Source of the DNA: Raja brachyura | Taxonomy: Eukaryota | Assembly: GCA_963514005.1 (NCBI GenBank) | Contig: OY740805.1 | Location: 36,704,001-36,768,000, forward strand | DNA length: 64,000 nt | Reading direction: 5' to 3' | Shown here: one piece after another, positions 1 to 64,000 of the stretch | Numbering within the stretch: the first letter of the stretch is position 1 | Layout: each line of letters begins with the position of its first letter | Made by a program: the position numbers and the translations under genes | The notes under the pieces: model-generated | Databases searched by the model: none | What the model saw: only the letters and a program-made list of their open reading frames with translations | What the model was told of the DNA's origin: nothing

Positions 1-14
1 TTGTCTGCTTGTGA

Positions 15-24
15 GGAAGTGAAA
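15..24 (+). promoter_or_regulatory. ETS-IRF composite element (EICE, GGAAGTGAAA) upstream of gene A
   Basis: GAGGAAGTGAAACT matches the PU.1/IRF composite consensus GGAAnnGAAA; retained in the duplicated copy at 39428-39437. Confidence 0.4.
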
Positions 25-304
25 CTAGCTGTGAGAAATCTTGATGATTTTTTTAAATGTCATGAGTAAAGATCAGAATATCTTTAGCTTGCTTCCTCTT
101 GCTTCAAGTCCACTGTATCTCTGTGCTGATACGATGATCGGCCCTGTTGCCACGGATACGGGATCCAATTATCCATGTTTGATCCAGACCCTGAGTGCTG
201 TCTGAATAGAGTTTGCACATCTCCCGATGCACTTCATAGGGTTACTTGTGTGCTCCAGTATCCTGGTTTAAGGCTAATTGGCTAGTAATTTTGTCCCAAG
301 TGAA

Positions 305-2070
305 CTAGGAAATATAAAAATAAAAGAGAAGAAGTACAACGTAGCAAGGATGAGCGGGAAGCCGGGGGATTGCGTAGCATTTAAAGAGCAACAGAATATA
401 ACTAAAAAGGCAATACGGGGAGCAAAGATGAGGTACGAAGGTAAGTTGGCCATGAATATAAAGGAGGATAGTAAAAGCTTCTTTCGGTGTGTGAAGAGGA
501 AAACATTAACTAAGATCAATGTTGGACCCTTGAAGACCGAAATATGTGAATTTATTATGGGGAACAAGGAAATGGCAGTTGAGTTGAACAGGTATAGTGG
601 ATCTGTCTTCACTAAGGAGGACACAAACAATCTTCCTGATATAGTAGTGGCCAGAGGATCTGTGGTGACGGAAGAATTGAAGGAAATCTACATCAGGCAG
701 GAAACGGTGTTCGGCAGACTGATGGGACTGAAGGCTGATAAATCCCTAGGGCCTGATGGTCTGCATCCCAGGTTACTTAAGGAAGTGATTCTAGATATCA
801 TGGAAGCATTGGTGATCAATTTCCAATGTTCTATACATTCAGGATCAGTTCCTTTAGATTGGAGGGTAGCTAATGTTATCCCACCTTTTAAGAAAGGCGG
901 GATAGAGAAAACAGAGAATTATGGACCAGTTCGCCTGACATCGGTGGTGGGGAAGATGCTGGAGTCAATCATAAAAGATGAAATAGCGGCACATTTGGAT
1001 AGCAGTAACAGGATCGATCCGAGTCAGCATGGATTTACGAAGAGAAAATCTCGCTTGATTAATCTTCTGGATTTTCTTGACGATGTAACTCAGAAAATGG
1101 ACAAGTGGATTCAGTGTACCTGGGCATTCATAAATCATTTTATAAGGTCCCATATAGGAGATTAGTGGGCAAAATTAGGGTACATGGTATTAGGGGTGCT
1201 GACATGGATAGAAAATTGGTTGGCAGACAGCAAAAAGTGGGATCCCAGAGTAGTGATTTACGTGTCCCATTTCAGAATGGCAGGCAGTGACTAGTGGGGT
1301 GCCCCAAGGCTCGGTGCTGGGACCGCTGCTATTTACAATATATATTAATGATTTAGATGAAGGGATTACAAGTAACATTAGCACATTTTCAGATGCCACA
1401 AAGCTGGGTGACAGTGTGAACTGTGAGGAGGGTGCTATGAGAATGCAGGGTGACTTGTAAAGGTTGAGTGAGTGGGCAGATGCATGGCAGGTAATGCTTG
1501 ATGTGGATAAATGTGAAGTTATCCACTTTGGTAACAAAAAAAGGAAGGAAGATTATTATCTAAATGGTGTCAAGTTGGGAAAAGGGGAAGTTCAACAGGA
1601 TCTGCGGGTCCTTGTTCATCAGTCAATGAAAGTAAGCATGAAGCTACAGCAGGCAGTTAAAAAGCGAATGACATGTTGGCATTCATAACACGAGGATTGG
1701 GTATAGGACAAAGAGTCCTTCTGTTGTTCTACTGGGCCCTAGTGAGACCACATCTGGAGGTTTGTGTGCAGTTTTGGTCTCCAAATTTGAGGAAGGACAT
1801 TCTTCCAACTGAGGGAGTGCAACGTAGGTTGACAAGGTTCGTTTCCAGAATGGCGGGACCATCATATGCTGAGAAAATTGAGAAACTGGGCTTGTATACT
1901 CTGGAATTTAGAAGGATGAAATGCGATCTTATTGAAATATATAAGATTAGTAAGGTTTTGGGCACGCCAGAGTCAGGAAACATGTTCCCGATGTTGGGGG
2001 AGTCCAGCACCAGGGGCCACAGTTTAAGAATAAAGTGTAAACTATTTCCAATGGAGGTAAGAAACAGTTT
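305..2070 (+). mobile_element. CR1-type LINE, decayed RT region (5' part; continues at about 6513-6750 after an L1 insertion)
   Basis: ORF fragments GPDGLHPRLLKE, VRLTSVVGKMLE, QHGFTK, LVRPHLEVCVQFWSP typical of CR1 ORF2; frameshifts and stops. Confidence 0.9.
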
Positions 2071-2073
2071 TTC

Positions 2074-5000
2074 TTTTTTTTTAACGTTAATTTTTTATGA
2101 GAGAAATGTACATATCATAGTACAAACCACTACAAACTTTGTTAAACCGTTACATATTAAATATCCAGGATTCCAGGGACCCCACTACGAGCGTAGCTGG
2201 GGTCTTCATTTATCGGTTACATATTACCATTACCTCTAATTATTATTATTATTTTTAATATATAGAAAAAATAAAGAGAGAAAAAAAAGAAAATTAGAAA
2301 AATAGAATAATCTATCCATAATACAACTTAGGAGATAGGTCCGTAGGTCAGAGAACATAACTATTCATCTAGTCCTGGGTTCAAGCTTCAGTCGGGCTTC
2401 CGCGCCAGCCCATTCTACCCCTTCAAATAATCTATGAACGGAGACCATATTCTAGTAAATAATTGTGGTTTGTCAATTTGTTTTCCAGATTTATGTTCTC
2501 CGACATCTCCATATTCCACATTTTGATTGTGGGGGTTGCTGGGATTTTCCAAAATTTTAATATTAATTTTTTCCCAGTTATTATACTGTAATCAAGGATT
2601 TTTTTTGGATTATTGTAAGTTTTAGGTAGTGTTCTGATATGCCTAATATTATTAATTTAGGATCGGGCTCCGGTTAAGTATTAACCACCACGGAAATAAT
2701 TTAAACAATATCCATCCCCATTTTTAAAATTTTTATGCAACTTACAGAGGTATGGGTTAAATTAGCCTCAGAGTATATACATTTATCACAGATAGGAGAG
2801 ATATTAAAAACAATTCTATTTAATTTTGTTTTAAAGTAATGCAATCTATGTAATAGTTTAAATTGTACTAAATAATGTCTGGCGTTTAACGAACATTGAT
2901 GCATATGTTATAGACTTTTATCCTAAATATCTTTCGTTATGGGTTGAACTAATTCGTTTTCCCATGCTTGTCTATATAATTCCGTCGACGGAATCTCATT
3001 ATCTAAAAGAGTATTATAAATGTAAGATATTAATTTGACTGTGTTGGGGTGTTTATTCAAATATTCATCTAGAATCTCCGGCTCTCTAGTTCTGTATTCT
3101 TGTGTATGGGATTTAACATAATCTTTAACTTGTAAATATCTTAAACAATTATTTGAATGTCGTCCATAATTCTGTTGTACCTCCTGAAACGAGAGGAACA
3201 TACCTTTTCTATAAAGATGTCCCATCTTTTTAATTCCATAATGTTTCCATTGTGCAAAACCTTTATCCAATACTGAAGGTTTAAATGAAGGGTTGTTTGC
3301 AATAGGGAGACAAAGTGATAAATTATCCAATTTTAATGTGTTTTTAATTTGTTTCTAGATTCTAATACCACTATGTATTATTGGATTTTCCACTATAGAT
3401 TTTTTAATTCAATTTTGTGGGATCTAACAGAATCGGACCAATTTCAAAAGGCAGACAATCCTCCTTTTCCATCTTTAACCAGTCTGGTTGTTGATCCATA
3501 TCTTCCAACCAGAAATTCATGTTTTTGACAATGACTGCCCAGAAATAAAATAAGAAATTTGGTAAGACTAATCCTCCATTCAGCTTAGGTGTTTTTTTGC
3601 TTATTTTGTGATTATTATAATCCCAAATAAAACGTCACAATAGAGTCGACTTATGTAAAGACATTTTTTGGGAGATATATCGGAATTGATTGAAAGAGGT
3701 ATAGTAGTTGAGGAAGGAAAATCATTTTAATAGCATTAATTCTACCGAGCATTGAAATGGAAAGTGTTTTCCAATATTGAATATTCTTATGCAATTTATT
3801 ACGTAAAGGCACGAAATTTGATTTGAATAAAGAAATATATTTCTTGGCCACGTAAATTCCTAAGTATTTCAATTTTTCATTCACTATTTTAAAAGGTGAT
3901 TGTTGCAATATATATAAATTAGGTTCCGTTATTGGCATAATCTCACTCTTATTACAATTAATTCTGTATCCCGAGAATAAACCAAATTGAGTTATAAGAT
4001 TTAACAAGCTAGGGATGCTGATTTCTGGATTTGTAATATATAATAATACATCATCTGAATATAGAGAAATGTTATTAACTGTATTTTTAGTATTATATCT
4101 ATATATTTCTGGGTGTACACTAACTCTTTCTGCTAGTGGTTCTATAGCAAAGGCGAATAGTAACGGGGATAACGGGCATCCTTGTCTACATCCTTCAGAT
4201 AAATCAAATGTTGTTGATAACATTTGATTTGTCATTATTCTAGCTGTTGGGTTGGTGTATAAAAGCTTAACCCAAGTGCAAAACGTCTCACCTAGTTGAA
4301 AATTTCGATCACCGAAAATAAGTAGGGCCAATCCACTTGATCGAATGCTTTCTCGGCATCTAACGAGATGACTGCTAAATCTACATTAGCTATTCTATTT
4401 GAGTATATAATGTTAAATAATAGTCACAGAATATAATATGAATAACGTTTTGGAATAAAGCCTGTTTGATCGGGGTGTATCAATGTATGAATCACTAAAT
4501 TTAATCTATTGCTAAAATGTTGGTTAATATTTTCTAATCGGTGTATAAGAGAGCAATTGCTCTATATGAGCCTGGGTCTTCAAGGTCTTTATCCGATTTT
4601 GGTATAAGAATTATTGTTGATTTATTTAAAGTTTCTGGAAGTTTCTGTTGCATGAATGCTTGAGTATATAATGTCTGTAGGCGTGGCGAGATCAGATCAT
4701 GAAATGTTTTATAAAATTCGCTATTTAAAGCACCTGGGCCAGCGGCCTTTCAATTTTTTAAAGAATTAATAGATTCTTCAATATCTTTTACTGATATTTC
4801 AGCCCCTAATAATTACCTCTCTTTCAGGTCTAAACCTGTAAGATTACATTTATGTAAACATAATTCAATTCCTGCAGAACCCACTGTCGTTTTGGTTGAG
4901 TAAAGTGTTTGATAGTAGTGAGAGAATCTATCATTAATATCCTTGGGTAATTTTAATATTTCTCCCGTATCTGATTTAATTTTATGTATTGTTTCTTCCC

Positions 5001-6509
5001 CTTCCTATTTTCGGAGTTGACGTGTGGGATATTTTTGTGGTTTATCACTGAATTGAAAAGTGTAGCTGTTTAGTCTTTTGATAACGTTTCATGATTTGGT
5101 CTGAATATATTTCGTTTAACTTATATTTGCGTGCAGCAATTTTATTATGTATTATCATAGAAGGCGCGATGGCATTTTCCATATCTAATTGCCTTATTTC
5201 CATTTCCAATATCAGTTGTTTGGCGCAGTTCTCTTTATTACGAAAGGCTTGCACGGAGATTAACGCTCCTCGTATAAATGCTTTAAATGTTTCCCAAAGA
5301 AGGGAGGCAGATATTTCAGGGCCGTCGTAGGTCTCAAAAAACATGTTTATCTGTGCGATAAGATATTCGTAACATGCCTTTTCATTTAAAATTTGAGGAT
5401 TAAGTCTCCATTGTGTCTGCTTATCAGTCATTCCACTTAGTTTGATCATAAATGTTAAAGGAGAATGGTGAGAAATTATAATATTATGATATTTCGCGTT
5501 ATAAGTAAATGGCATACTAGTTTAGAGTCTACTAAAAAGTAGTCTACCTTGAATAGGTTTTATGCACCGGTGAGTAAAATGAGTATTCCCTTCCAGATGA
5601 GTTTTCAATTCTCCAAACATCCTTGATAGTAGTAGAATTAATGTATGAATTTAATAATTCGTCTGCCTTAGATATTACTTTTCTTTGTCTTGATGATCTG
5701 GCGAGATAGGAATCTAGTGTACAATTTAAATCTCCACCGATTATCAATTTATGTTGTGCGAGCTCCGGGATAGTATTCTTAAAAACTTCTTTAAAAAAAC
5801 ATAGGGTTATCATAATTTCTTAAAAAACATAGGGTCATCATAATTTGGTCCATAGACATTGAGAAAAATCACTTTTTAAAGATATAATTCACCCACTAGT
5901 ATAATATATCTACCATTAGTGTCCGCAATAGTTGATATGTGAACACCTCTGGCCTTATGGGAGAATGAAGAATTATATGTTTCAGCGATCCATTTTGCTT
6001 TCAATCTATGTTGTGCATCATTTTTAAGGTGAGTTTCTTGAAGAAATGTTATATCTGCATTGAGTGATTTAAAGTATGCTAATACCTCACCACTCTTGAT
6101 TGATTCATCAATTCCCTTAACATTCTAACTACAAAAAGAGACGTCCAAGAACTCTGTGTGCCCGGCCTAATAATCTAAATTACCTAATTTAGATCTCGGC
6201 AAGGAGTGTCCCTGTAGTGCTTTTGGTCTAAATTAAATACTTTTTTAAATAAGGCTGCGGCAAAATCACGGAGATATTTAGTTCCTTCCTCACCTTCTCG
6301 AACGCCAACAATTCTTAAATTCTGACGTCTCTGGCGGCTTGTTCTCGGCAAGGAGTATCTCTGTAGTGCTTTCCAAGTGAGTTATGGCTTCAGTTTGTTT
6401 CTCCAATTGTTGATCTATTGTAGTGGAGGCCGACTCCAGCTTATCATTAAAGTTGGTTTCATTCGACTTAATGTTCTCGTTTACTTCATTGATTTATAAG
6501 TTCATTGAC
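2074..6509 (-). mobile_element. L1-clade LINE (decayed ORF2 EN/RT), inserted into the CR1
   Basis: Minus-strand fragments IIGGDLNCTLD, YSFYSPVHKTYSR, GCRQGCPLSPLLF, LYSDDVLLY; poly(T) at the left end; near-identical flanks aacagtttttc (2063-2073) and aactgtttttc (6510-6520) as probable TSD. Confidence 0.9.
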
Positions 6510-6512
6510 AAC

Positions 6513-6750
6513 TGTTTTTCACGCAGAGAGTTGGGAGTCTGTGCAATTATGTGCCTCAGAGGGTGGTGGAGGCCGGTTCTCTGGAAACTTTCAAGAGCTA
6601 GGTAGGGCTCTTGAAGATAACGGAGTCAGGGAATATGGGGAGATTGCGTGAATGGGGTACTACTTGTGGATGATCAGCCATGATCACATTGAATGGTGGT
6701 GACCTACACCTAAAGGGCCGAATGACCTACTCCTGCACCTCTTATCTATT
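6513..6750 (+). mobile_element. CR1 3' end (continuation of the 305-2070 element)
   Basis: Collinear with the uninterrupted CR1 copy at about 41480-41720. Confidence 0.8.
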
Positions 6751-6756
6751 GCCTCT

Positions 6757-7470
6757 TGGGACAAGGTAGAGATGGTTGAAAACTTCAAATTTAAATTCAA
6801 TTTCAAACTTCAAATTCCATGAAGTCACCTCAACAACAACTTCTCCTGGACCACGCATATTGAAGCAACGATCAAGAACAACGTCCAACGCCTCCAGTTA
6901 CTTGTAAGGCTTGGGGAGTTTGGCACGTCTCCTGTAACTCCCGCCAGCTTCTGCAGATGCACCATAGAAAGCATTTTATCAGGATGCATCACAGATTGGT
7001 TTGGCAACAGCTGCATCCAAGACCACAAGAAATTGCAGCGAATTGTTAACGCAGCCCAGAACATCACACAAACCAACCTCCCTTCCATTGACTCCATTCA
7101 TTCCTCACGCTGTTCCGGCAAGGCGGGCAGCATAATCAAGGACCGTCACACCCTGGCCACTCCCTCTTCTCCCCTCTCCTATCGGGCAAAAGGTGTAGAA
7201 GTCTGAAAACGCACATCTCCAGATTTAGGGACAGTTTCTTCCCAGCTGTTAACAGACAATTGACTCATCCTACCACAATCAGAGAGCAGTACGTAACTGC
7301 TATCCACCTCCTTGGTGACCCTTGGATTATCTTTTATCGTACTTTGCTGGCGTTACCTTGCACTGGACGTTATTCCCATATCACGTATCTCAACTGTAAA
7401 TGGGTCAATTGTGATCACATATTTGTCTTTCTGTTGGTTGGTTCGCACGCAACTAAAGCTTTTAACTGTA
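6757..7470 (+). mobile_element. Rex1/Babar-like LINE 3' fragment (shared by all three gene units: also about 23890-24640 and 41730-42113)
   Basis: Encodes an FxRCTIESILSGCIT-type C-terminal RT motif; same junction with the CR1 tail in all three copies. Confidence 0.65.
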
Positions 7471-8432
7471 ACTCGGATAGGCACAAAAATCTGGAGTGAC
7501 TCAACAGACAATAGACAATAGACAATGGGTGCAGGAGGCCATTCGGCCCTTCGAGCCAGCACCGCCATTCACTTTGATCATGCCTGATAATCCACAATCA
7601 GCACCCCGTTCCTGCCTTCTTCCCATATCCCTTGACTGCGCTATCTTTCCGAGCTCTATCTAACTCAGCTGGACAGGTAGCAACTCTGGAGATCAGGAAT
7701 TAGTGACGTTTCGGGTCCCGACCCTTCTTCACACCTATGTACCTCGGTACATGTGACACTACACTAAACTGAGTGCAGATCCAGATTATCCGTCCGGGCA
7801 ATGAACGAAATCCCGAATTCTGAATTTGAGTTTTCAATAAACATCTTGCTTTTCGACCTGCCACTTAGTGGATTCTTTGCACGCAAATAGATAAATGGAT
7901 TTGTCAACTGCGAGGCAGCTGACGTCCTCTTCTCAGGAAAAGCGGCCCAGCTTGTTCCTTCTGAAGCGATTTCACAATGCTGCACCCAAGACGTTATTTA
8001 AAAAAAACCCTTCGTGCTGGAGGAACTAAACGGGTCAGGCAGCATCTCTGGAGATGAAAACAACGAACCACAGGTGGTGGTTAATGCTCAAGTATGTCAA
8101 GTGCTGGAGTACCTCAACAGGTCAGACAGCGCCTATGTAGGTGGGATGAAGGAACTGCAGATGCTGGTTGATGCATAAAATAACATAAAGTGCTGAAGTA
8201 ACTCAGCAGGTCCGACAGCGCCTCTGACGCTGGGAACGATGAACAGCAAAGGCTGGTGGATGCATATAAGATCAAAAAGTGCTCCAGTAGATCAGTGATT
8301 CAGGAAGCATTTCTGGAGAACATGGATAGGCGACGGGTCTGGACCTCTCTTCAGACGGATTTCCCATGTCTTCTTCCGATGCTGCCTGACCTATTTTTGT
8401 GTGTTTCTTTCCGCCTAGGTAGCCGTTCAAAG

Positions 8433-8475
8433 ATGCAGTGGAGTGTGGTCGCTTGGTCATGTCTGCTGTTGTCTG
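8433..8475 (+). CDS. Gene A leader (signal peptide) exon, MQWSVVAWSCLLLS-G
   Basis: ATG at 8433, hydrophobic peptide, phase-1 donor G|gtaggt matching the phase-1 V exon; paralogous leader at 25831; upstream acceptor (cctag, 8418) suggests a non-coding first exon. Confidence 0.85.
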
Positions 8476-8484
8476 GTAGGTTTA

Positions 8485-8517
8485 CACACACGCACGCGTA
8501 CGCAGACGCAGACGCAG

Positions 8518-8602
<85 letters not shown>

Positions 8603-8607
8603 CACAC
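8485..8607. repeat. (CA)n microsatellite in the leader-V intron
   Basis: Directly visible. Confidence 0.95.
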
Positions 8608-8696
8608 GTAGATTATGTACATAGGTATAATGGATGGATTTGACTGGGTGGGTGGAAAGGCCAGAGCCGAAAATATAATATTATTTCTGGTTTCAG

Positions 8697-9029
8697 GTGC
8701 TGGTGGATCCGATGAATCGATCATACAATCACCGAAGCAGATCACAGTTACTGAAGGCGGGACTGTGCGGCTAAACTGTGCTGTTGTTGACAAGACAATC
8801 CGTTCAATTGGGGGCATTAGTTGGTACAAAGATGCGGGAACTCGTACCATTTCCAATGAGCGCGGCGACTATTATGGTCGCGTTTTGAAATATAGTTCAC
8901 CGGGAACCCTCAATGAATCAATCGAAATCACTGACATGAAAATGACCGAGACAGGAAGGTATTATTGCCGAGTGAGAGTTTTCTTCTTGCGAAGATATTG
9001 GGGCCACGGCACAGAAGTCACTGTCACAC
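8697..9029 (+). CDS. Gene A Ig V-set exon (NKp30/NCR3-like, joined VJ)
   Basis: tttcag| ... C|gtaagt, 333 nt, phase 1-1; canonical B-strand Cys, ISWYKD Trp, YYC and WGHGTEVTV J-like motif. Confidence 0.92.
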
Positions 9030-9477
9030 GTAAGTTTGCGTATTCTTAACTTTGTCTTTAAAGGCATTCCTAACACCGGTCACCACACGCCTCAACAACA
9101 AAGCTTTGTCAGATGAGATTTAGGCACATGAATTCATTATTTAGGCACAGAAAATGATTACAAATATAGGAACCAGCGGTCCAAGTTTAAGAATAAGTGG
9201 TGGGCAATTTAGGGCTGAGATGAGGAAAAAACTTTCATGCAGAGAGTTGTGAATCTGTGGAATTCTCTGCCACAGAAGGCAGTGTAGGATGATTCACTGG
9301 ATACTTTGAAGATAGAGCTCTTAAACATAGCAGAGTCAGGAGTTATGTGGAGTGGGCAGGAACGGAGTACTGATTTTAGATGGTCCACCATGATCATATT
9401 GAATGGCGGTGCTGGCTCAAAGGGCCAAATGGCCTACTCCTGCACCTATTTTTCTATTTTTATTTTTTTAATTACAG

Positions 9478-11135
9478 ATGATCTTCCTTCCACATATCCT
9501 GTACTTATTTCAATAAATACCGATTTATCTTCCTAATTTTTTTTTAAAGAAACTTGACACTCTGATCAAAAAATGTATTTGGGATTATAAAACAATTATA
9601 AAGCCTAAATAAATTGGCGGATTGGCTCTCCCCAATGTTTTACAGTATTACTGGGCAACGAATATTAAAAACGTAATCTATTGGATGGACAACACATGCC
9701 AACAGTTAATAACGGAGAGAGAGGATTGTTCGCCTTTTAATATAGGCGCCGTTCTTCTCTCTCCAATAAATTTGAATAAAACACTATATGAAAATATCCG
9801 ATTGTCCACAGTACCCTACGAATCTGGAAACAAGTGAAGTCAACTCTTAAACTGAGACATGTATCTTTTCTTTCACCAATTGCCAACAACTCTCGGGTCA
9901 AGCCGTCTATTTTAGACAAAACGTTCACACATTGCGAATGATTAGGAATTAAAAAACTCCGAGATCTTTATGAGGGGAACTCTTTTCCCATTTCAAGAAT
10001 TACAGTCGATATATTATCTGAAAGGTAGCCAATATTTTAGATACCTTCAAATACGAGACTATCTGAAATCATATATCAAAGACTATCAATCTACGTTGCC
10101 AGACACACTAGACGAATGTATGAATAGGAACTCGGATTCAAACAAGTTAACATCATATCTGCATAGCACCCTTTTAAATATACAAACGCCATCGTCAGAA
10201 TTAATTAGAAGAGCTTGGGAAGATGAGCTTGGCCTAAAAAAATTAAAAGACAGATGGGAGGAAAACCTTCTATATATACACAACTGTTCTCTTAACGTAA
10301 GGCATTCGTTAATTCAAATTAAAATATCACACAGACTATATTATTCAAAGTCTAATCTGAATAAGATATTTCCAAATGTATCTCCTGTATGTGATAAATG
10401 TCTCCTTCAGGAAGCAAAGGAACCCATTCCTTTGCCTCGTATAAATTTACATAATTTCTGGAGAGGATTTTTAAAATTTTTCTTCTAAAACACTAAAAAT
10501 AAAATTGGATCCCGACACGGAACTGACCACTCTAGGTACTTCAGAAGCCTGTTCTCAGCTATCACTATTTCCAAGACGTTTCTTAATTATGGCCTGACAA
10601 CGGCCAAAAAACCGAATACTTAGATTTTGGAAACATACTCTTAAGGTGTGGATTATAAACATGTCCGAGACACTACATCTTGAAAATATTAGACTTACTT
10701 TTGGCAGAAAAAAACAGATCATTTTTCCAAGACAAGGACACCATTGATTGATTTCTTACAAGGATAGTATGGCGCAACACAACTTTGGATTTAAATCTAA
10801 TTATGGGTTGGGTGAAGTGGGTGGGGAGGGACGAGAGGCAGGTCTACCATCACTTTTTCTTTCTTTTTTTCTTTTTGTCCTTTTATTTCTATTCCTCTCT
10901 TCTTTCTTTCTTTTATTCACTCTTTGGCTACAATACTTTGGTAGTCTAGTGGTCCTATCTTTGCGCATCTCACTTTTTTGCTTTCTTGCTGTTTCTCCTG
11001 TCTTTTCTTCTAATTCAAGTTAAAAAGTTAACATTGAAGCTGTGCAATAACTGTATAATTTTATATGCCGTTGCTTCTACTCTTGTACATTTGCTTCAAA
11101 TAAATAAAAATATTTTCAAAACAAACAAAAAAAAA
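9478..11135 (+). mobile_element. 5'-truncated L1-clade LINE with A-rich tail
   Basis: ORF2 C-terminal motifs (YYWATN, NCSLNVRHSLIQ, CDKC); AATAAA plus poly(A) at about 11099-11135. Confidence 0.85.
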
Positions 11136-11953
11136 CAATGTGCAAGATCAATCATAGAGTGACATAGTGATGCACCGTGGAGACAGGCCCTTCGACTCAA
11201 CTTACCCACAACGTGCCCAATAATGTCCCAGCTATCCTAGTCCCACCTGTGTGCGTTTGGTTCTTCGAAACATGTCCTATCCATGTACCTGTCCAACTGC
11301 TTCTTAAACAATGGGATAGTCCCAGCCTTTACGACCTCCTTTGGCAGCTTGCGCAATACACCGAGCTTTCTCTGTGGGGAAAAAATTCCCCTCGGATTCT
11401 TACTAAATCTTTTCTCCTTCACCATGAACCTCTGGTCCTCGATACCCCTACTCTGGGCTAGTGATCGTGGATCAGTATACAGGACCAAGAGAGAATAGGT
11501 GCACAATTTGAAATAATCCGTGCCGATTCATGGTCGCTTTCGACGTTGCAACATCCATGAATTTTGAAGCAGAACATCGGAATAACAAACATAAGACCGT
11601 AAACTGGCGGGGAAGATGGTGGAACTGTAAGGGAGCCATTTTTTCCCAACGAAGAGCAATCCAGTTCCCTCTTAATTCACATGCACGCTACGGTCACTCC
11701 GACTGCTCCATATTAGGGGGTAATTTTCAGCTACTAATTACCTATCAGGACGCACGTCCTTGGTATGAGAGAGGACGCAAGGAAAAACGCAGGCAATATG
11801 TACAACCTGCACACAGACAGACAGCATCCGAGGTCAGGATCGAACCCGGATTGTCGCGAGTAAACGAGACTGTCAAGATAGGTGTAATGGGTGGCATTGA
11901 TTGGCTGGACCTAAAGGCCAGCGCCGAAACTAAAATATTATTTCTGGTTTCAA

Positions 11954-12271
11954 GATCTGTTGCACAAACACCTTCTAATGTCAACGTTACTGAAGGCGGG
12001 ACTGTGCGGATTAATTGTACATTTGTTGGCAAGACAATTAGGGCCTTCAGTTGTTACAAAGACGAGGAAACTCGTGCCGTTTCTAACACGGGCGGCGACT
12101 ATTAGTTCACTTGGAATTCTAAAAGAAATAGAAATAGTTCACTTGGAATTCTAAAATAATCCATCGAAATCACTGACCTCAAAATGAACGATACAGGAAA
12201 GTATTACTGCCCAGTGACTGTTTTCCCAGTGGAAATATATAATGGCCACGGCACAGAAGTCACAGTCACAC
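11954..12271 (+). pseudogene. Pseudo-V exon (psiV2) of the same family
   Basis: Acceptor tttcag mutated to tttcaa (11953); core Trp changed to Cys (SCYKD); TAG at 12103 from a 22-nt internal duplication; donor at 12272 intact. Confidence 0.88.
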
Positions 12272-13501
12272 GTAAGTTTGCGTTATCTTAACTTTATCCT
12301 AAAAAACATTCTTAACACCGACCACCACACGCCTCAACAACGAAGCATTGTCAGTTCAGATTCAGGCACAGAAATTAATTATATATGTAGGAACCAGGAG
12401 CCCCAGTTTAAGACTAAGGAGTAGGCCATTTAGGACTGAGGAGGAAAACCTTTTTCACCCAGCGAGTTGTGAATCTGTGGAATTATCTGCCTCAGAAGGC
12501 AGTGGAGGTCAATTTTCTGGATGCTTTCAAGAGAGAGTTAGTTGGTGCTCATAAAGATAGCGGAGTCAAGAGATATGGGGAGACGGCAGGAACGGGGTAC
12601 TGCTTGTGGATGATCAGCCATGATCACAGTGTATGGCGGTTCTGGCTCGAAGGGCCGAATGGCCTACTCCTGCACCTGTTGTCTATTGTCCATTGCCCAC
12701 ACCGGCCAACATGTCCCGTCGATACTAGTCCCACCTGCGTGCGGTTGGTCCATATCCATTGAAACCTGTCCAATCCATGTACCTGTCCAAGTGCTTCTTA
12801 CATGATGGGATAGTCCCAGCCTCAACGACCTTCTCTGGCTGCTTGCTCCATACAGCGACCATTTTCTCCATCGAAGAGCAATCCAGTTCCCTCTCAATTC
12901 ACATGCAAGCTACGCCCACTCCGACTCCTCTATATATCAGGGGCAATTTACAGCAGTTCATTACCTATCAGGACGCACGTCTTTGGGAGGAGAGATGAAG
13001 CAGTAACGCCCAGGGGAAACGCAGGCAATAACACGGAGAACGTGAAAACTCCACACCGGCAGTCAGCATTGAGGCCAGGCTGCTGGCCCACAGAGGCAGT
13101 AGATGCTTCGGCTATTTCCTTAAGCAATCAAGGTGGAGGTAAAAGGAACTGCAGATGCGAGATTACAAACAAAAAGACGCAAAGTGCTGGAGTAACTCCG
13201 CGGGCCACGCAGCATTTCTGGAGAACATGGATACGACATATTGTGGGATGCTGAAGAAGGGTGCCGACCTGAAACGTCGCCTATCCATGTTCTCCACAGA
13301 TGCTGCCTGACCCGTTGACTTATTCCAGCACTTTGTATTCTGTGTAAGATTTCCACATCTGTTGTTCCTTTTCATGCAAATGAACTGTACGAATTGGTCT
13401 ACGTTTAGAATGATAGTGGGAACATTTCGGTGTATAAGAATGGAAGGAAACAGAAATAAACTGGGAAAGTAATTTGTGAACTTGATGTTTTATTCCTACA
13501 G

Positions 13502-13653
13502 GCCCGAGCCTTGTAGAAAGCCCTGCATGGGGATTACGTTGGCAGCTGCTTGTAATGGGAGTGAAACTTGCAACGTTCATTGTGATCAACGTTATAATAG
13601 TCTTCATCATCCGCTCATGGGAGTCTTGGGGATTTGCCAGCCGGAGGAAATAA
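13502..13653 (+). CDS. Gene A stalk/TM/short tail exon with intramembrane Lys (activating type): RPSLVESPAWGLRWQLLVMGVKLATFIVINVIIVFIIRSWESWGFASRRK*
   Basis: Acceptor ttttattcctacag|, open in phase 1, about 24-residue hydrophobic span with Lys (13564-13566), stop at 13651-13653, donor gcg|gtaaga at 13674/13675; conserved paralog at 28605. Confidence 0.85.
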
Positions 13654-13787
13654 GCCTAACAAGCTGGTCAAGCGGTAAGAGGATTGCCAGCTACACGTGT
13701 GGATTGCATTAGCAGCTGAGGTCACTGGACAATGGTGCCTTTTATTGTCACCTGCAAGGTGCTACCATAGTGAAAATACTTTATTTC

Positions 13788-14845
13788 AAACTAAACTAAA
13801 TTAAACTAAACTAAACTAAACTACACTAAAATATAATAAAATAAAATACCCAAAATGAAACTAAGCGAAACTAAACTAAACTACACTTAACAAAAAAAGT
13901 TTAACTAAACTTAACTAAACTTAACCAAAGCAAACTAAACTAAATTAAACTAACATAAACTAACCTAAACTAAAATAAACTAAACAAAATTAAACGAAAC
14001 CAAACTAACTAAAGTATACTAAACTAAACTAAACCAAACTTCACGAAACCAATCCAAAGTAAAGAACACGAAACTAAACTAAACGAAATTAACCTAAACT
14101 AAACAAAAAAACATAACTAAACGTAACCAAACAAAATTACACTAATCTAAACGAAACTAAAATTAACTTACATTTAACAACTAAACTAATCTAAAATATA
14201 TTCAGTTCCATAGAAATCCCACACTACCTCCGCCACACTCTCATTTCATTCCTACCATCAAGAAGAATATATCTGAGTCTGAAAACCATGACCACAAGGT
14301 TCAAGAACAACTTCTTCCCTGCAACTATCAGGCCTTTGAACACCACATAAGACTAGGCTCAACTTTGAACATTTATGGACTTTCTTGCGTTGCACCGTGA
14401 ATCTTGTATTTTCGTGTTTGCACTAGATACAAATTTATTGTTGATTTTGTTTATTATTTTTTCTCAAAGTTTGATGTATGTACAGGCCTGTTACGCTGCT
14501 GCAAGTAAGAATTCCATTGTCCGGCTGTCGGTACAACAAACTTAGATAAAATATAATAACGAACCTAAACTAAGCTAAACTAAAATAAAATAAAATAAAA
14601 TAAAATACAGTAATCGAAACTAAACTAAACTAAACTAAACTAAAACAAACGTAACTAAATTTAACCAAACCAATCCAGAGCAAAGCAAACGAAACGAAAC
14701 TAAACTAAACTAAACTAAATTAACCTAAACTAAACAAAAAAAGCGTAACTAATCTTAACTAAGCGTAACCGAACCAAACCAAACAAAATTAAACAAATCT
14801 AAACGAAACTAAAGTAAACTTAAATTGACAACTAAACTAATTTAA
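13788..14845. repeat. Degenerate (AAACT)n satellite blocks within a roughly 0.6-kb tandem duplication (about 13990-14560 vs 14640-15215)
   Basis: Visible pentamer runs; duplicated flanks (gttccatagaaatcccacactacct ... cggtacaacaaac). Confidence 0.8.
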
Positions 14846-15630
14846 AATACATTGAGTTCCATAGAAATCCCACACTACCTTGGCCACGCTCTCATTTAAC
14901 TCCTACCATCAAGTTGAAGATATCTGAGTCTGAAAACCGTGACCACAACGTTCAAGAACAGCTTCTTCCCTGCAGCTATCAGGCCATTGGACACCACAGA
15001 CGACTAGGCTCAACTATGAGCATTGATGGAATTACTTGTGTTGCGTCAAGGATCTTGTATTTCCGTGTTTGCATTAGATACAAATTTGTTGTTGGTTTTG
15101 TTTATTATATTTTATCAAAGATTGTTGTGTGTACAGGCCTGTTACGCTGCTGCAAGTAAGACTTCCATTGTCCGGTTGGCGGTACAACAAACCTAAATAC
15201 AATATAGTAAATAAAACAAACAATACATTTGTAACTAGTGCAAACCCTCTTGACTCTTGCAACGTAGACTTGCTGCAACAAAACAAATGCGACATGCCAG
15301 GGAAAACTAGACCGATCCAGGCCAGGAATAAGGAACTCATACAGGACTTGGATGGAACATGGATAGGACATGTTTGGAGGGATATAGGCGAAACGTAGGC
15401 AGGAGGGTTTAGTGTAGCTGGGACATGTGGACCGGTGTGGGGAAAGTGGACATAAAGAACTTATATCCATGCTGTATCACTCCATGACTCTAATACTTGT
15501 AATTGTGTGGACACATATTTGACAAGAATTTTAATAATATTAATTGCAGTCAATTGTGTTCAATGCTATTTATGCTTTTTGTTTGTGCCTGTGCGTGTGG
15601 TATACTAATGTATCTATTTTATTTTCTCAG

Positions 15631-15690
15631 ACCATAAGCGTTGAACTCCCTACATATTTGAATAAACTCATCCAGCAGATGAAACCAAGA
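15631..15690 (+). other. Gene A terminal (3'UTR) exon with poly(A) signal; codes HHKR* if joined directly to V
   Basis: Strong acceptor tattttattttctcag|, AATAAA at 15661-15666; conserved at 31831. The 3' end is approximate. Confidence 0.65.
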
Positions 15691-15919
15691 AGAGCAAACC
15701 CATCACTGAATCAATATTAGCTTAGTCAGCTGTGCTGATACTGTTGCGGATCAATACCCATTTGGGATAATGTGATTTGTGAAATCTTACACTCATTAAA
15801 ACTCCACATTGTCTTCGTGTTTGTTCATTCCTGGCAACAACAGATTCTAGTCAGAGTGGTTACATTTCAAGCGTAGACCAATAGACAATCGACAATAGAC
15901 AATAGACACTATTTGTTAT

Positions 15920-16560
15920 ACAGTATACAAGTCCAGCCGCTCCATTCTTTCAACATTTGACAGTTCCGCCATCCCGGGAATGAATCTTGTAAACCTACGC
16001 TGCACTCCTACAATAACAAGAATGTCAATCAAATTAAGGGATCAAAACTGCACACTATACTCCAGGTGTGGTCTCAATAAGGCCCTATATAACTGCAGAA
16101 GGACCCTTTTGCACTTATACTGAACTCCTCTTCACAACAAGTGGAGTTCAGTATTGGAGTATAGAGGTCCTTCTGGCCATTCATGGCCAACATGCCATTC
16201 GCTTTCTTCACTGCCTGCTGTACATGCATGCTTAATTTCATTGACTGATGAACTAGGACCCCCAGATCTCATTCTACTCCCCCTTTTCCCAACTTGGCAC
16301 GATTCAGATAATAATCTGCCTTCCTAATAATCTGCCAGCAAAGTGGATAACCTCACATTTATCCACACTAAACTGATCTGCCATGCATCTGCCCACTCGC
16401 CCAACCTGTCCAAGTCACCCTGCATCCTCATATCCTCCTCATAGTTCACACTGCCACCCAGCTTTGTGTCATCTGCAAATTTGCTAATGGTACTTTGAAT
16501 TACTTCATCTAAATCATTGATGTATATCGTAAATAGCTGCGGTTGCAGCACCAAGGCTTA
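15920..16560 (-). mobile_element. CR1 fragment
   Basis: SKFADDTKLGG RT motif on the minus strand. Confidence 0.85.
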
Positions 16561-17324
16561 TGGTCACCCATTTATTTTCTCCATAAATGTTTCCTGACCC
16601 GCTGAGTTACTCCAGCTTTTTGTATCTATTTTCGGACATGGACTGGTGCAGCTCCCGGCTGCAAACCATTTTAACTCTCCTTCCCATTCCCACACTGATG
16701 CCTCTGACCGAGGTCTCCTCCATTGCCTGAGTGAAGCCATTGGAGAAACCGGACTTCATACTCCATCTCCGTAGCTTAGAACCCAATATTGAACTCTGAA
16801 TTTTCCAATGTCAGGTAAATAACCTGCAACCTTTCCCTCCCTTGCGTGTGATGCACCCATTTTCCCTGCCCGCCCCTTCCACATTTTTCCCTTCCTCTGG
16901 TTCTGCATTCATATTTTCCGTTCACACCTCTAATTCCCCTATGGATTGCACAATTGTATCAACCTCCCTTACCCTTTCACGCAGCGAGTTTCAGATCAAT
17001 TTGACACACTATTGCACCTTTATACGACTTGTATTGATTGTATCATGTTTGGTGGAGAGGTTCCCGTGTCGTATGAACACACATTTAATATTTAAACACA
17101 CAGTTTAATGGACAATAGACAATAGGTGCAGGTGTAGGCCATTCGGCCCTTCAAACCAGCACCACCATTCAATGTGATCATGGCTGATCATCCCCAATCA
17201 GTACCCCGTTCCCGCCTTCTCCCCATATCCACTGACGCTGATGATGCTGCCAGCCTTTTTGAGTTTCGTAAATCTCCGAAACTGGGGTTCCCCATCCCAC
17301 CCCTTCCAAAGTCCACAATCAGTT

Positions 17325-17910
17325 CCTTGGTTTAGCTGGTGTTGAGGGCCAGGTTATTGTGCTGGCACCATTTGGTCATTCGGTTGATCTCACTTCTATA
17401 TTCTGACTCGTCCCCATCAGTGAAACGTCCCACAACAGTAGTGTCGTCAGCGAACTTGAGGAGGGAGTCATGAATATAGAGTGAGTACAGCAGGGGGCTG
17501 AGCACGCAGCCTTGAGGTGCTCCCGTGCTGATTGTTGCCGAGGCTGACACTTTTCCACCAATTCGAAGTCTGTGAATGAGGAAGTCGAGGATCCAATTGC
17601 AGAGGGATGCGCAGAGACCCAGTTCTGAGAGTTTCATAACCAGCCTGGAGGGGATGATTGTATTAAATGCGGATCTATAATCAATGAATAACAGCCTTAC
17701 ATATGAGTTTTTGGTGTGCAAGTGGACCAGAGCGGAATGAAGAGCCAGCGAGATCGCATTCACCGTTGATCTGTTGAGGCGGTAAGCGAACTGCAGTGGG
17801 TCCAGGTTTTTGTCGTGGTAGGAGTTGATTTGTGCCATGATCAACCTCTCGAAGCACTTCATCACCACCGACGTTAGTGCCACTGGTCGAAGGTCGTTGA
17901 GGCACGTCAA
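17325..17910 (-). mobile_element. Rex1/Babar-like LINE RT fragment
   Basis: [45 protein letters not shown]. Confidence 0.8.
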
Positions 17911-19419
17911 CAATCAACATATCCATAGAGCCGGCCTCCATCGCCCTCTGAGGCAGAGAATTCCACAGACTCACAACTCTCTGTGTGAAAAAGTGCTTCC
18001 TCGTCCCCGTTCTAAATGGCTCACACCTTGTTCAGGGGGGTTATGGGAAGAGGGCAGCAGAATGGGATTGAGAGTGGGGAGATTAGCCATGACTGAATTG
18101 TGAAATGGATTTGTTGGGCCGAATGGCCCAATTCTGCTCCGATCATTAATGAACTTATGAAATTTGATCTGGTGATATTGAAGGACTGGTGGTGTATGAC
18201 GTTGGATGGTGGAGGTGGTCTGGAGGTGTTTTCATGCGCCAGGTGCCTTTGCCTTTCTGGTTCGATGAGATCGCGACCTGGGCGAGTTGACGTTGGTAGC
18301 AACACATTGATAGAAGCCAAGACTATTCCAAACACAACCATAGATGTGATATGGAGCGCCATCATCAGGCGACGAAGTGCAACGCGTACAACAGATAAAG
18401 GTTGCTGAATTCTGAGATGGACACAATAAACTTTGCTAACTCAACGGGATTGGCAGCATCTCTGGAGAGAAGGGGTGAGCAAAGTGTCGGGTCGAGACCC
18501 TTCTTCAGACGCTGATTTCTAAAATGTGTAGGGAGGAACTGCTTGTTCAACCAAAGATTGACACAAAAGCTGGAGTAACTCAGATGGTCAAGCAGCATCT
18601 CTGGAGAAAAGGAATAGACGACGTTCCGGGTCGAGACTGTGAGTCAGAGGAAAGGCGAACCAGAGAAAAAGACGGCGATCCGGACAGATATAGAAGAAAT
18701 ACATGAAATTAATGCAAAAAAGTGGCGCTGCTTAAGGAAATGTGGAGCCCCCAATTATGCATTGTTGGCTGTGACACACAGACAGTGAAACTCAACAGGA
18801 CGACAGTGAAACTAGTACAACGACGAGGGCTCGGACAGGAGGTTGCTCCTCAAACTGCGGGGCATCTTGGACAATACAGCTCACCCCCTCCATGACACAC
18901 TGGCCAATCCGAGGAGCACCTTCAGCAACAGACTGCTTCCCCCAAGGCGCAGCACAGAACGCGACATTAGATCATTTCACCCCCGTGGCTGTCAAGCTGT
19001 GCAACTCCTGGCATTTCTGTCCTGGGGTAGACTGACCGCCACCTCCTCCCCTTCCCCCATCTTTGCACATCTTCGACGTTTCCACTTTTTCATTCGATAA
19101 TACGATATCATGTTTGAGCACAAACTTCATTCATTCATCATCGTTGAAAACATTAGCGACGCAGTGACGGGAATGGTGACGGACGCACCACACATCTCTA
19201 TTCTCCAGTTCCCGCGATCTTCCGCCGCTGGAAGTATAGGATTTTTGTGTGTGCTTTATCATCATTCTTTACAATGCTATGTACGACAGTGATCGCAGCT
19301 TCTACTGAAGTGTGAATGGCCGTTGGCTCATCCACCCTTTGACAGGTCTTGTTTTTTGTCCTGCTGGGGGTCCACAACCGCTCCTCGCCTGGTATACCAG
19401 GTGGGGGAGACGGTTTATC

Positions 19420-19915
19420 GCCGAGGGAGTGCAGAGTAGGTTTACAAGGTTAATTCCCGGGATGGCGGGACTGTCATATGCTGAGAGAATGGAACGGCTG
19501 GGCTTGTACACTCAGGAGTTTAGAAGGATGAGAGGAGATCTTATTGAAACATATAAGATTATTAAGGGTTTGGACACGCTGGAGGCAGGAAACATGTTCC
19601 TGATCATGTTGGCGGAGTACAGAACCAGGAGCCACACAATTTAAGAATAAGGGGGTAAGCCATTTAGAACGGAGATGAGGAAACACTTTTTCACCCAGAG
19701 AGTTGTGAGACTGTGGAATTCTCTGCCTCAAAGGGCAGTGGGGGTCGGTTCTCTGGATACTTTCTAGAGAAAGCTAGATAGAGCTCTAAAATATAGCGGA
19801 GTAAGGGGATATGGGGAGAAGGCAGGAGCAGGGTACCGATTGGGGAATGTCAGCTATGATCACATTGAATGGCTCGACGGGCCGAATGGCCTACTCCTGC
19901 ACCTAATGGCTATTG
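19420..19915 (+). mobile_element. CR1 3' fragment nested in another repeat (host repeat uninterrupted at about 46790-47160)
   Basis: RRMRGDLIETYKI motif; the flanks join up in the 46.8-47.2 kb copy. Confidence 0.75.
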
Positions 19916-22900
19916 CCGACAATCCGACCATGAAGTAGGTAGCACGGATTACATGGTACCCGTGGCCGGAGAATTCCCCCCCCCCCCCCCCACCCCGACC
20001 CGACCTGGTCACATAAATCGCATTATTTTTGTAATGCACGTGGCATGTTGTAAGCCTTGTAACTGTATAATATGACCAATCAGCAGACCAATTTCCCTCT
20101 GGGATAAATAAAGTGGCATCGTATCATATGGGCGGGTGGGCGAGGAACGGACATACAGTATACACATTGTGTACCCAATTTCCTCCTCTGTTAGGCAACC
20201 AATTTTCCGGTCATAGAGTTATTGCAGTTAGGGAACAAAATGGTCCTTTATAACATGGTGTTAGCTTACATTGTGCATCATCACAATCGTCTCAGATCAC
20301 CTGGGGCTTCTCACAACCATCTGTGTCGCTCAAGCGGATTAATATGGATTTTGATGCACTAACCCATAAAGTTACTTCTTCAAAAGGTCATCAATTCGTA
20401 AGGGATAGGAGCAGAATTAGGCCATTCGGTCTATTATGACTACTCCGCCATTTTTATCACGGCTGCTCTATTTCACCCTCGTAACCCAATTCTCCTGCCT
20501 TCTCCCCATAACCGCTGGCACTGATCAATAATCGATCTATCTCTGCCTTGAATATAATCATTGACTTGGCCTCCACAACCGTCTGTGGCAATGAATTCCA
20601 CAGATTCACCACCCTGTGAATAAATACATTCTTCCTCATCTCCTTCCTAAACGAGCGTCCTTTAATTCTGAGGCTGTGACCTCTGATCCTAGAATCTCCC
20701 ACTAGTGGAAACATACTCTCCACATCCACTCTGTCCAGGCCTTTCACTATCCGTTCTGGTCCAGAGAGCAATATGTGTCACCTGCAAAAGATAGACACAA
20801 AAATGCTGCAGTAGTTCAGCGGGACAGGCAGCAAGTGTTACGTGCGAGGGAGACATAGTCCAGAATCGAAAACAAAGTTCCCCATATGGTATCCGGAAGC
20901 TGGCCGTGCTGCCAGGACTGGATGTGTAAGCAACTTCTCTCCTTAGTGCTGGCTCGCCTCCTGACGTAGGAAGTCCACGGACTGACTGAGACCCAGCGCT
21001 GACTCCGGATAAAGCTTCGATTCTGAGTGGAGTAAGTGCACCTTGAACGCTCGTCGGAAATATCCAGTGGGCCCAAGCAATGTCCAAGACTAGATCTTGT
21101 AGCCTTGGATGTGGCTTCAATGGGGTGAAAGTCTCTGAGCCTGGGTTCAAGGGAGCAGGTTGCGCTGGACATGTCATTGGGAGGGTGACTTGCTCAGTTC
21201 AGAGCGATTTCCCGCTATGATCCTCCAGGAAGGTGAAGGAATGCAGCCTGGCATTTCGGGGATGTTACTTTAAGGGGCATTTGGGGAAACGTATGTTACT
21301 GAAGCCGGTGTTACTGAAGGGAGTTTTTTGGAAATGGTGGCGCAGCGGTAGGGTTAGAAACATTAAAAAAAAAACATGGAAATAGGTGCGAGAAGCCCAT
21401 TTGGCCCTTCGAGCCTGCACCGCCATTCATTGATATCAATAGACAATATACAACAGGTGCAGGAGTAGGCCATTCGGCCCTTCGAGCCAGCACCGCCATT
21501 CAATGTGATCATCGCTGATCATCTCCAATCAGTACACCGTTCGTACCTTCTCCCCATATCCCCAGACCCCACTATCTTTAAGAGCCCTATCCAGCTCTCT
21601 CTTGAAAGTATCCAGAGAACCGGCCCCACCACCGCCTGAAACAGAGAGTTCCAGTGACTTACAACTCTCTGTGTGAAAAAGTGTTTCATCGTCTCCGTTC
21701 TAAATGGCTTACCCCTTATTCTTAAACTGTGGCCCCTGGTTGTGGACTCCCCCAACATCGGGAACATGTCTCCTGCCCCTAGCATGTCCAAACCCTTAAT
21801 AATCTTTTATGTTTCAATAAGATCCCCTCTAATACTTCTAAACTCCAGAGTGAACAAGCACAGCCACTCCATTCTCTCAGTTTAAAATTTGAGCATTAAT
21901 TTATCTAACATATAAACATATAGGTGCATGAGGAGGCCCTTCGGCCCTTCGAGCCAGCACCGCCATTCAATGTGATCATGGCTGATCATCCACAATCAGT
22001 AACCCGTGCCTGCCTTCTCCCCATATCCTTTGATTCCGCTAGCCCTTAGAGGTCTTTCTAACTCTCATTAAAATTCATCCCGTGGATTGGCCTCCACTGC
22101 CTTCTGTGGCAGAGAATTACAAAAATTCACAATTCTCTGGGTAAAAAGGTTTGTTCTCATCTCAGCTGCCTTACAGCACCAGAGACCCGGGCTCGGTCCT
22201 GACTTCGAGCGCTGTCTTTACGGAGTTCAAGGTGTCAAGTTCAAGGGTCAGTTTATTGTCACATGTGCCAATTATGTTACAGTGAAATTTGAATGTATAG
22301 TCCCTGCGACCGCTAGGGTTTCCTCCGGGTGCTCCGGTTTCCTCCCACACTCTTGAAAGACGTGCAGGTTTGTAGGTTAATTGGCTTGGTATGAATGGAA
22401 ATTGTCCCCAGTGTGTGTAGGATAGATCTGGTGTACGTTGGTCGGCGTAGACTCGGTGTGCCGAGAGGCCCATTTACACGCTGTCTGTCTAAACTAGGCC
22501 AGGTCTATTTCTTCAGGTTGAAGAAGGGTCCCGACTCGAAACGTCACCCACGCCTTTTCTACAGAGATGCTGCCTGACCCGCTGAGTTTCTCCAGCACTC
22601 TGCAGTTCCTTTCTACTTCCGTGGAGTTAGTGTCTAGAGTACAAATCTCCAATGCAACTAGTGGCCAATATCTAGTAGACTCTAATGGGGGTTGTTAAAG
22701 GTGGAGGATGAACGGGCGGCAGTCGCGGACTACAGTGTGGGCTATTTTTAGTTTTAGAGATACAGCGTGGAAACAGGCCCTTCGGCCCACCGAGTCCGCG
22801 CTGACCAACGATCCCTGCACACTAACACTACGCTACCCACCCGAGGGACAATATACAATTCCACCAAGCCAATTCACCTACAAACCTAGCGTGTGGGAGG

Positions 22901-25830
22901 AAAGCTGAGCACCTGGTGAAAAACCACGCGGGTCACGGGAAGAATGGACAAACACCGTGCAGACAGCACCCGTAGTCAGGATCGAACCCGGGTCTCTGGC
23001 GCTGAGAGGCCGCCCAAACTGTTACACTGTGTCTCTCCAGTAGACCATGTCGTGAGAGTATATTTCTTGACACCAGCAAAGCAGAAGTATGAGAATTCAA
23101 CTGAGTAACGTTAAACCGACTGCAGGCGAGAAGTCTAAATATAATTCCACAAAACGTTAGCAAATATCCAAACTTCTCTTATTATTATTATTTTAACGCC
23201 TTTTAGGGAAGTTTTAGTAGCACTTTATGTCCCCTTCTTCAACTGTCATGACTGCTCACGTGGAAGTGAAAACAATTATGAAACCTGGATCGGAATGCTA
23301 GGTTAATCATTTAGTGACCAAACAGCGGAATAACTTTATTCCTCTCTCTGCTGTATGACTATATCAGTCTCTGACACAGCGGTTGGCCAGGGACCGGATT
23401 TCATGGAGTCGAGCACCATCCTGACCTCTGTTGCTCTCAGAGTGGAGTTGACACGAACCCCCCCCCCCGCCCCCCCCCCCCCCCCCCCCCCATGCAGTTC
23501 TTCGGTTTCCTCCCAAACTCTAAAGACGTGCAAGTTTGTAGGTTAATTCAGTTCATTCATCGTAAACTGCCCCGTGTGTAGTATAGTGCTGGTGTACGGG
23601 TATGGCTAGTCGGCGCTGACCTGCCGAAGGACATCTTCCACGCTATGTTTCTAAAGTCTAAAGTCTAAAATTACTGGTGGGATTAATTGTTAATGAAGTA
23701 ATCTGTTGGAGTGAGAAGTCAAACGAAGGAACAAGTAAAACCGTAGGCCCGTTCTCTGCATACTTTCATATGGGGTGAGGACAGGAACGGGGTACTGATT
23801 GGGGATGATCAGCCATGATCATATCGAATGGCGGTGCTGGCTTGAAGGGCCGAATGGCCTACTCCTGCACCTATTGCCTATTGTCTATTGGGAGAAAGTA
23901 GAGATGGTTGAAAACTTCAAATTCCAAGAGGTCAAAGTCACCAACAACTTTTCCTGGACCAATCATTGAAACGACGGTCAAGAAAGCCTCCACTTCCATA
24001 GAAGGCTCAGGAAGTATAGCGTGTCCCCGAACTCCCACCAACTTCTACAGATGCACCATAGAAAGCATTTTGTCAGGATGCATCACAACTTGGTCTGGGA
24101 TCAACTGCATCCAACACCGCAAGAAATTGCAGCGAATTGTGGATGCAGCCCAGACCATCACACAATCCAACCTCCCTCTCATTGAATCCATTTATGCCTC
24201 ACCCTGCCTCGGCAAGGCCAATGGTATAATTAAGGACCCGTCACACCCTGGCCACTCCCTCTTCTCCCCTCTCCCATCTGACAAAAGGTGTAGAAATGTG
24301 AAAACGCACACCTCCAGATTCAGGTACAGTTATTCACAGCTGTTATCAGGCAACTGAATCACCCTACCAAAACCTGAGAGCAATGCTGAACTACTATCTA
24401 CCTCATTGGTGACCCTTGGATTATTCTTGGTTGGACTTTGATGGATTTACCTTGCACAAAACGTTATTACCATATAATGTATTTATACATTATTTCTCTC
24501 CATAGATGCTGCCTCACCCGCTGAGTTACTCCAGCATTTTGTGTCCACCTTTCATGTATCTGTACACTGTGAATGGCTCAATTGCAATCATTTATTTGTC
24601 TTTCTGCTGATTGGTTAGCATGCAAGAAAAACATTTCACTGTTCCTCAGATAGACACAAACATCTGGATTGACTCAGCGGGCCAGGCAGCATCTCTGGAG
24701 GGAAGGAATGTTGGAGGTTTCGCGTCCAGACCGTTCTTCAGACCTCTGTACCTCGGTACATGTGACACTACACTAAACTGAGTGCAGATCTAGATTATCT
24801 GTTCGGGCAATGAACGAAATACCGAAATCTGAATTTGGGTGATTAATACAATAGACAATAGACAATAGGTGCAGGAGTAGGCCATTCGGCCCTTCGAGTC
24901 AGCACCGCCATTCACTTTGATCATGACAGTCATCCACAATCAGTATCCCGTTCCTGCCCTTTTTCCATATCCCTTGACTCCGATATCTTTAAGAGCTCTT
25001 TGTGTAAACAAGTGTTTCCTCATCTCCATTCTAAATGGCTTACGCCATATTCTTAAACTGTGGCCCCTGGTTCTGGACTCTCCCATAGGGAGCATGTTTC
25101 CTGCCTGTAGCTTGTCCAAACCTTGAAATATCCTGTATGTTACAACAATATCCCCTCTCATCATTCTAAATACCAGAGTATACATGCCCAGCCGCTCCAT
25201 TCAATCAACACACGACAGTCCCGCCATCCCGGGAATTAACCTGGTGAACCTACCCTGCACTCCCTCGATAGCAAGAATGTTCTTTCTCAAATTTGGAGAC
25301 CAAAACTGCACAGAATACTCCAGGCGTGGTCTCACTAGGGCCCTGCACAACTGTAGAAGGACATATTTACAACTGCAGAAGGACATATTCGCTTTCTTCA
25401 CTGCATGCTGTACCCGCATGCTTACTTTCAGTGATTGATGAACAAGTACTCCTAGATCCCGTTGTACTTCCCCTTTTCCCAACAGGATGGAAGTAGAACC
25501 ATGAGAGTAGCGGATGGCTTACTATCGCCTCCACCTTACATTTGGATCTGCCACTAAGTGGATTGTTTGCACGCAAATAGTTAAATGGATTCGTCATCTG
25601 TGAGGCAGGTGACGCACTCTGTCCTCCGGAAGAGCAATCTGGCATGTTCCTTCTGAAGGGATTTCACAATGTTTCACCCAAGACGTTAAACAAACCCATA
25701 GTGCCGGAGGAACTAAACGGGTCAGGCAGCATCACTCGAGGTAAAAACAGACGGCTATCCCATGTTTTCCACAGATGCTGCCTGACGTGTTTTTGTCTGT
25801 TGGTTTTCGCCTACAGGTAGCCGTTCAAAG

Positions 25831-25866
25831 ATGCAGTGGAGTGTGGTCGCTTGGTCCTTTCTGCTA
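25831..25866 (+). CDS. Gene B leader exon (3' end lost in assembly gap), MQWSVVAWSFLL...
   Basis: Near-identical to the gene A leader, same upstream acceptor (ctacag, 25816); runs into Ns at 25867. Confidence 0.82.
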
Positions 25867-26256
25867 NNNNNNNNNNNNNNNNNNNNNNNNNNNNNNNNNN
25901 NNNNNNNNNNNNNNNNNNNNNNNNNNNNNNNNNNNNNNNNNNNNNNNNNNNNNNNNNNNNNNNNNNNNNNNNNNNNNNNNNNNNNNNNNNNNNNNNNNNN
26001 NNNNNNNNNNNNNNNCCACAAACGCACACGCACACNNNNNNNNNNNNNNNNNNNNNNNNNNNNNNNNNNNNNNNNNNNNNNNNNNNNNNNNNNNNNNNNN
26101 NNNNNNNNNNNNNNNNNNNNNNNNNNNNNNNNNNNNNNNNNNNNNNNNNNNNNNNNNNNNNNNNNNNNNNNNNNNNNNNNNNNNNNNNNNNNNNNNNNNN
26201 NNNNNNNNNNNNNNNNNNNNNNNNNNNNNNNNNNNNNNNNNNNNNNNNNNNNNNNN
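25867..26256. other. Assembly gaps (25867-26015 and 26036-26256) at a CA-repeat
   Basis: N runs. Confidence 1.
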
Positions 26257-26468
26257 AAGAGAGGGAGGTGGTGTTGGGGGGGGTTAGATAGTATCGGAGA
26301 GGGAGAGGCAGAGGGAGAGGGAGTGAATGTGTGGTGGAGAGAGAGGTGATAGTGGGGGAGGGGAGAGAAAGAAAGAGAGTGAGTGTGGTAGAGAGAGAGG
26401 TGATGGTCGGGAAGGGGAGCTGGAGAGGGAGTTGGATTGAGAGAGGGGCGAGAGATGGTGGGTTGCGG

Positions 26469-26471
<3 letters not shown>

Positions 26472-26536
<65 letters not shown>
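26472..26536. repeat. (GA)n microsatellite
   Basis: Directly visible. Confidence 0.95.
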
Positions 26537-26542
<6 letters not shown>

Positions 26543-27172
26543 GAAGAGTGGGTGGGTGGATGAGTGTAGATTCATAAGAGCAGCGGATGGCTCATTATCG
26601 CCGCCAGGTTTATTCTGTCATCCATTTAGACCCCGGGGTTGAAAGTGGGATGTTTAGATTTTTCGAAATTTAGTGGTGTCATATAAATAGCGAGAAAGAT
26701 TCTTCAAGAAAGCAGCATGAAACAGATCAAATAAAAAATAGGCGACGTGTCAGCAAACTGAATTTAACGTCGGCAAAGGCGAGCTCCACGCTAATTCGTC
26801 CACACCGCGACGCTATCCCATTTTAGCATCAACTCACAACACATCAGAAGACATTTACAGAGGGCTATTAACCGACCTACCTGCACGTCTTTGGAACGTG
26901 GGTGGAAACCGGATCACCCGGAGAAAACCCGCGAGGTCCCTGCGAGAACGTGAAAACACCACACAGACAGACAGCACCCGGGTTCAGAATCGAACCCGGG
27001 TTGTCTCATGACATGTAAGAGGCGTCCCACCAAGTACTTGAAATGCTGAGACATGGAAAGGCCATGATCCTAACCCGAGTAAATGGGATTGTGTAGATAG
27101 GTGTAATGTATGGCATTGACTGGGTGGGCCGAAAGGCCAGCGCGGAAACTATAAGATTATTTCTGGTTTCAG

Positions 27173-27505
27173 GTGCTGTTGGAGCCAATGAATCGATCAT
27201 ACAATCACCGAAGAATATCACAGTTACTGAAGGCGGGACTGTGCGGATAAACTGTACATTTGTTGGCAAGACAATCAGTTCAATTGGGGCCATTAGTTGG
27301 TACAAAGACGTGGAAACTCGTGCCGTTTGCAACACGAGTGGCGACTATTATGGTCGCGTTCAGAAAAATAGTTCACCGGGAATTGTAAAAGAATCCATCA
27401 AAATCACTGACCTCAAAATGAACGAGACAGGAAAGTATTACTGCCGAGTGACTTTTTTCACGGGGGGAATATATAATGGCCACGGCACTGAAGTCACAGT
27501 CACAC
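27173..27505 (+). CDS. Gene B Ig V-set exon (NKp30/NCR3-like, joined VJ)
   Basis: tttcag| ... C|gtaagt, 333 nt, phase 1-1; INC, ISWYKD, YYCRV and GHGTEVTV motifs. Confidence 0.93.
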
Positions 27506-28604
27506 GTAAGTTTGCGGTACCTTAACTTTATCTTTACTGTTCCAAAAAACATTCCTAACACCGGCCACCACACGCCTCAACAACGTAGCTTGGTCAGTTC
27601 AGATTTAAGCACAGAAATTCATTATATATGTAGGGGCCACAGTTTAAGAATAATCGGTAGGCCATTTTGGATCCACATGAGGAAAAACATTTTCACCCAG
27701 AGAGTTGTGAATCTGTGGAATGATCTGCCCCAAAAGGCAGTGGAGGCCAATTTTCCGGATGTTTTCAAGAAAGAGTTTGATATAGTTCTTAAAATAGCGA
27801 AATCAAGGGATACGAGGAGAATGCAGGAACTGGGTACTGATTGTGGATGATCAGACATGATCACAGCGAATGGCCGTACTGGCTCGAGGGGCAGAATGGC
27901 CTACCTTTGCGCCTATTGTCTAATGTCTATTGCCCTCTCCGGCCAACATGTCCCAGCAACACTCGTCCCACCTTCGTGCCCTTGGCAACAACATGGAGAA
28001 CGTGCACACTCCACACCGGCAGTTAGCATTGAGGCCAGGTTACCGGCCCTCAGAGGCAGTAGCTGCTTCGGCTATTCCCTCAAGCAACCAAGTTGGAGAT
28101 AAAGGGAACTGCAGATGCAGGGTTACAAACAGAAAGATGCAAAGTGCTGGAGTAAATCCGCGAGCATCTCTGGAGAACATGGATAGGTCACATTGTGGGA
28201 TGCTGAAGAAGGGTGCCGACCTGTAAAGTCGTCTATCCATGGGAGTGGGAGATTGCAACGTTCACGTGGTTCGCCCTGTTTCGACGAATGCAAACAACCC
28301 GACGTGCACAATCAAATAAGATCAAATAGAACAAGTTGTTCTACAACTTTAGGCAATGCACGCCATACGCAAGAGGAAGAAGCCTATCCATGTTCTCCAG
28401 AGATGCTACCTGACCCGTTGAATTAGTCCAGCACTTTGAATTCTATGCAAGATCCCCACATCTGTTGTTCCTTTTATGGCTAATGAAGTGTGGGAATTGA
28501 TCTCCGTTTGGAATGATAGTGGGAACATTTCATTGCACAGGAATGGAAGGAAACCAAAATAAACTGGGAAAGTAATTGGTGAACTTGATGTTTTATTCCG
28601 GCAG

Positions 28605-28765
28605 GCCGGAGCCTTGTAGAAAGCCCTGCGTGGAGATTACGTTGGCAGCTGCTGATAATGGGAGTGAAACTTGCAACGTTCATTGTGATCAACGTTGTAA
28701 TAGTCTTCATCATCCGCTCATGGGAGTCTTGTGGATTTGCCAGTCGGAGAAAACGAAGTCTATAA
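28605..28765 (+). CDS. Gene B stalk/TM/short tail exon with intramembrane Lys (activating type): RRSLVESPAWRLRWQLLIMGVKLATFIVINVVIVFIIRSWESCGFASRRKRSL*
   Basis: Acceptor ttttattccggcag|, open in phase 1, Lys codon 28667-28669, TAA 28763-28765, donor acg|gtaaga at 28778/28779. Confidence 0.87.
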
Positions 28766-28894
28766 GGCTGGTCAAACGGTAAGAGGATTGTCAGCTGCAT
28801 GTGTAGGTTGCATTAGCAGCTGAGGCCACTGGACAATGGTGCGTTTTATTGTCACTTGCGAGGTGCTACCACAGTGAAAATATTTCCCTTACAT

Positions 28895-29135
28895 ACTTAC
28901 CTTAACGTAACGTAACTTAACCAAACGAAACTATAATTAACTTAACTTAACTTAACCAAACGAAACAAAAAAAACAACTTAACTTTACTAAATAATTAAA
29001 CTGAACTAAACTTATCCAAACTAAACAAAACAAAACTTAACTAAACTTAACCAAACCAAACAAAATTAAACTAACTTAAACTAAACTTACCATAACTTAA
29101 TTTAACTTAACTAACTTAACTTAACTTAACTAATC
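28895..29135. repeat. Degenerate (AACTT/AAACT)n satellite
   Basis: Visible; same position as the 13788 block in gene A. Confidence 0.85.
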
Positions 29136-29509
29136 TTCAATATATTGAATTTAATTCAAATACTACACTACCTTGACCACGCTCTCATTTCACTCCTACT
29201 GTCACGTAGAAGAGATCTGAGACTGACAACTGTGAACACAAGGTTCAAGAACAGCTCCTTACCTGCAACGATCAGGCTCTTGAACATCACAGAAGACTAG
29301 GCTCGACTATGAACATGTATGGACACTTCTTGGGTTGCACCAAGGGTCTTGCATTTTCGTGTTTGCACTAGTTAGAAATGTATTGTTGGTTTAGTTTATT
29401 ATATTTTATCAAAGTTTGTTGTTTGCATAGGCCTGTTGTGCTGCTGCCAGAAAGAATTCCATTATCCTGTTCTCGGTACAACAAACATGGACACAATATA
29501 ATAGACGAT

Positions 29510-31390
29510 AGACAATAGACAATAGGTGCACGAGAAGGCTATTCGGCCCTTCGAGCCAGCACCGCCATTCAATGTGATCATGGCTGATCATCCCCAATCA
29601 TACCCCGTTCTTGCCTTCACCCCATATCCCCTGACTCTGCTATCTGTAAGAGCCCTATCTAGCTCTCTCTTGAAAGCATCCAGAGAACCTGCCTCCAACG
29701 CCCTCTGAGGCAGAGAATTCCACAGACTATCCAATCTTTGTGAGAAAAAGTGTTTCATCGTCTCCGTTCTAAATGGCTTACTCCTTATTTTTGAACTGTG
29801 GCCCCTGGTTCTGGACTCCCCCAACATTGGGAACATGTTTCCGGTCTCTAGCGTGTCCAAACCCTTAACAATCTTATATGTTTGAATGAGATCTCCTCTC
29901 ATCCTTCTAAACTCCAGAGTGTGCAAGCTCAGCTGCTTCATTCTCTCAACATATGACAGTCCCGCCAACCCGGGAATTAACCTTGTAAACCTTCGCTGCA
30001 CTCCCACAATAGCAACAATGTCCTTCCTCAAACTAGGGGACCAAAACTGCACACAATACTCCAGGTGTGGTCTCACCAGGGCTCTGTACAACTGCAGGAG
30101 GACGTATTTGTTCCTATATTCGATTCCTCTCGTTAAAAAGGCCAACATGCCATTCGCTGTCTTCATTGCCTGCTGTACCTGCATGTTTACCTTTATAGAC
30201 TGATGTACAAGGACCCTATAATCCCGTTGTATTACCCTTTTCCCAACTTGACGCCATTTAGATAGTAATCTGCCTTCCTGTTTTTGCTACCAAAGTGCAT
30301 AACCTCACATTTATCCGGATTAAACGTAATCTGCCATGCATCTGTCCACTCCCCCAACCTGTCCAAGTCACCCTGCATTCTCATAGTATCCTCCTCACAG
30401 TTCACACTGCCACCCAGCTTTGTGTCATCTGCAAATTTGCTAATGTTACTTTGAATCCCTTCAATCAAATCATTAATGGATATTGTAAATTATCAGCAAT
30501 GTATCCACGATTTCTAGAGCCACTTTGTTAAGTACCCTGGAATGCAGACCATCAGCCCTTGGGGATGTATTAGCCTTTGGTCCCATCAGTGTATCCAACT
30601 CCATTTCCTGCCTAATGTGGATTTCCTTCAGTTCCTCCGTCACCCCAGATCCTCTGGCCACTACTATATCGGGAAGATTGTTTGTGTCCTCCTTAGTGAA
30701 GACAGTTCCAAAGTACCTGTTCAACTCATCTGCCATTTCCTTGTTCCCCATAATAAATTCACCTTTTTCGGTCTTGAAGGGTCCAACTTTGGTCTTAACA
30801 ATGTGTTTCCTCTTCACATACCTAAATAAGCTTTTACTATCCTGCTTTATATTTTTGGCTACCTTACCTTCGTACCTCATCTTTTCTCCCCGTATTGTCT
30901 TTTTGGTTATCTTCTGTTGTTCTTTAAACTTTACCCAATCCTCTTGCTTCCCGCTCATCTTTGCTACGTTGTACTTGTTCGCTTTAATTTTTATACTGTC
31001 CCTGACATCCCTTGTCAGCCATGATCGTCCTTTTCTTCCCTTGGAATCTTTCTTCCGCCGAAGGAATGAAATGATTCTGCATCTTCTGTATTATTCCAAG
31101 AAATACCTGCCATTTTTGTTCCTCTGTCATCCATGCAAATGTATCTTTCCAGTCAACTTTGGCCAGCTCCTCCCTCATGGCCCCATAGTCCCCTTTATTC
31201 AACTGCAACACTGAAACCCCCGATATACCATTCTCCCTCTCCAATTGTAGATTAAACGTGACCATGTTATGGTCATTGCCTTCTAATGGCTCATTAACCT
31301 CGACGTCCTTTATCAAATCCGGTTCATTACATAACACTAAACCCAGAATAGCCTTCTCCCTGGTAGGCTCCAACACAAGCTGTTCTAAAA
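29510..31390 (-). mobile_element. CR1 LINE (EN/RT fragments), specific to the gene B unit
   Basis: LVRPHLEYCVQFWSP, KFADDTKLGG, PTREKAILGLVL; absent at the corresponding site in gene A (about 15200). Confidence 0.9.
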
Positions 31391-31830
31391 AGCTATCCTA
31401 ATAATCAACTAAGCCAACACTAAATTTGTAATTAGTGCGAGCCCTCTCGAATCTTGTAAAGTTGTCTTTTTGCAACAAAAAAAGACGACTTGACAGAGAA
31501 AACTAGACAGATCCTGGCCAGAAATTAGGATCGCATACTGGCTTGGATGTTACATGGATAGGACACGTTAGGAGGGGTACCGGCCAAACGTTGGCAGGTG
31601 GGTTTAGTGCAGCTGGGACATGTTGGCCGGTGTGGGGAACGTGGGCCCAGAGAGTCTGTTTCCACGCTGTATCAATCTATGACTCTATGACTCGATGACT
31701 CGGAGTTATGTGGACACATTCTTGACATGAACCTTAATACAAATAATTGCAGTCAATTGTGTTCAATGCTATTCATATTTTGGTGTGCTTGTGCATGTGG
31801 TATACTAATGTATCTATTTCATTTTCTCAG

Positions 31831-31890
31831 ACCATAAGTGTTGAACTCCCTACATATTGAATAAACCCATCCAGCAGATCAAACCAAGAA
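31831..31890 (+). other. Gene B terminal (3'UTR) exon with poly(A) signal; codes HHKC* if joined directly to V
   Basis: Acceptor tatttcattttctcag|, AATAAA at 31860-31865. The 3' end is approximate. Confidence 0.65.
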
Positions 31891-32104
31891 AAGCAAATCC
31901 ATTATTGAATCTAGATTAGTTCAGTCAGCTGTGCTGACACTGTTGTAGGTCAACACCCATTTGGGGTAATGTAATTTGTGAATTCTTACACCCATTAAAA
32001 CTCCACATTACCTTCGTGTTTGTTCATTCCTGGCACCGACAGTTTCAAGTCAGAGTGGTTACATTTCAAGCGTATCAATAGACAATAGAAAATATTTAGT
32101 ATAC

Positions 32105-32625
32105 AGTATACAAGTCCAGCTGCTCCATTCTTTCAACATTTGACAGTCCCTCCATCCCGGGAATTAACCTTATAAAGCTACGCAGCGCTCCCTCAATAGG
32201 AAGAATGTCCTTCCTCAAATTAGGGGACCAAAACTCTAGGCGTGGTCTGGACACTCCAGGCGTGGTCTCACTAAGGCCATATTCATCTGCAGAAGGACCT
32301 CTTTGCTTCTATACTCAACTACTCGTGTTATGACGGCCAACATGCCATGCGCTTTCTTCACTGCCTGTTGTACCAGCATGCTCACTTTCATTGATTGATT
32401 AACTTGGAAGCCCAGATCTCGTTGTACGCCCCCTTTCCCCAAATTGACACCATTTATATAATAATCTGCCGTCCTGTTCTTGCCACCAAAGTGGATGACC
32501 TCACATATATCCACATTAAACTGATCTGCCATGCATCTGCCCACTCACCCATCCTGTCCAAGTCACCCTGCATCCTCATAACATCCTCCTCGTAATTTAC
32601 ACTGCCACCCAGGTTTGTGTCACCA
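32105..32625 (-). mobile_element. CR1 fragment (paralog of 15920-16560)
   Basis: CEVIHFG and LVRPRLE motifs; same position in the duplicated unit. Confidence 0.8.
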
Positions 32626-34469
32626 TTGCCTGAGTGAAGCCATTGTAAAACAGGACCACATAGTCCATCTCAGTAGCTTAGAACCCAACATTGAACTCTA
32701 AATTTTCCAATGTCAGTTTAATAACCCGTAATGCCCCTCCCTCCCTTCCCCAATTTCTATTGGCCGCCCCGTCCACCGCTCTTCCTTTCTCTGGTTCCGG
32801 AATCATATTTTCCGTTCGCCCGTCTAATTCCGTTATAGATTGCGCAATTGCATGAACCTCCTTTACCCTTTCACGCAGCGAGTTGCAGATCAATGTGACA
32901 CACTATTGCACCTGTATCGGACTTGTATTGATTGTATCATGTGTGGTGGAGAGGTTCACGTGACGGATGAACACTCATTTAATATTTAAACACACAGTGT
33001 AATAGACAATATACATTAGACAATCGGTGCAGGGGTAGACTATTCGGCCCTTCAAACCAGCACCACCATTCAATGTGATCATGGCTTATCATCCCGAATC
33101 AGTACTCCGTTCCTGCCTTCTCCCCATATCCACTGACTCCGCTATCTTTAAGACACCTATCTATCTATACTGTCTTGAAAGCATCCAGCGAACCGGCCTC
33201 CACCGCCTTCTGAGGCAGAGAATTCCACAGACTCACAACTCTCTGGGTGAAAAAGTGTTTCCTCATCTCCGTTCTAAATAGCTTACCCCTTATTCTTAAT
33301 ATTAGTACCAAAGCGATGGCTGCCAAATGAAGTCTAGCTCTGTCGTTTGCTGCATCCCTTCACCTGACCGACCAGATTGGCGTCAGTTCAGCCGAGAGTT
33401 CCAGATCGACAAATGAAGCTTGGAGAACACTAGATGGCGCAACAATGGTGTGATTTGACAGTGATTATTACAGGTTGTAATAATAGACCAATAATGAACA
33501 CTTTGTTAATAGGATCTTGATCGTGTTCTTTAAATGATGACAACAAATTATCGCTGAATGATGTGCGTTGGAAAGTTAGTAAAAGTCCTGCTGTATCCGA
33601 AACTTTAATAAGTATCTTCTGTTACATGGATGTCCATTCTACCGGTATATACACGTATGTGTCTCATAAGGTGATAAGGTGATACGGTCATAAGGTCATA
33701 AGTGATAGGAGCAGAATTAGGCCATTTGGTCCATCGTGTCTCATGGCTGATCTATCTCTCTCTCCTAACTGAATTTCCCTGCCTTCTCCCCATTCCTCTA
33801 ACACCTGTACTAATCAACAATCTATCTATCTTTGCCTTACACATATCCATTGATTTGGCCTCCACAACCTTCTGCGGCTAAGAATTCCACAGATTCACCG
33901 CCCTCTGACTCAATAAATTCCCCCCCATCTCATATTTAATAAAAACGTCATTTAATACTGCGGCTGTGACCTCGAGTCGTAGACTTTCCCGTTTTGGAAT
34001 TATCCTCTCCACATCCACCATATGCAAGCCTTTCACTATTCAGTAAGTTTTAATGAAATTCCCTCTCATCCTTCTTAGCTCCTGCTGGTACAGTCCCAAT
34101 GCCGTCAAACACTCATCATATGTTAACCCACTCATTCCTGGGATCATTCTTGTAAACCTCCTCTGGACCCTCTCCAGAGCCAGCACATCCTTCCTCAGAT
34201 ATTGGTCTTGTAGAATCCTATAGGTCCTCACCTTGGCGGTCTCGGCATCCCGATCTCAGATAAAACATTTCCAATCTCCGCATTGTGTTAACAAACAATT
34301 TGAAATATTGTTTGAAATTAAACCAAGGAATATATGCAAGTAAAATATCACAAGGTGCTGGAACAGCCCGAAGAGACCAGCAGTAACTGGAAAACGTGTT
34401 TTGTATCGGATTGTATGCAGAACAAAGCATTTCACTGTCCCAGGGTACATATGAGAATAACGTATCTTG

Positions 34470-34775
34470 AGGGCGGCATGGTGGTGCAGCGGAAGAGTTG
34501 CTGCCTTGCAGCACTTTCAGCGGCAGAAAGCAGGTTCGATCCCTACTACGGGTCTGTACGGAGTTTGTTCCTTCTCCTCGGGACTTGCGTAGGATGGCTC
34601 CGAGGTCTTCGGTTTCATCCCTCACTCCAAAGACATACAGGTTTGTAGGTTAATTGGCTAAGTATACTTGTAAATGGTCCCTAATGTGTGTAGTGTAGTG
34701 TTAATGTGCGCGGATCGCTGGTCGGTGCGGACTCGGTGGGCCGAAGGGCCAGTTTCCTCGGTGTTCTCTAAACAC
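34470..34775 (+). mobile_element. tRNA-derived SINE (representative of many copies in the window)
   Basis: A-box/B-box-like head (ggtggtgcagcgg ... ggttcgatcc), conserved body, ctctaaa(c) tail; many related copies, e.g. about 22170-22500, 59320-59970, 61275-62160. Confidence 0.7.
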
Positions 34776-35669
34776 AACCAACCTTACCGAAACTAAAAAT
34801 CATTGAATCTCCGAATAGGTGACGTTTCTGGTCAGAACACTTATTCAGGCTTTGTGTCTTTTTTTGTAAACCTACATTTGCAGTTCCTTGTTTCTGCAAT
34901 ATATACAGGTGGTTCTGGTTTAACTCAACATCTGCTTCTTGAAGCAACCTCAATTTTGTCAATTGGAAACGAGGGTTTGGGCTCGAGTCTTTCTGAACTT
35001 AATGCTTTACCGTCAGACTATTTTCCAAAATAATGATTTTTTTTCATAGCAAAAATATATATAGTTACATCTGTATTACAGCAAGCTAAAATACTAATAT
35101 TGCATTGTTAAATCGAGTATTATTGCACAAGAGATTGCTTGTAAATTCCAATAGCTACCGGCAGCAAAATGGACTGTGTTCTTAAGAAACAATTATCACC
35201 GATTACTGCAGGGAGGTTACATGGAAACGGTTTTTCGTTATCCCCGACTGTTTTTCCACAAGGCCGGTTTTTTCCTGCATGTAAATTTGCATAATAGGTT
35301 TCAAGTGGTTCTCAAGCATCAATCGAGTCATGTCTCAATCGCGTTGTGCAAGCACTGAAACACTGAAATAGCAGAAACACTTAACTTGTGGAAATTCTCT
35401 GCATTGTGAAACACTTCGGGGGTTTTGCTACTGACAACAGTACCAAGGTTTTGCAGTTTCAATGCATTGCACTCACGTTCCTCACCAAACCCCGTTCCAA
35501 GAAATGCATGGTCATGGATCAAATAGCAGGATTTCAGTTATCAGTTTAGTTTATTGTCACGCGTACGGAGGTAGAGTGAAAAGCTTTTGTTGCGTGCTAA
35601 CCAGTGAGCAGAAAAACAAATCTTCATTGCAATCGAGCCATTTACAGTGTATACAGACATGATAAGGAC

Positions 35670-36040
35670 CTCAACCCGAAACGTCGCCCATTCCTTCTCT
35701 CCAAATATGCAGCCTCACCCGTTTCGGGTCGAGACCCTTCGTCAGACTGATGACAGGGGAGCGGGCAGGACAAAGATAGAATGTGGGCGGAGACAGTAAG
35801 ACTAGTGGGACAACTGGGAAGGGGAGGGGATGGAGAGAGAGAGCAAGGGCTATCTGAAGTTAGACAAGTCAACTTTCGCACCCCTCCGGTGCAGGTACCC
35901 AAGCACAATATGAGGTGCTGTTCCTCCACTTTGCACTTGGCCTCACTCTGACAATGGAGGAGGCCCTGGACAGAAAGGTCAGATTGGGAATGGGAGGGGG
36001 AGTTGAAGTGCTGAGCCACCGGGAGGTCAGGTAGGTAAAG
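35670..36040 (-). mobile_element. Penelope-like element 3' fragment with terminal repeat
   Basis: LPVAQHFNSPSH...EEQHLILCLGT, typical of the PLE GIY-YIG C-terminus. Confidence 0.65.
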
Positions 36041-39000
36041 ATTAATAGAAAAGTAGTCGTTGAGTGTGGCACAGTGGTCATCGGGTAGAGTTGCTGCCTT
36101 ACAGCTCCAGGTGACCTGGGTTCCATCCTGACTACAGGCGCTGTCTTTACAGAGTTTGTACGTTATCCTGGAGACCGCGTGGAATTTATCCTGGAGCTCC
36201 AGTTTGCTTCCACACTCCAAATACCTACAGGCCTCGGTATAAATTGTAAACTGCCCCCCCCCCCCCCCACCCCCCCCCCCCCCCCCCGTGTGTAGGATGG
36301 AAATGTTTAAGAAAGAACAGAGAATGCCGGTAAAATCGAAGGTAGACACAAAATGCTGGAGTAAATGCGCGGAATTTGTGGGCCGAAGGTACTGTTTCTG
36401 TGCGGTATCTCTAAAGCCACTAATGTCTATAGGCCCACTGAAACAGGTTACTGCATTTCATCAACTGCTCCATTTCTGCAAAAGGCCGCATTTGGTACTG
36501 TCCTCATCAAAGGAGACAGTTTCTTATCCAGGGATTGACACGTGTACCAGCTGAAGCAGCGATTCCCAGCATCTGTTCAGATCGAGAGTGTTCCATTGCT
36601 TTCCCAAGATATTGTCTATTTTAGTTAGAGAAACCGGAAGCGGTTTACAGTCAGAGGCTTGGAGTGATACAGTGTGGAAACAGGACCTTCGGCCCAACTT
36701 GTCCGTACAGACCAATATATCCCATACACTCCATTCTATCTTTGTCCCGCCCCCTCCCTTGACATCAGTCTGAAGAAGGATCTCGACCCGAAACTTCGCC
36801 CATTCCTTCTCGCCAGAGATGCTGCCTGCCCGCTGAGTTACTCCAGCATTTTGTGTCTACCTTCGATTTAAACCAGCGTCTGCAGTTCTTTCTTGCACAT
36901 TTTGTCTACTCCACTCTCCTCAAGGTGTGTTTTCTTTGAAGAAGTTCTCCTCCTCTCTCCGACGACACTTCAGCAACACCCTCTCTCATTCCTACATTCT
37001 ATCTTGGTCCCGCCCCCTCCACTGACATCATTCTGAAGAAGGGTCAAGACCCGAAACGTCGCCCCTTCCTTCTCTCTAGAGATGCTGCCTGTCCCGTTGA
37101 GTTACTCCAGCATTTTGTGTCTACCATCTACAATAGTCCCACCAGCCTGCGTTTGCCCCATATCACTCCACAGGTCCTATCCATGTACCCGTCTAAATGT
37201 ATCTTAAACTTTGCGATAGTCCCTGTCTCAACTACCTCATCTGGCAGCTTGTTCCATGCACCCACCACACTCTATGTGAATATGTTACCAGAGTTACTGT
37301 AACTGTCAGGTTACTGTTAAATCTTTTTTAGTTTGGTTTAATTCAGTTTGGGTTGCCTTTGTTCCGTTTAGAATTACAACGTGGAAACAGGCCCTTCGGC
37401 CCACCGAATCCACGCCATCCATCCATCAGCCGTTCACATTAGTTCTGTGTTTTCCCACGTATCCACTCGCGATCCACTGGTGGCGATTTATCGAGGGCCA
37501 ATTAGATCCTTAAACCCCGCACGTCTTTGGGATGTGGAAGGAAATGCACGCGGTCACAGTGAATGCGTGCAAACTCGACACACACTGCACCCGAGGTCAG
37601 GATCGAACCCGGTTCTCTGGCGGGAGAGAAATTGATTTGCCAACAGTCATAAAAGGACAAAAACACGAAGTACATGAAATATGAAATTAAAGTGACGAGT
37701 GGAAAGGATTGGTGATGTGTAAAGATTAAGGTGGGGGGGGGGGGGGGGGGGTGTGGAGTCACTCAGTCTCAGTCTACCCCACGACAGAAGGGGGAGGAGT
37801 TGTACAGTTTGATAGCCACAGAGAAGAAGGATCTCCTATGGCGTTCTGTTCTGCATCTTGGTGGAACCAGTCTGTTACCTGCCCTCCAAGGCCACCTCCC
37901 ATGAATCTAACTCCGCCCCCAAGACGGAGCCAGCCTTCCTGGTGAGTTTTAGCTGGAGAAACCCAAGGCATGTCAGCCACACAGAATTTACCCGCGTCAT
38001 CAACACGGTTTAAGGAAGCTAGAACTGTACCGGGTGCCGATAAGACTGGATGTCGCCAAGACTTCTCTGTTTTTGTAGCTCGGTGCTTCGACCCCTGAAA
38101 GAAGTCCAAGGGCTGCTTTAGACCCAACGCCTCAATTGCGCGCCAATTGAGTCGGGGTAAGTACCGGAATATCGAGTTGCCCTCGGTAGGGCGTTGTGAA
38201 TATTGTGTGCTTATGTTGGTGGGTCTAAGCAGTTTAGATTAGTTTAGAAATACCGTGCGAAAACATACCTTTCGGGCAGACAGCATCCATGGTCGGGATC
38301 GAACCCGGCACTGTAAGCGTTCTAAGGCGTCAACTCTGCCGCTGCGCCAGTCGAACACGACGAAGACTGATTGTTGGTGAATGAGTTACCCTGGAGGGGG
38401 TTCATGGATGGAATGGGGGGAGGAGGGGTAGGGAGAGGAGGAGGGGGGGGTTTGGGGAGAGGTGGAGGCATAGAATGGCAGAGCGGGGGGGAAGAAAGAG
38501 GAGAGATAGAAGGGAGAGGGAGAAGAGGGGGGAGACAGGTGGTGAGAGAGAGGGGGAGAGAAAGGGGAAGGAGAGGGGGAGAGGGGGGGAGGGAGTGAGA
38601 GAGACTGAGGAGGGGAAGAGACTGTTACACGTTATTTATATTTAACTTCTCTTGTTTATGCATCGAGGAGCGTGAGAGACAATTGAAGACTGTGTATGGA
38701 GAAAAACAACTCTTAAAGATAGCGGAGTCAGTGGATATGGAGAGTAGGCAGGAACCAGGTACCGATTGAGGATGATCAGCCATAATCACATTGAATGGCG
38801 GTGCTGGTTCGAGTGGCCGAATGGCCTACTCCTGTGCCTGTTGTCTATTGTCTATTGTCTATTGCTTGTTTCCGTTTATCATTTCTAACTTTTTGCAATC
38901 TCACGTTTCCCTTGCCCCTGACTCAGTCTGAAGAAGGGTCTCGACCCGAAACGTCACGCATTCCTTCTCTCCAGAGATGCTGCCTGTCCCGCTGAGTTAA

Positions 39001-39427
39001 TCCCGCTTTTTGTGTTTTTGCCGTGGTTACTCCTTTCGCTTTTAACAGAGTCGTGGACACATATGAAATGGGAGCAGGTCCTTCGGCCCAATTTGCCAAC
39101 ACCGACCAACATATCCCATCCAAACCAGTCCCACCTGCCTGCGTATCCGCCATGTTGAATTCCCCCGCAATTCGTGTGTTCTAGTTGGAGAGTGGTGGGT
39201 ACGCACTTTAAGCCCCCCAACTCCGCGAGATATGAAGCAGGTGGACACATTTGTGGACCCTGTGAATGCAGAAGGGCGGTAAATAAAGAGGAACTAAACA
39301 ACTTGGCGTTAACAAGGCTGCAGATGCGGTATTCTCAAGACAAATTTGCACACGTCGTTACTAATCACACACGTCATTTCTTAGAATGTAATTACAAAAT
39401 TTAGGAAGTTTAGTTGCCTGCTTGTGA

Positions 39428-39437
39428 GGAAGTGAAA
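39428..39437 (+). promoter_or_regulatory. EICE (GGAAGTGAAA) upstream of gene C
   Basis: Paralog of the 15-24 site; a further GGAAGT at about 39404. Confidence 0.4.
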
Positions 39438-39719
39438 AGAGCTGTGAGCAATCTTGATGATTCTTTTTACATTTCATGAGTAAAGATATGAATATCTTTA
39501 GCTTGCTTCCTCTTGCTTGAAGTCCACTGTACCCCTATGTTGATATGATCATTGGCCCTGTTACTCGGGATACGGTATCTAATTATCCACGTTTGATCCG
39601 GACCCTGAGTGCTGTCTGAATAGAGTTTGCACATCTCCCAATGCACTTCTTGGGGTTACTTGTGTGCTCCAGCATCCTGGTTTAAGGCGAATTGGCTAGT
39701 AATTTTGTCCCAAGTGAAC

Positions 39720-41720
39720 TAGGAACTATAAAAATAAAAGAGAAGAAGTACAACATAGCAAAGATTAGCTGGAAGCAAGAGGATTGTGTAATGTTTAATG
39801 AGCAACAGAAGATAACTAAAAAGGCAATACGGGGAGAAAAGATGAGGTACGAAGGTAAGCTAACCAAGAATATAAAAGAGGATGGCAAAAGCTTATTTAG
39901 CTATGTGAAGAGGAAAAAAATACTTAAGACCAAAGTTGGACCCTTGAAGTCAGGTAAGGGTGAATTTATAATGGGAACAAGGAAATGGCAGATGAGTTGA
40001 ACAGGTACTTTGGATCGGTCTTCACAAAGGAGGACATAAACAATCTATCTGATATAGTAGTGGCCAGAGGATCTGGGGTGACGGAGGAACTGAAGGAAAT
40101 CCACATTAGCCAGGGAACGGTGTTGGGTAGGCTGATTGGATAGAAGGCTGTTAAATCCCCAGGGTCTCATGGTCTGCATTCCAGGATACCTAGGGCAGTG
40201 TCTTTCGAAATCGTGGACGCATCGGTGCTCATTTTCCCAATATTCTCAGATTTAGGACCAGTTCCTGTAGATTGGATGGTGGCTAATGTCATCCCACTTT
40301 TCAAGAAAAGCGGGAGAGAGAAAACATGGAATTATAGACCAGTTCGCATGACATCGGTGGTGGGGAAGATGCTGGATTCAATCATAAAGATGTGACAGCG
40401 GCACATTTGAATAGCAGTAACAGGATCGGTCCGAGTCAGCTTGGATTTACGAAGGGGAAATCATGCTTGGCTAATCTTATGGCATTTTTTGAGGATGCAC
40501 CTGGGAAAATGTACAAGGCAGAGCCAGTGGATGTAGTGTACCTGGACTTTCAGAAAGCATTTGATAAGGTCCCACATATGAGATTAGTGGGCAAAATTAG
40601 GGCACATGGTATTGGGGGTAGAGTGCTGACATGGATATAAAATTGGTTGGCAGACAGGAAACAAAGAGTAGGGATTAACAGGTCCCGTTCAGAATGCCAG
40701 GCAGTGACTAGTGGGCTACCGCAATGCTCGGTGCTGGGACCGCAGCTATTTACAATATACATCAATGATTTGGATGAAGGGATTCAGTGTAAAATTAGCA
40801 CGTTTTAGATTACACAAAGCTGGGTAGCAGTGTGGACTGTGAAGAGGATGCTATGAGAATGCAGGTTGACTTGGACAGGTTGAGTGAGTGGGCAGATGCA
40901 TGGCAGGTGCAGTTTAATGTGGATAAATATGAAGTTAACCACTTTGGTAACAAAAACAGGAATTACGATTATTATCTCAATGGTGTCAATTTGGGAAGAG
41001 TGGAAGTACAACGGGTGGTCCTTATTCATTAGTCAATGAAAGTAGGCATGCAGGTACAGTAGGCAGTGAAGAAAGCGAATGGCATAAAGGCATGGATAAC
41101 AAGAGAATTGAGTATAGGAGCAAAGAGGTCCTTCTGCAGTGGTACTGGGCCCTAGTGAGACCACGCCTGGAGTTGTGTGTACAGTTTTGGTCTCCAAATT
41201 TGAGGAAGGGTATTCTTGCTATCGAAGGGGTGCAGCGTAGGTTCACATGGTTAATTCCCGGGATGGCGGGACTGTCATATGCTGAGAGAATAGAGCGGCT
41301 GGGCGTGCATACTCTGGGATCTAGAAGTAGGAGGACAGGGGTTCTTATTGAAACATAAGATTATTAACGGGTTGGATACGCTAGAGGCAGGAAACATGTT
41401 CCCGATGTTGCGGGACTCCAGAACCAGGGGCCACAATTTAACAATAAGGCGTAAGCCATTTAGAACGGAGATGAGAAAACACTTTTTCACACAGAGAATT
41501 GTGAGTCTGCGGAATTGTCTGCGATCGGTGGAGGCCGGTTCTCTGGAAACTTTCAAGTGAGAGCTAGATAGGTCTCCTAAAGATAACGGAGTCAGGGTAA
41601 ATAGGGAGATATTGGGAGAAGGCAGGAATGGGGTACTGATTGTGGATGATCAGCCACGAACACATTGAATGGCGGTGCTGACTTGAAGGGCCCTACGGCC
41701 TACTCCTGCACCTATTGTCT
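39720..41720 (+). mobile_element. CR1 LINE, decayed (paralog of 305-2070/6513-6750, without the L1)
   Basis: YRPVRMTSVVGKML, YLDFQKAFDKVPH; same 5' junction as the copy at 305. Confidence 0.9.
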
Positions 41721-42113
41721 ATCATCTATTGGGACAAAGTAGAGATGGTTGAAAACTTCAAATTCCAAGAGATCAAACTCACCAATTACTTCTCCTGGAA
41801 CACCCATATTGAAGCAACGATCAAGAAAGCACTCCATGGCCACCGTGGCCACTCCCTCTTCTTCCATCTCCCATTGGGCAAAAGGTGTAGAAGTGTGAAA
41901 ACGCACACCTCCAGATTCAGGGACAGTTTTTTCCCAGCTGTTATCAGGTACCTGACTCTCTACCACTACTAGAGAGAAGCCCTGAACTACTATCCACCTC
42001 ATTGGTGACCCAGGGACTATATTCTATCGTACTCTACTGGCTTTACCTTGAACTAAACGTTACTCCCATATTATGTATCTCTAAACTGTAAATGCCTCAA
42101 TTGTGATCACCTC

Positions 42114-42476
42114 NNNNNNNNNNNNNNNNNNNNNNNNNNNNNNNNNNNNNNNNNNNNNNNNNNNNNNNNNNNNNNNNNNNNNNNNNNNNNNNNNNNNNNN
42201 NNNNNNNNNNNNNNNNNNNNNNNNNNNNNNNNNNNNNNNNNNNNNNNNNNNNNNNNNNNNNNNNNNNNNNNNNNNNNNNNNNNNNNNNNNNNNNNNNNNN
42301 NNNNNNNNNNNNNNNNNNNNNNNNNNNNNNNNNNNNNNNNNNNNNNNNNNNNNNNNNNNNNNNNNNNNNNNNNNNNNNNNNNNNNNNNNNNNNNNNNNNN
42401 NNNNNNNNNNNNNNNNNNNNNNNNNNNNNNNNNNNNNNNNNNNNNNNNNNNNNNNNNNNNNNNNNNNNNNNNNNNN
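42114..42476. other. Assembly gap, probably hiding the gene C leader exon
   Basis: Left flank matches sequence upstream of the leaders of A and B; right flank matches the leader-V intron of B (26560 onward). Confidence 0.85.
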
Positions 42477-42724
42477 GTTGAGTGTAGATCCATAAGAGCA
42501 GCGGATGGCTCATTATCACCCCAGGTTTATTCTGTCATTCAGTGAGACCCCGGGGTTGAAAGTGGGATGTTTAGATTTTTCCAGATTTTTCGAAACGCTG
42601 AGACATGGGAAGGCCATGATCCTAACGCGAGTAAATGGGATTGTGCAGATTGGGGTAATGGATGGCATTGACTGGGTGGGCCGAAAGGCCAGCGCGGAAA
42701 CTGTAAGATTATTTCTGGTTTCAG

Positions 42725-43057
42725 GTGCTGTTGGGTCCGACGAATCGATCATACAATCACCAAAGAATATTACAGTTACTGAAGGCGGGACTGTGCGGAT
42801 AAACTGTGCATTTGTTGGCAAGACAAACAGTTCAATTGGGGCCATTAGTTGGTACAAAGATGTGGAAACTCGTTCCGTTTGCAACACGAGTGGCGACTAT
42901 TATGGTCGCGTTCAGAAATATAGTTCACAGGGAATTCTAAAAGAATCCATCGAAATCACTGACCTGCAAATTAACGAGACAGGAACGTATTACTGCCGAG
43001 TGACTGGTTTCACAGGGGGAATATATAATGGTCACGGCACAGAAGTCAGAGTCACAC
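42725..43057 (+). CDS. Gene C Ig V-set exon (NKp30/NCR3-like, joined VJ)
   Basis: tttcag| ... C|gtaagt, 333 nt, phase 1-1; 97 of 111 aa identical to the gene B V by manual alignment. Confidence 0.93.
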
Positions 43058-43129
43058 GTAAGTTTTCGGGATCGTAACTTTATCTTTACTGTTCTTAAAA
43101 AACATTCCTAATTCGACTCAACTTGCCTT

Positions 43130-43720
43130 TGTGTGCAGGAAGGAACTGCAGATAGACTCAAAAAACATTGAGTAATTCAGCTGGACAGGCAGCATCTCTG
43201 GAGAGAAGGAATGTGTGACGTTTCGGGTCGAGACCCTTCTTCAGACTGGTTAGGGATAAGGGAAACAAGAGATATAGGCGATGATGTAGATATATAATGA
43301 ATGACAGATGTGGAAAAAGGTAACGATGCTAAATGAAACAGGCCATTGATAGCTGTTTGTTGGGTGAAAACGTGAAGCTGGTGGGACTTGGGTGGGGGAG
43401 GGGTGGTGGGGGGGGTGGGATGCAGGGATTACTTGTTGGAATAGGAGGAAGAATTAAAGTGTTTAGCAACTGGGAGATCAGGTAGGTCCAGGTGCGAATG
43501 TGTTCAGCGAAACAATCGGCCGGTCTGCGTTTGGTCTCGCCGATGTTTTAGAGTCCACATCCGGAACAAGAGCTGCAGTAGATGAGGTTGGAGGAGGTGC
43601 AAGTTAACCACTGCCTCACCTGAAAGGACTGTCGGGGTCCCTGGAGAGAGTCGAGGGAGGGGGTACAGTGACACGTGTTGCACCTTCTGCATTTGCAGGG
43701 GAAGGTACCTGGGGAGGGGC
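43130..43720 (-). mobile_element. Penelope-like element fragment (GIY-YIG region and terminal repeat)
   Basis: GTFPCKCRRCNTC...LTCTSSNLIYCSSCSGCGL, typical PLE endonuclease Cys motif. Confidence 0.75.
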
Positions 43721-43949
43721 GTGGTGTGGATGGGAAGGGATGAGCTAACCAGGGAGTTGTGGTGGGAACGGCCTGTGCGGAAGGCGAAAAGGTGTGGAGA
43801 TGGGTAAATATGAGGAACTCCAGATGCTGGTTTACACCGAAGAGTGCTGGAGTAACTCTGCGGGTCAGCAACATCTCTGGAAAGAAGGAACGGGTGACGT
43901 CTTGGGACCTTTCTTCAGACTGAGAGTCAGGAGGGAGGGATATGGCAGG

Positions 43950-44500
43950 CGCTAGTGAGACCACACCTGGAGTACTGTGTGCATATTTGGTCCCCTAATT
44001 TGAGGAAGGACATTCTTGCTATTGAGGGAGTGCTGCGTAGGTTCACCAGGTTAATTCTAGGGATGGCGGGACTGTCATTTGCTGAGAGAATGGAGTGGCT
44101 GGGCTTGTATAGTTTGGAGTTTCGAAAAATGAGAGGGGATCTTATTGAACCATATAAGATTATTAATGGTTTGGACACGCTAGAGGCAGGAAACATGTTC
44201 CCGACGTTGGGGGAGTCCAGAACCACGGGCCACACAGTTCACGAATAAGGGGTTAGCCATTTGAACTGAGACGAGGAAACACTTTTTCTCACAGAGAGTT
44301 GTGAATCTGCGGAATGATCTGCCTCAGAGGGCGGTGGAGGTGGGTTCTCTGGATACATTCAAGAGAGAGCCAGATAGGGCTCTTAAAGGTAGCGGAGTTA
44401 GGGGATCTGGAAGGCAGGAACGGGGTACTGATTAGGGATGATCAGCTATGGTCACATTGAATGGCAGCGCTGGCTCGAAGGGCCGAATGGTTTACTTCTG
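43950..44500 (+). mobile_element. CR1 3' fragment
   Basis: RPHLEYCVHIWSP and MRGDLIE motifs. Confidence 0.85.
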
Positions 44501-45011
44501 CGACAGATCAAAGCAGACGATGACCAGAACGATGATGTTGGCTGAGGGAAAGGTGACAAGGAGGCATGCAATCCGTGAAATTAATCAAGGGGGGCAGTGA
44601 AACGTGGGAGAACTAGGATGGGGAGCGTCGGAGAGAGCGGGGATGCAAGAGTATTTGGAATTAGAGAAGGCAATAATCATACCGCTGGGGTGTAACACCA
44701 CAGAGACGAAGAGGTGTGTAGTTAATTGGCTTGGTATAAAAGTAAATTGTCCCTAGTGTGTGTAGGATAGCGTTAGTGTGTGGGGATCGCTGGTCGGTGC
44801 GGATTCGGTGGGCCGAAGGGCCTGTTTCCGCGCTGCATCTCTAAACTAAAACAAAACTTTAAAACAAAAACACTTTAATGCCTTCTCTCCATAACACCCG
44901 ACACCCGTACTAATCATGAATCTATCAATCTCCGCCCTTAAAATATATAAATTGGCTTGCCCTGCACATCACAGGTTGCCGTGCCTTTACTGTATTTTTA
45001 TTTCTCAACAG

Positions 45012-45143
45012 CGTCTGATCGGGGCGGCAAGGATTCAAATCGAAATTATATCTTTCCGCTTGTATTTGCACTCTTGGGCGTAGCGTTGCTTGGGATGGTA
45101 TTGATTCTCATCATTTACCTGCGACGCCTCGGTCGATCTCCAG
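45012..45143 (+). CDS. Gene C stalk/TM exon, uncharged TM: PSDRGGKDSNRNYIFPLVFALLGVALLGMVLILIIYLRRLGRSP
   Basis: Acceptor tttttatttctcaacag|, 132 nt phase 1-1, donor CAG|gtaata; hydrophobic span followed by an RR stop-transfer. Confidence 0.9.
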
Positions 45144-45511
45144 GTAATAACATCAAGTCAACTCAAATCAAGTCAAGTTTATTTGTCACATACAAGAAGA
45201 TGTGCAGTGAAATGAAAGTGAGATGAAAGATGTGCAGGGCAATGCCTGCGGATTGTGAAAAACACCAGAACAACCTTCTCTCCATACCCCCTGACACATT
45301 TAGCCAAAAGGGCCAGATCTAACTCCCTCCTAAATACAGCCAATGAACTGGCCTCAACTACCTTCTGTGGCAGAGAATTCCACAGATTCACCATTCACTG
45401 TGTGAAAAATCATTTTCTCATCTCGGACCTAAAAGACTTCCCCCTTATCCTTAAACTGTGACCCCTTGTTCTGGAGTTCCCCAACATCAGGAACAATCTT
45501 CCTGCATCTAG

Positions 45512-45735
45512 TGTTAAAGAAGGAACTGCAGATGCTGGAGAATCGAGGGTTACACAAAAAGCTGGAAAAACTCAGCGGGTGCAGCAGCATCTAAGGAGCG
45601 AAGGAGATAGGCGACGTTTCGGGTCGAGACCCTTCTTCAGACTGCGGAAGGGTCTCGACCCGAAACGTCGCCTATCTCCTTCGCTCCTTAGATGCTGCTG
45701 CACCCGCTGAGTTTTTCCAGCTTTTTGTGTAACCC
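45512..45735. mobile_element. Young Penelope-derived inverted terminal repeat insertion forming a perfect hairpin, with TSD
   Basis: Arms 45547-~45635 and ~45647-45735 are exact reverse complements; ttcctgcatctag duplicated at 45499-45511 and 45736-45748. Confidence 0.75.
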
Positions 45736-47446
45736 TTCCTGCATCTAGCCTGTTCAACTCCTTAACCATAAGGAGTCACGGGGAGAAAGTACAAACCTCG
45801 TACAAATATCATCCATAGTCGGGTTCGAACGCGTCTCCGGCGCTCCAGAGATGCTGCCTGACGCTCTGTTACTCCAGCATTTTGTGTTTTCTTCAACAAC
45901 AAAAAAACTGAACGTATTGCACAGATTTTGGAGTAAATGTTGCACTAAAAACAGAAGCGAGAAAGAATCTTGTGTATGCATAGAAAATAGTTGCAAGATC
46001 TTCATCTACTTATTGGACCCTAAATTTACTCGAGGAAGCTTCTGACAAGGAGATACGAGGGGGAACAAGTTCCGAATGTGGAGGGAGAGAAGAAACGTGA
46101 CACAGGGGATTATTAAATTTGCAGCAAACACAAGTTTATTATCTCAATGTGTGGGAAGGAACTGCAGAAAGTGGGTCAGACACAAAATGCTGGAGTAACT
46201 CAGCGGGACAGGCAGCATTCTGGAGAGATGGATTGGGTGACGTTTCGGATCGAGACCATTCATCAGACTGGGGATCTGGGGACAGGGAGACACGGAGATA
46301 AGAACATGTAAGGAGTGAGAACGAGAAGGGAAAACAGTACCCTTTCCCTTGATCTCCACCCCCTTTGATGTCTCATTCCACACCTTACACTTCCTTATCT
46401 CTGTATCTCCCTCAAGTCAAGAGAGTTTATTGTCATGTGCCCCAGAGAGGACAATGACATTCTTGCTTGGGGCCAGGGTGCGAGTGGTCCTTGATTATGC
46501 TGCTGGTCTTGCCGAGGCAGCTTGAGGAATAAATCGAGTCAATAAGAACGAGGTTGGTTCGTGTGATGGTCTGGGCTGCGTCCACAATTCAATGCAATTC
46601 CTTGCGGTCTTGGATGGAGCTGTTCCCAAACTAAGCTGTGATGCATCCCGATACATTGCTTTCAATGTTGCATCTGTAGAACTTGGTGTCAGTTGTAGGG
46701 CACACGCCAAACTTCCTACGCCTTCTAGGAAGTAGGGGCGTTGGTGTGCCCATGTAATGTTTAGAGACATGCGCCCAAACGTGAGATTCATTATCGTTGA
46801 AACATTAGGGCGCAGTGGTGTTGGTTTCCAACGGGAATGGTGACGGACGCATCTCTGTCCTCCAGTTCCTGCGGACTTCCACCGCTGAAAGTATAGGATT
46901 TTGATGTGTGTATGTGTGTGTGCTTTATCATAATTCCTTACAATGCCATGTACGGCAGTGTTCGCAACTTATACTGAAGTGTGGGTGGCCATTGGCCCGC
47001 TATAAGCACATCCGCCCTTTGACAGGTCTTGTTTTTGATCCTTCTGGGGGTCCATAGCCCCCTCCTCATCTGGCAAACCAGGTGGGGGAGACGGTTTAGT
47101 CGCTGACTTCCCGACCATGGAGGCGGTAGCACGGGATTACATGGTTACCGTGGCGGGCGGAACTCCTGTGAAATGGGACCGGCGTAACTGGTACACCTTG
47201 GTTGACATGGGAAAGTTGGGAGGAAGCTTGTTTCGATGTCGTATGACTCTATATTAAAAGAACAATTTTACAGAGATAATATAATTGTGTAAAGGCGAGG
47301 TTATGTTAATGAAGAGTAAGGTTATGTTAATGAACGGACTATATTCTCATAGGCCCCATCCTGTACTGAATGACATCAAATTTTATTATTGGTAGATATT
47401 TTGTTTCGGTGCTTGAAATAAGTAACTTGTTCACAATATATTACAG

Positions 47447-47478
47447 ATAAAGGTACCGGAACAGAACATGGGGCGAAG
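47447..47478 (+). CDS. Gene C cytoplasmic mini-exon (DKGTGTEHGAK)
   Basis: ttacag| 32 nt AAG|gtatgt in non-repetitive DNA; converts phase 1 (TM exon) to phase 0 (last exon) exactly as required. Confidence 0.75.
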
Positions 47479-47564
47479 GTATGTAGTCAATTAAACTTTA
47501 AATGTTTCATCTGACATAATCAGTGGTTATTTGCCATTTTGTGTTTCTTTGTGAATAAAATAGA

Positions 47565-48235
47565 CAATAGACGATAGACAATAGACAATAGGTGCAGGAG
47601 TAGGCCATTTGGTCCTTCGAGCCAGCACCGCCATTCAATTTGTTCATGGCTGATCATCCACAATCAGTACCCCGTTCCTGCCTTCTCCCCATTTCCCATG
47701 ATGCGGCTATCTATAAGAGCCCTATCTAGCTCTCTCTTGTAAGCATGCAGAGAACCGTCCTCCACCGCCCTCTGAGGCAGAGAATTCCACAAACTCACAA
47801 CTCTCGGTGTAAATAAGTGTTTCCTCGTCTCCGTTCTAAATGGCTTACCCCTTATTCTCAAACTGTGACCCCTGGTTTCGTGCTCCCCCAACATCTGGAA
47901 CGTTTCATGCCCCTAGCGTGTACAAACCCTTAATAATCCTTTATGTTTCAATAGGATCCCCTCGCATCTTTGCAAATTCCAGAGTATACAAGCCCAGCCG
48001 CTCCATTCTCTCAGTGTATGACAGTCCTGCCATCCCGGGAATTAACCTTGTGTACGCTGCACTCCCTCAATAGCAAGAATGACCTTTCTAAAATTAGGGG
48101 ACCAGAACTGCACCCAATACTCCAGGTGTGGTGTCACTAGGGCCCTGTACAACTGCAGAAGTACCTCATTGCTCTTATACTCAATTCCTCTAGTTATGAA
48201 GGCCAACACTGCCTGCTGTACCTTCATGCTTACTT
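47565..48235 (-). mobile_element. CR1 3' fragment with (ATAGACA)n tail
   Basis: LVTPHLEYWVQFWSP motif. Confidence 0.8.
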
Positions 48236-49419
48236 TCAGAATAGAAATATGTGATTGCTGCTGTCTCAGCCTCCGTCCCCTATTTGACAGAATACGCTGG
48301 TAGACCGTTTCAGAGAGAAAAACGGAGTCAACTGAACATCTGTAAGGATGGAAAAGTGAAGGATCGATAGAGGGTATATCGACAGTTTCTAATATGCGAG
48401 GTGACGCAAGTTAACTGCGACCTCTTGTCACTTAGAACATAGACGTAGAATATAGAACACAGGGACGGGTTATTCAGCCCACATTATTTCTGCCTAACAC
48501 GATGCCAGGTTAAACTGGTCTCATCTGCCTGTACAGGATCCTTATCGCTCTATTATCTGCACTTTCATGTGCAATTCTTGCTATTGAGGGAGTACAGCGT
48601 AGGTTTGCAAGGTTAATTCCCGGGATGGCGGGACTGGCATATGCTGAGTGAATGGGCTTGTGGAGTTTAGAAGGATGAGAGGCGATCTTATTGAAACATA
48701 TAAGATTATTAAGGGCTTGGACACGCTGGAGGCAGGAAACATGTTCCCGACGTTGGGGGAGTCCAGAACCAACGGCCACAGTTTAAGAATAAGGGATAAG
48801 CCATTTAGAAAGGAGACGAGGAAACACGTTTTCACACAGCGAGTTGTGAGGGTGGAATTCTCTGCCTCAGTGGAGGTCGGTTCTCTGGATACTTTCAAGT
48901 GAGATCTAGATAGGGCTCTTAAAGATAGCGGAGTCAGGGGATATGGGGAAAAGGCAGGAACGGGGTACTGATTGGGGATGATGAGCCATGATCACATTGA
49001 CTGGCGGTGATGGCTCGATGGGCCGAATGGCCTACTCCTGCACCTATTGTCTATTGTCTATCCATAAGCCTCTTAAGCGCCAATGACGTACTGCCCCCAC
49101 AACCACCGATGGCAACTTCGTTACAGTCCCCAACCAACCACTGATATAAAAAAACTTTTCCACATATCTCCATTAACCGCACCCCGCATATACACGCACA
49201 CCTCTCACAGTACAGCTATGCCCCCTTGTGTTCGACATTTCGACACAATCAATGTTGATTTTTTTTTCACGGTGACAAAACCAGAATGGGAAACGTTCCC
49301 TTCAGGCAATTGCTTCGGGATAAATATTGCATTTTCAATTGAAGACCTTTTCTAGCGAGTTGCTGGAAAATGGATCATTTATCGCAATCATTGGCGCAGC
49401 CACGGTACAATCGGCTTAA

Positions 49420-50680
49420 CATTATTTATTATTTATTTATATTTTTATTTATTTTATTTTTTATTTAAATTAGTAGACACATAGTAAAACACATTTTGTT
49501 CGTTGTAGTCATACATTATCAATATTATTCATATTAACAATTGTATAGTAATTGTACTTCAATATATTTTTTCAATTTTTATAAACATAGAAATTAATAG
49601 AGAGAGAGAGAAAACAAAAAAAAGGAAAAAAAGTTGAAGAATGGTGTGTTCAATAGAGTATGCATCGTTGGAGACATACCCGCATCTTATAAAATGTAAT
49701 TCTTCACCTATTCTTTGATTTAGGTTTCAGTCGGGTTCTCGTGCCGAACCAGTTTGCCCCTTCAAATATTCAATAAATGAGGACCATATTATTGTAAATA
49801 GTTCTTGTTTGTCCATTAAGACAAATCTTAATCTTTCCAAATATAGGGTCGCCAACATTTCCGTAGTCCACATTTTAATTGTGGGGGTTATAGGACCTTT
49901 CCAAAATTTTAATATTAATTTTTTCCCAATTATTAAACTATAATCGATAAAAGTTCTTTGATTCGTTGTATATAATTCATTTTGTTCTATTATTCCTAAT
50001 GTTATTAATTTTGAATCAGGGACCAATTTGGTATTGACGACTTCCGAAATTATCTTGAAAATTTCCATCCAAATTTTTTTTTTACAGCTTACAAATATGT
50101 GCGTTAGATTAGCCTCTAAATGTTGACATTTATCACAAATAGAGGAAACGCATGGGAAGATTCTATTTAATTTGGTTTATGAATAATGCAATATATGTAA
50201 TATTTTAAATTGTATTAAAGAATGTCTAGCATTTAACGAACAGTGATGTACATGTTGTAAACTTTCATCCCAAATTTCTGGCCTTATTGTTTGATCTAAT
50301 TCGTTTTCCCATGATTGCCTACATAATTCCGTCTTGGGTGCATCATTATCTAATAGAATATTATAAATATAAGATATCAATTTTTCTGTAAATATTCATC
50401 AAAAAATTCTGTCTTTCTAATTCTATAATCCTGTGTATTTCTTAGCATAGTCTCTAATCTTTTGAATGAAGCCCATAATTTTTAATTCCTGAAATGAGAG
50501 AAATGAACTTTTCCTATAGAAATCACCCATCTTAGTAATTCCATGATTTTTCCATTGTAAAAAACCCTTATCCATCAATGAGGGTTTAAATGTAGCATTG
50601 TTTACAATGGGAAGAGATAGTGGTAAACAATCCAATTTTAATGTCTTCTTTATTTGTTTCCAAATGCGTATTCCACTAAT
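49420..50680 (-). mobile_element. 5'-truncated L1 (intronic)
   Basis: CSLNARHSLIQFKIL and LILKFWK motifs; T-rich tail at about 49420-49470. Confidence 0.85.
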
Positions 50681-51707
50681 CTGCTCAACATTCTATGGTG
50701 TTGGAATTAACAGGTGACGGTGGATATATTAATCTCCCAATTTAATGGCGAACCTAAAACAATGAAGTTGCTTTCTTCCGGCGGCAAGCTTCGCAGCGGA
50801 GCTGTTATGAATGTTAGGATGATGAACCGCTCCATGAAAGAGTCATATTGACCAGAAACTAACACAATGCCCGAAACCTCAAGTCGTTGTGAACTTCAGA
50901 AGATAAATATGTTACTGAACAATTTCCAATCTTGTGTAGGTTTCAAATCTTGTAACAAATAATTCGTGGCATTCCAGAGACAAATACAATGCTCGATATC
51001 TCAAACCAACAGGCCATAGACAATAGGTGCAGGAGTAGGCCATTCGGCCCTTCGAGCCAGCACCGCCATTCAATGTGATCATGGCTGATCATCCACAGTC
51101 ATTACCCCGATCCTGCCTTCTCCTCATATCCCCTGAATCCGTCGCGAACGTTTGAAGAGGGATAAGTTACCGGACAATATCCAATCGTATGTAGGTTTCA
51201 AATGGAGCAATAGAGTGATACAGTATGGAAAAAGGTCCTTCGGCCCAACTCGCCCACACTGGCCAACAATGTCACAGCTACACGAGTCCCACATGCATGC
51301 GCTTGGTCCATATCCCTCCAAACCTGTCCTAATCATGTACCTGTCCAACCGTTTCTTAAATGTTGGGATAGTCCCAGCCTCAACTACCTACTCTGGCGGT
51401 CTGTTCCATACACCCGCCACCCTTTATGTGGAAAAGGTTACTCCTTAGATTCCTATTGAATCTTTCCCCCCTTCACCTGGAACAACTGTCCTCTGGTCCT
51501 CGATTCCTCTACTCTGGGTAAGAGACACCGTGCATCTACCCTATCTATTCCTCTCGTGATTTTGTACACCTCAATAAGATCACCCCCTCACCCTCCTGCG
51601 CTCCAAGCAATAGAGACCCAGCCTACACAACCTCTCCCTGCAGCTCACACCCTCTAGTCCTGGCAACATCCTCGTAAAGTATTGCAACAAATAATCCTGA
51701 ATCTTAA

Positions 51708-51992
51708 GGGCCTGTCCCACTTTACGAGGTAGTCACGAATTCTCCCGAGTTTTCCCCTTGGTTCAAACTCGCAGAATGTTCGTAACGGGTCCGTAGGAGG
51801 CCGTAGATATGTCGTAGTGCCTCGTTCTGTGAGCCGTATGTACTCGGAGCATCAGGCAACACGGGACGTTATTTTCCAGCCTGAATAAAAATATCCACGA
51901 GTAAAACAATCGTCGGCGGGATGCCCCGAGTATCTACGGCTGGTTTACGATATATCTACGGACTCCTACGGCCTCCTACAGAACGGTTACGA
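51708..51992. mobile_element. Truncated non-autonomous DNA transposon (PIF/Harbinger-like terminus) with internal inverted repeat
   Basis: Starts taa|GGGCCTGTCCCACTT; 51780-51806 is the near reverse complement of 51967-51992; second TIR not found. Confidence 0.45.
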
Positions 51993-52084
51993 TCTTTGGA
52001 CTTTAGTACATGGACGAGTTGCTGGACAATTTCCAATCTCGTTTGGGTTTCAAATCTTGTAACAAATACTTGGTTGCATTCCAG

Positions 52085-52459
52085 GAAAATGACACATCGA
52101 AAAATATAATCTATGCTGACCTGAATATGGACAAGTCGAACAGGAATCACCGTTCCGGTCATTGTGCCAGAGGGAATGGGGCACGGGTCAAAAACCCAGG
52201 CGGAGCCGGACCTCTGTCGGCGGCAGGCGGAAATGAAGACGCGGTCGTGTACTCCGCCTTGAGACACCCCGCTCCGATGGAGAATCGAGCTTCGGCGGCA
52301 GGTGGAAGGGAAGACCCGGTCGTCTACTCTGCCTTGAGACATCTGGCTCCGACGGACAATCCAGCATCGAGCAAGCAGAAGAAGAATACCAGAAGAAAGG
52401 ACCAACAGGTTGTGTACGCAACCGTGAATGCTCAACGTCCACCAGTTCTGCATCACTGA
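52085..52459 (+). CDS. Gene C last exon: cytoplasmic tail with four ITIMs (IIYADL, VVYSAL x2, VVYATV)
   Basis: gcattccag| phase 0, open to TGA 52457-52459; motifs at 52106-52123, 52244-52261, 52319-52336 and 52409-52426 fit (I/V)xYxx(L/V). Confidence 0.9.
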   Translation, partial: ENDTSKNIIYADLNMDKSNRNHRSGHCARGNGARVKNPGGAGPLSAAGGNEDAVVYSALRHPAPMENRASAAGGREDPVVYSALRHLAPTDNPASSKQKKNTRRKDQQVVYATVNAQRPPVLHH

Positions 52460-52597
52460 ACATTGGGAATGAGATGACTGTACTAGACGGCGGATCTCTC
52501 TTAGTTTAGTTCAGTAACGCGGAAACAGGCCCTTCGGGCCCCCGAGTCTGCGCCGACCAGCGCTACTAGCACTAACCTACACACATTAGGGGCAATT

Positions 52598-55500
52598 CTT
52601 CTTTTTTTTTGCACTGTTCTTGTTTTTTTTGATAAACATTTTTATTAGAAGTAACTACATATCGTAATTAAAATATTTCATGTCTATCAGTCACACATTG
52701 TTAATGTTATCATTTGCTTATTGACTCTGTTTCTAGTTTTTTTTATTGATGGAGAATAAGAAATAAAATAGAAGCATGATAACGAAGAATTGAATAATTT
52801 ACTAATAATACAACATTGGAGATAGGTTCGTAAATTATAAAGTATAACTTTTCATCTAATCCTGAGTTCGAGCTGCAGTCAGGTTCCCGTGCTGAACCAA
52901 TCTTCCCCTTCAAATAGTCAATAAATGGAGACCATATTCTGACAAAAAGTTCTTGTTTGACCATTAAGACAAGTCCAGTAATTTCCAAATGTAAGGTGTT
53001 CGACATTTCCATAATCCACATTGTAATTGTGGGGTTTATAGGACCTTTCCAAAATGTTAATATTATTTTCTTCACAGTTATTATACTATAGTTGAGAACG
53101 TTTATTTGGCTTGTTGCAAGTGTTAGGCTTTGTTCTGATATTCCTAGTGTTATTAGTTTTGAGTCGGGATCCAATTGGGTGTTGACAACTTCAGAAGTTA
53201 TTCTAAAAATATTCGTCGAGAATTTTTTGATTTTTATTCAGTTTACGAATGCACGAGTTAAGTTAGCCTCTAAATGCTTACATTTATCACAGATAGGAGA
53301 CATATGTGGGAAGATTATATTTAGTTTTGTATTGGAGTAATGTAATCTGTGTAATAATTCAAATTGTATTAAAGAGTGTCTGGCATTTAACGAGCATTGA
53401 TGTCTATGTTGCAAACTATCGTCCCAAATATCTTTCATTATTGATTGGCCTAGTTCATTTTACCACGTTTGCCTATATAATTCCGTCGGTGGTACCTCAT
53501 TATCTAATATGATATTATAAATATGAAATATTTATTTATGTGTATGAGGATGTTTATTCAAATATTCATCAAGAGTTTCTGGATCTCTAATACTATAGTC
53601 TTGTGTATTTGTTTTAATATAATCTCTAAGTTGTAAATATCTCAAAAAAGTCATTTGTGTGGAGTCCATACGTCTGCTGTAACTCCTGAAATGAAAGAAA
53701 GGTGCCTTTCTGATAGAGATGCCCCACCTTTTAAATTCCATAATTTTTCCATTGTGTGAAACTTTTATCCAACATAGAAGGTCCAAATGAAGGGTAATTT
53801 ACAATGGGATGAATAAGTCTTTTTTCATTGTTTCCAGATTCGTATACCACTATATATTATAGGGTTTTACTATAGGATTTGTTGTTCAATTTTGTGCGAG
53901 CAAACAGAATCGAACTAATTTCATAGGGTAAACAGTCTTCCTTTTCCATCTTTAACCAGTCAGGTTGCTGGTCCTTTTCTACCAACCAAAATTTCATATT
54001 TTTAATGTAACTGCCCAGAAAAAAAACACAACATTCGGTAAAGCTATACCTCCATTTGTCTTTGTTTTACATAAATGTTTTTTGCATATTCTATGATTCT
54101 TATAATGCCAAATAAAATTAGTGACGAAGGAAGATATATCGGAATTGATTGAAAGAGGTACAATAATTGCGGTGGAAAAATACATTTTATAGCATTAATT
54201 CTACCAAACATTGAGATAGGAAGTGTTTTCCAATACTGAATATTCTTGTGTAGTTTATTCAGTAAAGGGGGGAAGTTTAATTTGAATAAAGAAGTATATG
54301 TCTTAGTTACATAAATTCCTAGATATTTAAGTTTTTCATTAACTATTTTAAATGGGGATTGTTGAATTCCGTTATTGGCATGATTTCGCTTTTATTCCAA
54401 TTAATTCTGTATCCCGCGAACAAACCGAATTGAGTTATTAGAATAATAGATTTGGAATACAAATTTCTGGGTTTGTAATGAAAATTAATACATCATCTGC
54501 ATATAAATAATTTTTATTCACAGTGTCTTTAGTATTATACCCGTGTATTTCTGGATGGACCCTAACACCTTCTGCTAGTGGCTCAATAGCGAGAGCGAAT
54601 AATGATGGAGATAGCGGGCATCCTTGGCTACAACCTCTAGATGTTACATTTAGTTGATAACATTTGGTTTGTTAATATTCTAGCTGTTGGGTTAGTATAT
54701 AAAGGTTTTACCCATGGGCAGAACTTCTCGCCCAATTGACATTTTTCCGTCACCGAAAATAGATAGGGCCATGCCACCTGATCAAATGCTTTCTCGGCAG
54801 CTAACGAAATAATTGCTAGGTCTACGTTTGTAATTCTCTTTGAGTATATCATATTGAATAATCGTCTCAAATTATAAGATGAGTAAAGTTTTGGGATAAA
54901 ACCTGTTTGGTCAGGGTGTATTAATTTAATAATCACTGTAGTTAATCTTTGTGCTAGGATTTCAGTTAATATTTTCTGATCAGTATTTAAGAGAGCTATT
55001 GCTCTATATGAACCTGGGTCTTCAGGGTCCTTATCTGTTTTTGGTATTTGTTTTGGTAAGTGTTATTATAGATTCATTTAACGTTTCTGGCAGTTTATGT
55101 TGAGTATAAGTGTACACATACAGTGGTTGTAAACGTGGGAAGATCATATCATATTTTTTAAAATAAAATTCAGAACTTATACCTTCGAGCCTAATAGACT
55201 CTTCAATATATTTTACTGTTATTTCAGAACCAAGTCATTCTCTCTCCTTCAAATCAAAACCTTTAAGTTTACATTTATGTAAGAATGCTTCTATTCCTGC
55301 CGAGTGTACGGTCGTTTTGGCTCAGTAAAGATTTTGATAATATTGCAGGTATCTCTCATTGATATCCGTGGGCAGTCCAGTTTTCGAAGTTGACGTGCTA
55401 ATAGTTGTTGTGGTTTGTCACTGAATTCAAAATGTAATTGTTTAGTATGCTGATAAAATATTATAACTTGAGCTGAGTATATTGTATTTTATTCATATTT

Positions 55501-58500
55501 CAGTACTGCAATTTTATTGTGTTTTATCATAGATGGCGAAGCCGCATTTTCTATGTCTAATTGCCTTATTCCCCTTTCCAGTATCTGTTGCTTTGCCCGA
55601 TTCTCTTTATTATGAAATGCTTGGGAAGAGATTAATGCTCCTCGAGCAAATGCTTTAAATGTTTCCCAGAGAGGTGGGCAGGCGTTCCAGGGCGGTCATT
55701 AGTCTCAAAAAACATATTAATCTGTATAGTAAGATATTCCTGACATCGGTTTTCATTTAACATTTGTGGGTTAAGGCTCCATTGTGTCTGTTTCTCGGCC
55801 ATTCCATTTAATTTAATCATAAATGTTAAGGGTGCATGGTCCGAGATTATAACATTATGATATTTCGAGTTGCAGACAAATGGGATGAACTCTACTAAAA
55901 AAGAGTCTATTCTTGAATAGGTTTTATGTACCGGTGAATAAAATGAGCATTCTCGTCCGATTGAGTTTTCGATTCTCCAGACGTCCTTGATGTTAGTAGT
56001 ATTAATATATGAGTTCAGAAATTCACTTGACTGAGATTTAACATTTCTTTGGCTTGATAATCTGTCTAAATAAGTGCCTAGTGTACAATTTAAGTCAACT
56101 ACAATTATTAATTTGTGTTGTGTGAGTTCCGGAATTGCATTGAATGTTTTCTTGAAAAACAAGAGATTATTAAAATCTGGTCCATAAACATCAAGAAGAA
56201 TCACTTTTTTTTGCGTATAGCCCACTTATTAATACAATCTATCTGCCATCAATGTCCGTTATAATTAATGTATGCTTAAAAAGTATCCCTTTACGGATTA
56301 ATATTGCAACTCCTCTGGATTTATGTGAGAATGGGGAATGATACGTTTTAGCAATCCATCTTGTGTTCAATCTGTGTTGTGCTTCCTTTTAAGGTGAGGT
56401 TCCTGGAGGAATATTATATCTGTTTTAAGTGATTTAAATGTGCTAATTCTTTACCTCTCTTGATTGGTTCATTAATTCGCTAAACATTCCAACTACAAAA
56501 TGTGATTCCTTCACCCCCAATTTTCATATTAACGTCTTGCATCTTATGTTTAGGGTGGTCTATAAAAGAACAGATGGCTCAACATACTAAACCCGACATT
56601 ACACCCGAACATCAGATCGATTAGTTTATAAATATCGTAGGTCTTTCTCCCGTACATATCTCCTTAGGTAAAACTTATAATTACATTCAAAATTAAAATT
56701 ATAATAAGGCGTAAAGTAAAGAGGGTGATAGAATAGATGGTTAGTGAAGTGCAAAAGAAAGGAAAAAACTACATCTATAATTCGTGTAGTTAGTGATCGC
56801 CACACTAACGTGGCTAGCCATCTAAAGACTTCCGTAGCCTTTGAAACAAAAATTACTAGCTCCATGCTTTCCTCAAAAACAAATTAAATAAAAACAATTT
56901 ATTGGGGAGGGGGAAAACATTTTAAGATCCAAAATACTTATAATCCATTAATAAAAAAGTTATTATTCTAAAGATACAATATTAATTTCATATTTATCTA
57001 AAAAAAAGTTTTTTAATCGAACCCCCCCCCCCCCCAAAACCTTATTAATAAATTGCCTAAATCAAACCCCATACTTCATACTTTAATTAATTCTAAGCAA
57101 GCCAATGAATGCTAATTAGTAATAATTCGTAATAATAATTAGTAATTACAAGTAATTGTGATTGCTAGTAATCAATAATTAATTATCTTTCATAATAATA
57201 CTAAAATATAAATGTAATATATCAATAGGAAAAAACTTGCTCAACTATCATTATCAATTTTCATTAGTCCTTAAGTATAACCATTTAAAGTTCAATCAGT
57301 TCTCTACAGGGTCACGATGTTCGGTGACGTCGGGTAGTTCATGAGCATTGTTCAGTCATCAGTCATATTCTCAATGTTCTGGGCGAAATCAAGTGCTTCG
57401 TTATGGTCAGTGAAGAGACCTTCCTCATGTCTCTTCCTCATGTAGGTGACTCTCTGTGTTGCGGGATACATCAGGCCATATCTCAGATCTGCTTTGTTCT
57501 TAAGTATTCTTCTCTTCTCTGTAAACTGCGCTCTCTTCCTGGAGAGCTCAACAGGATAGTCTTTAAAGATGCTGATCCTTCTCCTTCAAATATGAGCTCT
57601 CTGTTACGGACAATTGTCTTCATCATGACATCCAATACATGGTCGTATTGCACCTTCACTATCAGTTGTCTTGGGGGGGGGGCGTCTACCCGTGGGCCGC
57701 GTCTCAGCGCTCTATGTGCTCGACCTAGTAAAGGTTTTTGATCCAGATTTAAGACTTTTTTTAATGAGCCCGCAGCAAATTCACGGTGGACTCTGCTACC
57801 CTCTCTTCCTTCTAGGACGTCGACAAATATTAAATTCTGGCGTCTCTGACGTCCCCCCGAGTCAATACATTTTTCCGTTATTTTACTCAATAAGTCTGAT
57901 AAACGCTTGTTCTCCAGGAGATGTTTTTTGTAGTTTCAGCACTTGTCGCAGCAATTTCCTCTAATTGAGTTATTGGTGTACTTTGTTGATCTAATGCCCC
58001 AATGATGGGATACAACCAAGCGTTAAAGCTGGATTCCATCACATTGATTTTACCATTTACCTCTTCAATCTGTTGAGCAAGATTTTCTTCCATTGTTATC
58101 TTCCAGGCTTTCAATACTTCGTGAACAGTGGAGGTGATTTATTCTATTAAATTCTCCTTTGAAAGATTGTTCTTCTTTAAGTTCTTCTTTAAAGTTCTGT
58201 TTTTCATTAAAAAAATTCAGTTGTCCTTCTACATTTGCAATTTCTAGAGATAGAAAACTTCGAAGGTCTTCTATTTCTGTTTTCTTTTTACCGTGTTTTC
58301 TTTGACACATCTGCCTGGGACGACGTTAAAACTGAGCCCGAGACTTCAGTCGGGCCTACTTCTTTCGCCGGTTGCCAGGGCTCAACGGCCTTTTTCGTCA
58401 TGGGTGGGTATGTTGCATAGACATACCGGATGAGTCCCGCGCCTGATGACGTCACTCGCTCGTTAGAAGCAGCTGGCGCAATAACAGCAGGTCAGTCCCT

Positions 58501-58584
58501 TTCTTTCTCCCCCGTTTTCAGTGGTCTTTGCGTGGAGCAAACTTGCGCTGGTCTCTATCCCTCCATAGCTCCACCTGAAATCCC
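52598..58584 (-). mobile_element. Near full-length decayed L1 (ORF1 about 57480-58310, ORF2 about 52740-56540) inserted just downstream of the gene C stop
   Basis: ORF1 RRQNLIFV and RAHRAL motifs; ORF2 [31 protein letters not shown]; poly(T) at left; splits a SINE (caatt at both 52593 and 58585). Confidence 0.9.
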
Positions 58585-59232
58585 CAATTTACAATTTTTG
58601 CCGAAGCCAAATTAAACCACAAACCCGAACGTCTTTGGAGTGTGGGAGGAAAGCGGAGCACGCGGGGAAACACACGCGGGTAACGCGGCGAAATTAAAAA
58701 GTCCGTGCAGACAGCACCCATAGTCAGGATCGAACCCGGTAGCTTGTTCCATGCGCCCAGCCAATTAAATGTAACATTTCCAAGTTTGCGGGTAACACTA
58801 AATTGGGTGGCAGTGTGAGCTGCGAGGAGGATGCTATGAGGCTGCAGGGTGACTTGGACAGGTTGGGTGAGTGGCCAGATGCATGGCAGATATAGTAAAA
58901 TGTGGGTTATAAATGCAGTATAAATGTAGTATAAAAGGCCGAATGGCCTACTCCTGCACACATTTTCTATGTTTCTACGTTTCTAATTAATTCCAACAGC
59001 TTTGGAGCAGTCTAATAGTTATTTCTGGAAGACTTGTATTATGATAAGACACGAGTGCCATTGCATTGAATTAAATTTACTAACAAATGACCATTCGTGT
59101 AAATATCGATGGAAATATTGCCTATGCTATTTGTGTGAGGGATTTTGAAGGAGGGAGATATATTATGACATGCGAATGGTTGTTATGCATCAACAATTCA
59201 GTGTTGCCTGTGGTTGAAATATTCCATACTTC

Positions 59233-59238
59233 AATAAA
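59233..59238 (+). terminator. Candidate ancestral poly(A) signal of gene C (mirror TTTATT at 62613-62618)
   Basis: AATAAA in a unique AT-rich segment, conserved in both arms of the inverted duplication. Confidence 0.4.
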
Positions 59239-60249
59239 GTTTTGAAATGATATCACACCGATTATTTAATATCGAGTTCTGATTTCCTTCCGCCTTTACG
59301 CCAATTGACTCCAACGTTCTCTCCGTGACCGCGTGAGTTTTCCCCGAGATCTTCTGTTTCCTCCCACACTCCAAAGATATACAGTTTTGTAGGTTAATTG
59401 GCTGGTTGTATGTGTAAATTGTCCCTGGTGTGTGTGATCATATTGAATGTCGGTGCTGGCTCGAATGGCCGAATGGCCGCCTACTGCACCTATTTTTCTA
59501 CCTTTCTATGTTTTTCTATGTGTAGGACAGTGTTAATGTGTGCGGGGATCGCTGGTCGGCGTAGACCCGGTGGGCCAAAGGGCCTCTTACCGCGCTGTAT
59601 CTCTAAACTAAACTAAACACAAGACGTGATTAATTTACTACTTAGCGCTGAAGGTAAATTAAGATTTAGTTTCGAGATACAGCGCGGAAACAGGCCAGTC
59701 GGCCTAGCAGGCCCGCGCCACCCAGTGATCCCCGCACACTTACACCATCCTACACCCACTAGGGATAATTTAATTTTTTATTTTTTTTATTTTAACGTTT
59801 ACCAAACCAATTTAACCTACAAACTTGCACGTCCGTGGAGTGTGGGAGGAAACCGAATTTCTCGGAGAAAATCCACGCAGGTCACGCAGAGAACGTACAA
59901 ACCCCGTACAGACAGCGCCCGTAGTCGGGATCGAACCCGGGTCTCTCGCGCTATGAGTCAGTAGCTCTACCGCAACCTCATCGGTAAGCAAAATATGTAG
60001 TTCGATAGCGAACTACATTTGACGCTCTACAACGCTCTATGTGCTGTAAGAACATTTAAGAGACATTTGGACAGGGCAGGTTTGGAGAGATACGGAGCAT
60101 AAACGCAGGCGGTTGGGACGAGTGTCGATGGGGCATCCTGGTCGACATGGGCAAGAAATAATATAGAGCCGATCAATCCAGCCAGAAGTGTAAGTGCAGA
60201 GTACCCCCTTGTGAAATTGTACAGAGAAAAAGATAAAGGGTCTTGGAGA

Positions 60250-60280
<31 letters not shown>

Positions 60281-61096
60281 TGTACACCTAGAGGCACTGA
60301 TATTAAGAAAACACTTTTTCACTAATCTCATCTGAAATGGAGGTAAGAGACAACATTTCCGACCTTACCTCAGACTGGAGAAGGGTACAGACCTGAGATT
60401 ACCTCATCCATTTCCCTCTATAGATGCTGCCTGACCCGGTGACTTCCTCCAGCACTTCGCATTTTCCTCAAGATTCCTAGAATTGCAGCTCCTCGTGTTT
60501 CCAGGACGTTGACGATTTTCAATGATGGTACTTAATTGTCACAGTGACTTTTTTGTTTGGCAGCATTCGAATTTGCACTAAAACAAAGAGCAGTACAGCA
60601 CAGAGACGGGCCTTCGGCCCACAATGTTTGTGCGGAACATGATGCCAAGTTCATCTGATCTAATCTGCCCATACAGCATCCATTTCCCTCTGATCCCTGC
60701 ACTCGCTTGAGTCGTTTCGGGTCAGATCTCTTCCTCAGACATCGAAGACACTTCTCACCATAGATTTGTCCCGACCGGAGGTAAACAAAAATGCTGGAGA
60801 AACTCAGCGGGTGCAGCAGCATCTATGGAGCGAAGGCAATGTTTCGGGCCGAAACCCTTCTTCAGACCGACCGGCACCTCTTCATTGTGAAGAAGGGTCT
60901 CGACCCGAAACGTCGCCTATCTCCTTCACTCCTTAGATGCTGCTGCACCCGCTGAGTTTCTCCAGCTTTTTGTGTAACCCTCGATTCTCCAGCATCTGCA
61001 GTTCCTTCTTTAACACCTCTTCATTGTTATCCGTCACCAGAAGAGGGCGCTCCAACCCAGAATTATGGAGGGATGGAAACAAGCCCTTCAGCCCAA

Positions 61097-64000
61097 CTTG
61101 CCCATGTCGACCAAGGTGCCCCATCTACACTCGTCCCAACCGCCTGCGTTTATGCCCCGTATCTCTCTAAACCTGCCCTGTCCAAATGTTTCTTAAATGT
61201 TCTTGCAGCAAATAGAGCGTTGTATAGCGTCAAATGTGGTTCCCTGTCGAACCACAGATTTTGCTTACCTTTGAGATAGCGGCAGAGCTGCTGCCTCACA
61301 GCGCCAGAGACCGGTGTTCGATCCCGACTACGGGTGCGGTCTGTACGGAGTTTGCACGTTCTTCCCGTGAACTGCATGGGTTTTCTCCGAGATCTTTGGT
61401 TTCCACCCATACTCCAAGGACGTTGAGGTTTGCAGATTAATTGGCATGGTGCATGTAAAATTGTCCATAGTGGATGTAGGATACACACCAATGTGTGGCG
61501 GTGCGAGTTCGATGGGCCAAATGGCCTCCTCCTGCACCTGTTTTCTATGATCGTGCTAATGTGCGGGGATCGCTGGATGGTGGGACAACGGGCCTGTTTC
61601 TGCGCTGTATCTCTAAACTAAACTCTCTTGTTTGCGAAGGCATCTTCCTCCCTCACCTTCTTCCCCCAGCTCCGGCCTCAAAGACCAAGAAAGGCAAAGG
61701 CAACAATCGCCATGAAACGCCAGCCATTTGCAATTCACGTCTCCTACCCGAGATGACACACCACTGATCCTTCATCTTCACCAGATCTACATCTATCAAC
61801 GCTCTGCCCAACGATACGGTGGGTGTACCTTCACTGGAAGGACTGTAATTGTTCAATAAAGTGGATCATTCAGTTTAATTTAGTTTGGAGATAGAGCGCG
61901 GAAACACGCCCTTCGGCCCACCGAGTCCGCGTTGACCAGCGATCCCCGCACACTAACACTATCCTACACCACCAGGGACAATTTTTACATTTACCAAGCC
62001 AATTAACCTACAAACGTGTACGTTGTTGGAGTGTGTGAGGAAACCGAAGTTCTCGGAGTAAACCCACGCAGGTCACTGGGAAAACGTACAAGTGCGCGGG
62101 GATCGCTGGTTGGCGCGGGTCCGCTGGGCCGAAGGGCCTGTGTCCGCGCTGTATCTCTAAACTAAATCTTAGTTTGCCTTCAACGATGACTAAGTAGTAA
62201 ATTAATCACGTCTTGTGTTCAGTTTAGTTTGAGTTTAGAGATACAGCGCGGAAACGCGCCCTTTGGCCCACCGGGTCTTCGCCGACCAGCGATCCCCTCA
62301 CACATTAACACTGTCCTACGCATGGGAAAAACACAGAAACGTAGAAAAATAAGTGCAGGAGTAGGCCACTCGGCCCTTCGAGCAAGCACCGGCATTCAAT
62401 ATGATCATGCACACCAGGGACAATTTACACATACAACCAGCCAATTAACCTACACACCTGTACATCTTTGTAGTGTGGGAGGAAACAGAAGATCTCGAGG
62501 AAAACTACACGCGATCACGGGGAGAACGTGTCTTTGTTGGTGTAAATTGCCGTAAAGGGGAAAGGAAATCAGAACTCGGTGCCAAATACTCGGTGTGATA
62601 CATTTCCAAAACTTTATTGACGTATTGAATGTTTAAACCACAGGTAACACTGAATTGTTGATGTTTAAGAACCATACTTATATCATAATATCTCTCCCTC
62701 CTTCAAAATCCCGCAAACAAATAGCATAGGCAATATTTCCATCGATATTTACACGAATGGTCATTTGTTAGTAAATTTCATTGAATGCAATGGCGCTCGT
62801 GTCTTATGAAAATAAAAGTCTTCCAGAAATAAGTATTAGATTGTACCAAAGTTGTTGGAATTAATTAGAAACATAGAAAATAGGTGCAGGAGTAGGCCCT
62901 TCGGCCCTTTATACTGCATTTATGCTGCATGTATACCCGACATTTTACTGCATCTTCCATGCATCTGCCACTCACCCAACCGATCTAAGTCACCTTGCAG
63001 CCTCATAGCATCCTCCTAGCAGCTCACACTGCCACCCGGCTTTGTGTCATCCGCAAACTTGGAAATGTTACATTTCATAGAATCATAGAAAATAGATGCA
63101 GGAGTAGGCCATTCGGCCCTTCGAACCTGCACCGCCATTCAATATGATCATGGCTGATCATCCAACTCAGTATCCTGTACCTGCCTTCTCTCCATACCCC
63201 CTGATCCCTTTAGCCACAAGGGCCACATCTAACTCCCTCTTAAATATAGCCAATGAACTGGCCTCAACTACCTTCTGTGGCAGAGAATTCCACAGACTCA
63301 CCACTCTCTGTGTGAAAAATGATATTCTCATCTCGGTCCTAAAATACACCCCTTATCCTTAAACTGTGACCGCTTGTTCCCAACAGCGGGAACAATCTTC
63401 CTGCAGCTAGCCTGTCCAACCCCTTAAGAATTTTGTACGTTTCTGTATGATCCCCCCTCAATCTCCTAAATTTCAGCGAATACAAGCCGAGCCTATCCAG
63501 CCTTTCTTCAGATGGAAGTCCTGCCATCCCAGGAATCAGTCTGGTGAACTTTCTCTGTACTCCCTCTCTGGCAAGAATGTCTTTCCTCAGATTAGGAGAC
63601 CAAAACTGTACGCAATACTCCAGGTGTGGCCTCACCAAGACCCTGTACAACTGCAGTAGAACCTCCCTGATCTGGAACTCAAATTCTTTTGCTATGAATT
63701 TATTGGGTGGGTGCATGGAACAAGCCACCGGGTTCGATCCTGAAAACGGGTGCTGTCTGCACGGAGTTTTTAGATTCTCCCCGTAACCGCGTGGATTTTC
63801 CCCGGGTGCTCCGGTTTCCTCCCACACTCCAAAGACGTTCGGTTTCGTGGTCTAATTTGGCTTCGGCAAAAATGGTAAATTGTCCCTAATGTGTGAAGAA
63901 TAGTGCTAGTAGCGCTGGTCGGCGCGGACTCGCGGAGCCGAAGGGCCTGTTTCCGCGTTACTAAAATAAACTAAGAGAGCGCCGCCGCCTAGTACAATCC
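61097..64000 (-). repeat. Right arm of an inverted segmental duplication (left arm 52475-52597 plus 58585-60155)
   Basis: E.g. 58981-59170 is the reverse complement of 62680-62870; 63880-64000 is the reverse complement of 52475-52597. Confidence 0.9.
63075..63695 (-). mobile_element. CR1 3' fragment specific to the right arm
   Basis: LVRPHLEYCVQFWSP motif; absent from the left arm at about 58768. Confidence 0.85.

Follow-up and report, generated by a model that had tools for sequence, protein, structure and literature searches.

Whether a set of immunoglobulin V exons in a skate, Raja brachyura, encodes paired activating and inhibitory receptors, and to which receptor family these would belong, was examined in a window of 64,000 nucleotides (the whole stretch of DNA analyzed). 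The window is likely to hold a head-to-tail cluster of three genes (A, B, and C) that belong to the NCR3 (NKp30-like) receptors of elasmobranchs and are arranged in the layout of paired receptors.

Organization of the cluster

The V exons and the assembly gaps within the cluster are as follows.

8697..9029, + strand: V(A), intact V-set exon of VJ type, 333 nt, the most divergent of the three intact V exons
27173..27505, + strand: V(B), intact V exon, 333 nt
42725..43057, + strand: V(C), intact V exon, 333 nt
25867..26256, no strand: two assembly gaps flanking a 20-nt island, within the gene B leader exon and first intron
42114..42476, no strand: assembly gap that stops 249 nt upstream of V(C), in or near which the gene C leader is expected

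These are the only three intact exons with an Ig signature within the 64-kb window. All three match the Pfam V-set over its full length (E 7e-11 to 1e-12), are open in their stated frame with phase 1-1, and share near-identical acceptors (tttcag/GTG) and donors (CAC/gtaagt). The V exon ends in GHGTEVTV, a J-like GxGT motif, indicating a non-rearranging VJ type contained within a single exon. The original prediction of three V exons with near-identical splice contexts was borne out for the intact exons, and a fourth, decayed V exon (11955-12270) had been overlooked. Splice sites are canonical in the V, transmembrane (TM), and gene C exons, and none of the N runs falls within any V, TM, or tail exon. 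No gene beyond the receptor cluster was found within the window, which otherwise contains only reverse-transcriptase fragments.

Genes A and B

Gene A and gene B were read from the following exons.

8433..8475, + strand: gene A leader exon, MQWSVVAWSCLLLS, with a phase-1 donor CTG/gtaggt
11955..12270, + strand: decayed pseudo-V exon, downstream of V(A) and upstream of TM(A)
13502..13653, + strand: TM(A) exon, with stalk, Lys-bearing TM LLVMGVKLATFIVINVIIV, 13-aa tyrosine-free tail, and stop codon
25831..25866, + strand: first 36 nt only of the gene B leader exon, MQWSVVAWSFLL, cut by the assembly gap from 25867
28605..28765, + strand: TM(B) exon, with Lys-bearing TM, short tail, and stop

The gene A leader shares 80% identity with the first 15 aa of a Rhinoraja protein (P0008). 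In both genes the TM exon encodes a hydrophobic segment that includes a Lys (..MGVKLATFIV..), placed at position 7 of a 19-residue hydrophobic core, and then a short tail without tyrosine. The Lys-bearing TM, the tyrosine-free tails, and the predicted lengths of 175 aa (gene A) and 178 aa (gene B) were all reproduced from these exons as originally described. The gene B leader, which had previously gone unnoticed, opens with an ATG at 25831 and shows 12 codons before it runs into the first gap, in which its donor would fall.

The pseudo-V exon carries two in-frame stops, deletions of 18 nt and 9 nt, a 12-nt insertion, and a change of the conserved Trp to Cys. Its donor is perfect and its acceptor AG is off by one base, and inclusion would lead to premature stops in either frame. 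Because splicing from V(A) to TM(A) has to pass over the pseudo-V, the 175-aa product requires that it be skipped. V(A) itself has retained its Cys-Trp-Cys core and J-like GHGTEVTV motif; relative to the V domains of genes B and C it has lost the extra Cys and most sequons.

Gene C

Downstream of V(C), gene C comprises the following features.

45012..45143, + strand: stalk and uncharged TM exon, LVFALLGVALLGMVLILII
47447..47478, + strand: 32-nt mini-exon (D-KGTGTEHGAK), matching DKxxGTQVVxK of the relatives
52085..52459, + strand: cytoplasmic exon with four ITIMs and the stop codon
52106-52123, 52244-52261, 52319-52336, and 52409-52426, + strand: the four ITIMs of the tail
52217..52369, + strand: coding tandem duplication of 75 bp (2.0 copies, 83% match), which doubles the VVYSAL ITIM

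The mini-exon was the sole match to DKxxGTQVVxK among 13 open AG..GT 32-mers of the intron. The ITIMs read IIYADL, VVYSAL (twice), and VVYATV. The uncharged TM, the four-ITIM tail, and the length of 304 aa, which assumes a leader like that of gene A, agree with the original prediction; the leader itself is nowhere visible upstream of V(C) in readable sequence.

Duplication history and integrity of the genes

Genes B and C lie on the same strand, 14 kb apart, and their V domains are 87% identical in amino acids and 93% in nucleotides. The block shared by the two genes (42592-43111) is 520 bp long at 93% identity and consists of the V exon with short flanks; it stops about 53 nt past the V exon, where identity drops to 0.56. 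A common V block followed by abrupt divergence indicates that one ectodomain has been set on opposite signaling modules, a transfer that may have proceeded by duplication, exon shuffling, or conversion. For genes A and B, self-alignment of the window revealed collinearity of 11857-17236 with 27076-33137 and of 6650-8065 with 23785-25753, and TM(A) and TM(B) share 94% nucleotide identity. Gene A probably arose from a B-like unit through tandem duplication of the V exon, the second copy of which then decayed; with that copy decayed, gene A would work only if the pseudo-exon is skipped.

An alternative is that the cluster is partly or wholly non-functional, gene A being a pseudogene (through splicing in of the pseudo-V or neutral drift of its V domain) and genes B and C perhaps being without usable 5' ends. 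The pseudo-V, with its intact donor and nearly placed acceptor, fits such a scenario, as do the dN/dS of 0.8-1.0 for V(A) against B/C (about 1 for A vs B), the loss of the extra Cys and most sequons from V(A), the gap that cuts the gene B leader, and the missing gene C leader. Furthermore, no RNA run was found to contain the locus, and the contigs matched only interspersed repeats; depth was zero over V(C) and over the mini-exon, and low in the bins covering the TM exon. However, all three intact V exons and all Lys-TM and gene C exons remain open with canonical splice sites, although they lie in a repeat-rich region in which the pseudo-V has visibly decayed. The dN/dS values of 0.49 (B vs C) and 0.36 (TM exons), the ITIM motifs conserved with sharks, and the retained core and J-like motif of V(A) likewise argue against loss of function, which is considered unlikely. 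As judged from the sequence, the paired receptor cluster is real and probably functional.

Relatives among elasmobranchs

The nearest relative in a search of 1.84 billion proteins was the Rhinoraja (skate) protein P0008, with 68% identity (E 8e-41). RefSeq models with either a Lys-bearing TM or ITIM tails were found in a sawfish, mantas, stingrays, an electric ray, and several sharks. Examples of this elasmobranch NCR3 family are Pristis P0001 and P0003, Heterodontus P0020, and Carcharodon P0055, as well as Rhinoraja XP_078271940. The sawfish pair is formed by P0001 (178 aa, with a Lys-bearing TM) and P0003 (295 aa, with ITIMs), the V domains of which are 91% identical. The exons of the window are collinear with Rhinoraja P0008 and sawfish P0003, and conservation of the tail motifs NIIYADL and QVVYATVN, as well as of the mini-exon, extends from the window to sharks. 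The claim that the same V domain sits on an activating or an inhibitory module is thereby corroborated, the exact architectures being present in batoid and shark RefSeq models. Phylogenetically, the V domains of the window nest inside the batoid clade next to Rhinoraja, and the skate clade (Rhinoraja,(A,(B,C))) received support of 99/99 in IQ-TREE.

The family has been published for sharks, reportedly with eight subtypes (Kinlein et al. 2021, Immunogenetics 73:333, cited in PMC10450919). The three genes are probably new members of an already annotated, published shark and ray NCR3 (NKp30-like) family. Novelty had been left open originally; the architecture stands, and novelty has largely gone, as many elasmobranch genomes already carry annotations of the family and a paper on shark NCR3 exists. 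The window and this family have in common one germline-joined VJ-type V domain, a stalk, a TM, and a multigene cluster, and the family likewise includes a short-tailed form with a Lys-bearing TM and a form with an uncharged TM and several ITIMs. The window differs in species, with a best match only 68% identical, and in details of its own, namely the four ITIMs arising via the 75-bp duplication, the decayed second V of gene A, and the very recent V block of genes B and C.

Affinity with NCR3/NKp30

The V domain had been described as NKp30-like by eye, with a profile and phylogeny check proposed. Automatic names of the elasmobranch relatives are frequently "NCR3-like", others being PIGR-like, TIGIT-like, or SIRP beta-like. 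Against PDB, the family profile gave human NKp30 64-67 bits, the best single-domain match, at rank tenth after multi-V constructs, with no SIRP entry among the best 60 rows listed (weakest row 56.6 bits). With V(B) alone, NKp30 was absent among the best 60 PDB matches listed. Comparison of the batoid profile using hhalign scored 174 with the shark NCR3-like clade, 149 with sarcopterygian NCR3, 124 with SIRP-like, and 103 with a frog group, with identities of 32% to NCR3 vs 24% to SIRP-like. The nearest non-chondrichthyan single-domain matches were lungfish and reptile NCR3, and turtle NCR3 finds human NKp30 (4e-23).

These results must be weighed against the possibility that the genes represent a different VJ-type V family, either SIRP-like or elasmobranch-specific, whose NKp30 likeness reflects the common VJ fold and whose "NCR3-like" names are best-hit artefacts. 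The varied automatic names and the V(B) search are in keeping with this. So is the IQ-TREE analysis, in which the elasmobranch, sarcopterygian NCR3, and SIRP-like clades form a weakly supported polytomy, and AU tests reject neither NCR3 nor SIRP-like as sister group (p 0.19 for elasmobranch with SIRP-like). By structural comparison the best match was SIRP alpha, whose Z of 11.8 was equaled by TCR V domains. Set against this are the profile scores and identities, the lungfish and reptile matches, and the maximum likelihood tree, which places the elasmobranch genes with NCR3 rather than SIRP-like (a branch with support 64/91 has the elasmobranch and sarcopterygian NCR3 rows together on one side). 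A separate V family is regarded as unlikely. The likeness to NKp30 is supported at the family level by sequence comparison, the profiles favoring NCR3 over SIRP-like; the polytomy and the AU tests do not extend it to strict orthology.

Proposed mode of action

In the predicted product of each gene, a leader is followed by a single V domain of germline-joined VJ type, a short stalk, and a TM. By analogy, the products of genes A and B, whose TM contains a Lys and whose tail is short and tyrosine-free, would depend on an acidic ITAM adaptor as their signaling partner, while the four-ITIM tail of gene C, once phosphorylated, would recruit SHP-type phosphatases. Placement of one ectodomain on opposite signaling modules is the hallmark of paired receptors with identical or similar ligands. 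We infer adaptor pairing, phosphatase recruitment, and ligand alike; on this account, two of the genes would activate a cell and the third would inhibit it, by way of a nearly identical outer domain.

Comparison with known receptor systems

NKp30 is single-copy in most mammals, and no ITIM-rich paralogue of the mammalian gene is known. Hallmarks of NCR3/NKp30 are an Arg in the TM for pairing with CD3-zeta or FcR-gamma, location in or linkage to the MHC (class III), and binding of B7H6. Like mammalian and reptile NKp30, the window family has a single V domain of VJ type, a J-like GxGT motif, and a positive TM charge in its activating forms, and the C'-C'' signature VxNxS/TxE/D-F/Y-xGRV/L is common to the window V domains and NKp30. 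Identity to turtle NCR3 is about 27% (E 8e-12). The charge differs in kind and place, a Lys in mid-helix in genes A and B and none in gene C, whereas turtle and human NKp30 use an Arg near the outer TM end; the NKp30-type TM Arg of CD3-zeta/FcR-gamma pairing is absent from genes A, B, and C. An ITIM-like VTYAAI is found at the end of two turtle models of NCR3 (P0169 and P0154).

An expanded NKp30-like VJ gene family also occurs in another cold-blooded vertebrate, Xenopus. Ohta and colleagues in 2006 and Flajnik and colleagues in 2012 reportedly described MHC-linked V genes (XMIV) and an expanded NKp30 cluster in Xenopus, some members having ITIMs. Frog "NCR3" multi-V models fall within the sarcopterygian NCR3 clade, and the Xenopus expansion is lineage-specific and separate from the elasmobranch one; the hhalign score of the frog group is weaker.

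The modular domain immune-type receptors of skates (MDIRs) are a multigene family of activating and inhibitory IgSF receptors with CD300/TREM/pIgR-like domains, of I or V type and in modular arrays (Cannon et al. 2006, as summarized in PMC3031540). The genes of the window could in principle be MDIRs, given the shared host group, multigene organization, and dual signaling forms, and some relatives are auto-named PIGR-like and have two to five V domains. However, the V domains of the window are of VJ type and combine the J-like GxGT motif with a single Cys pair and signatures of NKp30 type; by family profile, pIgR falls below NKp30 and matches part of the domain only, and CD300 and TREM are absent among the listed PDB matches. 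MDIR membership, judged against the published description of MDIRs, was rejected as highly improbable, and the NCR3-like assignment is retained.

In paired receptors (SIRP, KIR, LILR, PILR, CD300, and teleost NITR), near-identical ectodomains are carried on ITIM tails or on modules with a Lys or Arg in the TM, and ectodomain exons are exchanged. The V domain of SIRP is VJ-like too and gave the best structural match to the window family, but SIRPs have V-C1-C1 ectodomains and the window genes one V only. No C-type Ig exon was found within the window, and in homologues stalk and TM come immediately after the V domain. Membership in the SIRP family was rejected on the lack of C1 exons and a profile score lower than that of NCR3, the AU test still being compatible with a SIRP sister group. 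The paired-receptor layout is present in one cluster, with the related ectodomains of genes B and C on a tyrosine-free Lys-TM form and a four-ITIM form, respectively.

Exon organization of the three receptor genes

Three NKp30-like receptor genes, arranged head to tail, were examined in a repeat-rich window of 43% G+C with three N runs. Genes A and B are activating-type forms with a lysine-bearing transmembrane segment (Lys-TM) and a short tail, and gene C is an inhibitory-type form with an ITIM-bearing tail. Their V-set exons are termed V(A), V(B) and V(C), and the Lys-TM exons TM(A) and TM(B).

Predicted features of genes A, B and C (window positions)
8433-8475: gene A leader, complete, MQWSVVAWSCLLLS
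8697-9029: V(A) exon, 333 nt, single open frame, phase 1 at both ends
about 11955-12270: pseudo-V, a decayed fourth V exon between V(A) and TM(A)
from 13502: TM(A) exon, in phase, encoding a short stalk, Lys-bearing hydrophobic helix, short tyrosine-free tail and stop
from 25831: gene B leader, visible part reading MQWSVVAWSFLL; a gap from 25867 hides the last codons and donor
27173-27505: V(B) exon, 333 nt, single open frame, phase 1 at both ends
from 28605: TM(B) exon, in phase, encoding a short stalk, Lys-bearing hydrophobic helix, short tyrosine-free tail and stop
42725-43057: V(C) exon, 333 nt, single open frame, phase 1 at both ends
45012-45143: gene C uncharged transmembrane (TM) exon
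47447-47478: gene C mini-exon, 32 nt
52085-52459: gene C tail exon with four ITIMs (IIYADL, VVYSAL twice, VVYATV)
52217-52369: tandem duplication of 75 coding bp (2.0 copies matching at 83%), which doubles the VVYSAL ITIM of gene C

The Pfam V-set domain covers the full length of all three V exons (E 7e-11 to 1e-12), and each retains the Cys-Trp-Cys core and a terminal J-like GHGTEV(T/R)V motif. By these features all three V exons encode germline-joined VJ domains. Splice sites are canonical throughout the three genes, and the V exon contexts are near-identical (acceptors tttcag/GTG, donors CAC/gtaagt). The Lys helix encoded by TM(A) and TM(B) reads LL(V/I)MGVKLATFIVIN... The mini-exon was the sole match to the DKxxGTQVVxK motif of relatives among 13 open AG..GT 32-mers in the 6.9-kb intron. 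The original prediction had described three intact 333-nt V exons with near-identical splice contexts, Lys-TM segments with tyrosine-free tails in genes A and B, an uncharged TM with a four-ITIM tail in gene C, and products of about 175, 178 and 304 aa. All of these were recovered at the same exons, with predicted products of 175, 178 and 304 aa; the count of three V exons stands for the intact copies and had missed the decayed fourth, which was detected by local tblastn with the V domains.

An extra, apparently unpaired Cys occurs in the C'-C'' region of V(B) (27325-27327, ..AVCNTS..) and V(C) (42877-42879, ..SVCNTS..). Most batoid relatives retain this residue, and some of them carry two, whereas V(A) lacks it; it might form an interchain disulphide. 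In the second intron of gene C, the minus strand at 46283-46366 weakly resembles the TM exon of the same gene (39% over 28 aa, E 6e-4). The resemblance may have arisen by chance between hydrophobic segments or may mark an inverted relic.

None of the N runs falls inside a V, TM or tail exon. No leader-like sequence for gene C was visible in the window; by collinearity, this leader should lie in or near the gap at 42114-42476. An AC-rich microsatellite directly follows the gene A leader (8476-8610), and a 20-nt island between the gene B gaps (26016-26035) is of the same kind; the microsatellite may explain the assembly break in gene B.

The splice junctions of genes A-C are predictions that receive indirect backing from sequence. 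Indirect support is provided by the collinearity of the exons with protein models from Rhinoraja and sawfish, by the uniqueness of the mini-exon match within its intron, and by the visible decay of pseudo-V while all other exons are intact. No RNA run was recorded for the locus; of five runs with small shares (0.07-0.09), the four compared with 42477-48476 matched interspersed repeats only. Their reads left V(C) and the mini-exon uncovered, and coverage was low in the bins spanning the TM exon.

Besides genes A-C, only reverse-transcriptase fragments and repeats were found in the window, and no other genes. A segmental duplication relating 2297-6136 to 52784-56500 was considered and rejected, since both carry reverse-transcriptase ORFs (minus strand) and thus represent two LINE copies, 76-78% identical. 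Near the window end, 58585-59741 and 62090-63882 form an inverted duplication of 87% identity.

History of the locus

Pseudo-V carries two in-frame stops, deletions of 18 nt and 9 nt, a 12-nt insertion and a change of the conserved Trp to Cys. Its donor is intact and its acceptor AG is displaced by one base; translation from the displaced AG also meets a stop. Self-alignment revealed that 11857-17236, containing pseudo-V, TM(A) and downstream DNA, is collinear with 27076-33137, containing V(B), TM(B) and downstream DNA, while the region upstream of V(A) (6650-8065 and the leader) is collinear with that upstream of V(B). This collinearity indicates that gene A is a B-like gene that underwent a tandem duplication of its V exon, after which the second copy decayed. 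Pseudo-V and the collinearity with gene B imply that gene A was once a two-V receptor like a Mobula relative (P0002), which has two V domains and the same Lys-TM. The 175-aa gene A product requires pseudo-V to be skipped.

A 520-bp block common to genes B and C (27040-27558 and 42592-43111, 93% identity) stops about 53 nt past the V exon, where identity drops to 0.56. The dN/dS ratio was 0.49 between V(B) and V(C) and 0.36 between TM(A) and TM(B), values from small samples that suggest constraint. For V(A) against V(B) and V(C) the value was about 1, also from a small sample, with changes clustered in the loops equivalent to CDR1, C'C'' and CDR3.

Relatives in batoids and sharks

Homology searches were performed with each exon as a separate query. 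V(B) retrieved a sawfish NCR3-like protein of 178 aa, 58% identical and with the same Lys-TM. This sawfish protein, used in turn as a query, retrieved a 295-aa sawfish paralogue whose V domain is 91% identical and whose TM is uncharged and followed by an ITIM tail. Forms of the Lys-TM or the ITIM type were retrieved from Mobula, Hemitrygon and Narcine as well. In a HMMER scan of 1.84 billion representatives, the best match of V(C) was a protein of the skate Rhinoraja longicauda (68% identity, E 8e-41), followed by batoid and shark single-V proteins, mostly ITIM-tailed, and lower down by NCR3 or NCR3-like proteins of lungfish, turtle and gecko and by multi-V frog 'NCR3'. By these matches the source of the window is a batoid, and most likely a skate. 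The tail motifs common to sharks and the window are a membrane-proximal xIYAxL, a central VVYSxx and a C-terminal QVVYATV. Both architectures, Lys-TM and ITIM, are already present in automatic annotations of many elasmobranch genomes. Specific to this locus are the decay of a second V in gene A, the abrupt end of the block shared by B and C, and the duplicated ITIM.

According to the phylogenetic tree, the V domains of the window group as (Rhinoraja,(A,(B,C))) with support of 99/99, within a batoid clade supported at 100/94; batoids join two shark ITIM clades at 96/84. In the stalk of the nearest relative, the Rhinoraja protein (P0008), an additional ..MSTAVTVTVTR.. duplicates the last part of the V exon; the tail of this protein continues where TM(A) has two stop codons.

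Relationship to NKp30

Turtle NCR3 matched human NKp30 in the PDB at 4e-23, against 2e-6 for the next family, CTLA-4, indicating that the reptile proteins are true NCR3. V(B) aligned to turtle NCR3 at 27% identity (E 8e-12); when V(B) was queried alone, the best 60 PDB matches were all antibody V domains or pIgR. A profile of 19 elasmobranch members retrieved four human NKp30 PDB entries at 64-67 bits; the rows above these were multi-V antibody constructs, except for one single-chain TCR matched over one stretch (69.6 bits), and no SIRP, CD300 or TREM entries were among the matches listed. In profile comparison with hhalign, the batoid profile scored 174 against a shark clade including a Chiloscyllium 'NCR3'. 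Its scores were 149 for sarcopterygian NCR3 and 124 for a SIRP-like group (named from its PDB matches), and three other V groups gave 92-108. In the best tree of the 110-aa domain, a branch supported at 64/91 has every elasmobranch and sarcopterygian NCR3 row on the same side. When an AlphaFold model (pLDDT 80) was compared with 48,161 PDB chains, Ig V domains of several kinds tied as matches, among them SIRP alpha, TCR and NCAM, at Z 10-12, and this fold search cannot discriminate between V families. An ESM Atlas look-up of an outgroup protein returned generic V-set clusters only.

Based upon the profile, hhalign and tree results, with the deep order weak, genes A-C are filed under the elasmobranch NCR3 (NKp30-like) family; they may or may not be strict orthologues of mammalian NCR3. 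The HMM search and phylogeny against other V families put forward with the original prediction placed the V domains among skates and batoids and, by profile and hhalign, favoured the likeness to NCR3; AU tests on the 110-aa domain rejected neither an NCR3 (p 0.13) nor a SIRP-like (p 0.19) sister group. The paired architecture proposed there was retained; the novelty that the prediction had left open is largely removed, the elasmobranch NCR3 family being already annotated and published.

Kinlein and colleagues are said to have described shark NCR3 as eight divergent, MHC-linked subtypes. Xenopus MHC-linked V genes with ITIMs were reportedly described in 2006. No dedicated paper on skate NCR3 was found in the literature searched. 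The shark NCR3 family paper (Kinlein et al. 2021) is cited in PMC10450919, and PMC10751288 maps elasmobranch MHC-Ib genes to the MHC and lists NKp30 among MHC-linked VJ genes. In two turtle NCR3 or NCR3-like models, from Malaclemys (P0169) and Chelonia (P0154), the TM is uncharged or the tail ends with an ITIM-like VTYAAI, so inhibitory-type NCR3 relatives may also occur outside cartilaginous fish and frogs.

Comparison with known paired receptors

By analogy with KIR, SIRP, PILR and CD300, the Lys-TM forms encoded by genes A and B would need an acidic ITAM adaptor, and the ITIM form encoded by gene C would recruit SHP phosphatases; as in other paired receptors, the two forms would compete for the same ligand. 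A mid-helix Lys is typical of DAP12 partners. It is a tentative proposal, and one we consider rather doubtful, that the batoid NKp30 lineage is a true paired system, in which repeated conversion maintains one ligand-binding V exon in both a Lys-TM form on a DAP12-type adaptor and a multi-ITIM form, and that mammals retained just the activating member of an ancestral pair. If so, the batoid pair would be the oldest known NKp30-based activating/inhibitory pair.

To our knowledge, NKp30 alone among NK receptors is traceable from humans back to sharks; its V domain is related to the unsplit precursor of antigen-receptor V genes. With one V exon on activating- and inhibitory-type modules, the skate cluster shows how early paired signalling may have been built around an NKp30-type domain, extending known biology rather than introducing a new principle. 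Furthermore, it supplies constructs for studying B7H6-like ligand binding, the choice of adaptor by Lys or Arg, and ITIM function in cartilaginous fish. Genes A and B depart from NKp30 itself in a defining feature: their TM charge is a mid-helix Lys, whereas turtle and human NKp30 have an Arg. Mammalian NKp30 couples to CD3-zeta/FcR-gamma; the batoid Lys-TM form, as one half of the proposed pair, would couple to a DAP12-type adaptor.

Follow-up and report, generated by a model that had tools for sequence, protein, structure and literature searches.

The window (the whole 64,000-nt stretch of Raja brachyura DNA that was analysed) holds three genes of a cluster of single-exon Ig V-domain receptors, which we mapped over 224 kb using the window and 16 tiles. 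Gene A is ordered leader, V, dead V and transmembrane exon with a Lys; gene B has leader, V and Lys transmembrane exon; and gene C has V, an uncharged transmembrane exon and a tail with four ITIM-like motifs. Beyond the window on the minus strand, gene E has leader, three V exons, an uncharged transmembrane exon and a tail with five ITIM-like motifs, and gene D has leader, two V exons and a Lys transmembrane exon, and so keeps a two-V form. The features are as follows.

8419..8475, plus strand: leader exon of gene A, with ATG at 8433 and phase-1 donor GTAGGT; the same leader is present in skate RefSeq model XP_078271940
8697..9029, plus strand: V exon of gene A, an intact single-exon VJ-type Ig V domain (Pfam V-set, E 6.9e-11) with AG/GT ends
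11954..12271, plus strand: dead second V exon of gene A, with acceptor AA in place of AG, core Trp lost, in-frame TAG and TAA, and donor intact
13502..13674, plus strand: stalk, transmembrane and short-tail exon of gene A, identified by splice sites, frame, copies and homologues
13564..13566, plus strand: intramembrane Lys codon, invariant in the alignment of membrane exons
13588..13590, plus strand: Asn codon at Lys+8
13651..13653, plus strand: stop codon TAA, 21 nt before the donor
15631..15830 (end approximate), plus strand: candidate final untranslated exon of gene A, with an acceptor and body shared by four copies in the cluster
27173..27505, plus strand: V exon of gene B, a paralogue with 70% amino-acid identity to gene A
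28605..28778, plus strand: Lys transmembrane exon of gene B, an intact copy of the gene A exon
42725..43057, plus strand: V exon of gene C
45012..45143, plus strand: uncharged transmembrane exon of gene C
52085..52459, plus strand: cytoplasmic exon of gene C with four ITIM-like Tyr motifs, predicted inhibitory
C25:36768019-36807581, minus strand: genes E and D, beyond the window

The membrane exon of gene A is bounded by an acceptor AG at 13500-13501 and a donor GTAAGA after 13674. Leader and V exon both end in phase 1, and the membrane exon joins them in phase, as a preliminary description of this DNA had proposed, giving a 175-aa frame made of leader 8433-8475, V exon 8697-9029 and membrane exon to the stop at 13651-13653. 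The same description correctly placed the Lys in the membrane with an Asn eight residues downstream (codons 13564 and 13588) and the stop 21 nt before the donor, and noted that the exon was absent from the ORF track, which is explained by its open frame of only 55 aa, shorter than the customary length threshold for ORFs. Sixteen stretches of the window match the Kyte-Doolittle level of the exon, so hydrophobicity alone was insufficient to reveal it, and Pfam has no family covering it. However, all three genome candidates scored were intact copies with 92-100% amino-acid identity, all inside 83 kb of contig C25, and identity was higher in the exon than in the flanking intron (94% vs 84-85% between genes A and B; 95% vs 89-92% between A and D). 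Since this conservation extends from the genome copies and the contrast with their flanks to homologous proteins, the membrane exon of gene A is a genuine exon, and a chance hydrophobic frame was ruled out.

Genes A, B and D stop at slightly different places ahead of the shared donor, as would be expected of an unconstrained short tail. A stop codon less than 50 nt before the last exon junction escapes mRNA decay. If the exon at 15631 is the last, the stop of gene A would escape under this rule; the earlier claim of escape was right in its 21-nt arithmetic, while its "last donor" is inferred from this conserved candidate exon. The conserved block at 15631, which contains poly(A)-like signals (AATAAA at 15661, ATTAAA at 15795), is likely to be the last exon of gene A. 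Between the two exons, the intron of gene A carries a tandem duplicate of a ~630-nt block that includes an (AAACT)n-like array (window 13780-15210); behind the membrane exons of genes B and D the block is single.

The preliminary exon set of gene A missed the dead second V exon that lies between V and transmembrane exons. This exon has a cryptic AG acceptor one base beyond the old site, and including it through either would end translation 117-166 nt ahead of the following junction. As it carries premature stops, gene A can encode a membrane protein only if the dead exon is skipped, and we infer that it is. The first V exon is unsplit (333 nt) and closes on a J-like end (GHGTEVTVT), the form of the non-rearranging VJ domain of the NCR3/NKp30 family, and its predicted model has a plain V-set fold (pLDDT 89.5). 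The domain has a distinct basic FG loop, and by a crude count over window 8699-9028 the V exons of genes A and B differ by amino-acid change in 33 codons and silently in 6. These replacement-rich differences hint at diversifying selection on a ligand face.

We identified relatives of gene A by several searches. A search with the V domain returned one homologue among six candidates, a stingray "NCR3-like" protein that runs into the same anchor. With this stingray protein as query, 6/85 candidates were homologous, five with a Lys anchor; the helix of the sixth bears no charge, and that protein has two ITIM-like motifs. A wider search (best 150 of 154 matches listed) added the Rhinoraja skate model XP_078271940, a catshark protein and nurse shark NCR3 (QTT61904.1), which we take to belong to the nurse shark NCR3 family of Kinlein et al. 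2021. The Rhinoraja model includes the membrane exon (73% identical over the exon), and QTT61904.1 carries the same WQ-x-L-x-x-G-x-K-L anchor. The exon had been called "unannotated", a label that does not hold for its relatives, in which these two records annotate it. Our literature search found no paper on this anchor or its adaptor, though Kinlein et al. 2021 may describe such subtypes, and the one supplementary file retrieved from PMC3964593, perhaps not its main supplement, gave no match for DAP12 or NKp30. Family and anchor are nevertheless already known, deposited from nurse shark and automatically annotated in rays and skate.

The batoid "NCR3-like" RefSeq proteins (Rhinoraja XP_078271940, Hemitrygon, Pristis, Mobula), whose names are automatic only, resemble gene A most closely. 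Their V domains form one clade with it (99/99), with two shark genes beside, and their membrane exons are 42-73% identical. They likewise include ITIM forms as well as Lys forms with one or two V domains; among rays and skates a Lys form with a single V is nothing unusual, and the two-V Lys protein is from Mobula. They differ in that the rays have a Glu at Lys-4, and in gene A the second V has been lost and the stop comes earlier. Nurse shark NCR3 shares with gene A the single-exon VJ domain, the Lys anchor motif and a very short tail, but has only 32% V identity, is not sister to the gene A clade and lacks the Asn at +8.

Among human proteins, profiles built without mammalian rows placed NKp30 closest. 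A structure search with a profile of 15 elasmobranch sequences returned human NKp30 (6yjp) as the best single-domain natural protein (64.2 bits, E 1.4e-16) among the best 60 of 323 matches; the four rows above it were engineered multi-domain antibodies, and SIRP was not among the 60 listed. A batoid-only profile scored mammalian NCR3 rows at 50-65 bits vs 35-47 for SIRP-type rows. A top rank of NKp30 obtained from an alignment that contained mammalian NCR3 was discounted as circular. Fold and phylogeny were less discriminating. In a fold search NKp30 (Z 13.5 over 104 aligned residues, rmsd 2.9) scored level with PILR and MPZ and fell below a skate VNAR (14.9), so that this search cannot separate the V-set families, and the ESM Atlas gave generic V-set clusters only. 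In trees of hand-chosen domains (122/274 in the large tree, 35 in the AU-test trees), in which deep nodes are unresolved, the gene A clade joined neither mammalian NCR3 nor QTT61904 with support, and AU tests over 116 columns rejected neither alternative, p-AU being 0.186 for a grouping with NCR3 and 0.599 for one with SIRP.

Kinship with SIRP is therefore compatible with the tree, but membership was rejected. The SIRP family is defined by a V-C1-C1 ectodomain; in the full-length homologues of gene A one or two V domains run directly into the membrane exon, and the cluster map contains V exons only, without C1. On sequence, gene A is placed in the elasmobranch NCR3/NKp30-like family, which is already known, as a further member with the basic membrane residue and short tail of NKp30 but Lys instead of Arg. 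The proposal that 13502-13674 is the membrane exon of an adaptor-type, NKp30-like activating receptor was upheld, and we consider it highly probable, in approximate terms, that genes with this kind of exon encode activators that work through an adaptor. A sturgeon SIRP-beta-like protein, whose V domains group with SIRP, also has a helix Lys with Asn at +8 as in gene A, a likeness that could reflect convergence or shared origin.

PMC12227049 and PMC10751288, in the portions consulted, present NCR3 as an MHC-linked VJ gene that does not rearrange. In our genome, 7/12 MHC class I matches lie on contig C25, at 18-24 Mb, with the receptor cluster at 36.7-36.8 Mb; a search for MHC class II beta gave no match in the genome. 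Like mammalian NKp30, which is its best single-domain sequence match among solved structures, gene A thus lies on an MHC chromosome and has an aromatic residue at +4, but its MHC linkage is at chromosome level only, the nearest class I exon match being 12.7 Mb off. Other-subtype NCR3-like V exons are found on C25 at 35816495-36217037 and 36671366-36671677, and five of these group with a Mobula five-V protein. At C25:36820400-36836514, on the minus strand, a V exon of divergent sequence is accompanied by the fourth copy of the 3' block; no membrane exon was found between the two, and this copy is probably truncated or secreted, judging by its exon content.

To our knowledge, mammalian NKp30 is a single gene without ITIM partners. 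Here, the three Lys-anchor genes and two ITIM-tail genes form what is, by predicted roles, a paired activating and inhibitory layout. The Lys anchor is confined to the short-tailed members and occurs in none of the ITIM members. In this the cluster is like SIRP-beta/SIRP-alpha and PILR, which also have a Lys anchor and short tail beside ITIM paralogues and a VJ-type V domain; it differs from them in lacking C1 domains among the homologues, in the lower SIRP profile scores and in the +4 aromatic, which the SIRP-type anchors lack. The first V exons of genes E and D are identical in protein, which suggests recent duplication or conversion.

We next compare the anchor with those of known receptors. 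The Lys of gene A aligns with the Arg of NKp30, and the residue at +4 is Phe in 11/11 elasmobranch Lys anchors, Tyr in 6/6 NKp30-type Arg anchors and aromatic in 0/2 SIRP-type anchors; rows of this motif table were picked by motif, which makes the count of Lys itself circular. All six ray proteins have a Glu at Lys-4, which suggests that the Lys lies in the outer third of the helix, the region in which partners of FcR-gamma have theirs or another basic residue (PMC1440944). Its helix position is 4, 6 or 8 for windows of 19, 21 and 23 residues, and near 9 if counted from the Trp ahead of the helix. The spacing between the charged residue and the basic one that follows it is 16 in gene A and in both skate adaptors, 14-16 for SIRP-type Lys and 20-27 for NKp30 Arg, and this spacing register does not decide the adaptor. 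The Asn at +8, which is present in 9/11 elasmobranch anchors examined, is missing in the nurse shark and catshark proteins. It stands as a feature of gene A and was rejected as a family-wide motif; it may aid helix packing and is not defining.

Candidate adaptors were sought in the genome, with the following results.

C24:19852044-19852130: FcR-gamma membrane exon, E 1.4e-11 to human FcR-gamma
C26:23715430-23778228: CD3 cluster, three membrane exons with acidic helices

Judged by subtype motifs, the three CD3 exons are probably one epsilon-like and two gamma/delta-like. Membrane exons of both FcR-gamma and CD3-zeta gave clear matches, while four limited and insensitive searches located no DAP12 or DAP10 exon in the genome. 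Two Pfam DAP10 matches were both spurious on reading, and two short DAP12 motif searches of the genome yielded 0/6 and 0/6 DAP12-like loci. One CD3 exon scores as well on human DAP12 (23.9 bits) as on CD3-delta; the single real exon from the DAP12 search has an upstream Ig exon and was assigned to a CD3 chain, and a search with the DAP12-scoring CD3 membrane exon returned the three CD3-cluster exons only. An ITAM profile search of the genome gave no match. The skate FcR-gamma exon contrasts with PMC4016189, which, in the part consulted, reports no FcR-gamma in shark genomes as of 2014.

Receptors with a short tail and a basic residue in the membrane assemble through that residue with the two aspartates of an ITAM dimer. 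In humans DAP12 favours a Lys at the centre of the helix, whereas FcR-gamma favours an Arg towards its outer end, and in mammals an Arg-to-Lys change cuts FcR-gamma assembly (PMC1440944, as excerpted). NKp30 uses CD3-zeta/FcR-gamma (PMC6514059, as excerpted). The mammalian Lys rule supports DAP12 and counts against FcR-gamma and zeta. Conversely, catfish IpLITR 2.6b, which has a Lys, binds FcR-gamma and zeta and not DAP12, and a Lys-to-Ala mutant still binds (PMC4810170, in the sections available). Because the Lys sits at the NKp30 Arg position with the +4 aromatic, and because of the ray Glu at -4, the catfish case and the adaptor exons found, we rank FcR-gamma/CD3-zeta slightly above DAP12. 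Our preferred reading, held with somewhat less than even confidence, is that gene A encodes a 175-aa NCR3/NKp30-family receptor, predicted to be activating, whose Lys pairs with an FcR-gamma or CD3-zeta dimer. In this mechanism the exon would provide stalk, membrane helix and a nine-to-twelve-residue tail; the dead second V exon would be skipped and the transcript would escape decay; and the Lys would pair in the membrane with the aspartate pair of the dimer, as the Arg of NKp30 does. The receptor would then assemble with its adaptor at the surface, and ligand binding would lead to ITAM-Syk/ZAP70 signalling, balanced against the neighbouring ITIM genes, whose V domains, ~70% identical, may see related ligands.

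The same activating receptor might instead pair its Lys with a DAP12 dimer, as do SIRP-beta, NKp44 and the activating KIRs, and we regard this as a real if rather doubtful possibility. It has in its favour the membrane Lys itself, the preferences of DAP12 for Lys and of FcR-gamma for Arg seen in residue swaps (PMC1440944, excerpted text), the position of the Lys near 9 from the Trp, a cytoplasmic basic spacing that matches SIRP-type anchors, and a cluster built like the SIRP/PILR paired receptors. The preliminary description had leaned to DAP12 from the Lys alone; the catfish counter-example (PMC4810170, same sections) and the failure of our searches, insensitive as they were, to locate a DAP12 or DAP10 exon speak against that step.

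An index search with the gene A V exon found no run on record as RNA, and is uninformative on expression. In contigs of two runs from two studies (X8 and X2, kind not on record), two-bin depth around the membrane exon was 83.9/11.6 and 11/1.84, vs 73.8/13.6 and 10.2/1.9 expected if cover were confined to 13502-13674, and an X8 contig matches the gene A V exon with 1 difference, its match ending at the donor (9029). Together these point weakly to splicing, while in X6 a contig continues across the membrane-exon donor. However, all listed contigs over 13629 and 13641 (X8, X2, X6) have the letters of paralogues B and D, so this evidence may not bear on gene A. In X8 and X2 cover is almost absent over the 5' half of the dead V exon, which we did not use as evidence.

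It is conceivable, though we think it unlikely, that the exon works in genes B and D while gene A is a decaying copy whose transcript includes the dead V or is barely made. The dead internal exon with its cryptic acceptor and intact donor would fit this, as would LINE fragments in the intron, the absence of gene A-specific 3' letters from the listed contigs, and the depth of the gene A-like V contig in X8 (9 vs 108 for the paralogue-like one, contig depth being a poor measure). Against it, gene A retains an intact leader, first V and membrane exon, all bounded by canonical splice sites; its helix codons match those of gene D at 100% and those of gene B at 96%; single-V Lys forms are usual among rays and skates; and the gene A-like V contig match ends at the donor. 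Least probable of all, and in our view very unlikely, is that the Lys is not the adaptor contact, snorkelling at the outer face or, in rays, being neutralised by the Glu, while the receptor couples through other helix residues or CD3 dimers, or acts as a non-signalling decoy for the ligand of the ITIM receptors. The Glu at -4 in 6/6 ray proteins, the catfish Lys-to-Ala result (PMC4810170, same sections) and the CD3 chains with acidic helices would allow it, but nurse shark and skate have both conserved the Lys, which in this cluster is found only in short-tailed members and never in ITIM members.

A broader conjecture, which we consider improbable, takes the cluster as an MHC-linked, SIRP-like paired system of NKp30-type VJ domains, in which the Lys activators would signal via FcR-gamma/CD3-zeta or CD3 because DAP12 would be missing. 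On this view the family would have survived as a connection among NKp30, SIRP and the membrane motif of antigen receptors, and gene A would show the system tuning its reach by killing a V exon.

Little is known of NK receptors in cartilaginous fish; the NKp30-like genes, which do not rearrange, are VJ relatives of antigen receptors. The exon itself is unsurprising, since the same anchor occurs in public shark and ray proteins; the testable point is the adaptor of a Lys-type NKp30 relative in cartilaginous fish. A cluster of three predicted activators and two predicted inhibitors, in a genome with FcR-gamma and CD3-zeta exons, would allow a test of whether the rule that Lys means DAP12 and Arg means FcR-gamma already held 450 million years ago.

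Follow-up and report, generated by a model that had tools for sequence, protein, structure and literature searches.

The window, which is the 64 000-nucleotide stretch of Raja brachyura DNA analysed here, probably contains the axis about which a block consisting of one activating and one inhibitory NKp30/NCR3-like gene was long ago duplicated in inverted orientation; the mirror arm carries an intact gene model, gene D, whose product is likely an inhibitory receptor forming a pair with that of gene E, its activating-type neighbour. The cluster has the order A, B, C, D, E, F, in which A, B and E have a lysine-containing transmembrane (TM) exon (Lys-TM), C and D are ITIM genes converging upon each other and F is a remnant; coordinates above 64000, given for genes D, E and F, continue the numbering of the window beyond its end. 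A preliminary description of the window had predicted a second, convergent ITIM receptor gene within a larger cluster, and this gene was found.

The 33-mer quoted in that description is present at the end of the window, with its partner beginning 16 nt past the TGA of gene C (52457-52459), and the paralogous ITIM exon that had been expected to end at about 64016-64018 on the minus strand was located at 64465-64016, where its stop codon, a TGA, occupies exactly the expected bases (64018-64016). Homology did not stop right after 64000 but reached into this exon, and the minus strand past 64000 encodes IIYADL, three copies of VVYSAL and VVYATV, with TM and V exons further on. The start of the gene D 3′ UTR (63878..64000, minus strand) is the partner of the gene C 3′ UTR, and the coding exons, all on the minus strand, are the ITIM tail exon, a 32-nt exon (67524-67493), an uncharged TM exon (70506-70369), three VJ exons (73699-73304, 77365-77033 and 79758-79429) and a leader (80383-80341). 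This exon order gives a seven-exon model of 573 aa, stop-free, with AG at all acceptors and GT at all donors, and its predicted product comprises a leader, three VJ domains, a neutral TM segment, the segment from the small exon and five ITIM-consensus motifs, the surplus of motifs deriving from a 75-nt tandem unit. A Pfam scan of the ITIM tail gave no match. One contig of run X5 aligned to 73340-73699, ending exactly at the V acceptor, which would be an isolated hint of splicing; that run was only guessed to be RNA and the contig was not counted as evidence.

Comparison of the tail exons of genes C and D gave a dN of 0.059 and a dS of 0.232, the latter possibly inflated by CpG sites (dN/dS about 0.25; Fisher p 1.8e-4), and across the TM, small and tail exons (539 nt) there were no frameshifting indels, compared with 4.3 expected from the flanking DNA (p 0.014). 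The coding exons of genes D and C do differ by indels of 6, 9 and 75 nt, none of which shifts the frame; the additional ITIM unit is one of them. Gene D is a prediction from genomic sequence and the cluster does contain dead pieces, namely the second V of gene A and remnant F, so that gene D could be seen as a duplicate that is silent or has died recently, in a mirror arm that is structural debris. We consider this very improbable, as all seven exons have stayed open with canonical splice sites despite about 13% neutral divergence, with the low dN/dS of the tail and the in-frame indels likewise speaking against it. Among the V exons, many pairs have a dN/dS close to 1, as would be expected if constraint were relaxed but equally under diversifying selection. 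In the third V of gene D the donor has moved by 72 nt via short tandem copies, and this exon may therefore be skipped.

On the plus strand, gene A (8433..13653) is of the activating type with a leader at 8433-8475, a VJ exon at 8697-9029 and a Lys-TM exon at 13502-13653, its second VJ (about 11938-12270) being dead with two stops and a lost acceptor, and gene B (25831..28765), also of the activating type, has a leader at 25831, a VJ exon at 27173-27505 and a Lys-TM exon at 28605-28765. Gene C, on the same strand, has a VJ exon (42725..43057), an uncharged TM exon (45012..45143), a cytoplasmic exon of 32 nt running from phase 1 to phase 0 (47447..47478), an ITIM tail exon of 124 aa with four ITIM-consensus motifs (52085..52459) and the start of its 3′ UTR (52460..52597, the partner of 63878-64000 plus 15 bases beyond). 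The 32-nt exon is required for an in-frame join between the TM exon and the tail exon, and an equivalent segment is found in Pristis P0004. Beyond the window, on the minus strand, activating-type gene E has a leader (103581-103539), two VJ exons (102950-102621 and 97735-97376) and a Lys-TM exon (96103-95946), and remnant F is a VJ at 132514-132206. Exactly three Lys-TM exons were found in the whole genome, all within this cluster, and as these three are separate, a protocadherin-like arrangement, in which numerous V cassettes would use a single common constant region, was dropped.

No leader exon was visible for gene C, although an N run upstream (42114-42476) may contain it; gene C may thus be incomplete, and if so the pair of inhibitory genes would amount to a single working one. 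One possibility that we rate as rather doubtful is that the extra V exons serve as alternative cassettes, with gene D yielding one-, two- or three-V isoforms and gene C, if it has lost its leader, perhaps being spliced from the gene B leader into an inhibitory form of B. Every V exon is of phase 1-1 and any one can therefore be skipped in frame, each starts with a signal-peptide-like AVGS, and the distance from the upstream LINE end to the post-leader anchor is only about 367 nt in gene C but exceeds 1 kb in A and B; the NCBI models of rays, however, include two-V and three-V members of this family (P0157 and P0156), and the N run offers gene C a place for a leader of its own. This question concerns isoforms and leaves the existence of gene D unaffected.

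Regarding the duplication itself, the preliminary description had given 61097-64000 as the reverse complement of 52475-52597 plus 58585-60155, with a spacer between the arms. Coordinates, strand and spacer held, but the relation is not one of plain reverse complement, being composed of four colinear inverted blocks: 61097-61450 against 60155-59801 (86.2% identity), 62090-63078 against 59741-58764 (86.8%), 63699-63882 against 58768-58585 (87.6%) and 63878-63999 against 52597-52476 (88.5%). Together they cover about 1645 of the 2904 right-arm bases, leaving two stretches without a match (61451-62089 and 63079-63698, the latter a LINE fragment), and with only 15-39% low-copy bases per block the arms are largely repeat-derived. 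The left arm by the axis (58585..60155, plus strand) is the 3′ flank of gene C past a retrotransposon insert, with an AATAAA at 59233, and the right arm (61097..64000, minus strand) is the 3′ flank of gene D, with AATAAA at 63704 and 62618. Between them lies an unduplicated spacer of 941 bp (60156..61096) with a poly-G run, a SINE piece and a small palindromic repeat, and its junction with the left arm is crossed by a single contig in run X9 and by a single contig in run X10. The insert (52598..58584, minus strand) is a decayed non-LTR retrotransposon of about 6 kb, which we take to be L1-like; it sits in a SINE of the gene C 3′ flank, occurs in the left arm only, and one of its five scanned ORFs gave an RVT_1 match (E 1e-12).

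The colinear inverted chain continues from 33023-60155 against 93644-61097 out to 26944 against 97960, so that the duplication spans at least 33 kb per side; no colinear inverted homology was found past about −5.3 kb and 110.7 kb. Non-coding identity between the arms is 87.0% (7981 columns in 11 blocks), from which it follows that the inverted duplication is old. An assembly fold-back palindrome was ruled out by this identity together with the private insertions of the arms, and a chance pairing of SINEs by the block order, the shared junctions and the 33-kb continuation. In the cluster beyond the window there are no assembly gaps, the closest being at 171844. Elsewhere in the window, too, there are pairs of LINEs in inverted orientation, about 1 kb long and 81% identical.

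The preliminary description had further suggested that read-through of either gene would make a long hairpin. Such a hairpin is physically possible according to the folding models, in which a putative RNA from 61450 to 59801 forms 319 arm-to-arm pairs at −926 kcal/mol, compared with −524 to −554 for six shuffles, and one may ask whether the convergent layout is itself functional, with long dsRNA across the axis coupling or limiting the expression of genes C and D through ADAR, siRNA or nuclear retention. That suggestion did not fare well, since it needs transcription more than 4 kb past the gene D stop and through AATAAA sites, and from gene C additionally across the 6-kb antisense retrotransposon. 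An AATAAA lies about 300 nt past both stops (52762 for C and 63704 for D) and a further one is kept in both arms (59233 and 62618), the arms have drifted at a neutral rate (86-89%) and acquired insertions, the predicted 3′ UTR of gene D folds no better than six shuffles (−410 compared with −398 to −424), and the window has inverted LINE pairs at other places too. We thus hold a functional role of the hairpin to be most improbable of all the alternatives considered. The tail-to-tail layout would rather be a by-product of the inversion, with each mRNA likely terminating at a poly(A) signal ahead of the axis, and more notable than the hairpin are the activating partners with their homogenised V exons.

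The V exon of each inhibitory gene groups with the activating neighbour of its own arm. V-domain amino acid identity is 100% for D3/E1, 91.6% for D1/E2 and 87.3% for B/C, and in a nine-row DNA tree of V exons these pairs were supported at 100/100, 100/99 and 95/95, respectively. With groups chosen after inspection of the tree, AU tests rejected C+D1 (p 1.5e-6) and B+E2 (p 7e-8), the pairs that are orthologous by position, as well as an inhibitory clade (p 4e-79), with C+D2 rejected only marginally (p 0.047). The similarity is greatest in a block of 12.5 kb at 99.4% between genes D and E (78900-91400 against 102085-114628; 69 mismatches in 12,493 columns), which includes the leader and first V exon and gives protein-identical V domains. 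Exchange layers of three ages, at about 93%, 94-96% and 99.4%, overlie the 87% inversion, and as judged from these sequences the within-arm grouping is a paired-receptor pattern apparently maintained by gene conversion.

The 99.4% block could instead stem from a segmental duplication of recent date, or from two haplotypes of a copy-variable locus that the assembly has joined, as its divergence of 0.55%, with 14 mismatches in the 7.2 kb closest to the V exon, is in the allelic range. We find this improbable, although less so than a dead gene D. The junctions E-to-D and B-to-C, one in each arm, align colinearly at 76-86%, which makes the tandem layout old, the upstream region of gene E has an old counterpart upstream of gene A (76-89%), and the block terminates with sharp edges within older homology of 89-96%. 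The B/C and D1/E2 pairs, moreover, repeat the within-arm grouping at greater age, and no assembly gap lies in this part of the cluster. Our preferred explanation is therefore still exchange after the inversion, by gene conversion or unequal crossover among neighbours of the same orientation, whereby the inhibitory ectodomain would come to resemble that of the activating gene in its own arm, the latest event having presumably copied 12.5 kb between D and E, a stretch that takes in the leader, the first V exon and the region upstream of them.

Neighbours in the cluster thus have highly similar ectodomains (D3/E1, D1/E2 and B/C) together with what are, by sequence, opposite signalling modules, an ITIM tail versus a charged TM segment with a short tail. 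Gene D, with three VJ domains, an uncharged TM segment and five ITIM-consensus tyrosines, would recruit SHP-1/2-type phosphatases once phosphorylated, as would gene C with its one visible VJ domain and four motifs, and A, B and E, in which the TM segment carries a lysine and the tail is about ten residues long, would associate with an adaptor bearing an ITAM. Because the D/E copying would have carried the leader and first V exon along together with the region upstream, we propose that D and E may be co-expressed and bind the same ligand with opposite signals, by analogy with SIGLEC11/SIGLEC16. These two are neighbours, one inhibitory and the other activating, in which gene conversion has made the upstream region and the ligand-binding exons alike, as proposed here for D and E, although they belong to an unrelated family and lie head-to-head with a similar region of about 3 kb (PMC5701461). 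The converted partners D and E, in comparison, are in tandem with a tract of 12.5 kb, and the inverted pair of the skate consists of two inhibitory genes.

As to family identity, the V domains are NKp30/NCR3-like as judged by sequence and modelled fold. A Foldseek search of the PDB with a D3 model (pLDDT 92.9) placed NKp30 at ranks 1-3, with shark VNARs close behind by a small margin, and NKp30 was the best single-domain PDB sequence match in a profile search, the profile containing NCR3-like relatives. The Pfam V-set match had an E of 1e-12, and the domains are germline-joined VJ, with GHGTEV in the V-core exon in all seven aligned exons (Cys-Trp-Cys, GxGT G strand). Close relatives are named NCR3-like by NCBI (P0004, P0009, P0015 and P0019), and a 17-row clade with such batoid proteins had support of 98/98 in a tree that included one out-of-frame row (L054); when rebuilt without L054 and several distant rows, the NCR3-like grouping was weaker. 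The ITIM tail matched P0004 (E 1.3e-8), and the Lys-TM segment is common to skate genes A, B and E, P0002 and P0009. Human NKp30 (NCR3; PDB 3noi, 3pv6 and 6yjp), which binds B7-H6, likewise has a non-rearranging VJ-type domain and is the closest solved fold, although identity to it is only 27-29%. The human receptor has a single IgV and an arginine in the TM segment and is devoid of ITIMs, whereas skate C and D have ITIMs and no TM charge; the activating members A, B and E share the charged TM residue, as lysine. Gene D is not classed as NKp30 proper, the mammalian NCR3 orthologue, since it has three V exons and five ITIM motifs and its TM segment is without charge. Human NKp30 is MHC-linked, and the skate cluster (36.7 Mb) shares its contig (C25) with 7 of 12 MHC_I domain matches (18-24 Mb), at least 12.6 Mb off; a search for MHC class II beta gave zero matches anywhere.

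Among elasmobranchs, ITIM-type NCR3-like proteins of Pristis pectinata (XP_051899803.1, P0004), Heterodontus francisci (XP_067865303.1, P0019) and Mobula hypostoma (P0158) resemble the skate genes in having a leader, a VJ domain (45-55% identical), an uncharged TM, a short linker and a VVYATV-like tail end. The ITIM-type close relatives examined (P0004, P0008, P0017, P0019, P0026, P0035, P0068, P0079 and P0158) have one V and fewer motifs, unlike gene D with its three V exons and five motifs from the 75-nt tandem unit. Batoid Lys-TM proteins, from Rhinoraja longicauda (XP_078271940.1, P0002), Hemitrygon akajei (XP_072920818.1, P0009, and the three-V P0156) and Mobula birostris (the two-V P0157), have the same LR(W/S)QL..M..KL TM segment as genes A, B and E, and the skate V domains form a clade of their own with P0002. 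Multi-V forms are thus already in automated annotation, but these proteins come without genomic context or activating/inhibitory pairing.

NKp30 is among the few NK-type receptors traceable across jawed vertebrates, and to our knowledge, NK-type receptors of cartilaginous fish are poorly described. The general paired-receptor pattern is well known in mammals and is not a new principle, and both receptor types are already present in automated ray and shark annotations, so that the gain lies in the anatomy of the locus and the three-V inhibitory form. In a lineage that lies close to where adaptive immunity arose, the locus offers an activating/inhibitory pair that is well delimited, open to testing and identical in its outer domain. 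Tentatively, and with the odds somewhat against the reading as a whole, skates may use this NKp30-like family as a paired system in the style of KIRs and Siglecs, in which a three-domain inhibitory D and a two-domain activating E would have a promoter region in common and the same ligand-facing domain, copied anew in the very recent past. The role of the activating gene would then be that of a counter-decoy, in the same cells, against a pathogen ligand exploiting the brake, and mammalian NKp30 could be the activating half that survives of a family once paired and linked to the MHC.

Beyond an inverted duplication near the end of the window, the preliminary description had predicted a second, convergent ITIM receptor gene, with its paralogous exon ending at about 64016–64018 on the minus strand (window numbering is continued past both edges). 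Searching the genome (2.7 Gb), with 200 kb before the window and 199 kb after it examined, we found a sole paralogue of the gene C tail, located directly beyond 64000: a minus-strand ITIM tail exon at 64465–64016, with its TGA, as predicted, at 64018–64016. Upstream of this exon on the same strand were an uncharged TM exon (70506–70369) and three VJ exons, termed D1 (membrane-proximal, 73699–73304), D2 (77365–77033) and D3 (79758–79429), followed by a leader (80383–80341). A 32-nt exon was sought because a Pristis pectinata relative (XP_051899803.1) has such a segment and because the phases require one, and it was found at 67524–67493. The resulting gene D model encodes 573 aa without a stop, having AG/GT at every splice site. 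ITIMs recruit SHP-1/2; gene D has five ITIM-consensus motifs versus four in gene C, the additional one deriving from one more 75-nt unit. Comparison of the two tails (dN 0.059, dS 0.232, Fisher p 1.8e-4) shows a substitution pattern of purifying selection, and no frameshift separates the C and D coding exons over 539 nt, with 4.3 expected (p 0.014).

The inversion itself was recovered as four blocks with a 941-bp spacer, at 86.2–88.5% identity and in the places described. The blocks are thus real, but the right-arm stretch presented as reverse complement is covered over only about 1645 of its 2904 bases, the remainder being two unmatched stretches. The left arm is interrupted by a 6-kb retrotransposon (52598–58584; presumably L1-like), in which one of five scanned element ORFs gave an RVT_1 match. 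Both arms are rich in repeats. The best colinear BLAST chain joins 33023–60155 to 93644–61097 (20 blocks, 13,603 columns, 83%), with additional inverted blocks joining 26944–32998 to 97960–93647. The inverted duplication is old. An assembly fold-back artefact was rejected as its source, the non-coding arms being 87.0% identical over 7981 columns (eleven realigned blocks). The junction between left arm and spacer is crossed by one contig in each of two sequencing runs, one of which may come from the source sample. A decayed L1-like family was seen in two copies, 72.7% identical, upstream of gene A (2297–6136) and in the 3' flank of gene C (52784–56500), with the matching mirror-arm sites having neither. 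A palindromic repeat element was also noted in the spacer (60888–61015) and in introns of C (45512–45644) and D (72344–72476); because these share 99% identical stretches, the family was probably active recently.

A hairpin formed by read-through across the axis had likewise been proposed. The predicted fold of such an RNA (61450–59801) is far more stable than those of six shuffles (−926 vs −524 to −554 kcal/mol). The predicted D UTR down to a conserved AATAAA at 62618 nevertheless folds no better than shuffles (−410 vs −398 to −424), and an AATAAA lies about 300 nt past the stop in both C and D, leaving the hairpin unsupported and a functional role for it very improbable.

The tail of a Rhinoraja longicauda protein (XP_078271940.1) led to another kind of TM exon, which encodes a lysine and only a very short tail; it occurs at 13502 and 28605 (plus strand) and 96103 (minus strand), these three being the only ones in the genome search. 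The cluster accordingly reads A (leader, V, dead V, Lys-TM), B (leader, V, Lys-TM) and C (V, TM, ITIM), then, across the axis, D (leader, three V, TM, ITIM), E (leader, two V, Lys-TM; 103581–95946, minus strand) and a V remnant, F (132514–132206, minus strand). Frames are open in A and E, and in B and C from their V exons. Leaders were identified for A, B, D and E; that of C was sought but not found and is either hidden or deleted, since a run of N precedes its V exon and the interval is shorter than in A and B. As a pyrimidine-rich AG acceptor stands 14 nt upstream of each leader ATG (8419–8432, 25817–25830, 80397–80384 and 103595–103582), transcription probably starts at a promoter some way before these sites, with a first exon that is untranslated. 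Between E and F we noted a degenerate (TAAAC)n array of 8.9 kb (about 117500–126400; 742 TAAAC copies, minus strand), with shorter tracts of this repeat downstream of the Lys-TM exons in A, B and E.

From the inversion, the V exon of C should pair with D1 and that of B with E2 (the membrane-proximal V exon of E). A DNA tree of nine V exons instead grouped B with C (95/95), D1 with E2 (100/99) and D3 with E1, the exon next to the E leader (100/100). AU tests, for groups named after the tree was seen, rejected C+D1 (p 1.5e-6), B+E2 (p 7e-8) and an inhibitory clade (p 4e-79), with C+D2 marginal (p 0.047). Neighbouring genes in the same orientation have, we infer, exchanged sequence repeatedly by conversion or unequal crossover. 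The youngest D/E block (78900–91400 vs 102085–114628), taking in upstream region, leader and first V, has 69 mismatches in 12,493 columns and is embedded in older homology of 89–96%; that it is an assembly artefact or a recent duplication seems unlikely. The membrane-proximal V exons of D (73376–73304) and E (97412–97340) end in tandem 36-nt J-end copies. The first donor has changed to CT, so that later donors add a 12–24 aa stalk in frame, similar to an extension in the R. longicauda protein.

The V exon of the cluster genes is a germline-joined VJ domain. NKp30 was the best single-domain match of the family profile and took ranks 1–3 among PDB chains in a fold search with the AlphaFold model of D3 (pLDDT 92.9). 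The closest named protein is from R. longicauda (V domain 68% identical). All ten relatives looked up are from sharks or rays (three named NCR3-like, one SIRP-beta-like, six uncharacterised); the Pristis protein likewise carries the name NCR3-like. Relatives comprise both ITIM and Lys-TM types, and Lys-TM models with two and three V exist in rays. NKp30 proper, as excerpted from PMC6514059, has a single V, a TM arginine and no signalling tail, whereas gene D has three V exons, an uncharged TM and an ITIM tail; on these sequence features it is therefore filed as an NCR3-like relative, not NKp30 itself. According to PMC12227049, NCR3 is a VJ gene that does not rearrange and is linked to the MHC (nurse shark accessions MT914154–914161; see also PMC11599192 and PMC10751288). 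Here, seven of 12 MHC_I domain matches lie on the cluster's contig, all at least 12.6 Mb distant, and the genome search gave no MHC class II match. Further NKp30-like VJ exons occur 0.5–0.9 Mb upstream (contig positions 35816495–35819774, plus; 36193249–36196560 and 36216732–36217037, minus) and include a pair of two-V units that are nearly identical, face opposite ways and are separated by about 375 kb; they may represent a further inverted duplication. One of their V types clusters with a multi-V protein. A divergent open VJ exon at about −32650 to −32326 (plus strand) has AG/GT sites and is 26% identical to the gene C V. Weak V-domain matches elsewhere were at C30:11859896–11860240 and C15:4872505–4872768 (both minus; letters denote contigs), the latter looking like an antigen-receptor V segment.

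Titles and abstract openings yielded no literature on this locus or on paired skate NCR3-like genes; any claim of novelty is limited, as shark NCR3 forms that bear ITIMs or have several V domains may already be described in Kinlein et al. 2021 or its supplements. What the sequence shows is the layout of the genes, their open frames, the selection acting on the tail and the V groupings. Receptors with a Lys or Arg in the TM associate with ITAM adaptors (PMC6514059). Taking SIGLEC11/16 as the model (excerpts of PMC5701461), D and E would, by analogy, be co-expressed and have a common ligand.
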